DNA of 46,767 bases. Origin: Treponema sp. GTDB taxonomy: Bacteria > Spirochaetota > Spirochaetia > Treponematales > Breznakiellaceae. The first letter of the stretch is position 1. Every line of letters begins with the position of its first letter. The stretch covers positions 1 through 46,767 of the forward strand of contig JAISYA010000055.1 of the NCBI GenBank assembly GCA_031270205.1. Reading direction: 5' to 3'. Below, piece by piece: positions 1 to 46,767 of the stretch. A model generated the notes under the pieces. The model saw nothing but the letters and a program-made list of their open reading frames with translations. It was not told the origin of the DNA and made no database searches. The position numbers were made by a program, and so were the translations under genes.

Positions 1-83
1 CCGATGACCTGTATAAAATGATGCGGAGGAGTGGTTTCAAGACAATAGCCGCCACGCAAACCGAGGGCCTGCTTGCTCTGTAG
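1..83 (+). CDS. 3' end of a partial CDS (...DDLYKMMRRSGFKTIAATQTEGLLAL*), product unknown
   Basis: Open frame from base 3 to TAG at 81-83, truncated by the window edge. Confidence 0.35.
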   Translation, partial: DDLYKMMRRSGFKTIAATQTEGLLAL

Positions 84-166
84 CTGCTCGTCAACCTTCT
101 TTGCGACTAACACCAAAAAAATATACATTATTGATCCATTTTTCAGAAAATTTGGCCAAAAAGGTC

Positions 167-335
167 GTATAACGTTCCGGCTGTATATGACGGTTTGGCA
201 GGGCGGATAAGCAAACCGCAGGTTTGCAGCCCTGCCAAAATGTGGGTGGAGTGGAGCGTGGGAGGCACAGCCGACCTAGCGAAACGAAACCCCGAGCCGC
301 CTACTGGCGGCGAAGCATATACAGGCCTGTTATGT
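167..335 (-). mobile_element. Integron attC-like recombination site
   Basis: Minus strand: R'' ACATAAC (335-329, containing the cassette ORF stop codon), then GGCCTGTATATG ... CATATACAGCC (paired arms with one extrahelical C), then R' GTTATAC (173-167). Confidence 0.75.
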
Positions 336-776
336 GCCGTTTTTTTTGCTTTTATATTCTTCTATTATTTTATTTATATTATTTTTTCTCATTTTTAGTA
401 TTTCAGCAATTTTTTCTATTTCTATTCCTTTTTCAAAGAGAGTAATAATATATTCTTCGTTTCTATTATTATTCTGCAAATTCATGCCAAACTTTCGAGA
501 CAATCTTTGCCGAATTTCTTTATATGATTCATTTTCTTTATCATTAGACACATCAATCTTAATAATATTGTCAATTTTATTACCATAGTTACCAATTTTA
601 AAGCCATACATTTCTATCTCAATAATCTTTTTTATATATTTTTTATCGTCTTCGGAAGTATTCTCAAATTTTTCATCGGGAGAATAACAAAGATCTCCAA
701 GTTGTGAATAATACCTTACACAACGAATTTCTCTAGGGTTTATTAAATATATACCATCTGATAAATAAAGTTCCAT
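330..776 (-). CDS. AT-rich gene-cassette protein, hypothetical, with C-terminal helix-turn-helix-like segment
   Basis: 148 aa; GGAGG SD upstream; strongly AT-rich versus flanks; C-term IITLFEKGIEIEKIAEILKMRKNNINKII; stop lies inside attC R''. Confidence 0.75.
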   Translation of the reverse strand: MELYLSDGIYLINPREIRCVRYYSQLGDLCYSPDEKFENTSEDDKKYIKKIIEIEMYGFKIGNYGNKIDNIIKIDVSNDKENESYKEIRQRLSRKFGMNLQNNNRNEEYIITLFEKGIEIEKIAEILKMRKNNINKIIEEYKSKKNGT

Positions 777-929
777 TTGTAACCTCCATTTTATCCAATA
801 TAGCGTGCAAGTGTGTTTTCAGTCCCACACCACCACCCTACCACCCTCGCTTGTGGGGATTTTTTCAAATACCCAGCCTGTGTGGATTTTAACCACACCC
901 AAGCGCACCGCTATATTGGGTTTAATTAG

Positions 930-958
930 AGTTTATCATATTCATACAAGCCCGTCAA
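930..958 (-). promoter_or_regulatory. Sigma70-type promoter inside the cassette
   Basis: TTGACG-N17-TAAACT with extended -10 TG on the minus strand. Confidence 0.55.
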
Positions 959-1007
959 GCATTCGGCATTTTTTTTATTTTTTTCAGTAAATTTCAAAAA
1001 AAATGGA

Positions 1008-1095
1008 GCATAACGTTCCATATACGACCTGTTTCGCAAATTCCCCGGTTTATGGGATATATACGAAAGCCGCATATATCCCGCTATTGGTATGC
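1008..1095 (-). mobile_element. Degenerate attC/attI-like site marking the cassette 5' boundary
   Basis: Minus strand GCATACC ... TCGTATATGGAAC-GTTATGC; same GGAACGTTAT ending as the attC at 167-335; internal hairpin GGGATATATGCG/CGTATATATCCC. Confidence 0.45.
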
Positions 1096-1161
1096 GACTC
1101 TTTGGGAAGCGTATGAAGAACGGGCGGCTTTTGAAGAACGCCTGCGGGATAACGCGCCGCT

Positions 1162-1497
1162 CCCCTGGAACTTCTGGGGGCGCCCCTGGAACCGCCAAAT
1201 GTTCCCCCGGAACCGCTAAATGTTCCCCCGGAACCGCCAAATGTTCCCCTGGAACTTTTGGGGACGCCCCTGGAACTTCCAAATGTTCCCCCGGAACTTC
1301 CAAATGTTCCCCTGGAACTTCCAAATGTTCCCCTGGAACTTCCAAATGTTCCCCCGGAACCTCCAAATGTTCCACCGGAACCTCCAAATGTTCCCCTGGA
1401 ACCTCCAAATGTTCCCCTGGAACCTCCAAATGTTCCCCTGGAACTTCTGGGGACGCCCCTGGAACTTTTGGGGACGCCCCTGAAACTTTCAAATTGG
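1162..1497. repeat. 21-bp tandem array, about 16 units, two unit types
   Basis: Units CCCCYGGAACYYCCAAATGTT and CCCCTGGAACTTYTGGGGRCG in exact 21-bp register. Confidence 0.95.
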
Positions 1498-1626
1498 TGT
1501 ATCAAAGTTATGTATTAAAAAAAGGGCTTTGATACCAAAAACTTCTTCCCCGCTTTTCGGCTTTGCGGTAAAAAAACTTCAATCTTGCTGATTTCTCAGC
1601 GCCTGGAAAGTAAACGCCGATGCCAG

Positions 1627-1720
1627 CCAAGCTGCTTTAGCGGCAAGGATCCCTTATATTGTGGATTTTTCGCGTTTTTCCTGAAAAACGCAAAAAAATC
1701 CACAGGCGCAACAGGCTGCC
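1627..1720 (-). repeat. Dispersed palindromic MITE/REP-like element, module A
   Basis: Long hairpin TGTGGATTTTT(C)GCGTTTTTC-CT-GAAAAACGCAAAAAAATCCACA; homologous to 10843-10918, and its ends to 25857-25890. Confidence 0.8.
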
Positions 1721-1725
1721 GGGCG

Positions 1726-2370
1726 TCAGCTTATCTTGTTGCGTCTCGAATTGACGAAACGGGAAAAGTCATTGATATTTTTCACGATGATATGATCGGG
1801 GAAAATCTCCACCCGGTGCTGGGTGACAAAGTGATTCAGGGTGTCCCTGGTTTCGCTGACGCTCATGCCCGCCCAGTGGGCCACATCGGCCACAGTGGTT
1901 CTGAATTCCCGGCTTTCGGCGGTTTTGTCAATGCCGGCCTGAGTCTCTTCGAGCATGAGGAAAACATCGGCAATTTTGGACTGGGGGTCCGGCAGGGTGA
2001 GGATCATGAAGCGCCGCTTGGAATCGTAGATTCTCTTGGCAAACATCTTCAGCAGCTTGAGGGCGATTTGGGGATTGCCCAGCATGAGAATTTCAAAGTT
2101 CTGGGCGTTGAATTCCAGTACCCTCACCCGGTCCAGGGCGATGGCGGTGGCGGAGCGGGGGGAATTTTCCAGAATGGCCATTTCGCCGAACATTTCCGAA
2201 GGCTGCAGAATGTCCAGCGTCCGCTCAATATCTCCGATGATCTTTACCAACTCCACCCTGCCCGACTGGATAAGGTAAAACGTATCCCCCGGCTCAAATT
2301 CGGAAAAGATCATCTCGCCGGCCTGAAATGTCCGGGTAAAACGGCTAAAGGCGGACAGGTCTATCGCCAT
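1726..2370 (-). CDS. Crp/Fnr family transcriptional regulator
   Basis: cNMP-binding motifs (FGEMAIL..SPRSATA) and C-terminal HTH (TVADVAHWAGMS..ETRDTL). Confidence 0.9.
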   Translation of the reverse strand: MAIDLSAFSRFTRTFQAGEMIFSEFEPGDTFYLIQSGRVELVKIIGDIERTLDILQPSEMFGEMAILENSPRSATAIALDRVRVLEFNAQNFEILMLGNPQIALKLLKMFAKRIYDSKRRFMILTLPDPQSKIADVFLMLEETQAGIDKTAESREFRTTVADVAHWAGMSVSETRDTLNHFVTQHRVEIFPDHIIVKNINDFSRFVNSRRNKIS

Positions 2371-3359
2371 TATCCCTCCAGGGCTTTAAGCGCCCGCTTT
2401 GCTTTGATCACGGTTCCGTCATCGGGATCCGCCTGCATGGAGAGGATTTTCGTGTAGAAGGCCGCCGCCTGGCCTTTTTTGCCGAGCCGCTCGTAACACT
2501 GGCCGAGCAGGAACACCACGTCTTTGAGATACGGGTGCCGGGGGTACTGGGTAAGCATGGCGGTATAGTACCCGATGCTGTCGTCATATTTTTTAAGGAA
2601 GAACATGCAGCGGCCGATTTCATACGCACTACGGGCCGTCCATTCCGGGTCGTCGTTGGAGTCCACTATTTTTTTGAAGGCGAAGTAGGCCTGCTGGTAT
2701 TTTTCCTGGGAGATAAGGCTGATCGCGTCGTAATACGCTTTGGCGGCGTCGGACTGGACCTTGCGGCGGATGGCGGGCGCGGCGCGGTACGGTACGGGCG
2801 CATTGGGGTCTTTACTGTCGGCGGCTTTTGCCAGCGCGGCTTCGGCGATCTCCTGGTTCTTCAAGGCCTGCGCGGCGTTTTCCCCCGACGGGTAATAGGT
2901 CAGGTAACGGCTGAACACATAGCGCGCCTGGGAGAAGCGCTCGTTTTTCATGTAATATTCACCCACATTGTACAGCCCTTCATCAGGCTTTAAAGTTTTT
3001 TTCTCCATGAGGCTGGAAACGCGGGTGTGGATTCGCCGCATCTGGCCGGAAAAAACCCTGAGCATCTTCATGATAATTCGGGTATTTGCCATGGCCAGCC
3101 GCTCAAATTCGGGAACCGTGAACGCCATTATAGTCGAATCCGCCAGGGCGATGGCATTTTCCTCCCTCGGGAAGCGGCCCAGGGCGGACTTAACCCCAAA
3201 GAATTCGCCGGACTGCACCTGCTCCCGCACGTCCTCTTTGGTTTCTATATCCTGATGGACCAGGCTCACTTTTCCGTTCTGCAAAATGAAAACATGTTCC
3301 GCCGCATCCCCCTGGAAGTAAACAAGAGAACCTGCATGGTACTGGAACGGTTTCGGCAT
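2370..3359 (-). CDS. Cyclic-nucleotide-binding domain + TPR protein
   Basis: N-term cNMP fold (GEFFGVKSALGRFPREENA) followed by TPR-like helices; start moved to MPKPFQY with AAGGA SD; overlaps the crp start. Confidence 0.85.
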   Translation of the reverse strand: MPKPFQYHAGSLVYFQGDAAEHVFILQNGKVSLVHQDIETKEDVREQVQSGEFFGVKSALGRFPREENAIALADSTIMAFTVPEFERLAMANTRIIMKMLRVFSGQMRRIHTRVSSLMEKKTLKPDEGLYNVGEYYMKNERFSQARYVFSRYLTYYPSGENAAQALKNQEIAEAALAKAADSKDPNAPVPYRAAPAIRRKVQSDAAKAYYDAISLISQEKYQQAYFAFKKIVDSNDDPEWTARSAYEIGRCMFFLKKYDDSIGYYTAMLTQYPRHPYLKDVVFLLGQCYERLGKKGQAAAFYTKILSMQADPDDGTVIKAKRALKALEG

Positions 3360-3373
3360 ATCATCAATTCCTT

Positions 3374-3410
3374 GAGCCTGTTCCAAAACTGAAATTCCGG
3401 ACCAGGCTTC
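3374..3410. repeat. About 36-bp dispersed palindrome (GAGGCTGTTCCAAAAC-N-GTTTTGGAACAGCCTC family)
   Basis: GAGCCTGTTCCAAAACTGAAATTCCGGACCAGGCTTC, similar to 6328, 15311 and 27418. Confidence 0.7.
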
Positions 3411-3541
3411 CTTACCATTTATTTTATGATCGTGGACTGTATCAGTCAACGAGTCGAAATCTGCTATACCATTATCGGCAAAAAAGGGGAATTTCTTAAT
3501 ATCGGTAGATTAGTGCGGGGCTTTACATTAGAATGATCGCA

Positions 3542-4447
3542 ATGATCGATTTGCACACCCATTCAAACGCCTCCGACGGGGATTTAAGTCCCGTCCTGCT
3601 TATTCAGGAAGCGGCAAGACGGGGCCTGCGCGCCGTAGCGCTCACCGACCATGACACTGTCAATGGCCTTGAAAGCGCGAAAACCGAGGCGGAGGCCGCG
3701 GGCGTCGGTTTTATTCCCGGCATAGAGATACACATCAACTGGAAGCCTGTTTCGGACGGAAGATCACCGGAAATATACGGCCTGGGCCCCGGCGGCGAAT
3801 TCCACCTGCTGGGTCTGGGTATACGCCCCAGCCCTGCTTTTTTGACGGCCGTTGGTGAATTGTCCCGCCGCCGCGAGGAGCGCAACCGGGAAATCTTCGA
3901 CAGAATGCGCAAATTGAACATTGAGGCTGAATGGGAGGACCTTTTGGCCCTGTCAGGCGGCCATTCGGTGGGCCGGCCCCATTTTGCCGACCTTCTCGTC
4001 AAGCTCAAAATCGTAAAAAACAGGAAACTGGCCTTTGCCCACTATCTGGGAGCGGGAAAACCCCTCTATGTGCCCAAAGAGGGTATGGAATTTGAGGAAG
4101 CCGCCGCCCTGATTCGGGAATCCCGCGGATTTCCCGTCCTGGCCCACCCCATGTCGCTGTATGTAGCCTGGGGCCGCCTTCCCGGGTTGATACGGGCGCT
4201 GAAAGACCGGGGCCTTATGGGTATTGAGGCGTGGCACCCTACCGCCAAAGCCGGCGCCTGCCGCCGTCTTGGGCAGCTGGCCCAAAGTCTCGGCCTGTAC
4301 GTAACCGAGGGAAGCGACTTCCACAGCGCCGCCCTTTCCGACCGGAAACTGGGCTGTTCCCATAAGGGGCGGCAAATCCGGGACGGTGTTTTAGATGCGA
4401 TACCGGAACTGCTGCCGTTTCTCCCGTCTGTAAAAGATACCGTTTGA
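3542..4447 (+). CDS. PHP-domain phosphoesterase (TrpH/YciV-like)
   Basis: DLHTHS.ASDG, ALTDHDT, VLAHP and GSDFH motifs. Confidence 0.92.
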   Translation: MIDLHTHSNASDGDLSPVLLIQEAARRGLRAVALTDHDTVNGLESAKTEAEAAGVGFIPGIEIHINWKPVSDGRSPEIYGLGPGGEFHLLGLGIRPSPAFLTAVGELSRRREERNREIFDRMRKLNIEAEWEDLLALSGGHSVGRPHFADLLVKLKIVKNRKLAFAHYLGAGKPLYVPKEGMEFEEAAALIRESRGFPVLAHPMSLYVAWGRLPGLIRALKDRGLMGIEAWHPTAKAGACRRLGQLAQSLGLYVTEGSDFHSAALSDRKLGCSHKGRQIRDGVLDAIPELLPFLPSVKDTV

Positions 4448-4481
4448 TTCTTCAAAAGGTGTCGGTCATTTGCGTAGCCGC

Positions 4482-6248
4482 TCAATTTTCAACGGTCAAA
4501 ATCTCAAATGGATCTTCCCCGCGGCGGCGGTGCTGGACGGCTTCCAGAATGTGCGCGGTGTCGATGAGTTCCTTGCCTTCCAGGTCCGCGATGGTCCTTG
4601 CCACCCTGAGAATCCCGTGGTAGGCCCTGCCCGAAAGGCCCAATCGCTCCATGGCCTTGTGAAAGGCGCTTGCCGCCCGCTCGCTCATGGGGCAAAGGGC
4701 TTCCATCCTTCCCGCCGTGAGCAGGGCGTTGCGGCGGATGCCCGTTCCCCGGTAGCGCCGCCGTTGAATCTCAACCGCCGCCAGCACCCGCTTTGCGATG
4801 TCCACGCCGCGTTCTCCGCCCGCTTCAGCCCGCCTGCCCATCTCGCTGATTTTGGGCGGCCGTACCGCGACCCGCAGTTCAAGCCGGTCAAGCAGCGCGC
4901 CGCCGAACTTGCGCCAGTAGCGGTAAATTTCTTCGGGCGAGCAAAAGCAGTCCGCCGCCTCATCCGCCGTCAATTCATCGTATAGCGCGCCGGCGGTGGA
5001 AGCGGCTTTGCTTGCGGCGGCTCTGCCGTAAACCGCGCCGGGAGCGCGCCGCGCCGAGTTGTTCTTCATATTGCGTTCATCCCGTTTGTGTTCATCCCCC
5101 GGTTTCCGCGCGCCCAGACGGCCGCAGGGGCAGGAATTGGCCGCCAGCAGCAACTGAAACTCCGCCGGAAGGCGCACCGGCCCCTCCGCCCGAACAATGC
5201 TTATCACGTGGTCTTCCATCGGTTCCCGCAGGGCTTGCAGCACATTGGTCCTGAACTCCGGGGCTTCGTCAAGAAAAAGCACGCCGAAATGGGCCAAACT
5301 TATTTCGCCGGGCCGGGGGAACCTGCCGCCGCCCAAAATTCCCTCCGCGCTGGCCGAATGATGAGGGGCGCGGAACGGCGGGCGGGTAATCAGCCGGTCG
5401 ATAAAGCCGCCGTTGCGCGAAACGCCCTCTCCCGCCTTGTGCGGCCCGGCAAGACTATAGAGCCGCGTTACTTCCACCGCCTCGTTGGGGGTGAGCGGCG
5501 CCATAATTGAAGGCATCAGGCGGGCCAGCATGGTCTTCCCCGCGCCCGGCGGCCCGAACACCAGCACATTGTGCCCTCCCGCGGCGGCGATTTCCAAAAC
5601 CCGCTTGTACCTGTCCTGGTCCCGCACATCGGCAAAGTCCCCCTCGGCGCTTGCGTCCATCAGGCAAGGCTCCGTATCCGCCGGGCCGTCCAGTTTGGGC
5701 ATGGGAAGTTCCCCGTTCTGTGCGCGGACAAAAAGGGCCTCTACCGCTTCCCGCAAAGTGGCTGCCGCGGTAAAACGCGCCGCCGGCCCCGCTCCGCGGC
5801 GCTCCCCGGCGAGAATCGCCGCCTCGCGGGCGTTTTCCGCCGGAACAATAAACTCGCCAATCCCCTCCTCCAGCCCCGACGCAATGGCGGCCAGCACTCC
5901 CCGCACCGGCCTGATCCTCCCTGAAAGTTCAAGCTCTCCCATCACCAGGAGGCTTTCGGGAACCGGCGCAAGCCCCGCCGCCGCCATCACCGCCAGGGCG
6001 ATAGGCAGGTCCAGCGCCGCCCCGTCCTTCCGCAGCCCCGCCGGCGCCAGGTTTATCAGAATCCGGTCGGCGGGAAAGCCAAAACCCGAATTCCTGAACG
6101 CCACCCGCACCCGCTCCCGCGCCTCCCGTACCGCACCCTCGGCAAGCCCGGTAATATCAACCCCTGGGATGCCCCTGTGAATATCCACCTCGACCCGGAT
6201 AATAATTCCCTCCGCCCCGTAGGGCGTATACGCCATCACACTCATCAT
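4482..6248 (-). CDS. comM: YifB/ComM family Mg-chelatase-like AAA+ ATPase
   Basis: INLAPAGLRKDG..LDLPIA, Walker A GPPGAGKT, RPPFRAPHHSAS, GEISLAH.GVLFLDE, LRVARTIADL. Confidence 0.92.
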   Translation of the reverse strand: MMSVMAYTPYGAEGIIIRVEVDIHRGIPGVDITGLAEGAVREARERVRVAFRNSGFGFPADRILINLAPAGLRKDGAALDLPIALAVMAAAGLAPVPESLLVMGELELSGRIRPVRGVLAAIASGLEEGIGEFIVPAENAREAAILAGERRGAGPAARFTAAATLREAVEALFVRAQNGELPMPKLDGPADTEPCLMDASAEGDFADVRDQDRYKRVLEIAAAGGHNVLVFGPPGAGKTMLARLMPSIMAPLTPNEAVEVTRLYSLAGPHKAGEGVSRNGGFIDRLITRPPFRAPHHSASAEGILGGGRFPRPGEISLAHFGVLFLDEAPEFRTNVLQALREPMEDHVISIVRAEGPVRLPAEFQLLLAANSCPCGRLGARKPGDEHKRDERNMKNNSARRAPGAVYGRAAASKAASTAGALYDELTADEAADCFCSPEEIYRYWRKFGGALLDRLELRVAVRPPKISEMGRRAEAGGERGVDIAKRVLAAVEIQRRRYRGTGIRRNALLTAGRMEALCPMSERAASAFHKAMERLGLSGRAYHGILRVARTIADLEGKELIDTAHILEAVQHRRRGEDPFEILTVEN

Positions 6249-6268
6249 TTTTTTCCCATATCTATATC

Positions 6269-6302
6269 TATATATGGCGCGCGGACGCGAGGCGCTTTAG
6301 TG
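6269..6302 (-). promoter_or_regulatory. Conserved bipartite box upstream of comM (candidate competence promoter)
   Basis: CACTAAAGCGCC-N9-CGCGCCATATATA on the minus strand; both blocks identical to 42811-42844. Confidence 0.7.
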
Positions 6303-6327
6303 TTTTGGGGAATTTGGGATTAAATTT

Positions 6328-6363
6328 GAAGCCCTTCCAAAACTTCAAATTTGGAACAGCCTC
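6328..6363. repeat. About 36-bp dispersed palindrome
   Basis: GAAGCCCTTCCAAAACTTCAAATTTGGAACAGCCTC. Confidence 0.75.
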
Positions 6364-6389
6364 ATTTAGTATAAAAATAAAACGGGCCC

Positions 6390-6450
6390 TTGACAAAAAT
6401 GAATTTAATTCATAAAATTAATAAGCATCGATATTATGAATATCACTCAG
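6390..6450 (+). promoter_or_regulatory. Sigma70 promoter of the tetR operon with overlapping palindromic operator
   Basis: TTGACA(6390)-N17-TAAAAT(6413); palindrome ATGAATTTAATTCAT at 6399-6413 and imperfect copy ATGAATATCACTCAG at 6436-6450. Confidence 0.7.
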
Positions 6451-6466
6451 TGTTTAAGAAGGATAT

Positions 6467-7186
6467 ATGGGAATACAGGAGCGGAAGGAACGGGAACGGG
6501 AGGCGCGGAAGGCCCTGATTTTGTGCGGCGCTGAAGAACTCATCCTGGAAAGGGGCGTGGACGTGGTCAATATGGAGGATATCGCGCAAAAGGTGGAGCT
6601 GAGCGTGGCGACCCTCTATCTGTATTTTTCAGGCAAAAACGCCCTGTTTAAGGAGCTGTGTGACAGCAATACCGAGCGATTTATCAGTATCGTACAGGCC
6701 CAATCACGGCCGGGACTATCCGCTCTGGAGCATATCCGCCTGTTCTGGCTGAGTTATCTTTCCTTCCATGAAACGTCGGATGAAAACATGCTCATAATGC
6801 TCAATATGCGGCAGTATATCGCCGAAGCCTTCCGGTATACCTCTCCCCCGGAAGAATCGCCGGAACAGAATTCTTCAACTTCCGCGTTCCTGTACGGCAT
6901 GATCAAGGGTATGATTACCCAGGGGATTAACGAAGGAATCTTTGATTCCGCCACGGACCCGGATATAAGCACCCGGACCCTCCTTTCGCTGTTTCTGTAT
7001 ATTATGGAATGTACCGCCGCGCTGCCCAAGGCCGAGCGGAAAACGCTCCAGAGTATTGCCGAAATGAAAAAGGTTTTTGAGATTATTTTGCGGGGCATCG
7101 CCGCGGAAGGGGTTGACCGTTCCCTGCTGGCACTGCCGGAACTGGAACAGCACAGGTATGAAGAAGAGCAGCATGAAAATATTTAA
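6467..7186 (+). CDS. TetR/AcrR family transcriptional regulator
   Basis: N-term HTH: MEDIAQKVELSVATLYLYFSGKNALF. Confidence 0.92.
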   Translation: MGIQERKEREREARKALILCGAEELILERGVDVVNMEDIAQKVELSVATLYLYFSGKNALFKELCDSNTERFISIVQAQSRPGLSALEHIRLFWLSYLSFHETSDENMLIMLNMRQYIAEAFRYTSPPEESPEQNSSTSAFLYGMIKGMITQGINEGIFDSATDPDISTRTLLSLFLYIMECTAALPKAERKTLQSIAEMKKVFEIILRGIAAEGVDRSLLALPELEQHRYEEEQHENI

Positions 7187-9842
7187 ATACCCCTGGCTCA
7201 TTGTAGCGGTGACCGCCTGTATAACGATCTTTTTCGCGTTCCAGCTTCCCCGCGCGGAGCTGGACAACAACAACCGGCGTTTTATCCCTAAAGATGATTC
7301 GGCCAGACTAATAACAAATTACATCGACGAGACTTTCGGCAGTACGCACTTTATCCTCGTGGGGCTTGAACGTGAATACGGAACGGTGTTTGACCGGGAA
7401 TTCCTTTTCCGCCTGCGGGACTATGTGGAACGGATCGAAAAAATAGCAATTGTCGGCGAGGTGAATTCCCTCATGACCGCGGATTATATTACCGGAAACG
7501 AGGACGCGATCCTCGTGGAACCTCTGGTGGCCGATGACTTTTCGGGCGGATCGGGGGAAATTGCCGCCTTAAAACAACGGCTCCTCTCCTGGGACATGTA
7601 CCGGCGCTCGTTGATCTCCGACGATTTTACCGCGACACAGATTCTGATCCCGCTGGATCTTGATCCGGAAGAATCGGGCAACCCTGAGGTGGACGCGGCT
7701 TTCGTGCAAATTCGCGGCCTGGCCCGCGAAATGTTCGACGGCCTTGCAAAAGTGTATGTCGCGGGGATGCCCGCGGTGAGCGCCAGTGTCAACGAATCGG
7801 TCAAGGCCGATCTCCTGCTGCTGATTCCGCTCGTTATTATAGTAACTTTGGTGGTTGTCTATTTACCGCTGCGGAATATCACCATGGTTGCGTTATCGAT
7901 TCTCGGGGTTATTCTGGCGGTGATCTGGTCCGTTGGGGCTATGCCCCTTCTGGGGATAAAACTGTCGATTATTTCCACGGTTCTGCCGGTGATCCTTATC
8001 GCGGTGGGCAATTCCTATGGGCTGCACGTGATCATCCATTATGTTGAGGATGCGGACGCGGATTTAAGCGCTATGACCTGGGAAGCGCACCGGGAGATGA
8101 TTTTTACCCTGGTGCGGACCATCCGCAGGCCCGTGGCGCTGGCGGCCCTTACCACTATGGTGAGTTTCTTTTCCTTTAGCCTTACCCAGGTACCTCCCAT
8201 ACGGGAATTCGGATATTTCGCCGGTTTCGGGGTTTGTTCGGCCTTTTTCATTAACCTCATCCTGATCCCCGCGCTGCTTATCATCATGGGGCCGCAGCTT
8301 CTGAAGAAGATCAAACGGCGTTCCGCTAAAGAGGACCGGGTCAGCCGCTATCTCTCGCGTTTTTTTTCGTCGCTTGTCAAACGGAGATATTTGATTATAG
8401 GAACGGCGGCGGCGCTGTTCCTCGTTTCCCTGTACGGCGCGTCCCGCCTTGTCATCGACAATGTGATGCTGGAGTATTTCAGGCCGGCTACGGACATCAG
8501 AATGTCGGATGTTTTTATGCAGGAAAAGTTCGGCGGTTCAAAGGTGATAGACCTGACGGTGCAGGCGGATTCCCCTGAAATATTGCTGCACCCCGCGGTT
8601 TTGGGGGCTGTTGACGATCTGGGCGTCTACCTGTCGGCCAAAATAAGCGAAACCGGCAAGGTCATGGGCTTTACGGACATGGTCAAACGGATCAACCAGG
8701 TGTTTAACGCAGGAGAATCCCCCGAAGGCCTGGCGGTAAGGGACGTTCCCGCGGATTCGGGGGAATGGGCTTCAGGTTTCGGGTTCGGCGCGGATGATCC
8801 GGCGGACAGCGGGTTCGGCTTTGGGGCCTTTGTCGGTACACCGGATTCTGACGGACCTGAGCCAGGCGCTCCGCTGCGTGAAGCGCCGGGCGTTCCCGCT
8901 CCCGCCGAAGACGGGGCGTTCACCTCCCTGGAATTGGCCGGCCTGCTGGACAGGGCGCTGGGCGCGGGGGACGGCCTGGCTATGGACGTTTCCGCCCTTG
9001 CCTGGGAACTGAAAAAGCTCGCCAACTATGACGGGGCGGCCTATTATGAAATCCCCCGCGACCCGCAACGCTACGGCAAAACCCGCCCCGGGGAACTCCA
9101 GCAGCTGGTTTCCAATTACCTGGTTTTGCTTGCGGGGGACATTGACTCGTATTCCAACGATCCCCTGGAACCCACGGCGATCAGAACCACAGTGCAGCTG
9201 CGCACTACCGGGCAGATCGACACGGGCAGGGTCCTTGACGCGATTAACGGTTTTGTGCAGGCCAATTTTCCCGATACGGTGCGGGTGAAGATAGGGGGTA
9301 TCACTTTGGAGGAAGCCTCCCTCAACAGGCTGGTAGTCCAATCCCTGTGGAGTTCCATCATCATCGCCCTGATTTCCCTCTTTGTGATTATGTCCCTGGT
9401 GAACCGCTCGGCAATGGCGGGCCTGCTCAGCGTGGCGCCTTTGGGCCTTTTGATGACTACGAACTTCGCGATCATGGGCTTTGCGGGGATCAAGCTCAAT
9501 ATTGGAACCGCGATGATTTCCAGTTTATCAATGGGAATCGGGATCGATTACACCGTGCATTTTCTGGAGGCCTACAAGCGTTCCTACCGGGCTTCAGGCG
9601 GGCGCGGGGATTTTTTGCAAAGCGCCTACCGCACCTGTGGACAGGCGATTCTGGCGGACGCGGCGGCGACGGGCCTGGGCTTTGCCGTCCTGCTGTTCTC
9701 CCGGTTCAACATGCTTGCCGAGCTGGGTCTGCTGATCGCCCTGGCTATGGGCCTGAGCGCGCTCGTGGGGCTTATCCTCGTGCCGGCCCTGCTGGGCTGG
9801 ATCAAGCCCCGCTTTGTCCGGGGTGATTCGGATCCTGCGTAG
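7173..9842 (+). CDS. MMPL/RND-superfamily transporter
   Basis: Two repeats of TM + periplasmic domain + 5 TM; GIGIDYTVHF motif; start moved to MKIFKY, overlapping the tetR end. Confidence 0.9.
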   Translation: MKIFKYPWLIVAVTACITIFFAFQLPRAELDNNNRRFIPKDDSARLITNYIDETFGSTHFILVGLEREYGTVFDREFLFRLRDYVERIEKIAIVGEVNSLMTADYITGNEDAILVEPLVADDFSGGSGEIAALKQRLLSWDMYRRSLISDDFTATQILIPLDLDPEESGNPEVDAAFVQIRGLAREMFDGLAKVYVAGMPAVSASVNESVKADLLLLIPLVIIVTLVVVYLPLRNITMVALSILGVILAVIWSVGAMPLLGIKLSIISTVLPVILIAVGNSYGLHVIIHYVEDADADLSAMTWEAHREMIFTLVRTIRRPVALAALTTMVSFFSFSLTQVPPIREFGYFAGFGVCSAFFINLILIPALLIIMGPQLLKKIKRRSAKEDRVSRYLSRFFSSLVKRRYLIIGTAAALFLVSLYGASRLVIDNVMLEYFRPATDIRMSDVFMQEKFGGSKVIDLTVQADSPEILLHPAVLGAVDDLGVYLSAKISETGKVMGFTDMVKRINQVFNAGESPEGLAVRDVPADSGEWASGFGFGADDPADSGFGFGAFVGTPDSDGPEPGAPLREAPGVPAPAEDGAFTSLELAGLLDRALGAGDGLAMDVSALAWELKKLANYDGAAYYEIPRDPQRYGKTRPGELQQLVSNYLVLLAGDIDSYSNDPLEPTAIRTTVQLRTTGQIDTGRVLDAINGFVQANFPDTVRVKIGGITLEEASLNRLVVQSLWSSIIIALISLFVIMSLVNRSAMAGLLSVAPLGLLMTTNFAIMGFAGIKLNIGTAMISSLSMGIGIDYTVHFLEAYKRSYRASGGRGDFLQSAYRTCGQAILADAAATGLGFAVLLFSRFNMLAELGLLIALAMGLSALVGLILVPALLGWIKPRFVRGDSDPA

Positions 9843-9980
9843 ATCGGGAGGCCGATCCTGATTGGATCGGGACACCGATCCTGCCTGGATCGGGACACCG
9901 ATCCTGATTGGATCGGGACACCGATCCTGCTTAGATCGGGAGGCCGATCCTGGTTAGATCGGGAGGCCGATTCGCGGTTA
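9831..9980. repeat. 23-bp tandem palindromic array, about 6 units, GATC-rich
   Basis: GATCGG-GACA/GAGG-CCGATC-CTGNYTR repeated; overlaps the MMPL stop codon. Confidence 0.92.
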
Positions 9981-10057
9981 ATGGGGAATTGCTGTGGATT
10001 AAGACGAGGCTTGCTGCGCCGGGGTGTGCGCACAAGGCCGTTATTGAGGAGGTTAGG

Positions 10058-10843
10058 ATGCAGATGTACAGAATGAAACGGGCGCTTTTTATGCTGGGCG
10101 TGATGGTAATTTCGGCGCGGCCGCTGAGCGCCCAGGACGCTGCGGCGCTGATACGGGAGTCCCGCGACCGCATCACGGCGGACACGGTTTCCAGCCGCTC
10201 GCGGATGACGCTTACCGCCAAAAACGGTTCCACTACCGAGCGCCGGCTGGATCAGTATTCCAAGGACGGCCCCAGGGGGAGCCGGACCATTGTCGCGTTC
10301 CAAAGCCCCGCGGCGGTGGCGGGCACGCGCTTTCTCACCATGGAAAACTCCGGCGGGGCGGACGACCGCTGGATTTTCCTCCCCTCGCTGGGGAAGGTTC
10401 GCCGGATTGCCGCCTCCGAAGGCTCCGGCAGCTTTGTGGGCACGGATCTGTCCTACGACGACATTTCCGCCGCGGACCGGGACGCGGATTTAGACACCCA
10501 CCGGCTCCTGCGCGAAGAATCCCTCAACGGCGCGCCCTGTTACGTGATTGAATCGGTTCCCAGGGACACGTCCTACCAGTATTCCAAAATGGTGCAGTGG
10601 ATTGACAAGGCCACCAGGGTAAACCACCGGGTTGAACTCTACGACCGGCGGGGAACGTTGGTGAAGCTCCTTGAAACGCTTGAACTCAGGGATGTGCAGG
10701 GGCGGCTTAGTCCCACGCTGACCAAAATGAGCACCCTTGCCGCGGGGACATCCACGACCATTACCGTGGAGATTCTCAAATACGACGATCCCATCCCCGA
10801 AAGCGTCTTTACCACGAGATTCCTCGAAACCGGAAGACCCTAG
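10058..10843 (+). CDS. Outer-membrane lipoprotein-sorting (LolA-like) protein
   Basis: Signal peptide; F.SPA.VAGTRFL, DDRWIFLPSLGKVRRIA, SFVGTDLSYDD motifs; GAGGAGG SD. Confidence 0.88.
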   Translation: MQMYRMKRALFMLGVMVISARPLSAQDAAALIRESRDRITADTVSSRSRMTLTAKNGSTTERRLDQYSKDGPRGSRTIVAFQSPAAVAGTRFLTMENSGGADDRWIFLPSLGKVRRIAASEGSGSFVGTDLSYDDISAADRDADLDTHRLLREESLNGAPCYVIESVPRDTSYQYSKMVQWIDKATRVNHRVELYDRRGTLVKLLETLELRDVQGRLSPTLTKMSTLAAGTSTTITVEILKYDDPIPESVFTTRFLETGRP

Positions 10844-10992
10844 CAGCCCGTTGCACTTGTGGATTTTTTTGCAATCTTTCAGGAAAAACGCAAAAAAATC
10901 CCCGATTTATGGGGCTGCCTGCAGTTTGCAGGGTAAAAAATCGCCTGAAGGCGATTTTTGGAGATTATAATGCGCGAAGCGCGACAAACTGT
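10843..10992 (+). repeat. Composite MITE/REP-like element, modules A+B
   Basis: A: GCAGCCC...GGGCTGC (10843-10918) with the long hairpin; B: GCAGTTTG...CAAACTGT (10921-10992) with hairpin AAAAATCGCC-TGAA-GGCGATTTTT. Confidence 0.8.
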
Positions 10993-11005
10993 TAATCAAA
11001 GGTGA

Positions 11006-12466
11006 ATGGCGATGAACCGGCGGCACTATCTGTGGGCGGCGGCGGGCCTGCTGCTCTCCCTGTGGCCCGCGGCGGGACAGGATGAGGGCGATTTCGGCTT
11101 CGGCTTTGGGGACGAAGCCGCCGAGGCCGCCGCGCAGCCGGGAGTGAAACTTTCCGGCGATGTCTCGACGAAGATTCTGGGCTACGGGAGTGATTTTAGA
11201 TCGGCGGAAGCCTTCAAAGACGCCCGCCTGGGGGATATTTTCGCGGGGAAACTCAAGTTCGCAGCATCGGCTTTTAACACCGAGATGGCAATCAACCTGA
11301 AACTTGCCCCGGTATTCGACGACTTTTCCTCCGCGCTGGGCCTTGACGAAGCGTATCTCCGCGTTTACCTGGGGAATTTCGACCTGGAAGGGGGGCTGCG
11401 CAAGCTCACCTGGGGCAAGGCCGACAGCTTCGGCCCCCTGGACACCATCAACCCCCTGGACTACCGGGACTTCACCGCGATGACGGACCTCATGGGCCGC
11501 AAAATCGCCCGGCCCATGATCCACGCATCTTACCGCCTCGGCGCCTTCTCCACCATAGAAGGGGTCTTTGTTCCCACATTCGAGGGCCACCGCTTTGCCG
11601 GAAACGGCCGCTGGACGCCCTCCCAGGTTCGGGAGCTGCCGGCCTCTATAAGCCGGGGGCTTGTCCGCCTGGCCCCCGCCGCCTTCCGCCAGGCCGTACA
11701 GACGGAGATCGCCTCAGGGCTTAACTCGTCGGTCATAAACGACGCGTACCCTTCACAGAATGATCTTGCCTCCCTGCAATACGCCCAGGCGGGGGCGCGT
11801 TTTACCACCACCGTCCGCTCGTCTGATTTTGGCCTGCAGTATTACTTCGGACGCCTGGGCCGTCCCTCGGTCACTGTGGAAGGCGCATCGGCCCTGCGGG
11901 GCCTTACTCCCCAAAACGCTTCCCGTGTACTGCAATCCCTGAAACCTCGCATCATCTACAACCCCTATCACCAGTTCGGCGCGGATTACGCGCGGGTTAT
12001 CGCAGGTTTTAACCTCCGCGCCGAGTTTGCCGCGCATATCACCGGCGATCGTTCCGGCAAAGACGGCTCGGTGTACAACCCCTTCCTCGCCTGGTCCCTG
12101 GGCTTTGACCGCGACCTCTTTGGGGGCGTCAACCTCAACCTGCAAGCCACGGAAACCATCCGCCTTATGAACAGCGGCGTCAGGGACAACCCCGCCCTTG
12201 ACACTGAGGCGGGCACGGACATGACCTCGACCCGCGTTACCATGGTCCTCTCAAAAAAACTGCTGCGGGACGAACTGGAACTCAAAACCACGGGGATATG
12301 GGGCATTGAGGACAGGGATTTTCTCATCATCCCCGCCATTGTATGGACCAAGTGGGATATGACCGCGGAACTTTCCGGCGGCATCTTCGGCGGGGACGAA
12401 CAGGGAGAGCTGGGGCAGTACCGCAACAACAATTTTTTCAAGACCATGCTGACGTATTCGTTCTAA
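11006..12466 (+). CDS. Putative outer-membrane beta-barrel protein (DUF1302-like) of the MMPL/LolA-like operon
   Basis: Signal peptide; LDEAYL...G..KLTWGKAD..P.D.INP motif; amphipathic strands; C-terminal YSF. Confidence 0.7.
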   Translation: MAMNRRHYLWAAAGLLLSLWPAAGQDEGDFGFGFGDEAAEAAAQPGVKLSGDVSTKILGYGSDFRSAEAFKDARLGDIFAGKLKFAASAFNTEMAINLKLAPVFDDFSSALGLDEAYLRVYLGNFDLEGGLRKLTWGKADSFGPLDTINPLDYRDFTAMTDLMGRKIARPMIHASYRLGAFSTIEGVFVPTFEGHRFAGNGRWTPSQVRELPASISRGLVRLAPAAFRQAVQTEIASGLNSSVINDAYPSQNDLASLQYAQAGARFTTTVRSSDFGLQYYFGRLGRPSVTVEGASALRGLTPQNASRVLQSLKPRIIYNPYHQFGADYARVIAGFNLRAEFAAHITGDRSGKDGSVYNPFLAWSLGFDRDLFGGVNLNLQATETIRLMNSGVRDNPALDTEAGTDMTSTRVTMVLSKKLLRDELELKTTGIWGIEDRDFLIIPAIVWTKWDMTAELSGGIFGGDEQGELGQYRNNNFFKTMLTYSF

Positions 12467-12655
12467 ATGGCATGATTCCGGGCGGCCTTTATGGGAGACA
12501 GAGGGATAAAGACTTCCCTCATAATAGGCTTTAACGGCTGTCATACAGATTCCGGTATAGGCTATATCGATCCGCCGGTATAAGCTGCCCGTAGTTATAT
12601 TCGTAAGCACGGTAGTTCAAAGATTGCAAATAACCGCCGATTTTCTTGCGTTACC

Positions 12656-12684
12656 TTGACAAAAAACCATATCCGTCTTATAGT
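12656..12684 (+). promoter_or_regulatory. Sigma70 promoter upstream of the lipoprotein gene
   Basis: TTGACA-N17-TATAGT. Confidence 0.6.
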
Positions 12685-12910
12685 TATTCATGTGAATATG
12701 CCAGCGTTGCTAAATGAAATCGTCTGTTGCCCCGTTACACTCCCGCTTAGCGGTCACCTGGTAACGGTCAAGTTCCCTGTGTATAGCGTAGTTTTAGCGT
12801 TTTTTACCTCTTTTTCCACACCATATATAGCGTACTCCGCAATAGAAGAATGAAAAGGGAAGAATGACATGGCACACAACGCAACTGGTTACTGAGAAGG
12901 AGAATATAAC

Positions 12911-14068
12911 ATGAACAAAGCGCTTATCCGTTACCTGATCCCTGGTATCTGTTTTCTGGTACTGGCCTTCGCCGCCTGCAAAAACCCCATTATAGCGGAG
13001 TGGTACCGGGACGATGACGACCAGAGCCAGAGCGCCGGAGCCACGCTCCAGACGTCCCAGAGCGCCGCGCTGCAGACGGTCAACGACCTGGCCCTGACCT
13101 ATAACGTGCCCGCGCCCTACGGGAGCGAGACGCCGGTGCGGTCCTTCGCCGGCCCCCAGTATGAGGGGAGGGTGGACTGGTCCGTCTCCAGCGGGGAGGC
13201 GCACAACGGTCCCTTTGTGACCGGCACGGCGTACACGGCGGTGGTGACCCTGGCCGCCGCGACGGGCTGGACCTTTAGCGGCGTGCCGGAGAACTCCTTT
13301 GCCCACCTGGGTGCGCCGGGGGCGGTCGTAACCAACACGGCGGGTACGGATTCGGGGATGGTGGTAACCATCGTCTTCGGGACGGCGACCGACGTGCAGG
13401 CGGTAGACGACCTGAACCTGGCCGGTTATGTTCCCGCGCCGGTAACGGGCGGGATTCCGGCGCTTTCCCTGGCCGGGCCGCAGTATACCGGGGCCGTGAG
13501 TTGGTCCGTGGGAGGAAGCCCGCACAGCGGCGTCTTCCGGCCCGGCACAGTGTACAGGGCGACGGTAACGATGCAGCCGGCCAGCGGCCGGACCTTTACC
13601 GGCGTGGGGACCTTTATCTACGGGGGGGCAAGCGTCACTCACGCTGCGAACTCTAACGTGGTATACATCACCTTTCCGCCGACCGGGCCCGACGAGCCGG
13701 TAAGCTCCCCCATCGACCTGAGCGCGTATATCCGCAAGCCGGTGATAGGGGGCGAGCCGATAGTCAATTTCTATACCGGGACCTGCTACGGGACCGTGGA
13801 ATGGAAGGTTGGTGGAACGGCGATGACGACCGGGTTTTTCCTGAGGGACACGGTGTATACGGCGGAGGTAACGCTTACCCCCGTGCTGGGCTATGTCTTC
13901 CCCGGCGGGCTTACGGTTATCCATAGCAATGCGGCCGGGGCGCCAACGGTGATCTCTAATCCCGTCCCGGCCAAGGTTTTTTCCATCACCTTCCCCAATA
14001 CCGGGAATATACTGCCCCTGGTTTCCGGTTCCGGGGCGGTAACGTCCGGCGCGGGAACCCCTGGGTAA
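12911..14068 (+). CDS. Surface lipoprotein with three internal about 90-aa beta-rich repeats
   Basis: Lipobox LAFAA-C; repeats DL..Y.PAP..G..P......Y.G.V.W.V.G....G.F....Y.A.VT.....G..F; AAGGAG SD. Confidence 0.8.
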   Translation: MNKALIRYLIPGICFLVLAFAACKNPIIAEWYRDDDDQSQSAGATLQTSQSAALQTVNDLALTYNVPAPYGSETPVRSFAGPQYEGRVDWSVSSGEAHNGPFVTGTAYTAVVTLAAATGWTFSGVPENSFAHLGAPGAVVTNTAGTDSGMVVTIVFGTATDVQAVDDLNLAGYVPAPVTGGIPALSLAGPQYTGAVSWSVGGSPHSGVFRPGTVYRATVTMQPASGRTFTGVGTFIYGGASVTHAANSNVVYITFPPTGPDEPVSSPIDLSAYIRKPVIGGEPIVNFYTGTCYGTVEWKVGGTAMTTGFFLRDTVYTAEVTLTPVLGYVFPGGLTVIHSNAAGAPTVISNPVPAKVFSITFPNTGNILPLVSGSGAVTSGAGTPG

Positions 14069-14363
14069 CGTCCGGCGGGGCTGCGTGGGTTACAGCCGTG
14101 ACCGGCGTCAACGAATTTTTGCGTGGCGGCCGCGGCGCTTCAAGTTCTCCAGCGGCCGCGGTGAACTGTGGCGACGGGGGGCCGGGGACTACTGGTTAAA
14201 TCGGCAGGCAAGGCGGGCTACAGCGGCCTTATCATCCGCTTCCTCCATTCGGGGAACGCCGCGTGAAGGAACAGGTAATAGAGAGCAAGGAATTAAGCGC
14301 GCGGTGTTCAACACACGGCGTCTGTCCGCTCCGCTAATTTTTGGACAGGCCCGATTAAGAAAG

Positions 14364-15269
14364 CTATTCCAGCTTCGCTAAAATCTCCTCGATGACGCGG
14401 TCGGCATCCTCGTAGGGTATCTGGCAGGTACCGACTTTGCGGTGGCCGCCGCCGCCGTAGTGGAGGAGCAGGCTGCCTACATCAATCGTAGCGCTGCGGT
14501 TGATGATGCTGTAGCCAACGGTAATGACCGCGTTGGTTTTGTTGCGGCCGTCAACTATCCACAGGGAGATGTTCTGTTCAGGATGCAGGGTATAGATGAG
14601 GAAGCGGTTCCCCACGTAAATGGTTTCCACGCCCCGGAGGTCCACTATCAGCGTTTTGCCCCGGATTTTGGCGTTTTTACTTATCATTTCCTTAAAAAGG
14701 CCTGTCTGCTCGGCGTATACATCCAGGCGCTCTTTTATGTCGGGCATGGCAAGGATATGTTCGATGGGTTTTTCCGAGCAGGCTTTTGCCAGTTTTTTCA
14801 TTAAATCGTAATTGCTGATGGTAAAATTGCGGAAACGGCCAAGGCCGGTACGGGGGTCCATGATGAAGCCCAAAAGTATCCAGCCCCGGGGATCGAGGAT
14901 TTCGTCACTGGAGAGGTCCCCGGAATCTACTTTGTCCACATAGCGGATCATTTCCGCAAAACGGCCCAGCTTGGCGTCGCCGCCGTAATAATCGTACACC
15001 ACCCGCGCACAGCTTGGGGCAAGGCGGGACACCCCTTCAAAAAAGGCATTCTCCCCCAGGCGCTCGGACTCGCTGGAATGATGGTCAAACCAGAGCTTGC
15101 AACCCTTGACGTAGGGAATGTTGGCCAGAATATCGTTGTCCGTGGCCTCAACCAAACCATCCTGAATGTCCTTTGGATGCACAAATTTCCAGTCATCAAT
15201 AAGGCCCAGATACACCAGAATCGCCCCGCAGGCCAATCCGTCAAAATCAGATCTGGTTAATAATCTCAT
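14364..15269 (-). CDS. DHH/DHHA1 phosphoesterase (nanoRNase/exopolyphosphatase-like)
   Basis: RSDFDG, FDHH and C-terminal GGGGH motifs. Confidence 0.88.
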   Translation of the reverse strand: MRLLTRSDFDGLACGAILVYLGLIDDWKFVHPKDIQDGLVEATDNDILANIPYVKGCKLWFDHHSSESERLGENAFFEGVSRLAPSCARVVYDYYGGDAKLGRFAEMIRYVDKVDSGDLSSDEILDPRGWILLGFIMDPRTGLGRFRNFTISNYDLMKKLAKACSEKPIEHILAMPDIKERLDVYAEQTGLFKEMISKNAKIRGKTLIVDLRGVETIYVGNRFLIYTLHPEQNISLWIVDGRNKTNAVITVGYSIINRSATIDVGSLLLHYGGGGHRKVGTCQIPYEDADRVIEEILAKLE

Positions 15270-15310
15270 GGTTCACCATCCTTATAATTTTACAATTTAT
15301 ATTCTTGCCT

Positions 15311-15346
15311 GAGGCCGTTCCAAAACTTCAGTCCTGGAACAACCTC
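15311..15346. repeat. About 36-bp dispersed palindrome
   Basis: GAGGCCGTTCCAAAACTTCAGTCCTGGAACAACCTC. Confidence 0.75.
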
Positions 15347-15400
15347 ATCTATTATTATAGTGAAGTTTACTTTTTTTTTCAATTTGTCTATATTCAATTT

Positions 15401-18304
15401 ATGAATTTGGAAAAAGACATATCAAAAACCGGCCCCGGTTCGAAAATCGGCAGATTTACCTTCATCACTGGTATTTTTGTCCTGTGCGCCGCGGTATTCA
15501 CCTGTACCGGCCTTCCCAAGCCCGGAATTGAGGCTTTTGGGGGGCTGGGAAAGCCCTCGGACCCGGTTCCCGTTATGGAAAAACTCAGGGCGGGGACTTT
15601 GCCCAGCGGCCTCCGTTATTTTATCCTTGAAAACACCAAGCCCGAAAAGCGGGCCTACCTGACTCTGGCGGTGAACGCCGGTTCCGTTCTTGAGACGGAG
15701 GAAGAGCGGGGCCTGGCCCATTTTGTGGAGCACATGGCCTTTAACGGCACTACCCGTTTTCCCGAAGCGGAACTGATAAGCTACCTGCGTTCCCTGGGCA
15801 TGCGTTTCGGGCCGGAAGTAAACGCCTACACAACGCTTGACGAGACGGTCTACGGAATCGAGGTTCCGGTTGAAACCGACAACGCGGGAGTACGGCGCAT
15901 TCCCGACACGGCCCTGGAGGTACTGGACGACTGGACGCGGGCCATTACCTTCGCGCCGGCGGACGTTGACGATGAACGGGCGGTTATAATGGAAGAATAC
16001 CGTTCCCGGCTGGGCGCGATGGACCGGGTCATGCGGCAGGCGCTGCCGGTACTGTTCCGCGGCTCGCTCTATGCGGAGCGCCTCCCCATCGGGCTGCCGG
16101 AAGTGATCCAGGGCGCGCCGGCATCGCTGCTGGAGGGCTTTTACAAAAAGTGGTACCGGGCCGACAATATGGCCCTGATCTTTGTGGGTGATTTTGACGG
16201 CGCGGCTCTTGAGGCTTCGCTGACCAGGCATTTTTTAATCCCCGCTCCGGCCTCTCCCACACAACGGCCTCAATACGATTTGCCTCCTCCCAAAAAGGGT
16301 AATCTTGAAACTTTGATTATCACCGACCCGGAGCTGACCGCCTCCTATGTCAATTTGTACTTCAAGCGCGGCCGTGAAGCGGCGCGGAATGACTTGTCTT
16401 ATTACCGCAGCGAAATTATTGATATACTCATCGACCAAATGCTGGCCTTCCGTTTTGAAGATCAGACGACGAAACCGGAAACTCCGTACATCTGGGCCAG
16501 CGCGGGAAAAATCCGCTACGGGGCGTCTTCCCGCTTTTACGTGATGACAGCCGAGGCAAAAACCGGCGCCGTTGAAGCGAGCCTTGCCGAACTGCTGCGG
16601 GTAAAAGAGACCATACTGCGCTACGGCTTTACCGAAGCGGAACTCAAAATCGCCGCCGACGCGCTCATCTCGAATGTGCGGAATATGGTTCAGGAAAAGG
16701 ATCGCCAGGAATCGGGGAACTATGTGTATTACCTTACCAACTATTTTCTTGAGGGAGGAAACCTGGCCGACGTGGAATGGGAGCTTAACGCGCTTCAGAA
16801 GCTGCTGCCCCTCATCGGTACGAGCGACATTGCCGCCGCCGTTAAAGATTACTTTAACGCGGGCGACCTGCAGGCGCTGATCTTCGCGCCGGAAGCGGAA
16901 AAGGCAAACCTGCCCGGCGAGGCGCGGATCAAACAGATGGTAAAGAAAAGCGCCAAAATGAAAATCGCCCCGCCCGAAACCAGTGTGGTGGAAAAAGGCT
17001 TTCTTTCCGAAACGCCCGCCAAAGGGCAAGTGGTTTCGCAAACCCTTGACAACGAAACCGGCGCGGCTGTCTGGGACCTGAGCAACGGCGCGCGGGTCAT
17101 CCTGAAGCCGACGCAGAACCGCAACGATGAAATCATCCTCCACGCCATGGCCAGGGGGGGGACCTCAAGCGCCGCGCCGGAAGACGCCGTGTCCGCGGAC
17201 CTTGCCGCCGAGATGCTGCAGGCTTCCGGCCTGGGGCCGTACTCCCGCCCGGAAATGATGCGGAAACTCGCGGACAAACAGGTTTCCCTCGGTTACGGCG
17301 TTTCCACTTACTACCGGAGCTTCCAGGGATCGGCCGCCGCCGAAGACCTTAAAACCCTCTTTGAAATGCTCTACCTGAGCTTCACCGATCCCCGTATCGA
17401 CACCGGGGCGGTTGACGCCATGCTGGACCAGCTCCGCAGCTCCCTCGCCCTGTGGGATGAAGACCCGAACAACGTGTTTTCCGACGCAATCACCAGCGCC
17501 GTCTACAGCGATCACCCCCGCTTCCAGTCCATGAAGCTGGCGGACATCTCCAAAGCAAAAATCGACCGCGCCCTGGCCTTTATCCTCCGGGGCCTTAACC
17601 CCGCCGATTACACCTTTGTCTTTACCGGAAACCTGGATATGGAAACCATGCGCGGTTACATCGAAACCTACATCGCTTCCATTCCCTCCAAAGAAAGCTG
17701 GAACTCCTGGACGAACCTGCATATACAGCGGCCGGGCAAAACCGAAAAAACCGTGTATAAGGGAAAGGAAGAGCGGAGCGCGGTGTACATGGGCTGGTTT
17801 ACCAAAGCCGCCTACAGCGAAGAACTCAGCGCCGCCGCCCAGGTACTCAGCGAATACCTTGATATCAGAATGACCGATGAGATCCGCGAAAAACTTGGCG
17901 GCGTCTATTCAATTTCCATAGGCCTTCCGGTCTCCCCCGTGCCTGATGAGGAACTGGCAATGATCGTGTACTTTGCCTGCGATCCCCGCCGGGCCAGGGA
18001 GCTTGTCTCCGCCGTTGAGGAACTGCTGAACCGGACCGCGTCCGAGCCGGTCAACGACGACATTTTCGCCAAGTCGGTGGAAGCCCTGAAAAAAGAATGG
18101 GAATCCTCGATACAGAGCAACGCATACATTGCCCAGAGCTACTCCAACTCGTCGGTACTGCTGAACCTGCCCCTGTCCCGCCTTGACAAGCGCCCTCGCT
18201 ACTACAGCGCCGTTACCCCCGGGGACATACAGAAACTCTGCGCCCAGGTTTTGCGGGACGGCCCCGCGCTGGTAATACTGTACCCGGAGGGAACAAAGCC
18301 GTAA
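15401..18304 (+). CDS. M16 family zinc metallopeptidase (PqqL-like), probably membrane-anchored or lipoprotein
   Basis: GLAHFVEHMAFNGT (HxxEH), VNAYT, IREKLGGVY; hydrophobic N-term ending in Cys. Confidence 0.92.
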   Translation: MNLEKDISKTGPGSKIGRFTFITGIFVLCAAVFTCTGLPKPGIEAFGGLGKPSDPVPVMEKLRAGTLPSGLRYFILENTKPEKRAYLTLAVNAGSVLETEEERGLAHFVEHMAFNGTTRFPEAELISYLRSLGMRFGPEVNAYTTLDETVYGIEVPVETDNAGVRRIPDTALEVLDDWTRAITFAPADVDDERAVIMEEYRSRLGAMDRVMRQALPVLFRGSLYAERLPIGLPEVIQGAPASLLEGFYKKWYRADNMALIFVGDFDGAALEASLTRHFLIPAPASPTQRPQYDLPPPKKGNLETLIITDPELTASYVNLYFKRGREAARNDLSYYRSEIIDILIDQMLAFRFEDQTTKPETPYIWASAGKIRYGASSRFYVMTAEAKTGAVEASLAELLRVKETILRYGFTEAELKIAADALISNVRNMVQEKDRQESGNYVYYLTNYFLEGGNLADVEWELNALQKLLPLIGTSDIAAAVKDYFNAGDLQALIFAPEAEKANLPGEARIKQMVKKSAKMKIAPPETSVVEKGFLSETPAKGQVVSQTLDNETGAAVWDLSNGARVILKPTQNRNDEIILHAMARGGTSSAAPEDAVSADLAAEMLQASGLGPYSRPEMMRKLADKQVSLGYGVSTYYRSFQGSAAAEDLKTLFEMLYLSFTDPRIDTGAVDAMLDQLRSSLALWDEDPNNVFSDAITSAVYSDHPRFQSMKLADISKAKIDRALAFILRGLNPADYTFVFTGNLDMETMRGYIETYIASIPSKESWNSWTNLHIQRPGKTEKTVYKGKEERSAVYMGWFTKAAYSEELSAAAQVLSEYLDIRMTDEIREKLGGVYSISIGLPVSPVPDEELAMIVYFACDPRRARELVSAVEELLNRTASEPVNDDIFAKSVEALKKEWESSIQSNAYIAQSYSNSSVLLNLPLSRLDKRPRYYSAVTPGDIQKLCAQVLRDGPALVILYPEGTKP

Positions 18305-18450
18305 GAAGCGGGGGAAGCGGCCCGCTGTCAACAAGTCAAGAAGAGGTATCCGCGGATTACCTTTCGCGCGAATTTTGCCCGTTTTATTGTATACTGCTAT
18401 AGTCAGGAGAACGGCCATAATCATATTCTTGGCGCTTAACGGGAGGACAT

Positions 18451-19251
18451 GTGATGATTGTGCTTATTAAAGGCGCGGGGGATCTGGCTTCGGGAGTCGC
18501 CTTGCGGCTTTGTCACGCGGGCTTTGATGTTGCCATGACCGAAATCCCCGCTCCTTTGGCGGTGCGGAGAACGGTCTCTTTTTCCCGGGCGGTGTATGAG
18601 GGCAGGACGCAGGTGGAGGACCTTACCGCGGTTCTGGTAAAGAACGAAGGCGGGATGCGCGCCGCTTTTGAGCGGAAACAGATCGCCGTGTTTGTTGATC
18701 CTGAGGCCGCCATTGTCAGGCGGCTTCGGCCCGCTGTTCTGGTGGACGCCGTCATGGCAAAAAAAAATCTGGGGACCGGCATCAATGACGCGCCGGCGGT
18801 GATCGGCGTGGGGCCGGGTTTTACCGCGGGAATTGATTGTCACGCCGTTATTGAAACCATGCGGGGCCATACCCTGGGGCGGGTACTAACCGAAGGAAGC
18901 GCCCTGCCCAATACCGGCGTCCCCGGCGACATCGCGGGCTGCACCGTGGAACGGCTGCTTCGTTCCCCCGCCGATGGTATTTTCGAGCCGTTAGCTGAAA
19001 TTGGAGACAGGGCGCGCAAAGGCGAAGAAGTTGCCCGGGTACACTCGGCGGACAGCATCGTCCCCCTCTTTGCGGAAATAGACGGCATAGTGCGGGGTCT
19101 TCTCCCCGCGGGTATCGCCGTTACAAAGGGGACGAAGGCCGGGGACATCGATCCCCGCTGTGAGCGTTCCAATTGTTTTACCGTTTCCGACAAGGCCCTG
19201 GCGGTAGCCGGCGGCGTACTGGAAGCGGCGCTGCGGTTTTCCCCCTCTTAA
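18451..19251 (+). CDS. yqeB: Selenium-dependent molybdenum hydroxylase system protein YqeB
   Basis: IKGAGDLASGVA.RL, AVRRTVSF, IETMRGH.LGR, GDIDPR, SDKALAVAGGVLEA. Confidence 0.9.
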   Translation: MMIVLIKGAGDLASGVALRLCHAGFDVAMTEIPAPLAVRRTVSFSRAVYEGRTQVEDLTAVLVKNEGGMRAAFERKQIAVFVDPEAAIVRRLRPAVLVDAVMAKKNLGTGINDAPAVIGVGPGFTAGIDCHAVIETMRGHTLGRVLTEGSALPNTGVPGDIAGCTVERLLRSPADGIFEPLAEIGDRARKGEEVARVHSADSIVPLFAEIDGIVRGLLPAGIAVTKGTKAGDIDPRCERSNCFTVSDKALAVAGGVLEAALRFSPS

Positions 19252-19268
19252 CTCGCCTTTAGCTCATC

Positions 19269-21266
19269 TTACCGCAAAGTCCGCAGCAGGCTCCGCAGTT
19301 CGGGGTTGGCCGCCGTCTCCGCCGTTGCGCCGCCGGACGGCTTGTCTTTTTCGGCCTGCAGGATGATCTCGTCACCGGCTTCAATGCGGTCAAAAAAACC
19401 GCTGCGGGTTAAAGCGCCCGCGGCTACTTCCTCATCGGCGCTGTCGATGGTGATTGTTCCCACGAGATCGTCGGCGGTGTAGAGCAGGGCGATACCTTCG
19501 TTGGCGATTTGGGGACGGCCTTTTTTCACTACGTCAAACACGTCGCCGGCTTTTACCCCATCCGCCCTGCCTTTGTCGATAAGCCCCTGGCCCTGCCGGC
19601 GGCTGAGGAGTCCGGCCCTGAAGGGAAGCGAGGCGGCAAGCTGGTCTGTAATGCCCCGGCCGGCGTTGCGCAGCCGGTCCGCGCCGGTACGGAAAGTGGA
19701 AAATGTTCCCGCCGCAGCGCCGGTACGGGCGACAAATAATTCGCCGCTGAGGGAGATGTCCCGCTCGTTTTCCGCCGCCGAAACAATGAGAAAATAATCC
19801 GCCCCCGCTTCCCTGGCGGCTCTGAAGGCCAGCGAAAAAGAGGGCTGCCGCAATTCCAGATTCATCGGAGAAATAGCGCGGTCATGGATCAGCAGTTCCT
19901 TTATATACGAAGCGGCGATTGCCCCCGCGTCAGCGTGGCGGAAACTGGACTGCCCGGCCAGGGAAAAGACGGCGATGTTCCAGTACCGCCTGGAGAATTC
20001 CACCGGGTCTACCTGCCAGCGCCGGAAAAGCGCGCCGGAGAGGAGCGAACTGTAGGCCTCCACCGCGTCGTTGAGCGCCCGGTCGGCAAGCCCCTGGTCT
20101 TGCAGGAAACGGAGTTCTTCAAGATAGCGGGCGGGGTAGCCCTGCAGCCGGAGCAGTTCCGCGTATTCCCGGCGGTCACGGGCGTAGGGGTTAAGACGCA
20201 GGCCCCGGCGGTATTCAAAGAGGGCCTGTTCAACGAGGTTGCGGGAGCGGTAATCTCTGGCCCGGTCAAAGTGCCAGGCGGCCCAGCGGCTCCGGCGGGG
20301 ATCCTCAAGGGCGGTACTGGCGATAAGGGTTTCCTCAAGGGCGGCGCGGACGAATTCGTCATCGGAGGCTGCGCTTATGGCGCTAAGCACGCCAAGGGCG
20401 TCAGCGCTGCGGCCAAGCCTGATAAGGGAAAGGCCCTTGAGATACCAGGCGCTGACGTCGTCCCGGTCGGCGGCGATGGACTCGTCGGCAAGGCGGGCCG
20501 CTTCCTCGTACTGGCCGCTCCGGTAGCGGAGGCTTGCCAAAAGAGAGCGGGCCGGACCGTAGCCGGGTTTGAAGTACAGGGCCTGTTCCGCGTATCTGAT
20601 CGCCTGGGGGAGCCTGGCCCCCTGCGCGTTGAGGTACGCGGCGTAATAAAAAACCCGGTAATCATCGGGGTGGCGGGCAAGGGCCCGGTCTATGAAGGAG
20701 ATCGCCGTGTCGGTATCGCCCAGGGAGCCTGAGACGAGGGCCAGTGAAATGAGGAGCCGCCGGTCGTCAGGGTAGCGCCGGACCGCCTCTCTGTAACGGA
20801 GCAGCGCCTCGGACGGCCTGCCTCTGGCAATGTCCAGTTCGCCTGATGTAAAGAGGGCTTCGCGGTTGTAAGGTTCCCTGGCAAGCACATCGGAAATGAC
20901 CGCCGCCGCCGCGTCCAGGCGGCCTAGGGCGATGAGGATAAAAGCCTCAAGGTTCGCCGCCGCCATGTTGGAACGGGCAAGGGAGCGGGCCTTGCGCGCC
21001 CAAAGCAGGGCCTGATCAAATTCACCCAACTCATAATAACACTCGGCAAGGGCCGCGGTTCCTTCGGCGTGGGCCGGGTTGAGTCTGATACACTCGATAA
21101 AGGATTCCGAGGCGGAATACCAGTCCTCAAGGGACATGTATTCCCTGCCCCGCTCATAGTAGACTGCCGCCTCCGCCGTCCCTCCACGGGGGACGCCCTG
21201 CGCCGCAAGCTCAAAACCGGAGGCGAGGCATAACGCGAAGATCAGAAACAAGACACGTAATTTCAC
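19269..21266 (-). CDS. Secreted multi-TPR protein with C-terminal alpha/beta and FlgT-C-like domains
   Basis: Signal peptide; many TPR repeats; C-term GLIDKGRADGVKAGDVF; GTG start with GGAGG SD. Confidence 0.8.
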   Translation of the reverse strand: MKLRVLFLIFALCLASGFELAAQGVPRGGTAEAAVYYERGREYMSLEDWYSASESFIECIRLNPAHAEGTAALAECYYELGEFDQALLWARKARSLARSNMAAANLEAFILIALGRLDAAAAVISDVLAREPYNREALFTSGELDIARGRPSEALLRYREAVRRYPDDRRLLISLALVSGSLGDTDTAISFIDRALARHPDDYRVFYYAAYLNAQGARLPQAIRYAEQALYFKPGYGPARSLLASLRYRSGQYEEAARLADESIAADRDDVSAWYLKGLSLIRLGRSADALGVLSAISAASDDEFVRAALEETLIASTALEDPRRSRWAAWHFDRARDYRSRNLVEQALFEYRRGLRLNPYARDRREYAELLRLQGYPARYLEELRFLQDQGLADRALNDAVEAYSSLLSGALFRRWQVDPVEFSRRYWNIAVFSLAGQSSFRHADAGAIAASYIKELLIHDRAISPMNLELRQPSFSLAFRAAREAGADYFLIVSAAENERDISLSGELFVARTGAAAGTFSTFRTGADRLRNAGRGITDQLAASLPFRAGLLSRRQGQGLIDKGRADGVKAGDVFDVVKKGRPQIANEGIALLYTADDLVGTITIDSADEEVAAGALTRSGFFDRIEAGDEIILQAEKDKPSGGATAETAANPELRSLLRTLR

Positions 21267-21288
21267 CCTCCCTCCTATGCAAAGGCTC

Positions 21289-22041
21289 CTAGTCTTCTTT
21301 GCGCAGCGCTATTTTCACCGAATTGATCCTGTGGCCGTCCATGTCCTGAATAATAAAATCAGTGCCCTGATATTCGGTCTTTTCGTATTTTACCGGTATC
21401 TTGCCGAAGAGGTCAAACACAAAGCCGCCCAGGGTGTCGAAGTCTTCGGCGGGAAGAGTCAGGCCCGTTTCCTCGGCAAGGTCTTTCAGGTTTACCCCGG
21501 CGTCGCAGAGCCAGACGCCCTCTCCCAATTGAACTATGTCTTCGGTTTCATGATCGAATTCGTCCTGAATGTCGCCGACAATTTCCTCGATAATATTTTC
21601 CATGCAAACGATGCCCGATACCCCGCCGTATTCATCCACCACTACGGCGATGTGCACGCGGCGGCGGCGAAGTTCCCGCAGGAGATCGTCGATGTGCTTT
21701 GAAACCGGAACAAAAAAAGGCTTGCGGACCAGGGCTTTAATATCAAACGGCGTGTCGCGGACCAGGGCCTTGAGCACGTCTTTAACGTAGAGAATCCCTA
21801 TCACGTTGTCAATGGTATCCTCGTATACCGGAAAGCGGGAATGTTCGCTGTCCGCTATCAGCGAGAGCAGTTCGTCTTTGGAAGCCGCGGCGGAAAGAAA
21901 AACCGTGCTTGTCCGGGGAACCATCACTTCCTTGACCGTGGTGTCCGAAAGTTCAACTACTCCCCGGATCATTTGCTGCTGATCTTCCTCAAGTTCCCTG
22001 ATCGCCCTGGGATTAAAAATGCCGGAAAAGGGACCTTTCAT
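21289..22041 (-). CDS. corC: CBS-pair/CorC-HlyC family protein (hemolysin-like Mg/Co transport-associated)
   Basis: VKEVMVPR, HSRFPVY, VVDEYGG.SGIV..E.IIEEIVGDIQDEFD, DTLGGF. Confidence 0.9.
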   Translation of the reverse strand: MKGPFSGIFNPRAIRELEEDQQQMIRGVVELSDTTVKEVMVPRTSTVFLSAAASKDELLSLIADSEHSRFPVYEDTIDNVIGILYVKDVLKALVRDTPFDIKALVRKPFFVPVSKHIDDLLRELRRRRVHIAVVVDEYGGVSGIVCMENIIEEIVGDIQDEFDHETEDIVQLGEGVWLCDAGVNLKDLAEETGLTLPAEDFDTLGGFVFDLFGKIPVKYEKTEYQGTDFIIQDMDGHRINSVKIALRKED

Positions 22042-22544
22042 CCGTCCCCTCCCTGTGGTAACTCTTCCACCGGAGCTGACGCCGCCCCGGTTAAAATGCG
22101 CTCTTCCTTAAGTCTTGCCAATATACGCTCCTGTAAAACAATCATAGGCTCGGTATCATCGTTGGTCCGGTGATCCATGCCGTCTAAATGCAGGATACCA
22201 TGAATGAGCAGACGGCGTAACTCCTCATCCTCGCTGGTTTGAAAATAGAGCGCGTTTTCCCGCAGGGTGTCAAGGGAAATGACAATATCCCCCGGCAGAT
22301 AGCGCCTGCCGCCATCTTCGCCGCTTTCCTCGGCGCCCAGCTCAAAAGAGAGCACGTCGGTGGCTTCGTCTTTGCCGCGGTAGCGGGCATTGAGGGCCTG
22401 TATGGTTTTATCGCCGCAGAGCATAATCGAAAGGTCCCAGTTGTCCCGCCCGATTGCGTCAAGCGCCTTTAGCGCGTAACGCTTGACGCCGCCGCTCCAG
22501 ACCGGCAGCGGCGCTTCCTCGACGGTAAGAGCTACACGGTTCAT
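22038..22544 (-). CDS. ybeY: rRNA maturation endoribonuclease YbeY
   Basis: LNARYRGKD.ATDVLSF, GDIVIS, HGILHLDGMDH. Confidence 0.95.
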   Translation of the reverse strand: MNRVALTVEEAPLPVWSGGVKRYALKALDAIGRDNWDLSIMLCGDKTIQALNARYRGKDEATDVLSFELGAEESGEDGGRRYLPGDIVISLDTLRENALYFQTSEDEELRRLLIHGILHLDGMDHRTNDDTEPMIVLQERILARLKEERILTGAASAPVEELPQGGDG

Positions 22545-24796
22545 TTTTCTTCTTCCCTGGATTCTTTCCCGTTCCTTTCTTTTTTCTGATCCGGGTATTC
22601 TATTCGGGAATGATAGTAGCCTGCCAGCACTCTGACAAACGCATTCTTGATGGTTTCCAAATCGCGGAAGGTCAGCTCCGACTCGGCAAGCTGGCCGTGC
22701 TCGACCTTGGCGCTGAACAGCCGCTGGATGAATTTTTCCATTTTCGCCGCGGTAGGCTTGCTCAATGTCCGCACCGCCGCCTCGGTCACATCGGCCAGCA
22801 TCACCACCGCGGATTCCCTTGAGCGTGGAGGAGTGCCGGGGTAGCTGAAGTCCTCGGCATTAACCTGGTCCTCCTTCTGAACAGCCTTGTTATAAAACCA
22901 TGAGATGAGCGAATTGCCGTGATGTTCGGCGATAATACTGATCACGTCTTTGGGAAGGCCGAGGCTTCGGGCCTTTTCAACGCCCAGCTTTACATGACTA
23001 CGGATCACCGTAGCCGAAAGCCTCGGGGCGATGTCGTCGTGTTTGTTATGATCGGTTTGATTTTCCACAAAGTAACCGGGATTTTCCATTTTGCCGATGT
23101 CGTGGTAATAGGCCCCCACCCGCGCAAGGAGCGGGTCCGCGCCGATGTCCTGGCATGCCTGCTCGGCAAGGTTTGCCACCATTATTGAATGACTATAAGT
23201 GCCCGGCGCGGTGGTAAAGAGTTTCCGCAAAATCGGGGCGTTCAGGTCCGAAAGCTCCATAAGCCTGAAAGGGGTAACGGCGTTCAGGACGTTTTCCAGC
23301 GGCGGCAGGACGCCGAGGACCAGCATCCCCGAAATAATGCCGTTCAGGGCGGCCCAGAACAGCATAACCGGATAATCGGCGGGGCTGGCGCCGCGCATAA
23401 GCAGAATCACAATAACCGCCAGACAGTTGGCCGCGGCGATAATGAGTCCCGCCTTGATAAGGTCCATCCGTTTTTCAGCGTCTTTGAGAACGGTCGAGGC
23501 CGCCACGCCGGAAATCAGGGCGAAAATGTAGGAAGCGGTGTCAAAGGAACCTGAAAGATATGCCCCCAGCGGAAAGGCCAGGGCTATAACCAGAGCCAGG
23601 CGGGCGCCCATAAATACGGCAGGGATCATCACCAGGAGCGCGGTGGGAAAAACAATGGCCGCGGGAAAACCTTCGATGCCGCCGGGCGAGATGTTTTTTA
23701 TCAACACCGCGCCGGTCAGGTAGAGGCACGCAAGGGCGGAAAGGAGATAGCTCTCGCTGTCATTCAGTTCCCTGCCCAGCACAAGGCGTCCCCGCAAAAA
23801 AATAAAAAGCACATAGACAAGGGAGATAAGCAGCACAAGGCCGATGACATTACGGGGATCTTTCTCGGAGTTGGAAAGGTACAGGGCCTGCAGGGCCTGC
23901 AGGCCCTGCATTTCATCCGCGGTTATGACAAACCCTTTTCTGATTATCTTCATTCCTTTTTTTATATACTTAATAACCGGCGCGACCCGTTCCCTGGCTT
24001 CCGCTATACGCCTGTGGGAATCAGCAAGGGAGAAAAAAACATTTTCTTTAATAAAAGGACGCAGCAGATCGGCGCCTATCGTCCTGAAAGACACGGGCAT
24101 ATCCGCGTTTTTTACCGTCTGTTCAAGGGCTTCCCGCACAGTGTCGGCGGTAACAATGCTGCTGTAAGGCATCTGTTCCCATCCGGTTCCGGAACCCGAA
24201 GGGTTAAGCAGTTCCACCGCGTCAGAACTGTAGTTTTTTATTTCCGCGCTGTCGAGGGAAAAAACTCCCCTCGTCAAAACGGCGTCCAGCGCTTCAAGGC
24301 CGAAACCCCTGAAGGCGGCCCGTTCGGGGGCGGCAACATACGCGGCAATGGTCTCGTTTGAAAAGAAAGCCGGATACTTGGCCTGAATCGCAAGGCGGAA
24401 AGGAGCGGCGGCGGAGTTTTCGGCCAGCTTGTCGGCAAAATCGCAGAAGGCGTTCCAGGAATCCCGCGCCTCCATTTCCGCCTCTCTGGAATGGCGGAAG
24501 ACCGCGGGAACCAGCCGGTCCTGGTTTTCCATGCGGATGCGGGTCGCTTCCTCGTCAATATACGATACCGGGTATCCGGCGATCACATCCCGGTCGGCAA
24601 CCTTGCCGGTTTCAAAATCCCGAATGTCCCCCATTCCCGCGCCGCCGCCCATATTGCCCAGCACTACCAGAACCGAAATCAGAAAGGAACAAAGGCTGAC
24701 CAGGCCGGGAGCTATATGGGATCGGGTAAGGTTAAAAACTCCGCCCAGGGAATTCCGAATGTCCCTGATAAAGAGGTTAAATTTCCTGGTCATCAT
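22541..24796 (-). CDS. 7TM-HD (HDIG) membrane phosphohydrolase, PgpH-like c-di-AMP phosphodiesterase
   Basis: Extracellular domain, TM bundle, APGTYSHS, YYHDIGK, EHHG, MLAD..EAA. Confidence 0.88.
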   Translation of the reverse strand: MMTRKFNLFIRDIRNSLGGVFNLTRSHIAPGLVSLCSFLISVLVVLGNMGGGAGMGDIRDFETGKVADRDVIAGYPVSYIDEEATRIRMENQDRLVPAVFRHSREAEMEARDSWNAFCDFADKLAENSAAAPFRLAIQAKYPAFFSNETIAAYVAAPERAAFRGFGLEALDAVLTRGVFSLDSAEIKNYSSDAVELLNPSGSGTGWEQMPYSSIVTADTVREALEQTVKNADMPVSFRTIGADLLRPFIKENVFFSLADSHRRIAEARERVAPVIKYIKKGMKIIRKGFVITADEMQGLQALQALYLSNSEKDPRNVIGLVLLISLVYVLFIFLRGRLVLGRELNDSESYLLSALACLYLTGAVLIKNISPGGIEGFPAAIVFPTALLVMIPAVFMGARLALVIALAFPLGAYLSGSFDTASYIFALISGVAASTVLKDAEKRMDLIKAGLIIAAANCLAVIVILLMRGASPADYPVMLFWAALNGIISGMLVLGVLPPLENVLNAVTPFRLMELSDLNAPILRKLFTTAPGTYSHSIMVANLAEQACQDIGADPLLARVGAYYHDIGKMENPGYFVENQTDHNKHDDIAPRLSATVIRSHVKLGVEKARSLGLPKDVISIIAEHHGNSLISWFYNKAVQKEDQVNAEDFSYPGTPPRSRESAVVMLADVTEAAVRTLSKPTAAKMEKFIQRLFSAKVEHGQLAESELTFRDLETIKNAFVRVLAGYYHSRIEYPDQKKERNGKESREEEK

Positions 24797-25763
24797 ACGC
24801 CTGTATTATTTTTTTGATGAGGGGATTCCGCACCACATCGGCGGTATGGAGAAAGGCGAAATAAATCCCCTCCACCGCCCTGAGAATCTCCACGGCGTGG
24901 AGCAGCCCCGAATCCGTTTTGCGGGGCAGGTCTATCTGGGTGGCGTCCCCGGTGACCACCGCCCGCGCGCCCTGGCCGATTCTCGTCAGGAACATCTTCA
25001 TCTGCTCTTTGGTGGTGTTTTGGGCCTCGTCCAGAATCACCACGCAGTCGTTAAGGCTCCGGCCCCGCATATAGGCCAGCGGGGCGATTTCTATCGCCCT
25101 GGTTTCCTCCATGCGGCGGATCACTTCAAAAGGAATGAGGGATTCCATTGCGTCGTAGAGGGGCCGTAAGTAAGGATTGATTTTCTGCGTTAAGTCTCCG
25201 GGCAGGAAGCCCAGATTTTCGCCGGCCTCCACCACCGGCCGGGTGAGCACCAGTTTCCGCGCCTTTTTGGCGAGTACCAGCCGCAGGGCCTCGGCGATTG
25301 CAAGGTAGGTCTTTCCCGTCCCCGCGGGGCCCACGCAAAAACTGATGTCGCGGGAACGCATGCCCTGAATATAGGCCGCCTGGTTTTTGCTTCGGGGATA
25401 GACCCGGTGAAAACCGTGGGGTATCTGTATCATCGCGTCCCGGAAGGGACCGCCCCCCTGGGGCGCGCCTTCGGCCGGCCGGAAGACCGGTTCATTCCCG
25501 CCGGGGATCAGGGCTTCCGCCAACGCCTCGACGTACTCCGGCGAAGGGATTTCCCCTTCCTGAACCGCCGCGATAAGGCTGTCAATCATGGTCTTAAAAC
25601 ACCGGACACCGGCCTCGGCCCCTTCAAAACGGATCTCGTTCCCCCTGGCGGCTATCCGCCCCCCCAGGGAGCCTTCAATAACCTTCAGGTTTCCGTCATT
25701 CACGCCGCAGATACCCGACAACAGTTCCCCGCTGTCAAGCACAATGGTTATGCCTTCCTCCAA
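24777..25763 (-). CDS. phoH: PhoH family ATPase
   Basis: GPAGTGKTYLA, LTRPVVEAGENLGFLPG, YMRGRSL, DEAQN; upstream TTGACG-N17-TAGACT. Confidence 0.95.
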   Translation of the reverse strand: MEEGITIVLDSGELLSGICGVNDGNLKVIEGSLGGRIAARGNEIRFEGAEAGVRCFKTMIDSLIAAVQEGEIPSPEYVEALAEALIPGGNEPVFRPAEGAPQGGGPFRDAMIQIPHGFHRVYPRSKNQAAYIQGMRSRDISFCVGPAGTGKTYLAIAEALRLVLAKKARKLVLTRPVVEAGENLGFLPGDLTQKINPYLRPLYDAMESLIPFEVIRRMEETRAIEIAPLAYMRGRSLNDCVVILDEAQNTTKEQMKMFLTRIGQGARAVVTGDATQIDLPRKTDSGLLHAVEILRAVEGIYFAFLHTADVVRNPLIKKIIQAYDDQEI

Positions 25764-25856
25764 GTAAACCTCTAAGGAAAGAGTCTAAGCTCCCTTTGCG
25801 GACTCGTCAACTACCTCTTCCGTGCGGCCCGTGGTCATTCTTCCCCTCTTCCCTCT

Positions 25857-25963
25857 GGCAGCCTGTTGCGCTTGCTGCTAAAGCAGCCTGGCGGTTTGCA
25901 GGATAAAAAATCGCCTGAAGGCGATTTTTGGATTATAATGCGCGAAGCGCAGCAAACTGCCAG
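25857..25963 (+). repeat. Composite MITE/REP-like element (module A lacking its hairpin + full module B)
   Basis: GGCAGCCTGTTGCGC-TTGCTGCTAAAGCAGC, then module B with TIRs CTGGCGGTTTGC...GCAAACTGCCAG. Confidence 0.8.
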
Positions 25964-25976
25964 ACCAATCAAGGCG

Positions 25977-27395
25977 TTACGCGCAAAGCCAATGCAAAAA
26001 AAGCGTCAGAGCGAGAATATCCGCGCAGCCGCCGGGACTGATGTTTTTCGAGATGAATTCCCTGTCCAGTTCCGCCGTGTATTCGGCCAGTTCCGCCTGA
26101 TGGGGATTTGACGCGAGAAAGGCCGCGGCGTTTTTTTGAATTTCCAAAAGGGTTTCTGGGTTGGAGCGGTGGATGATATTGGTATCGGTAACGGAGATGA
26201 GTAAACGCAGAAAGACCGCAAGCGCGGCGTCGTTCAGACCATAGCCGGCCTTGAGGTTTTGGCGCAGCAGGGGCAGGGCGTTCCGGACAGCCGGAAAACC
26301 CCGCGCGGCCTCTTCCCTGACCCCGCCGATCCCGTAACGCCTGTGAACAAGTTCCCCGTGTGAAAGTTCCCCGCCGGAAAAATCATCCGTTACGCGGCAT
26401 GTCATGGAGGCGATAAAATCGAGAATTGCTTCGGCGGCGATTTGTTCGCTGTGGCGAAAAAAAACGCCGAAAGCCGCGCTCGCAAGGCCGATGGAAAAAA
26501 TAAGGCCCCGGTGGGTGTTTGCGCCGCCCGTGGCTTCCAGCATCGCAAGTTCGGCAATTTTTCCGCCGGACCTGAGGGAATTGAACAGCGCCGCGGGGTG
26601 GGCGGGATCGGAAAGCGGCAGGGCGATCATTTTTTCCGGGGGGACTTTTGCCGCGTTAAAGCCCGCCACGGCGCAGCTGCGGAAACAGGGAATAATTGCC
26701 GCCGTCGAATCGATAAAGGAAAAAAAGTCCATGTCCCTGTGGGCGCCGTTGTTCATCCGGTCCACCAGTCCCGGCTTTGGGGTAACCGCGGCCTCGCCGA
26801 TGAGGGCTTTGAGCGCGGCAGCGGCAGTTAAATCCGCGAGACGTTCCCGCTGGAAGGCCGCCATAATGCCCGCCGCGGCGTTTCGCAGTTCTTCCGCGCT
26901 GTGCGCCCGGCTCCGCCCGCAGGCAAAAGCGCCGCCCCCACAAATAAGGCAGGACCGTCCCCGCGCTCCGAAATTATTACGCGAAATTTTTTCACCGTTC
27001 TGCCGCAGTACGTCGATATCAAAAAGCCTCCCCAAAGGATGACTGTCTTCTATCCTGACTGATATTTCCTTGAGTTTTTCAGGCGGATGCCCGGCCGCGA
27101 TAAAAGCGGCATACCCGCCGGCGGCCTCAAAGGTTTCCTCATGGACGATAGCGGCGTGTTCCGCGGCAAGGCTTAAACGGACAACCTTTAATTCTTCGCG
27201 GAAGGAACGGGCCGCCAGGGGAAAGCGCTTGTATTCGCCGGGCATGTTAAGCCCCAGGCAGAGCAGGGGGACGGCGTATTCGGCAAGCAGCTTTTTTTGC
27301 TTTTGCGCCTTTGCTTCCCGAAAGTTTAATACGTCTTCCAGGGAAACCCGCGCCGCGCCGGTGAAAAATCCGCTGTTGTCTCCGGTTTCTTTCAT
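25977..27395 (-). CDS. citXG: Fused CitX/CitG (holo-citrate lyase ACP synthase + triphosphoribosyl-dephospho-CoA synthase)
   Basis: CitX: LNMPG, HPLGRLFDIDVL, CLICG...CGRSRAH; CitG: TPKPGLVD...GAH.DM, ANTHRG, DTNIIHR, SPGGCAD. Confidence 0.92.
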   Translation of the reverse strand: MKETGDNSGFFTGAARVSLEDVLNFREAKAQKQKKLLAEYAVPLLCLGLNMPGEYKRFPLAARSFREELKVVRLSLAAEHAAIVHEETFEAAGGYAAFIAAGHPPEKLKEISVRIEDSHPLGRLFDIDVLRQNGEKISRNNFGARGRSCLICGGGAFACGRSRAHSAEELRNAAAGIMAAFQRERLADLTAAAALKALIGEAAVTPKPGLVDRMNNGAHRDMDFFSFIDSTAAIIPCFRSCAVAGFNAAKVPPEKMIALPLSDPAHPAALFNSLRSGGKIAELAMLEATGGANTHRGLIFSIGLASAAFGVFFRHSEQIAAEAILDFIASMTCRVTDDFSGGELSHGELVHRRYGIGGVREEAARGFPAVRNALPLLRQNLKAGYGLNDAALAVFLRLLISVTDTNIIHRSNPETLLEIQKNAAAFLASNPHQAELAEYTAELDREFISKNISPGGCADILALTLFLHWLCA

Positions 27396-28438
27396 CGCTT
27401 TTTATTCCCTGCCGGTAGAGGCTTTTCCAAAACTTCAGTTCCCGAACGTGTCAAATACCCAAAAGTCGCCGGGGGAACCAGTTCCCGTATTTCCGCCGTT
27501 TTGCCTTCGGCAAGCAGTTCCCGCACACGGCTCGCGCTGACCGCTTTTCCCCCGCTTGCGAGGCGCTCAATTTCAATCACCTCAATACCGTAACGCGGAA
27601 GGAATTCCCGCATCCTGCGGTTATATGCCGCCGTTAGCTGATCAAAAGGCTCCGTCCCCACAAAGCGGCATCTGATACCCATGGGTTTTGCGAAATGTTC
27701 CGCGAAGATTGCCAGGTCAAGAGTCATGTTTATATTGCAGGGCGATACGCTGTCTTTGAGAAAATAATCCGGAAAGGTCGCGGCGGAGATAAGATAGGGA
27801 CCGGTAGGATGGACCAGCGCGTTGGGAATATGGGAAGTTCCCGCCCTGACCAGCCGGTAACGGACATCAGCGGGGAAGGCGCTTTTGTTTTCAGAAACCA
27901 CAAAGATATGTAAAAGGGCGCATTGTTTGGCGGCGCTTTCGATAAGGTATTGATGACCATTGGTGAAGGGATTGCAGTTCATAATAATGGCGCCGGTTTT
28001 GCCTCCGGCTCCGTTAGCCGTCATTTTAGTGTTTCGGTTTTGCAGGGAAGCCACAAAATTGGTAATGCCGTTTTTCTCGTTTTCCATTAACATCACTTCG
28101 TCTGTTTTCGCTATTGTGTAGAAACCAAGGCTGCTGAAAAGCGGCTCGTTTTCCGGCCTGGTAAAAAGGAAAAGGTGAAAGATCCCGCCTCGGGCCGCTT
28201 CCTGAATAAGGCCGCTTACAATTCCCGCGGCAAGGCCCCTTTCCTGAAAATCTTTTGATACAGCGATACACTTGAGTACATTGCCGTCCAGCGATCCGGC
28301 CGCGGCGATCCGTTCATTTTCCACGAGGCAGATGGAAAAACCCACCCGTTCATCGTATTTCAGGCCGTTATGCGCCAGAAAGGCGCGAAGATCATCAAGG
28401 TCCTTTCCCCGAAACGGAAAACCGGTTCTGATTTCCAT
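27392..28438 (-). CDS. citC: [Citrate (pro-3S)-lyase] ligase
   Basis: N-term GNAT-like domain; MNCNPFTNGHQYLIE, YLISAATFPDYF, RFVGTEPF, VSASRVR; GAGGAGG SD. Confidence 0.95.
   Translation of the reverse strand: MEIRTGFPFRGKDLDDLRAFLAHNGLKYDERVGFSICLVENERIAAAGSLDGNVLKCIAVSKDFQERGLAAGIVSGLIQEAARGGIFHLFLFTRPENEPLFSSLGFYTIAKTDEVMLMENEKNGITNFVASLQNRNTKMTANGAGGKTGAIIMNCNPFTNGHQYLIESAAKQCALLHIFVVSENKSAFPADVRYRLVRAGTSHIPNALVHPTGPYLISAATFPDYFLKDSVSPCNINMTLDLAIFAEHFAKPMGIRCRFVGTEPFDQLTAAYNRRMREFLPRYGIEVIEIERLASGGKAVSASRVRELLAEGKTAEIRELVPPATFGYLTRSGTEVLEKPLPAGNKKR
27418..27452. repeat. About 36-bp dispersed palindrome within the citC 3' end, upstream of citXG
   Basis: GAGGCTTTTCCAAAACTTCAGTTCCCGAACGTGTC. 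Confidence 0.6.
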
Positions 28439-28448
28439 CAATGCCTCC

Positions 28449-29570
28449 TCAGCCGAAAATAAACACCAAAAAATTGATGATCTGGGGAAAAAGCGCCATG
28501 GCAATCACCGCGCGGAAAATCTGGATGATGATGACCGCCGTGTTTTCCACGCCAATATCCGCGGAACTCAGGGCAATGTCAGAAGCGCCCGCCGGGGTGG
28601 TTATCAACATTCCCTCTTTCCGGGTAAAACCGCAGGTACGGCTGAGGATTTTTCCCGTAACAAAACAGTTGATGATATACCCCGCGAGAATTGAAACGAC
28701 AGGCAGGGCAAGAAACCTGAATCCGATTACGTCGTCCATACTTATGGCGCTGCCGATATAGCATCCGCTCACGAGGAGGGCGATTTTCTTTACCCAGGGG
28801 GGAAGGTAGGCAAAATCAAACGCAAGCCGCAAAATCAGCGCCGCGACAAGGGAAAACAAAAAACTCCCCGCCGGAATGCCGCTCAAATCGCCGGCAAAAC
28901 CCGCGGCCACAGCTGCGGCCATGGTGCAGATAAAGGCTGCGGGCGACTTTACGCTTGACTTTATCCGCTTCATGCCCTGCGAAGGAGCGGCCTTTACGGC
29001 GCCGCCCCCCGCCATCGGCAATCCGGCCCGGGATTCGGCGGTTTTTTTTCGTTCTTCCGCTTTGACGCGCATGTTGTCATACGCGAAGATCATGGGGGGA
29101 AAAACGCCCACCCCCAAAATGTAGCGGGAAAGCTGGGCAAGGGCGACTTTGGGAGCGTCCGCGCCCATGGCGGCGGCGACAATGGGCGCGTCGGTAATGC
29201 CGCCGGGAATGACGCACATCAGGGCGGTCATGAGGTCTATGGGGCTTATGAAGTGAATAAGAGTCCCGATGCCGATGTTCAGCGTGAGGAAGCTAAGGAG
29301 CATGATGATCGTGGGCTTTATCACCAGGGGCAGGGATTTTATATCGCTTTTTTCCATGGAACAGCCGATCAGCGCGCCGGCGATAATCTGCACAAAAAAT
29401 CTGGTAGGCGAAGGCATATAGGCCGCGTTAAAAAAAACACTCAACAGGGCGGAGCCGAACATCGCGCCGATCCGCAGCCCGTTGGGAATTTTCAGAAAAA
29501 TGAAAACAAGGCCAAACGCCCCGCCCGCCAAAAGGGTGAGCGGGATGTTCAGCAGAATTAGCTGGGACAT
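28449..29570 (-). CDS. AbrB-family duplicated membrane protein (putative transporter)
   Basis: Two homologous hydrophobic halves with PGGI/PAGA motifs and Q..R. Confidence 0.8.
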   Translation of the reverse strand: MSQLILLNIPLTLLAGGAFGLVFIFLKIPNGLRIGAMFGSALLSVFFNAAYMPSPTRFFVQIIAGALIGCSMEKSDIKSLPLVIKPTIIMLLSFLTLNIGIGTLIHFISPIDLMTALMCVIPGGITDAPIVAAAMGADAPKVALAQLSRYILGVGVFPPMIFAYDNMRVKAEERKKTAESRAGLPMAGGGAVKAAPSQGMKRIKSSVKSPAAFICTMAAAVAAGFAGDLSGIPAGSFLFSLVAALILRLAFDFAYLPPWVKKIALLVSGCYIGSAISMDDVIGFRFLALPVVSILAGYIINCFVTGKILSRTCGFTRKEGMLITTPAGASDIALSSADIGVENTAVIIIQIFRAVIAMALFPQIINFLVFIFG

Positions 29571-29582
29571 GTGCGCGTCAAG

Positions 29583-31871
29583 CTAATCTTGTTCGGAAGA
29601 GCGGGCGTAATAGTTGATAAGGCAGCCGTCTATCAGTATCTGCCGCTCGGTATCGGTAAGTTCGCCTAACGCGGCGCTTGTTTCGCTGATGCCGCCGCCA
29701 ATCACAAAGATACGAATGTTTTCCGTTTTTTCCTCCACCGCTTTTTTAATGTTCGGGAAAAACACGTAATCGCCCGGCTCAAAAGCTTTTTCATCCCTGA
29801 CCAGGAAAGGGAGTATTCCCCAGTTGATCAGGTTCGAGCGGTAACGCCTGGTTGCGTATTCCAGGGCGAGGTTCGCCGAAGCGCCGAGTACCCGCTGGCA
29901 GGACGCCGCCTGCTCCCGCGCGGAACCGTCGCCGGGCTTGCGGGCAAAAATGGCGCTGCCTATGCCCAGGGCCGAAAGTTCCAGGGCGGCGAATTCCGAA
30001 ATGCCCCGTATTTTTTTCAGCGCCGCGTCAATCCCGGCCGCCTCGATTCCTTTGCGGCGTTCTTCCTCAAAGCCCTGCACTTCCTTTGCCCGTTTCACAT
30101 AGCCGGGATCTTTTCGGCTTAACGTAAACTCGGCAAGCCGCAGGGGGTTTGAGCGGTATGACGCGGTTTCCCCTGAGGGAATAAGCTCGTCGGTAGTGGT
30201 TACCGGATCGGAGATATAGCTCACGATTTTGACGAGCAGATTATCCGGCAGGGCGGGCATCCTGGGCCAGTCCTTGATATTGGGGCCGAAAACCAGTTCG
30301 GTTTCGCCCAATGGATTGCCGGTTCCGTCGTACACCCGCTTGTCGTACACGCCCCGGTCAAAAAAGAATTTGTATTTGCCGCAGGGCGCGTCAATTTCGG
30401 TGGCGGCGGTTATCCTGCCGCCGTTAAGAGCGGTCGCGGCGATAGAACGGGCGTCCATCAAAGCCACAGACGCGATCTGCCCCTCGCCGGGCCTTGAGCC
30501 TTCCCGGTTGGGGAAATTGCGGGTAATGTGGCGCAGCGAAAGCTCACCGTTGGCCGGAGTATCCCCCGCGCCGAAACAGGGACCGCAGAAGGCTTCCCGA
30601 ATCAGCGCGCCGGCGCTCATAAGACGCTCCGCCGCGCCGTTCCGCACCAGTTCCAGCCAGGTGGGCTGGCTTTCGGGGTACACGCTTAAGGTAAAGTTGC
30701 CGTTGCCGATAGATCCCCCTTTGAGGATATCCGCCGCGGCCATGATGTTTTCGAATATGCCGCCGGAGCAGCCCGCAATTACCGCCTGCTCCGCCCAGAC
30801 CCCGCCGCCGCGGTACTTTTCCGCAAGGCCGAGTTTAAGCCCCGGCGCGCCCAGTGTCTTGAGGCCGTCTTCCTCAACCTTCGCCAAAATGTCCCCGGCG
30901 TTTTGCTGCAGCTCTTTAATGGTAAATACATTACTCGGATGAAACGGCAGGGCGATACAAGGCTCGATCTTTGAGAGGTCCACATATACAAGGCCGTCGT
31001 AATAGGCAGTTTCGGCGGGTTTAAGTTCCCGGTAATCAGCGGGACGCCCGCGGGCCTCAAGATAATCCTTTACTGCGGCGTCGGTCTGCCAGATCGAGGT
31101 CCAGCAGGTGGTTTCGGTAGTCATCACGTCAATGCCGTTACGGAAATCCACGGACAGTTTTGCCACGCCGTCGCCGACGAATTCCATCACCTTGTTTTTC
31201 ACATAACCGTTTTTGAACACCGCGGCGATTATCGCCAGCGCCACATCGTGGGGGCCGACGCCTTTCGCGACTTCCCCGCTTAAATAAACCGCCACTATCT
31301 GCGGATAAGCGATGTCGTAAGTTCTGCCCACCAGCTGCTTGGCAAGCTCGCCGCCGCCCTCGCCAACGGCCATGGTTCCCAGCGCCCCGTAGCGGGTGTG
31401 GCTGTCCGAGCCGAGGATCATCTTGCCGCAGCCGGCCATCATTTCGCGGTTGTAGGTGTGGATTACCGCCAACTGGGACGGCACGTACACGCCGCCGTAC
31501 TTTTTTGCCGCGGACAGGGCGAATACGTGGTCGTCCTGATTGATCGTCCCTCCTACGGCGCAGAGACTGTTGTGGCAGTTGGTTAGCACGTAGGGCATGG
31601 GGAAGCGCTTCATGCCGCTGGCCCTGGCGGTCTGCACTATGCCCACATAGGTGATGTCATGGGAAGTGAGCGAATCGAATGTAAGCCGCAGGTTCCGTTC
31701 GTCCCCGCTGTTATGGCTCGATAAAATCCCGTGGGCAATGGCGCCCTTCCGGGCATCTTCTTTGGAAACGGATACGCCCAGGCGTCCCAGTTTGGCCCCC
31801 GCCCCGGCGTCGTCTTTTATAATTTCAGAACCCCGGACAAGATAGGCTCCTGAATCGTACAGTTCAATCAT
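29583..31871 (-). CDS. Aconitase-family [4Fe-4S] hydratase (YbhJ-like)
   Basis: SHDITY, TNCHNSLCAVGG, GSDSHTRYG, IAGCSGG, FCGPCFG, TRNFPNREG, GSAREQA; AGGAGG SD. Confidence 0.92.
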   Translation of the reverse strand: MIELYDSGAYLVRGSEIIKDDAGAGAKLGRLGVSVSKEDARKGAIAHGILSSHNSGDERNLRLTFDSLTSHDITYVGIVQTARASGMKRFPMPYVLTNCHNSLCAVGGTINQDDHVFALSAAKKYGGVYVPSQLAVIHTYNREMMAGCGKMILGSDSHTRYGALGTMAVGEGGGELAKQLVGRTYDIAYPQIVAVYLSGEVAKGVGPHDVALAIIAAVFKNGYVKNKVMEFVGDGVAKLSVDFRNGIDVMTTETTCWTSIWQTDAAVKDYLEARGRPADYRELKPAETAYYDGLVYVDLSKIEPCIALPFHPSNVFTIKELQQNAGDILAKVEEDGLKTLGAPGLKLGLAEKYRGGGVWAEQAVIAGCSGGIFENIMAAADILKGGSIGNGNFTLSVYPESQPTWLELVRNGAAERLMSAGALIREAFCGPCFGAGDTPANGELSLRHITRNFPNREGSRPGEGQIASVALMDARSIAATALNGGRITAATEIDAPCGKYKFFFDRGVYDKRVYDGTGNPLGETELVFGPNIKDWPRMPALPDNLLVKIVSYISDPVTTTDELIPSGETASYRSNPLRLAEFTLSRKDPGYVKRAKEVQGFEEERRKGIEAAGIDAALKKIRGISEFAALELSALGIGSAIFARKPGDGSAREQAASCQRVLGASANLALEYATRRYRSNLINWGILPFLVRDEKAFEPGDYVFFPNIKKAVEEKTENIRIFVIGGGISETSAALGELTDTERQILIDGCLINYYARSSEQD

Positions 31872-32325
31872 TTAATTCCTCCTGCGTTGATTCAAATATA
31901 CCAAAAGAAAGAAAAAAAATCACCTGTTACGGGGAAATCCCCAGGGACAAGCGCATAGAAATGGAAAAGCGGAAAAACCACGGACCATTACCAAAGGTTC
32001 CCTGGACCGCACGGACAACCCAATTCCGCAAGTTGTTCAAAAAACGAACAACATTTCCCGCTTTTTTCATGTTTTCCCGCCGCAATTCCCCTTTTTACCG
32101 TGTCCTTGCCCCAATTTGCGTACCCTAAACCCGTTCCAGCCGGATTTTACGAATAAAAAACCGGAATTCCCTCCTTAATTTTCCTTCTTTTCCTCCTGTT
32201 CTTCGCGGGTTTTTCGAATTTCCCTTTGTAAAAGAATAAAGCGCTCCCCGCACGCTCTCCGGCGACGGGTGAGCGTACCACTCTTATGGGAGCCGCGATT
32301 TTTTGTGTTTTCTATAACATTATTG

Positions 32326-32354
32326 TTGACAAAAAAAAAAAAACAATCTATGTT
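32326..32354 (+). promoter_or_regulatory. Sigma70 promoter with A13 homopolymer in the spacer
   Basis: TTGAC-A13-CAATC-TATGTT, i.e. TTGACA-N17-TATGTT. Confidence 0.7.
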
Positions 32355-32360
32355 GTTTGT

Positions 32361-32502
32361 AGTCGGTGATCAACCGAAGGGCGATTGCCGAAAGCCGCCG
32401 CGTCGCGGTGGGAATTGGGGTACAAGGGGGAACCCGTAACGGGTAAGGATCCTGCGGTCTGTCAAGGCCGCGCCCTGTCAGGGCGCGGGATCGTCCCCTG
32501 AG
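32361..32502 (+). ncRNA. Candidate structured 5' leader RNA of the OMP gene
   Basis: Nested stems: AGGGGG/TCCCCT enclosing ACCCG-TAA-CGGGT and GATCC/GGATC, which encloses GCGGTC-TGTCAA-GGCCGC and GCCC-TGTCA-GGGC. Confidence 0.4.
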
Positions 32503-32537
32503 TATATAATTGGAAATTTATTTTTTCGGAGGATTGT

Positions 32538-33101
32538 ATGAAAAGGTTGGTTGGCTTGTTTCTTTTGGTTGTGTGTTTTGGCGGTTCAGTCTTTGCTTTT
32601 GACATTATGAGTTATCCACCGCCGGTCTCAGAGGGAGATATCCTTATTGATGCGGGTCTTGGTATAGGAATTGGTTTTCCCGGGACTTTGAAAATTCCCC
32701 CACTCTTTGTTCAGGCGGAATATGCCCTTCCAAAGGTTCCCCTTTCGGTTGGCGGTGGGGTTACCTTTTGGCAGAATGGATACAGTATCGGAGCTGGTAG
32801 TTATAGTGTAGATTATACATTTAACTATCTGGCAATTTTAACACGGGCTAACTGGCATTGGGGCTTCGACATCAGTTGGCTGGATTTCTATACCGGTTTA
32901 TCCCTTGGTTACAATGCGTTCTGGATGGATTATAAATTAGGTTCCGCTTATGGTTCTGGTTATAGTCCAGTAGCATATAATTATGGAGGAATTGGTTACG
33001 GTGTTCAAGTTGGGGCGCATTTTTATTTCACCAAAAACATTGGCGCGATAGTGGAAATTGGTTACCCAGTGATGCGGGTGGGACTTGCGTTTAAGCTATA
33101 A
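32538..33101 (+). CDS. Small outer-membrane beta-barrel protein (8-strand type, putative)
   Basis: Signal peptide (SVFA); Gly/aromatic alternating strands; C-term VGLAFKL; AT-rich; GGAGG SD. Confidence 0.75.
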   Translation: MKRLVGLFLLVVCFGGSVFAFDIMSYPPPVSEGDILIDAGLGIGIGFPGTLKIPPLFVQAEYALPKVPLSVGGGVTFWQNGYSIGAGSYSVDYTFNYLAILTRANWHWGFDISWLDFYTGLSLGYNAFWMDYKLGSAYGSGYSPVAYNYGGIGYGVQVGAHFYFTKNIGAIVEIGYPVMRVGLAFKL

Positions 33102-33104
33102 AGT

Positions 33105-33206
33105 AAAAAATACGGCGCACTACAGGACCGTATATGCTTTTCTGCCTTACGGCAGACTGGGCCAGTAGGCGGCTCGGGCTACGAAAAACCGTAGCTGGGC
33201 TGCGTC
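33105..33206 (+). mobile_element. Decayed or truncated attC remnant downstream of the OMP gene
   Basis: ACGGCGCACTACAGGACCGTATATGCTT...GCCAGTAGGCGGCTCGGG aligns with the left arm of attC 335-167 (ACGGCACATAACAGGCCTGTATATGCTT...GCCAGTAGGCGGCTCGGG). Confidence 0.65.
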
Positions 33207-33245
33207 CTTTGTGCGATTTTTCTCTTTAATCCCCTGGGGTTTAAT

Positions 33246-33275
33246 TCCCCGCCCTCTGCGGCGGGGATTTTTTTT
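33246..33275 (+). terminator. Rho-independent terminator
   Basis: TCCCCGCC-CTCTGC-GGCGGGGA followed by T8. Confidence 0.75.
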
Positions 33276-33459
33276 GAGCCGTGTCATATTGACACAGGAA
33301 ACACCAGGAGTTAACCATTGAGCACGTAGACTTGTACTTCGATACGCTATTCCGTCCGTGGTCCGTGGTTTTTTCCGCCGCGTTACTCCGGGTTTTGGAA
33401 CAGGCTCGCTTGAAAAAAAATGCGTAACCGGCTACAGTGAATCCAAGAGGATTGATACT

Positions 33460-34977
33460 ATGGCGGAAGATTTAATGGACAGGGTATTTTCCTTTTTCTC
33501 CGGGGACGGCGATGAGGCCGACGACATGAAAATATTCCTTAAACAGACCCTTAAAGAGCTGGGGCAGAACAGGCACGCGAAGTTTTTCAGGGCGAAAACC
33601 GGCGAGGCCGATCCTCTGATGGCCGCCTTCTTTTACAAGGTATTCAGGATACTGTTCGCGTTCAGGACCTTCAGCCGCGAAGAGGAAAAAATGACCCGGC
33701 TGAGACAGATGATCCTGACCGCCTCCATGGATAAATTGATTCTTGATACGGCCGGGCGGCTCAGCCCCGAGTCCATTGAGGAGCGGTCCCAAACGACCGC
33801 CCCGGCGGAGCTGACCGCCCAAATAGAGGCTGATATTGGCCGGCTGCGCGCCGCCTTTGACGAGCGCCGGATAAGCGCGGTAAACCGCTGTTACAACCTC
33901 GCCGCGGCGCTCTCCGGACTGGCCAACTTTAATTTTCCCGGCTTTCTGAAAAAATTCGACCCGAACTTTACCGGGGGCAATTTTACCGCTGAACCGAATT
34001 TCTCAGCCGTAAGCGCGGGCATTATCATCAAGGACCTGGGCGAATTTCTCGCGGTTTCCCATTCTTTGCCTCCCGAAGGGGACTGGAAATCCCTGCTTGA
34101 CCTGCTGAAAATCTGCGCCGGAGCGGAGATAGTAAAGCCGGTCCATTTCGCCGCAATGCTCGTAAACCTGCAGGAACTGCACCAGTCGAAGATACTCGAA
34201 CTTATCGTCCGCTATGTCGGCAAAAACCCGGTGTGGGAGTGGAAGCCGCAAACCCCCGACGAGCATATCGGGGAGGCCTGGCTTGAGGCGCGTGAGGAAG
34301 AGGCGCGGGAAAACATCGGGAAAATCAAGTTTGTCCAGAAGCACAGTCAGATCGATACCCTGACCAAACGTGTCTTTGACAACGCCGGGCTGGTCCGGCT
34401 TGAAAATTACAATACCGCGAAGGGGGAAGTGCTGCGCAAGCGCGACCTTGAAGACTTTGTCTACGCCGAAGGCCTGAACTATCTGAGCGCTTTTCTTGAA
34501 GATTACCTTGAAAAAGAAATCCGGGAACTCTGCGACATTCTGTTGATCCGCGGCCAGTGGACGAATAACGGCATATCCAGGGAAATGTCCGAGGCCCTGT
34601 ACCAGCTGCTGGATGCCTCCGCCCCCATAAAAGCGCTGGACGAACGGCTCGCCGAAGACGGTGACGACGGCGCCCGCCTGAAGGCGGCGGTCATGCGGGT
34701 GGACCGGGACAAAACCCAGGCCCGCTATATCAACAGTATCGTCGGCAACAACAACGAGCAGGCCCTGGAAATGATCAACACCGCCGCCCAGAGGTTCATC
34801 GTCATCGGCAAGTACCTGAAAGTGCTGATAGAAGACGGACAGAAAAGCCGCCCGGAGCTGCTTCACAACTGGCGTGAGCTCAATTCGGTTTCCAAATCGC
34901 CCCTTATCCAGCGGATGACCGACGATTACCGGAAAATCAACTATTTTATCCAGCTTATGCGGCTGTGTACGCGGTAG
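33460..34977 (+). CDS. Conserved spirochetal all-helical protein (DUF5312-like)
   Basis: About 505 aa; FLKKFDP, LLIRGQW, LHNWREL motifs; GAGG SD; upstream TTGAAA-N17-TACAGT. Confidence 0.7.
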   Translation: MAEDLMDRVFSFFSGDGDEADDMKIFLKQTLKELGQNRHAKFFRAKTGEADPLMAAFFYKVFRILFAFRTFSREEEKMTRLRQMILTASMDKLILDTAGRLSPESIEERSQTTAPAELTAQIEADIGRLRAAFDERRISAVNRCYNLAAALSGLANFNFPGFLKKFDPNFTGGNFTAEPNFSAVSAGIIIKDLGEFLAVSHSLPPEGDWKSLLDLLKICAGAEIVKPVHFAAMLVNLQELHQSKILELIVRYVGKNPVWEWKPQTPDEHIGEAWLEAREEEARENIGKIKFVQKHSQIDTLTKRVFDNAGLVRLENYNTAKGEVLRKRDLEDFVYAEGLNYLSAFLEDYLEKEIRELCDILLIRGQWTNNGISREMSEALYQLLDASAPIKALDERLAEDGDDGARLKAAVMRVDRDKTQARYINSIVGNNNEQALEMINTAAQRFIVIGKYLKVLIEDGQKSRPELLHNWRELNSVSKSPLIQRMTDDYRKINYFIQLMRLCTR

Positions 34978-34980
34978 CCT

Positions 34981-36279
34981 ATGTATTTGACTAAATCAAG
35001 CCCCATACACCGTATCGGTTTTGTCTCGACCCGCTTCAAGGGAAACGACGGCGTCTCTCTTGAAACGATCAAGTGGCGGCAGGTGCTGGAACGCATCGGC
35101 TATGAGTGCTTCTTTTTTTCCGGCCTTTCCGACTGGGACGCGGACAGGTCCATGGTGGTGGAAGAGGCTTTTTTCGCGCATCCGGCAATTCAGGCGATTC
35201 AGGACCGCTGCTTCGGCATCACCGTGCGGGATGAGGATCTTTCCGGCAAAATACAGGCTGTGCGTTTCAAGCTGAAGACGGCGCTTTACGATTTTGTGGG
35301 GCAGTTCAGGATTGACCTGCTCATTACCGAAAACGCCCTGACTATCCCGATGAACATTCCCCTGGGCCTGGCCCTGACGGAGTTTATCGCGGAAAAGGGA
35401 ATCCCCGTCATCGCCCACCACCACGACTTTGCCTGGGAACGGCAGCGCTTCTCGGTAAACTGCGTGGCGGATTATCTTTCCATGTCCTTTCCCCCGCGCC
35501 TGCACAGCATCAACCATGTGGTCATCAACTCCGAGGCCCGCCAGCAGCTTTCTTTCCGCTGCGGCCTTTCCTCGATTATCATCCCCAATGTGTACGACTT
35601 TGACGCCGCGCCGCCCCAAATGGACGACTACGCCCGCGGCATGCGCAAAGACCTGGGCGTCGGTGAAGGCGAGGCCCTGTTGCTGCAGCCCACCCGTATA
35701 GTCGCCCGCAAGGGGATTGAACACGCCATAGAACTCGTGAGCCGCTTACAGGACGCCACAGGCAATTTGCCGCCAAAGCCGGCAAAGCTGCTCATCAGCC
35801 ACCAGGAGCGGGATGAGGGATCGGACTACTACCAGCGGACGATGGATTACGCCGCGCTCATGGGCGTGGAGGTGATCATCAGGCCGGACATTATCGGCGC
35901 GGAGCGGGGCCTGACCGAAACAGGGCGGAAAAAGTACAGCCTGAACGACTGTTACCTGAACGCGGATTTTGTCACCTATCCTTCAAGCTACGAAGGTTTC
36001 GGCAACGCCTTCCTTGAGGCGCTCTGGTTCAAGAAGCCGATACTGGTCAACCGTTACTCGATTTTCCAGCAGGACATTGAGCCGCTGGATTTCGACGTGG
36101 TGATAATGGAAAACTACGTTACGAACGATACGGTGGACACGATCCGCTCCCTGCTTGAGTCTCCCGAAACGGCGCAGATCCTGGCGGAGCGCAACTTTGA
36201 GCTGGCCCGCAGGTTTTTCTCGTTCAACCTGCTCGAACAGCGCCTGCGCCAGGTACTGATGAATTTCGGGCAGTTATAG
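34981..36279 (+). CDS. GT4 glycosyltransferase (mannosylglucosylglycerate synthase-like)
   Basis: DGVSLET.KW, HHHDF.WER, LQPTRIVARKGIE, YPS.YEGFGNAFLEA. Confidence 0.85.
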   Translation: MYLTKSSPIHRIGFVSTRFKGNDGVSLETIKWRQVLERIGYECFFFSGLSDWDADRSMVVEEAFFAHPAIQAIQDRCFGITVRDEDLSGKIQAVRFKLKTALYDFVGQFRIDLLITENALTIPMNIPLGLALTEFIAEKGIPVIAHHHDFAWERQRFSVNCVADYLSMSFPPRLHSINHVVINSEARQQLSFRCGLSSIIIPNVYDFDAAPPQMDDYARGMRKDLGVGEGEALLLQPTRIVARKGIEHAIELVSRLQDATGNLPPKPAKLLISHQERDEGSDYYQRTMDYAALMGVEVIIRPDIIGAERGLTETGRKKYSLNDCYLNADFVTYPSSYEGFGNAFLEALWFKKPILVNRYSIFQQDIEPLDFDVVIMENYVTNDTVDTIRSLLESPETAQILAERNFELARRFFSFNLLEQRLRQVLMNFGQL

Positions 36280-36303
36280 CCCGCTTACGGAAAGCCCGCC
36301 TTG

Positions 36304-36756
36304 TCATGCGCCGGCGATTCGGCCGCCGAGGAGACCCTGCTTCTTGAGGTTGAGAATATATTGGGCGTACTTTTTGTCCTGCACGGCGATGTGGGTGAGT
36401 ACCCAGTCTTTGAGAAAGCGGACGAACACATTGGGCACGAATTTCTTGCCGTTCTGGAATGTCTCAACATCCTCCAGTATCTTTTTTACAAAACCTTCGT
36501 GTTCCCGCTTGTGTTCCGCGAATTCGGGGTACTTAATGTTTCCCAGCAGCTTTTCTTCCGCCGAAAAATGGTATTTTACATAGTCCACCGTTTCGCGGAT
36601 TGTTTCCATAAAGTAGGAACGGGCCGCTTCGTCCCCCTCAAGGCAGCCCTTATACAGCGTATTGGTCATCTCAATGAGCTTTTTGTGCTGCTCGTCTATC
36701 AACTGAATGCCTACCGAATACCGGTTATCCCACTCAACAAGTATACCGTCTTCCAT
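36304..36756 (-). CDS. Bacteriohemerythrin
   Basis: W...YSVG...IDEQHKKL, HFSAEE, HKREH, WVLTHIAVQD. Confidence 0.93.
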   Translation of the reverse strand: MEDGILVEWDNRYSVGIQLIDEQHKKLIEMTNTLYKGCLEGDEAARSYFMETIRETVDYVKYHFSAEEKLLGNIKYPEFAEHKREHEGFVKKILEDVETFQNGKKFVPNVFVRFLKDWVLTHIAVQDKKYAQYILNLKKQGLLGGRIAGA

Positions 36757-36850
36757 AAAATTTGCCCTTTACCGGTTTAGTATACCCCGAACGGCTGTTT
36801 TAATAAAGGGGAAAAGGCGGGCGCAGGGCATCGGCGGAGCGTTTGCCGGA

Positions 36851-37810
36851 TTATAACGGCAGCTTTTCTATCTCTTCCAGATTCGGCGGATCGGCGCCCC
36901 GGCGGGAACAGACAATGGAAGCGGCCTTGTTGGCAAAAAAGAGGGTCTCGCGAAGTTCCTCCGCGTCAAGGGCGGCGATTTTTTCCCCGGACATTTTATT
37001 CCGCGTTTCCAGGCGGGAAAGAAAGGCCCCGTGAAAAGTATCCCCCGCGCCGATAGTGTCCGCAACGGGCAGATTGACCACCGGCGCCCTCGCTTCAACA
37101 AGGCCGCCGTTGCCGGAACGAAGCAGGGCCATTGCGCCGCCTGCGCCCAGTGTGCTTATAACCAGACGGGGACCCAGGGCCAGCACTTTTTTCAGCGCCG
37201 TTTGCAAATCCATTCCGGGGCAGATAAATTCAAAATCCGCGGCGGAAATTTTTACGATGGTGGAAGCGGCAGCCCATTTTTCAAAACGTTTTATATACGC
37301 TTCCCGGTCATGGATCATAAAGGGCCTGATGTTGGGATCAAACGAAACAACGATGTTACCCGCTTCTTTGGCGCGCAGCGCCAGTGTTTCGATGGCGGTC
37401 GCTACCGGCTCCATGGTCATTGCGATGGAACCGAAAACCAGGCAGCGGGAGCCGGCCGGAAACGACGCGGGAATATCCTGTATGGAAAACGAGCGATCCG
37501 CGGCGCCCTCGGTATAAAAAAGATACTCAGGCTCCCTGTCTTTTCCCAGTTTGACAAAGGCCAGGGCGCTGTGTTCATCGGCGCGGATAATCATATCCGT
37601 GCCGACACGATTGTCCCTGAGCCGCCGGATCAGGGCTTCGCCAAAAAAATCTTTCGAAAGCCTGCCGATGAACTGCACCCCGGCGCCCGCCCTGGCCGCG
37701 GCGATGGCGGTATTGTAGGGGCTTCCTCCGGGGACGGGACAGAACACCTCTGCGCCACCGGAATTTTGGGGAACCATGTCGATCAAGGCTTCGCCGCAGG
37801 CTATTATCAT
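36851..37810 (-). CDS. PfkB family carbohydrate kinase (fructokinase-like)
   Basis: GEALID, GGSPYNTA, FDPNIRP, DTIGAGDTF. Confidence 0.93.
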   Translation of the reverse strand: MIIACGEALIDMVPQNSGGAEVFCPVPGGSPYNTAIAAARAGAGVQFIGRLSKDFFGEALIRRLRDNRVGTDMIIRADEHSALAFVKLGKDREPEYLFYTEGAADRSFSIQDIPASFPAGSRCLVFGSIAMTMEPVATAIETLALRAKEAGNIVVSFDPNIRPFMIHDREAYIKRFEKWAAASTIVKISAADFEFICPGMDLQTALKKVLALGPRLVISTLGAGGAMALLRSGNGGLVEARAPVVNLPVADTIGAGDTFHGAFLSRLETRNKMSGEKIAALDAEELRETLFFANKAASIVCSRRGADPPNLEEIEKLPL

Positions 37811-37966
37811 CGTTGTCTCCTCCTGTGTTACCGCGATTGTACCCTGTTTATTCCTGTTTTGGAAGGCGTTCTATAACAGGGCATCGGCGTTTACTTGCAA
37901 TCCATGCACCACTACCATACCCAGAAATGTATCCGCGGACCGCTGATAGTTCCCCATTGATATAAG

Positions 37967-38541
37967 CTATATTGCGGGATCGACATAAGTTATGTTGTGG
38001 GGTCGACATAAGCTATGTTGTGGGGTCGACATAAGCTATGTTGTGGGATCGACATAAGCTATGTTGCGGGGTCGACATAAGCTATGTGGATGGATCGACA
38101 TAGCCTATGTTGCGGGATCGACATAAGCTATGTTGCGGGATCGACATAGGCTATGTTGCGGGATCGACATAGGCTATGTGGATGGATCGACATAGCCTAT
38201 GTTGCGGGGTCGACATAGGCTATGTGGATGGATCGACATAGCCTATGTTGTGGGGTCGACATAGGCTATATGGATGGATCGATATAGCCTATGTTGCGGG
38301 GTCGACATAGGCTATGTGGGTGGATCGATATAGCCTATGTTGTGGGATCGACATAGGCTATGTTGCGGGATCGACATAAGCTATGTGGATGGATCGATAT
38401 AAGCTATGTGGATGGATCGACATAGCCTATGTTGCGGGATCGACATAAGCTATGTTGCGGGATCGACATAGGCTATGTGGATGGATCGACATAGGCTATG
38501 TTGCGGGATCGACATAGGCTATGTTGCAGAATCGACATAGG
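37967..38541. repeat. 23-bp tandem palindromic array, 25 units, non-coding
   Basis: Units CTATGTTGYGGGRTCGACATARG and CTATGTGGATGGATCGACATAGC; exact 23-bp period with no indels. Confidence 0.97.
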
Positions 38542-38792
38542 CTGTATTGAAAGGGATTAATCGCCCTTGCGGCAAGGCGGAACAGGGCGGGATCAGCGCA
38601 GGGAAAGGGATACCGCGGATACCAGCGCCTGTGCGCGGCCTGTGGCGGGTGTTTCCCGCGCGGCCCGCGCTTATAGCGCCGCACCGTATGTGCCAATCAA
38701 AAAAGCAAACGCCGATGCCCCGCAGGGTAGCTGGAAAACGATGTCTTGAATATATCCGGTCACGCGCGTACATTGGTATTCGGGAGACACAC

Positions 38793-39935
38793 ATGAAAAT
38801 TATGGTGGCGCCGGATTCTTTTAAGGGAAATATGAGCGCGCCTGAGGTTTGCGCGCTTATTGAGGCGGGAATCTTGCGGGCCCGCAAGGACGCGGAGGTT
38901 TACAAAGTCCCCCTGGCGGACGGCGGGGAAGGGACGGCGCGGGCGGTAACGCAGGCCGCGGGCGGCCGCTTTGTAAATGCTTCGGTTACCGGCCCCCTGG
39001 GCGGCAGAATTGAAACCGAATTCGGCCTTATTGAGGGCGGCCGGGTCGCGGTTCTTGACATGGCCAGCGCGTCGGGCATAGAACTTGCCGGGCGGGACAA
39101 GCTCAACCCCATGAAGGCCACGAGCTATGGAACCGGCGAACTTATCGCGGCGGCCCTGGATACAGGCGCGGAGGAACTCATCATCGGGATAGGCGGAAGC
39201 GCCACCAATGACGGCGGCGTCGGCATGATCAGCGCCCTCGGCTTCAGGGTTTTGGATGACCAGGGACGGCCCGCAGGCCAGGGCGGTGAAGCGCTGGCGA
39301 AAATCGCCTCGGTGGACTGCGGGGGGGCCGACAAGCGGCTCAAAAACGTCTCGATAAAAGTGGCCTGCGACGTAACCAATCCCCTCCTGGGACCAACGGG
39401 CGCTTCGGCCGTATTCGGCCCGCAAAAGGGAGCGACGCCCGAGATGGTGAAAATCCTTGACGCGGGGCTTGCCCGGCTGGGCGAGGCGTGGATCAGGGCG
39501 GGCCTTGCTTCGGATCTGGAGCGGCCCGGAGACGGGGCGGCCGGCGGGGTCGGGGCGGCCCTGCGGATCTGCCTTGGCGCGGTTATGGAATCAGGGGCGA
39601 TGCTGGTGATGCAATACGCGGGCTTTTTCAGATGTCTTGAGGGAACCGGCTTAATCATAACCGGCGAGGGCATGACCGACGGCCAGACGAGCGGGGGCAA
39701 ACTCTGCTCGGTGGTTGCCCGCGAAGGCCGCAAGGCGGGGATTCCCGTCGCGCTGATCTCCGGCGCGCTGGGAGGCGATCCGGCGAATCTGCTTGCCGCC
39801 TTTGACTACGCGGTATCCATCTCCTGCGGCCAAAACGGCCTTGACGCCATGATACGGGACAGCAAGCGGGACCTCCGCTTCGCCGCGGAAAACCTCATGC
39901 GGGCCGTCGCTATCGGCGGAAAGGGCACAGCCTGA
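38793..39935 (+). CDS. glxK: Glycerate kinase (GlxK/GarK family)
   Basis: MKIMVAPDSFKG, PLADGGEGT, GIGGSATNDGG, ITGEG..DGQT..GK. Confidence 0.93.
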   Translation: MKIMVAPDSFKGNMSAPEVCALIEAGILRARKDAEVYKVPLADGGEGTARAVTQAAGGRFVNASVTGPLGGRIETEFGLIEGGRVAVLDMASASGIELAGRDKLNPMKATSYGTGELIAAALDTGAEELIIGIGGSATNDGGVGMISALGFRVLDDQGRPAGQGGEALAKIASVDCGGADKRLKNVSIKVACDVTNPLLGPTGASAVFGPQKGATPEMVKILDAGLARLGEAWIRAGLASDLERPGDGAAGGVGAALRICLGAVMESGAMLVMQYAGFFRCLEGTGLIITGEGMTDGQTSGGKLCSVVAREGRKAGIPVALISGALGGDPANLLAAFDYAVSISCGQNGLDAMIRDSKRDLRFAAENLMRAVAIGGKGTA

Positions 39936-39936
39936 T

Positions 39937-40440
39937 ATGGAAACACCCGGTATGGAACAGCCCGGCAGCGTGCGGAATCCCGCCGATTTAAGCGGAATGG
40001 CGGCGGCGGCCGCGAAAGAGTATATCCTCGGCTATGCCGCTGCCTTAAAACTGACCGAAAAACAGGCGCGGGATGTTGACGCGGAATTGGGCAAGTGGAA
40101 AAGCCGGGTGGAACTGGCCCGGCACAGAGACCTTGATCTCGCGGCGGCCGCGGAAAAAGAGCTTGCGCTTCTCAAAGACAAACAGGGGCGGTTAAGCATG
40201 GAGATTGGCGAGTTACGGTCCCAAATTGCGGAAATGCGCCGCCAGTTACCGCTGCTTGCCGCGCGGGAACGGAGCGTCGACCCTGATTTGCTTGAACAGG
40301 AACTTTTAATGGCAACGGGGCGTCTCGGCGGCGAGGAGGAAAAGGCCGCCAATGAGCGCCTGTTCAGCGGCCTGGAGCGAGAAGCCTCCGCCGAGGCGGC
40401 CCTTTCGCAGCTCAAGGCAAAAATGGCAGGAAACACTTGA
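39937..40440 (+). CDS. Short PspA/IM30-like coiled-coil protein
   Basis: W..RVELA....DLA..A segment and C-terminal AEAALSQLKAKM helix. Confidence 0.6.
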   Translation: METPGMEQPGSVRNPADLSGMAAAAAKEYILGYAAALKLTEKQARDVDAELGKWKSRVELARHRDLDLAAAAEKELALLKDKQGRLSMEIGELRSQIAEMRRQLPLLAARERSVDPDLLEQELLMATGRLGGEEEKAANERLFSGLEREASAEAALSQLKAKMAGNT

Positions 40441-42026
40441 GCGAGGATCATCAAGAAGCCGCTTCCGCCCGTTCCATGGTCCGTCACGGATCAACCCTGT
40501 CCCTCCTCACGTTGATTTCTCGCGTTCTCGGTCTGCTCCGCGAAATGGCAAAAGCAAGCCTTCTCGGTACGAGCGCCCTGTCGGACGCTTTTTCAGTGGC
40601 ATTCATGCTTCCCAACCTGTTCCGCCGCCTTTTTGCCGAAGGCTCCATTTCGGTGGCGTTCATTCCCACCTTCAAGGAATATCTCCTTAAAAACGATCTG
40701 AAAAAAAACCGGGAGTTCCTCTCCGCGGTTTTCACCCTCCTCACTTTTTTGGTGACCCTTGCCGTCATGGCGGGCATACTTGCCGCCCCGCTCGTCATCC
40801 CCCTGTTCGGCATGGAAGCGTTTGATGAAACCGTACTTCTCACGAGGATCATGTTCCCCTTCCTCGGGTTTATCTCCCTCGCCGCCCTGTTTCAGGGAAT
40901 TTTGAACAGCCTCCACATTTTTGCCCCTTCGGGCCTTGCCCCGATTGTGCTGAATATCGTTACCATCCTCTGCGCTTACGGCCTCAGTCCCTTTACCGAA
41001 AACCCCGCGCGGGCCATGGCCCTGGGTATCCTCATCGGGGGCTTCCTTGAGGCGGCGATTCAATTTCCCTTTGTGCTCAAACAGGGGCAGCGGTTCTTTT
41101 TTACCGGCATCAGGCGCGCCGTCACCAATCCCGGTACCCGCAAAGTACTCCGGCTCATCGGGCCGACGATTATCGGAATGGCCGCCTACCAGCTCAACGA
41201 TCTGGTCTCCACCGCGCTCGCGGGTAACGCCGGAGAAGGCGTTGTTTCAAGCCTCCAGTATTCCCTGCGGCTCCAGGAACTGATCCTCGGCGTATTCGCC
41301 GTCTCAATCGGAACCGTGCTGCTCCCCAACCTTGCCGAATACGCGAAAACATCCCGCTGGGATATTTACAACGAGCGCCTGATTGCGGCGATGGACATTA
41401 TCGCCCTTATTACGATCCCTATTACTTTTTTTTCCCTCGCCCAGGGGGAGCTTTTAATCCGCCTCCTTTTCCAGAACCGCAGCTTCGACGAAACTTCGGT
41501 GGCCCTGACGCTCTCGGCCTTTACATTCCACATGCCCGGCCTTTTTTTCATCGCCCTGAGCCGCATTCTCGCCCCCGCTTTCTACGCGCAAAGCGATTCC
41601 CGCTCTCCCACGCTTGCGGGCATCATTGCGTTCGCGGCGAATATGTGCCTGGCGCTCATATTGGTCCGCCCCCTCCGCGGCGCGGGCATCGCCCTGTCCC
41701 TGTCCCTTGCGAGCGTCATAAACACCGCGCTGCTGCTCGCCTTCCTCAAAAAGAATCCCAACATCGCCGTTGGCCGCGATCTCGGTTCCGCCCTGGTCTA
41801 CACTCTGAAACTTTCACTCCTCTCCGGCCTCGCCGTCATCCCCGTGCGCGTGCTCTCCCCGCGCCTGTTGGCCATTTTTGCCGGCAGGGGCCGCCTCATC
41901 TCTTACGGGATACCCCTTGCCGTCAACACCTTGATCTTCGCCGCGCTGGGAATAGCGCTGCTTTTTGCCACCCGTGACCGGAATCTGCGCGGATTACTGC
42001 GCGGCAATTCCCGTTTTAATTCGTAG
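40437..42026 (+). CDS. murJ: Lipid II flippase MurJ
   Basis: SRVLGLLRE, DAF.VAF.LPNLFRRLFAEG, AFIP; multi-TM. Confidence 0.95.
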   Translation: MSEDHQEAASARSMVRHGSTLSLLTLISRVLGLLREMAKASLLGTSALSDAFSVAFMLPNLFRRLFAEGSISVAFIPTFKEYLLKNDLKKNREFLSAVFTLLTFLVTLAVMAGILAAPLVIPLFGMEAFDETVLLTRIMFPFLGFISLAALFQGILNSLHIFAPSGLAPIVLNIVTILCAYGLSPFTENPARAMALGILIGGFLEAAIQFPFVLKQGQRFFFTGIRRAVTNPGTRKVLRLIGPTIIGMAAYQLNDLVSTALAGNAGEGVVSSLQYSLRLQELILGVFAVSIGTVLLPNLAEYAKTSRWDIYNERLIAAMDIIALITIPITFFSLAQGELLIRLLFQNRSFDETSVALTLSAFTFHMPGLFFIALSRILAPAFYAQSDSRSPTLAGIIAFAANMCLALILVRPLRGAGIALSLSLASVINTALLLAFLKKNPNIAVGRDLGSALVYTLKLSLLSGLAVIPVRVLSPRLLAIFAGRGRLISYGIPLAVNTLIFAALGIALLFATRDRNLRGLLRGNSRFNS

Positions 42027-42032
42027 CAATTC

Positions 42033-42806
42033 CTAGTCGTAAAACAGGCAAATTCCGTACACTTTTTTCGTGCCCCCTTTCTTCAAAACGGCGGCGCAGA
42101 CATCCAGGGTAGAACCGGTGGTCATCACATCGTCGATGAGGATCACTGTTTGGGGCGGCGCGCCTTTCAGGATGATGCGTCCCCGCAGGTTTGTTTTCCG
42201 CTCCGCGCGGTTAAGCGCTTTCTGGATTTTAGAGGGCAGCCGTTTGAGGCAGCGGGAAACTTTTATGCCGCCTTTTTCGAGCAGTGTTACCAGATACTCA
42301 ACCTGATCCCAGCCGGTTTTCCGTATTTTGCCCGGCCGGGGAGGAACCGGGACAATGACCGTCTCCGGGGAAACATACTCAAACGCTAAAGCGTTTGCCA
42401 GTGCGTCCTGAATCTTCTCCGCGAAAAAATTGCCCAGGGCGAGGTTTTTGCCGAATTTGTACGCGTTGAGGAGCCGGCGGTATTTGCCGGTGTAGGGGAA
42501 AAAAACCGCCGCCCGGTCAAAGGCGGGTTTTTCGGCATTTCGGCATGGAAGGCAGCGTTCACGCTCGGAAACAAGGGGCCGGCCGCAGAGATCGCAAAAG
42601 CTGTTTGCTGACAGGCGATCCTCCGCCCATTGATCCTCAATCGTATTCCGGCAGCTTTCACACAGGCCGTACCACGCTTCCTGTATGGTGATGAGTGCCG
42701 CGCCGCAAAGAGCGCAGTCCGCGGGGAAAAAATATTCCCGCAGAAAAAAGATCAGCCGCCTGGTTTTTTCACCTAACGCCAAAAGCCCGTTTCGCATAAT
42801 GCCCAT
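42033..42806 (-). CDS. comF: ComF family protein (double zinc ribbon + phosphoribosyltransferase domain)
   Basis: CALCG, CESC, CDLCG, CLPC, IVPVP, ILIDDVMTTGSTL. Confidence 0.92.
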   Translation of the reverse strand: MGIMRNGLLALGEKTRRLIFFLREYFFPADCALCGAALITIQEAWYGLCESCRNTIEDQWAEDRLSANSFCDLCGRPLVSERERCLPCRNAEKPAFDRAAVFFPYTGKYRRLLNAYKFGKNLALGNFFAEKIQDALANALAFEYVSPETVIVPVPPRPGKIRKTGWDQVEYLVTLLEKGGIKVSRCLKRLPSKIQKALNRAERKTNLRGRIILKGAPPQTVILIDDVMTTGSTLDVCAAVLKKGGTKKVYGICLFYD

Positions 42807-42810
42807 ACCA

Positions 42811-42844
42811 TATATATGGCGCGAAGCTGTGTGGCGCTTTAGTG
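42811..42844 (-). promoter_or_regulatory. Conserved bipartite box upstream of comF (candidate competence promoter)
   Basis: CACTAAAGCGCC-N9-CGCGCCATATATA; overlaps the dinB stop codon; identical blocks to 6269-6302. Confidence 0.7.
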
Positions 42845-44038
42845 GTTAAATTCTTTTTGCCAGGTATCCTCAAGGCAGGAACGGCCTCTTCGCAGGGCGG
42901 CTTTGGGGAATTTTTTGTTGATCTCAAGAATTGCCTCCTCAAGATGCCGTTCCTTTTCAGCCTGGGGAGTTCCCCCGTCAAACAGTTCCCCCTGGCGGGC
43001 GCTCTGTGTTTCAAGGTTCATAAGGCCCGCGCCGAGGAGCCGCACGCCTCTTCCGCTTCGGTACTTTTGCTGAAAGAGGGCGAGGAGCCGCTCGTACAGT
43101 TCGCTGAAACTGCGCACCGGATTCTCAAACGTCTTTCTGCCGCTTTCGGTGGAAAAATCCCCATAGCGGATTTTGACGGAAACCGTGCGGCTGTGCCAGC
43201 GGCAGTCAAGGAGCCGCCACATAAGGTCCTGGCAAATATCAAAGAGGGCCGTTTCCATGGCAAACGTGTCGTAAAGATCAAACGCGAAAGTACGCTCGGC
43301 GCTCATGGAACGGCTTCCCCGTTCCTCGTTAAAAGCCGCAGCCGCCTCTCCCCTGACCGCCCGGTAAAGGAAGAGGCCCATGGCGTCCCCGAAAATGGCG
43401 GCGAGGACTTTTCCTGAAAGCCGGTACAGGTCTTCGCCCGTTGTAAGGCCGTGCTTTTCGAACAGTTCCCGGGTCCTCGGCCCCGCGCCCCAGATTTTCC
43501 CCACGGGCAGGGCGCGCATGAACGCTTCCCCGCCGCCGTTTTCAAGCGCCGAAAGACCGTCGGGTTTGGAAAGGCCCGAAACGATTTTCGCCAGGTATTT
43601 GTTTTCGGCGATGCCCACGGAAACGGTCAGGCCCGTTTCGGCGCGGACCCGCTCTTTCAGTTTTTTCGCCAGCGCCACAGGCGGGCCGAAAAGCCCTTGG
43701 GCGCCGGTAATGTCCAGAAAGGCCTCGTCAATGGAAAGCTGTTGCACGTCGGGGGAGAAGCTGCCGAAAACCGCCATGATCTCGCGGGATTTCTCGCGGT
43801 AACGGTCCATTCTGCCCCGCAGGAAAATCCCCTGGGGGCAGAGCCTCAGCGCCTCGGCTACGGGCATGGCCGAATGGACGCCGAAAACGCGCGCCTCGTA
43901 GGACGCGGTTGACACCACGCTCCGCCGGTCGCCGGGAAGTCCGCCGACGATCACCGGCTTGCCCCGGTATTCGCTATGGTCAAGCTGTTCCACCGAGGCG
44001 TAGAAGGCGTCAAGGTCCGCGTGTATAAAGCAGGACAT
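42839..44038 (-). CDS. dinB: DNA polymerase IV (Y family)
   Basis: HADLDAFYASVE, STASYEAR.FGV.SAM, SIDEAFLD. Confidence 0.95.
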   Translation of the reverse strand: MSCFIHADLDAFYASVEQLDHSEYRGKPVIVGGLPGDRRSVVSTASYEARVFGVHSAMPVAEALRLCPQGIFLRGRMDRYREKSREIMAVFGSFSPDVQQLSIDEAFLDITGAQGLFGPPVALAKKLKERVRAETGLTVSVGIAENKYLAKIVSGLSKPDGLSALENGGGEAFMRALPVGKIWGAGPRTRELFEKHGLTTGEDLYRLSGKVLAAIFGDAMGLFLYRAVRGEAAAAFNEERGSRSMSAERTFAFDLYDTFAMETALFDICQDLMWRLLDCRWHSRTVSVKIRYGDFSTESGRKTFENPVRSFSELYERLLALFQQKYRSGRGVRLLGAGLMNLETQSARQGELFDGGTPQAEKERHLEEAILEINKKFPKAALRRGRSCLEDTWQKEFNH

Positions 44039-44123
44039 AGAAACAGGGTACGCAGTAAAAGGAAAAAAGTGAAGGTATCAACCTACTAGCAGCCGCGGGC
44101 AATTCGTGTTTATAATTGATGCA

Positions 44124-44975
44124 GTGGTCATCAAGCTGGAACACGTTTCCTATTCCTATCCCCGAAGCGGAGCGCGGGCGCTAAAAGACATCAGTCTCGA
44201 AATAGGGGAGGGGGAGTTTTTGGCGGTGATGGGGGAAAACGGCGCCGGCAAGACCACTTTCTGCAAACTGTTTAACGGCTGTATTCCGCACTCACAGGGC
44301 GGGGAACTTGCGGGAACGGTGACGGTAGACGGCCTTGTTACCGCGGATTCGGCAATGGCCGCGCTGGCGGGCCGGGTGGGGATGGTGCTGGATGATCCTG
44401 AGACCCAGCTTTTTACCGCGAGCGTCCGCGACGAGGCGGCTTTTGGGCCGGAAAACCTCCTGATGTCCCCGGCGGAAATTGAGGAACGGGTTGCCCTGGC
44501 GCTGGAAATAACGGGGCTTTCCGAATACGCCGGTTTGCCCCCGGCCTCGCTTTCCGGGGGGCAGAAGCAGCGCCTTGCCATAGCCGCGGCTCTGGCCCAG
44601 GCCAGCCGCGTGCTGGTGCTGGATGAACCGACTTCGCAGCTTGACCCCGCGGGGGCGCGGGAGGTTCTTTCGCTTGTCCTGAGGATTCGGGAGCGGCGCC
44701 GTATGGCGGTGATAATGGCCACCCACAACAGCGAGGAAGCCGCCGGGTTTGCCGACAGGGTGTGCGTCCTCAAAAACGGGAGCGTCGCGGCCTGCGGCGC
44801 GCCCCGCGATATTTTCAACGACAGAGAACTGCTGCGGGATAACTGGATAAGGCCCCCGGATGTGTCCGCTCTGGCGCACTATCTGGACGAGCGGGGGGAG
44901 CGGCTGCCGTTTTTTCCGGCGCGCTTGGGTGAAGCCGCCGCCGCGGTGATCGAATGGCTGGGGAATGGCGGATAA
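44124..44975 (+). CDS. ECF transporter ATPase (EcfA/CbiO-like)
   Basis: GENGAGKT, LSGGQKQR, LVLDEPT; GTG start chosen 7 nt after TATAAT (alternative start 44106). Confidence 0.9.
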   Translation: MVIKLEHVSYSYPRSGARALKDISLEIGEGEFLAVMGENGAGKTTFCKLFNGCIPHSQGGELAGTVTVDGLVTADSAMAALAGRVGMVLDDPETQLFTASVRDEAAFGPENLLMSPAEIEERVALALEITGLSEYAGLPPASLSGGQKQRLAIAAALAQASRVLVLDEPTSQLDPAGAREVLSLVLRIRERRRMAVIMATHNSEEAAGFADRVCVLKNGSVAACGAPRDIFNDRELLRDNWIRPPDVSALAHYLDERGERLPFFPARLGEAAAAVIEWLGNGG

Positions 44976-45852
44976 CAGACGGATGATAATGAAACAGGCC
45001 CCGGAAGTTCCGGCTGTCAAAATCGATCATTTGAGTTTTTCCTACGACAGCCGCGGCGGGGGAGCGTCCGCGCTTGAAGACATCAGCCTCTCCATTGCGG
45101 ATAACGAATTTACCGCGATTATCGGGCAGAACGGGGCGGGAAAAACAACGCTCCTGAAAAATCTGACCGGCCTCCTGCGTCCCCGGACGGGGGATATTTT
45201 TATCCGGGGAAAAAACGCGCGGGATATGTCCGTATCGGCAATATCAGCCGAGATCGGCTTTGTTATGCAAAACCCGGACCGTCAGCTTTTTGCCGATACG
45301 GTATACGATGAGGCGGCCTTTGCCCTGCGAAACAGAGGCTTGTCCGAAGCGGAGATAAAGCCCAGGGTGGAAGCGGCCCTGGACGCCGTGGGGCTTGCGG
45401 AGGAACGGGGAAGTTTCCCCATTGCCCTGGGCAGGGGGGAGCGGGCAAAGGTCGTTATCGCTTCGGTTTTGGCGATGGGATCAAAGATACTCATTTTTGA
45501 CGAGCCCGCCGCAGGGCAGGATTTCAGGAACAGCCGCCGCATCATGGACATTCTGCGGGAACTGCACGGCGGGGGCTATACGGTTATTTTTGTTACCCAT
45601 ATTATGTATCTGGCGGCCGAGTATGCCCGGCGGGTTATAGTGATGAAAGAAAAGCGTCCGGTGATGGACGGAACGGCGGCGGATATTTTCAGCCGCCCTG
45701 GGGAACTTGCGGCGGCCGGTATCCTGCCGCCGCAGATTACCCGGCTTGGCCGTGAACTGCGCGCGGAGATCCCTTTGCAAAAAGATCCCCTGAGCGCCGC
45801 CGAGTTAGGTGATATGCTGCTGACTCTGAAACGGGGCGGCAGCGGGGCCTGA
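44965..45852 (+). CDS. ECF transporter ATPase (EcfA'-like)
   Basis: GQNGAGKT, MQNPD.QLF, degenerate signature LGRGE, FDEP..GQD. Confidence 0.9.
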   Translation: MADNRRMIMKQAPEVPAVKIDHLSFSYDSRGGGASALEDISLSIADNEFTAIIGQNGAGKTTLLKNLTGLLRPRTGDIFIRGKNARDMSVSAISAEIGFVMQNPDRQLFADTVYDEAAFALRNRGLSEAEIKPRVEAALDAVGLAEERGSFPIALGRGERAKVVIASVLAMGSKILIFDEPAAGQDFRNSRRIMDILRELHGGGYTVIFVTHIMYLAAEYARRVIVMKEKRPVMDGTAADIFSRPGELAAAGILPPQITRLGRELRAEIPLQKDPLSAAELGDMLLTLKRGGSGA

Positions 45853-45957
45853 AGGACCTGCGCGGGGGATGCGCCGCATTGGTTCATCAACACGGCTTGC
45901 GCCGTGCGTTTACCGGGCGGGGGAGAGTTCCGCCTTTTATACATTAAGGAAGCGTCT

Positions 45958-46728
45958 ATGGCAAATGAAATGGAAAGCAAACGAACGCCGCCTGTTCCGG
46001 GCAGGCTGCATCCCGCGGTTATGGCGGTGTGGGCGGCGGTAGTCGCCGTGGGGCATATACTGCCGACTATCCCGATACTTGGTACCGGCAGTACTTTTTC
46101 ACTCACCGCCGCACTATCTCCCCTGTCGGGGATTTTTTTCGGCCCCATCGCCGGGGCGCTCTGCTCCGCGGCCGGGGGTTTTATCGGCAGCCTTATCGCG
46201 CCCCATACGGCGTGGATGGGCATGGGCACTTTCATCATCGGGACTACCACGGCCTTTACATCGGGCTGCGCGGCCTGGGGCCGGCGGCCGCTTGTCAGCG
46301 TCGACGCCAGGGGCCGCCTTATCGTGAACGGCGGTATTATCGTGTATATCCTGGGAACGATTATTTGGTTTACCCAGGAAACAGGCCGCAGCGCGGCGCT
46401 TTTTCCCCTGGTTTACTACGGCCTGGGTTTTATCGCGCTCATTGCCGGGGGGCTTTTCGCCGGGACCATGCTTTCAAGCGGCAGGAAGGGACTCATGTTC
46501 CCCGCGGTCTGGTTATGCGCTTTCAGTGGTATGATCGGCGGGGCCACAGTGGGGAATTTCTTTTCGCTGATCCTGTATAAACTGCCGAAGGAACTTTGGC
46601 TGACCCTGACCGTGGCGGCTCCCCTGGAACGGGCCGCCTTTTCGTTAGGCGCAATGATCATCGGCGTGCCCCTCCTTGTCGGCCTGCCCAAAATCGGCGT
46701 TTTTGCGGGCCCCGGGGCGGATGAATGA
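45958..46728 (+). CDS. Integral membrane protein, probable ECF substrate-specific (S) component
   Basis: Multi-TM; GIFFGPIAGAL..A.GG motif typical of S-components; follows two ECF ATPases. Confidence 0.65.
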   Translation: MANEMESKRTPPVPGRLHPAVMAVWAAVVAVGHILPTIPILGTGSTFSLTAALSPLSGIFFGPIAGALCSAAGGFIGSLIAPHTAWMGMGTFIIGTTTAFTSGCAAWGRRPLVSVDARGRLIVNGGIIVYILGTIIWFTQETGRSAALFPLVYYGLGFIALIAGGLFAGTMLSSGRKGLMFPAVWLCAFSGMIGGATVGNFFSLILYKLPKELWLTLTVAAPLERAAFSLGAMIIGVPLLVGLPKIGVFAGPGADE

Positions 46729-46767
46729 GCCTCCGCGGGGCAGAGCTTCGCGGTATAGTCGTTGGGT
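46725..46767 (+). CDS. Possible start of the next gene (MSLRGAELRGIVVG...), truncated
   Basis: ATGA overlap with the preceding stop; frame open to the window end. Confidence 0.35.
   Translation, partial: MSLRGAELRGIVVG

Follow-up and report, generated by a model that had tools for sequence, protein, structure and literature searches.

A conserved bipartite DNA box is a regulon motif in spirochetes. In the Treponema sp. genome analysed here (G000), it precedes not only comM and comF but also recA, ssb, radC and the genes for a RecQ helicase, a secreted nuclease and a lamin-tail lipoprotein. The box is probably the -35/-10 promoter of a natural-transformation regulon, likely read by a divergent sigma-70-type factor. 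A full-text literature search turned up no description of a competence regulator or an uptake machine in spirochetes. The box supplies a list of genes and points to a specific candidate regulator overlooked by standard annotation.

The window, that is, the whole stretch of 46,767 nucleotides that was analysed, carries the box twice (Table 1). A pattern search recovered CACTAAAGCGCC-N9-CGCGCCATATATA on the minus strand at both positions given in an earlier note on this DNA, with 25 of 25 block positions the same and with different N9 spacers, as that note had described. It had seen no other full copy, and exactly these two copies match even with up to 3 mismatches allowed, while none of 100 dinucleotide shuffles of the window gave any match. 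A comparison of the flanks found nothing common to the two copies beyond the 34 nt of the box; hence they are not part of a longer repeat. A motif from whose training this genome was excluded ranks copy 2 first and copy 1 second in the genome. The comM and comF identities proposed earlier are borne out by the domains of the two proteins. Copy 1 lies 20 nt from the comM ATG and copy 2 lies 4 nt from that of comF. The comF ATG stands 6 nt after CATATA, and a leaderless mRNA is therefore predicted. The left block of copy 2 includes the dinB stop codon, TAA, within the predicted -35. The 400 nt upstream of dinB contain no box (best score 1.2 bits), so dinB is a neighbour and not a member of the regulon.

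Table 1. Positions of the two box copies, the adjoining genes and the candidate sigma factor gene
Feature	Position	Strand	Description
Box copy 1, before comM	6269..6302	-	predicted -35 TAAAGC 6299-6294, predicted -10 CATATA 6276-6271, 17 nt apart
Box copy 2, before comF	42811..42844	-	predicted -35 TAAAGC 42841-42836, predicted -10 CATATA 42818-42813
comM (YifB/Mg-chelatase-like AAA+ helicase)	4482..6248	-	588-aa ORF; Mg_chelatase/ChlI/Mg_chelatase_C; first gene after box 1
comF	42033..42806	-	257-aa ORF; DZR_2 + PRTase (double zinc ribbon + phosphoribosyltransferase fold); first gene after box 2
dinB (Y-family polymerase, IMS)	42839..44038	-	stop codon overlaps box 2
Candidate sigma factor	G000:C247:3265-4146		between DHH phosphoesterase gene and rdgB

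A matrix trained only on the comM upstream regions of 14 genus-mates found 11 sites of at least 23 bits in G000, compared with 0 in the reversed genome. The genus form of the box, TAAAGC-N17-CATATA, occurs as an exact pattern in 15 of 36 genus-mates, and a reversed-control pattern gave a single match in 61 genomes. Its recurrent targets in the genus are recA, ssb, comM, comF, radC, RecQ and EEP nuclease genes. Many further exact matches stand before multi-copy PD-(D/E)XK nuclease genes (Rpn, DUF3782-like). Boxes foreseen in the earlier note before ssb, radC and the comM orthologs were all found, with recA and a RecQ helicase in addition. Those foreseen at dprA and comEC are present in other families of the class and missing closer to home. 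None of 7 genus-mates has a box within about 1.3 kb of dprA, nor do the 9 kb upstream of dprA in G000, and comEC in G000 has no box directly upstream. A sense box 2-5 kb upstream of comEC, across an antisense gene, is present in 5 of 8 genus loci and absent from the other 3. The boxes expected at comEA and pilin genes did not materialize. A search of 26 genomes revealed no ComEA, as TIGR00426 exceeded its cut-off in none and all matches were frames of about 800 aa or longer; G000 (78% complete) gave no match to the pilus and secretin proteins HofQ, HofC, HofM and PpdD.

In other families the box takes the form (T/G)(G/C)AA(G/T)C-N17/18-CG(T/A). This drifted motif was trained on comM and recA of those families, and further genes were held out; because EM training forces one site per sequence, rows used for training carry no weight as evidence. 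The held-out genes of the other families were boxed more often in sense than in antisense orientation: radC 9/14 versus 1/14, the lamin-tail lipoprotein 14/18 versus 4/18, dprA or TPR-dprA 10/18 versus 1/18, and comEC 6/15 versus 0/15 (p<0.05 for each). Short radC matches (L290, L297, L307) and cut comEC loci (L445, L463) were left out before counting, the dprA of G157 has no locus in the dprA test, and start codons were estimated. A pattern built from 4 sites of genome G172 gave 11 matches against 2 in the control. Seven of these were new and included recQ and comEC; 4 of the 7 lack a plausible target, and one precedes galE. The pattern for G135/G088 recovered its training genes plus one match, no better than the control. 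Genomes of the G026 type show no box, though they keep comM, comEC and radC. Calls of comM absence at E<=1e-60 are unreliable, as the comM of G026 was found in pieces, and for this reason a loss of comM in G056 is not claimed. Taking the genus and the other families together, the transformation genes comEC, comF, dprA, ssb, recA, radC and comM share the upstream box, with dprA unboxed and comEC boxed only indirectly in the genus itself.

The orientation of the box is fixed relative to the downstream gene, and it has no dyad symmetry. An ATG stands 5-6 nt after GCCATATA at 37 of 96 sites and 14-18 nt after it at 35 of 96. The fixed orientation and the start codons 5-6 nt downstream fit a likely -35/-10 promoter. 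At recA, the box often lies downstream of a separate sigma70-like -10.

The candidate for its reader is a single-copy, sigma-70-like protein of about 290 aa that falls below Pfam cut-offs, with E-values of 7e-4 and 0.03 for the sigma2 and sigma4 domains. TIGR02937 matches 20 of 25 members of the candidate family, also below cut-off (best E 9e-11). HHalign comparison of the family with ECF profiles gave a probability of 97 for sigma4.2 and 76 for sigma2, the latter only with a diverse alignment (0.6 with a close one). The best Foldseek rows for its AlphaFold model (pLDDT 87.7) are sigma factors, among them region 2 of E. coli sigmaE (probability 1.00, TM 0.65, weak E of 0.3). In the model, about 160 residues separate sigma2 from sigma4 and include a coiled-coil hairpin of about 75 aa before sigma4. 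A wide VIA search with the candidate matched this hairpin only, and a PDB sequence search found no match. Neither spore_sigH nor ComX is among the matches listed (25 of 38 NCBIfam families).

The candidate was found in 45 of 49 genomes, and in G172 its own gene is preceded by the box. All boxed genomes in the alignment retain its recognition helix intact. The helix is replaced in G034, G152, G162 and G167, which have no clear box, and genomes of the G026 type have a divergent candidate (YKGTID) and no box. G056 (96% complete) has lost the candidate at the syntenic site, and comEC, the lipoprotein and the box are gone too, while RpoD, clades A, B and C, FliA and the ECFs are kept; G060 has neither candidate nor box. 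The sigma set of the boxed genome G172 (99% complete) consists only of RpoD, clade B, FliA, one ECF and the candidate. This short list removes three other sigmas as readers of the box, namely clade A, clade C (nlpD-linked) and ECF2. ECF1 was rejected as well, as it has a promoter of its own (TGTAAC-N17-TGTT); the promoters of ECF2 and FliA also differ from the box. On this distribution, the candidate is likely the reader of the box.

The co-loss of candidate, comEC and box is seen in one genome, G056, and related genomes are not independent. No boxed genome is without clade B sigma and RpoD, and only G056 and G060 exclude these two. G060 lacks candidate and box, and yet natural competence is reported for T. 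pallidum (PMC12152143), which speaks against the candidate. The sigma tree is a quick version whose clades were used for sorting only. Clade A is probably the Borrelia-type RpoS, being the only alternative sigma of the 1.2-Mb genome G157. The "eighth" ECFs of some genus-mates are mutually unrelated.

Another conceivable reader for the same promoter and regulon is the clade B sigma, which is TP1012-like and sigma54-driven; RpoD aided by an activator is a further option, and in either case the candidate would only be co-distributed. Every boxed genome that was classified has both sigmas, G172 among them; in G054 the clade B gene has radC directly upstream of it, and two CRP-like genes stand just past comM in the window. 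We consider this quite unlikely, as both sigmas are retained in G056 and G060, where the box is missing, and both have an RpoD-like region 4.2 (RERIRQ/KERIRQ) that gives no hint of AA(G/T)C. Moreover, G172 has the box before the candidate and not before clade B, and it is the candidate that disappeared together with comEC. FliA is a far weaker contender, and a variant of an ordinary sigma28 promoter is highly improbable. The earlier note had called the box partly sigma28-like; this holds in the genus, where the box shares CTAAAG and a 15-nt spacing with spirochete flagellin promoters, and fails for the class-wide AA(G/T)C...CG(T/A), which is not FliA-like. The -10 of the flagellin promoters is CGCCATAT, as opposed to GCCGATAT in the box, and their targets differ. 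They read GCCGATA/GCCGAAA, and the box is present at 0 of 13 flagellin-family loci; it has neither the -10 GCCGATAA nor the flagellin targets of a FliA regulon, and the earlier concern that it might occur mainly at flagellar genes did not materialize. FliA is near-invariant in regions 2.4 and 4.2, while the -10 of the box changes between families, and G056 and G060 keep FliA without the box.

The function of the regulon allows another reading, namely DNA damage or recombination repair under sigma control that replaces SOS or forms an arm of it. The boxed recA, ssb, radC, RecQ and nuclease genes fit a repair regulon as well, G000 encodes an intact LexA, and the unboxed dprA of this genus and the missing ComEA point the same way. 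Repair in place of competence nevertheless appears unlikely. The non-palindromic box is absent before lexA and dinB (best scores of 6.5 and 1.2 bits in one genome), and no palindrome is common to the upstream regions of lexA, recA and dinB (one genome for lexA and dinB). Boxed comM, comF, comEC and dprA are transformation genes; comEC, comM, radC and comF belong to the competence set named for Legionella (PMC12378983). In G056, the putative regulator was lost together with comEC, not with recA or radC. The matches before multi-copy PD-(D/E)XK genes could also mean that the box is the end of a mobile cassette or repeat that has travelled with Rpn/DUF3782-like genes and captured neighbours by chance. 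That reading is largely refuted and very improbable: spacers and flanks differ between copies, across several families the drifting box stays with orthologous single-copy genes, and in G172 its targets are core genes only.

A promoter of a transformation regulon would have counterparts elsewhere. The cin-box is a -10-type box, whereas the box described here is bipartite with a conserved -35 and belongs to another phylum. In streptococci, the dedicated alternative sigma ComX/SigX reads the cin-box before late competence and recombination genes, and SigH drives com genes in Staphylococcus aureus and Lactobacillus sakei (PMC3364868), the mode likewise proposed here. Targets common to the ComX/SigH mode and the box are comEC, comF, dprA, ssb, recA and radC; the candidate differs in its length and coiled-coil hairpin, and ComEA and pilus genes were not found. 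ECF (group 4) sigma factors have the promoter consensus AAC...CGT, which the class consensus AA(G/T)C-N17/18-CG(T) resembles. The weak alignment of the candidate with ECF profiles and its apparent autoregulation in G172 add to this likeness. By definition, however, the ECF linker between sigma2 and sigma4 has at most 50 aa (PMC7826278), and that of the candidate is far longer; it also differs in its sub-threshold Pfam matches, and no anti-sigma gene was seen adjoining it. Legionella competence genes include comEA, comEC, comM and radC as well as comF (PMC12378983), and RocR/RocC control there acts on the same kinds of genes as the box. Like RocR/RocC, the systems considered next are activator sites or RNA-level control, whereas the box is non-dyad and at a core-promoter position. 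Competence is controlled by CRP-S/Sxy in Pasteurellaceae and Vibrio and by ComK in Bacillus, again at similar targets.

In the proposed mechanism, transcripts made by RNA polymerase with the candidate would begin 5-7 nt past the -10, and many mRNAs would thus be leaderless. The sigma4 helix KG(T/S/A)VD may read AA(G/T)C, and the fast-changing sigma2 may read the lineage-specific -10. In most families sigma54 would activate the candidate gene (-24/-12 boxes), and in G172 the candidate would do so itself. The boxed exported proteins include a predicted outer-membrane barrel and are candidate uptake parts. DNA could enter via this beta-barrel, the Ig + lamin-tail lipoprotein and the secreted nuclease, which would stand in for ComEA and type IV pili, followed by transport through ComEC/ComF and recombination by SSB, DprA, RecA, ComM, RadC and RecQ. 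The boxed PD-(D/E)XK nuclease genes would be expressed in the same state. More tentatively, most Spirochaetia may possess a cryptic competence under a new sigma family (sigma2, coiled-coil insert, sigma4) with sigma54 or self control and with such an uptake route, and selfish PD-(D/E)XK genes of termite-gut-type treponemes may have captured its promoter to act during uptake. Overproduction of the candidate should switch the regulon on and may make genetically intractable gut and environmental spirochetes transformable, and the exported members hint at a way of taking up DNA that uses neither ComEA nor pili. Relatives of the candidate form 941 clusters at E<=1e-10, and their source annotations are mostly "hypothetical".

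The bipartite box, with its predicted -35 and -10 elements, stands exactly where the earlier note had placed it, before comM and comF, and its two copies show no likeness beyond their 34 nt. Pfam assigns the open reading frames 3' of the boxes to the ComM and ComF types, and the dinB stop does fall inside the left block of the second copy. No box-like match arose in 100 shuffles of the window. The window is contig C124 of assembly G000 (2.48 Mb, 78% complete), whose homologs by name (Treponema sp., Spirochaetia) put it with the treponemes, and which we take to be a termite-gut type. An imperfect inverted repeat lies in the comM/tetR-like intergenic region, directly upstream of the first box. 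Beyond comM, on the same strand, are two CRP/cNMP-binding genes, of which one also contains TPR repeats, and an opposite-strand PHP-family gene lies between comM and this pair (families judged from sequence).

Positions of the features discussed
Feature	Sequence	Coordinates	Strand
Box before comM	window	6302-6269	minus
Box before comF	window	42844-42811	minus
Imperfect inverted repeat	window	6325-6362	
Two CRP/cNMP-binding genes	window	1726-3449	
Candidate sigma gene	G000:C247	3265-4146	
Intact LexA (L513)	G000:C43	4505-5074	
Big_5 lipoprotein locus (L014)	G000:C168	3226-11019	

A first G000 matrix, built from nine near-exact copies and partly circular, gave 16 sites of at least 16 bits, with shuffles reaching 17.3. 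An independent matrix was derived de novo from the upstream regions of comM in 14 genus-mates only. With it the window copies rank first and second in G000, and 11 sites score at least 23 bits, a level that no site of the reversed genome attains; matches under about 20 bits are noise (at least 15 bits, 46 against 51 reversed). The strong sites lie upstream of comF, comM, recA (cut to 28 residues by the end of its contig and recognised from complete orthologs), radC, ssb, a RecQ-type helicase, a secreted EEP nuclease, a 341-aa lipoprotein, a gene truncated by the contig edge and two Rpn-type nucleases. Boxes of lower score precede a Big_5 lipoprotein, followed at its locus by two membrane proteins judged AcrB-like from sequence, and three DUF3782-like genes, among the five copies that have upstream sequence.

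The box is almost certainly a real conserved regulon motif. The exact pattern CTAAAGC-N14/15-YGCCATATA is present in 15 of 36 genus-mates and in none of 24 genomes of other families; its reversed control matched once in all 61 genomes. Genus-mates without the exact pattern carry variant boxes upstream of comM, and in other families comM orthologs have a drifted form. The recurrent targets in the genus, drawn from part of the exact-pattern matches, are recA, ssb, comM, comF, radC, RecQ, the nuclease, the lamin-tail lipoprotein, an exported protein of about 520 aa and three further families of lipoproteins, besides numerous Rpn and DUF3782-like genes. The ATG lies 5-6 nt past GCCATATA at 37 of 96 sites, kin and paralogs included, and 14-18 nt past it, mostly with GGAG, at 35. 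These are the distances to expect if a promoter yields leaderless mRNAs and mRNAs with short leaders, and the box is very likely a core promoter. Multi-copy Rpn (PDDEXK_2), DUF3782-like, IS200 and ORF6N genes are boxed at many loci (L003, L004, L007, L010 and L011 among them); possibly, selfish nucleases captured a competence promoter.

In other families, (T/G)(G/C)AA(G/T)C(G/A)-N15/17-GCG(T/A) precedes comM and recA. A class-wide motif, trained on 29 upstream regions of these two genes from other families and scored at p<0.05, was found in the sense orientation at radC (9/14; antisense 1), the lipoprotein gene (14/18; antisense 4), comEC (6/15; antisense 0) and dprA or TPR-dprA (10/18; antisense 1). 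One family, f3, together with G056, is at background (2/8, 1/7, 0/6 and 0/5 for radC, lipoprotein, comEC and dprA). In G172 (1.5 Mb) a four-site pattern gave 11 matches against 2 in the control; among the new ones are recQ, comEC and galE, and for four others no target is plausible. G054 has an AT-rich box variant, and there a sigma gene of the RpoS-like clade B lies directly downstream of radC (L284 and L192, G054:C117).

Of the DNA-uptake targets anticipated by the earlier note, ssb and radC are thus borne out in G000, and dprA and comEC in other families. The genus departs from it, as dprA is boxed in 0 of 7 genus-mates, and in G000 the genus-mate comM matrix places no box closer than 300 nt to dprA, comEC or the candidate sigma gene. 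Within the genus, comEC is the last gene of a PilZ-HEAT-comEC run. Five genomes (G007, G014, G020, G045 and G046) have a sense box 2-5 kb upstream of comEC, on the far side of an antisense CAAX-protease gene, and no such box was found in G013, G022 and G048. Box and run are not separated by any long sense ORF in G007 or G014, which makes transcriptional read-through into comEC plausible. The layout in these two genomes (L062, G007:C42; L467, G014:C49) is excludon-like, and some genomes show an amylase-family gene as an insertion behind the box.

The regulon quite probably serves competence rather than repair. The transformation set comprises comM, comF, comEC, dprA, ssb, recA and radC, according to PMC12378983 and PMC3364868. 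T. pallidum is reported as naturally competent (PMC12152143), ComEC as occurring in Spirochaetes (PMC6299819) and Borrelia as being without LexA (PMC2780311). A DNA-damage or recombination-repair regulon could share some of these genes, and G000 does encode LexA, but no box precedes lexA or dinB and the box has no palindrome; this alternative is unlikely. The intact LexA gene immediately follows a gene resembling a sigma54 activator, and no palindrome is evident ahead of it. The expectation of comEA and pilin targets was not upheld: ComEA is above cut-off in 0 of 26 genomes, and E. coli pilus and secretin queries found no match in G000 at its 78% completeness, so DNA uptake would have to rely on different components. 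The boxed lamin-tail lipoprotein (31 of 33 genomes) is modeled with an Ig-like and lamin-tail fold (pLDDT 87.9; against lamin B1, Z 9.5, rmsd 2.3, 105 aligned), and the 520-aa protein is a predicted outer-membrane beta-barrel (Atlas TM 0.56-0.68). From their co-regulation, we infer a role in DNA uptake for both.

G000 has seven Pfam-detectable sigma70 proteins. Flagellin FliA promoters read CTAAAG-N15-(G/A)CCGATA, with the -35 in common with the box and a different -10. FliA was therefore rejected as the reader, and an ordinary sigma28 promoter, the outcome that the earlier note had weighed against its own reading, is not supported. The two ECF sigmas were set aside since each has its own conserved upstream motif. 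There is also a divergent, single-copy, sigma-70-like protein of about 290 aa, whose gene is usually flanked by a DHH phosphoesterase gene on one side and rdgB on the other. In the boxed G172 (99% complete) the sigma set is limited to RpoD, clade B, FliA, ECF1 and this candidate, whose own gene is boxed there. G056 (96% complete) keeps all other sigma classes and lacks the candidate, with argS directly after DHH; it has no comEC, lipoprotein or box, and keeps recA, radC and dprA. G060 also lacks the candidate, its locus being rearranged. Every boxed genome in the alignment has the helix KG(T/S/A)VD intact, and four f3 genomes that lack the box have another sequence in its place; the counter-case is G026, which keeps a similar helix with no visible box. 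The candidate is probably the reader of the box. The whole reading, a real motif and core promoter for competence read by this protein, is on balance probable.

The candidate was traced from a sub-threshold Pfam match in G007 and is present in 45 of 49 genomes (identity about 50% within the genus, about 25% between families). Across a sample of 121 from the phylum it has 13 matches at E<1e-10, every one in the class, with weaker ones outside; remote homologs in other classes of the phylum (L394-L397; G103, G137, G080, G124) keep the sigma2/coiled-coil/sigma4 layout. TIGR02937 matches 20 of 25 members, all under cut-off. HHalign gave probabilities of 97 against ECF sigma4.2 and 76 against sigma2, the sigma2 value being 0.6 with the close-relatives alignment. 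The predicted structure (pLDDT 87.7) has sigma2-like helices, a long coiled-coil hairpin and a terminal helix-turn-helix, and the best Foldseek rows are sigma factors, though at E>0.1. By these sub-cut-off profile, HHalign and predicted-structure matches the protein looks like a sigma factor. Its linker between sigma2 and sigma4, about 160 residues, exceeds the 50 allowed by the ECF definition (PMC7826278). The system would work in the manner of ComX/SigH, with ComEA and pili not found here. Searches of mainly open-access full text showed no paper on the box motif, a spirochete competence regulon or the candidate's sigma family.

In most other families TGGCAC-N5-TTGC, a sigma54-type element, lies upstream of the candidate gene. 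The genus has no sigma54 element there and instead conserves CCGATA(T/C)C, a FliA-like -10, about 20-45 nt before the ATG (L258 in G000; genus-mates L253-L273), often with TTCTGCA about 16 nt ahead. The three RpoS-like clades are represented in G000 by L017 (C68), L018 (C38) and L016 (C16). Two are behind sigma54 -24/-12 boxes and one is behind nlpD with GCCGATAA upstream. Clade A, one of the former two, clusters with the sole alternative sigma that G157, a 1.2-Mb genome, possesses.
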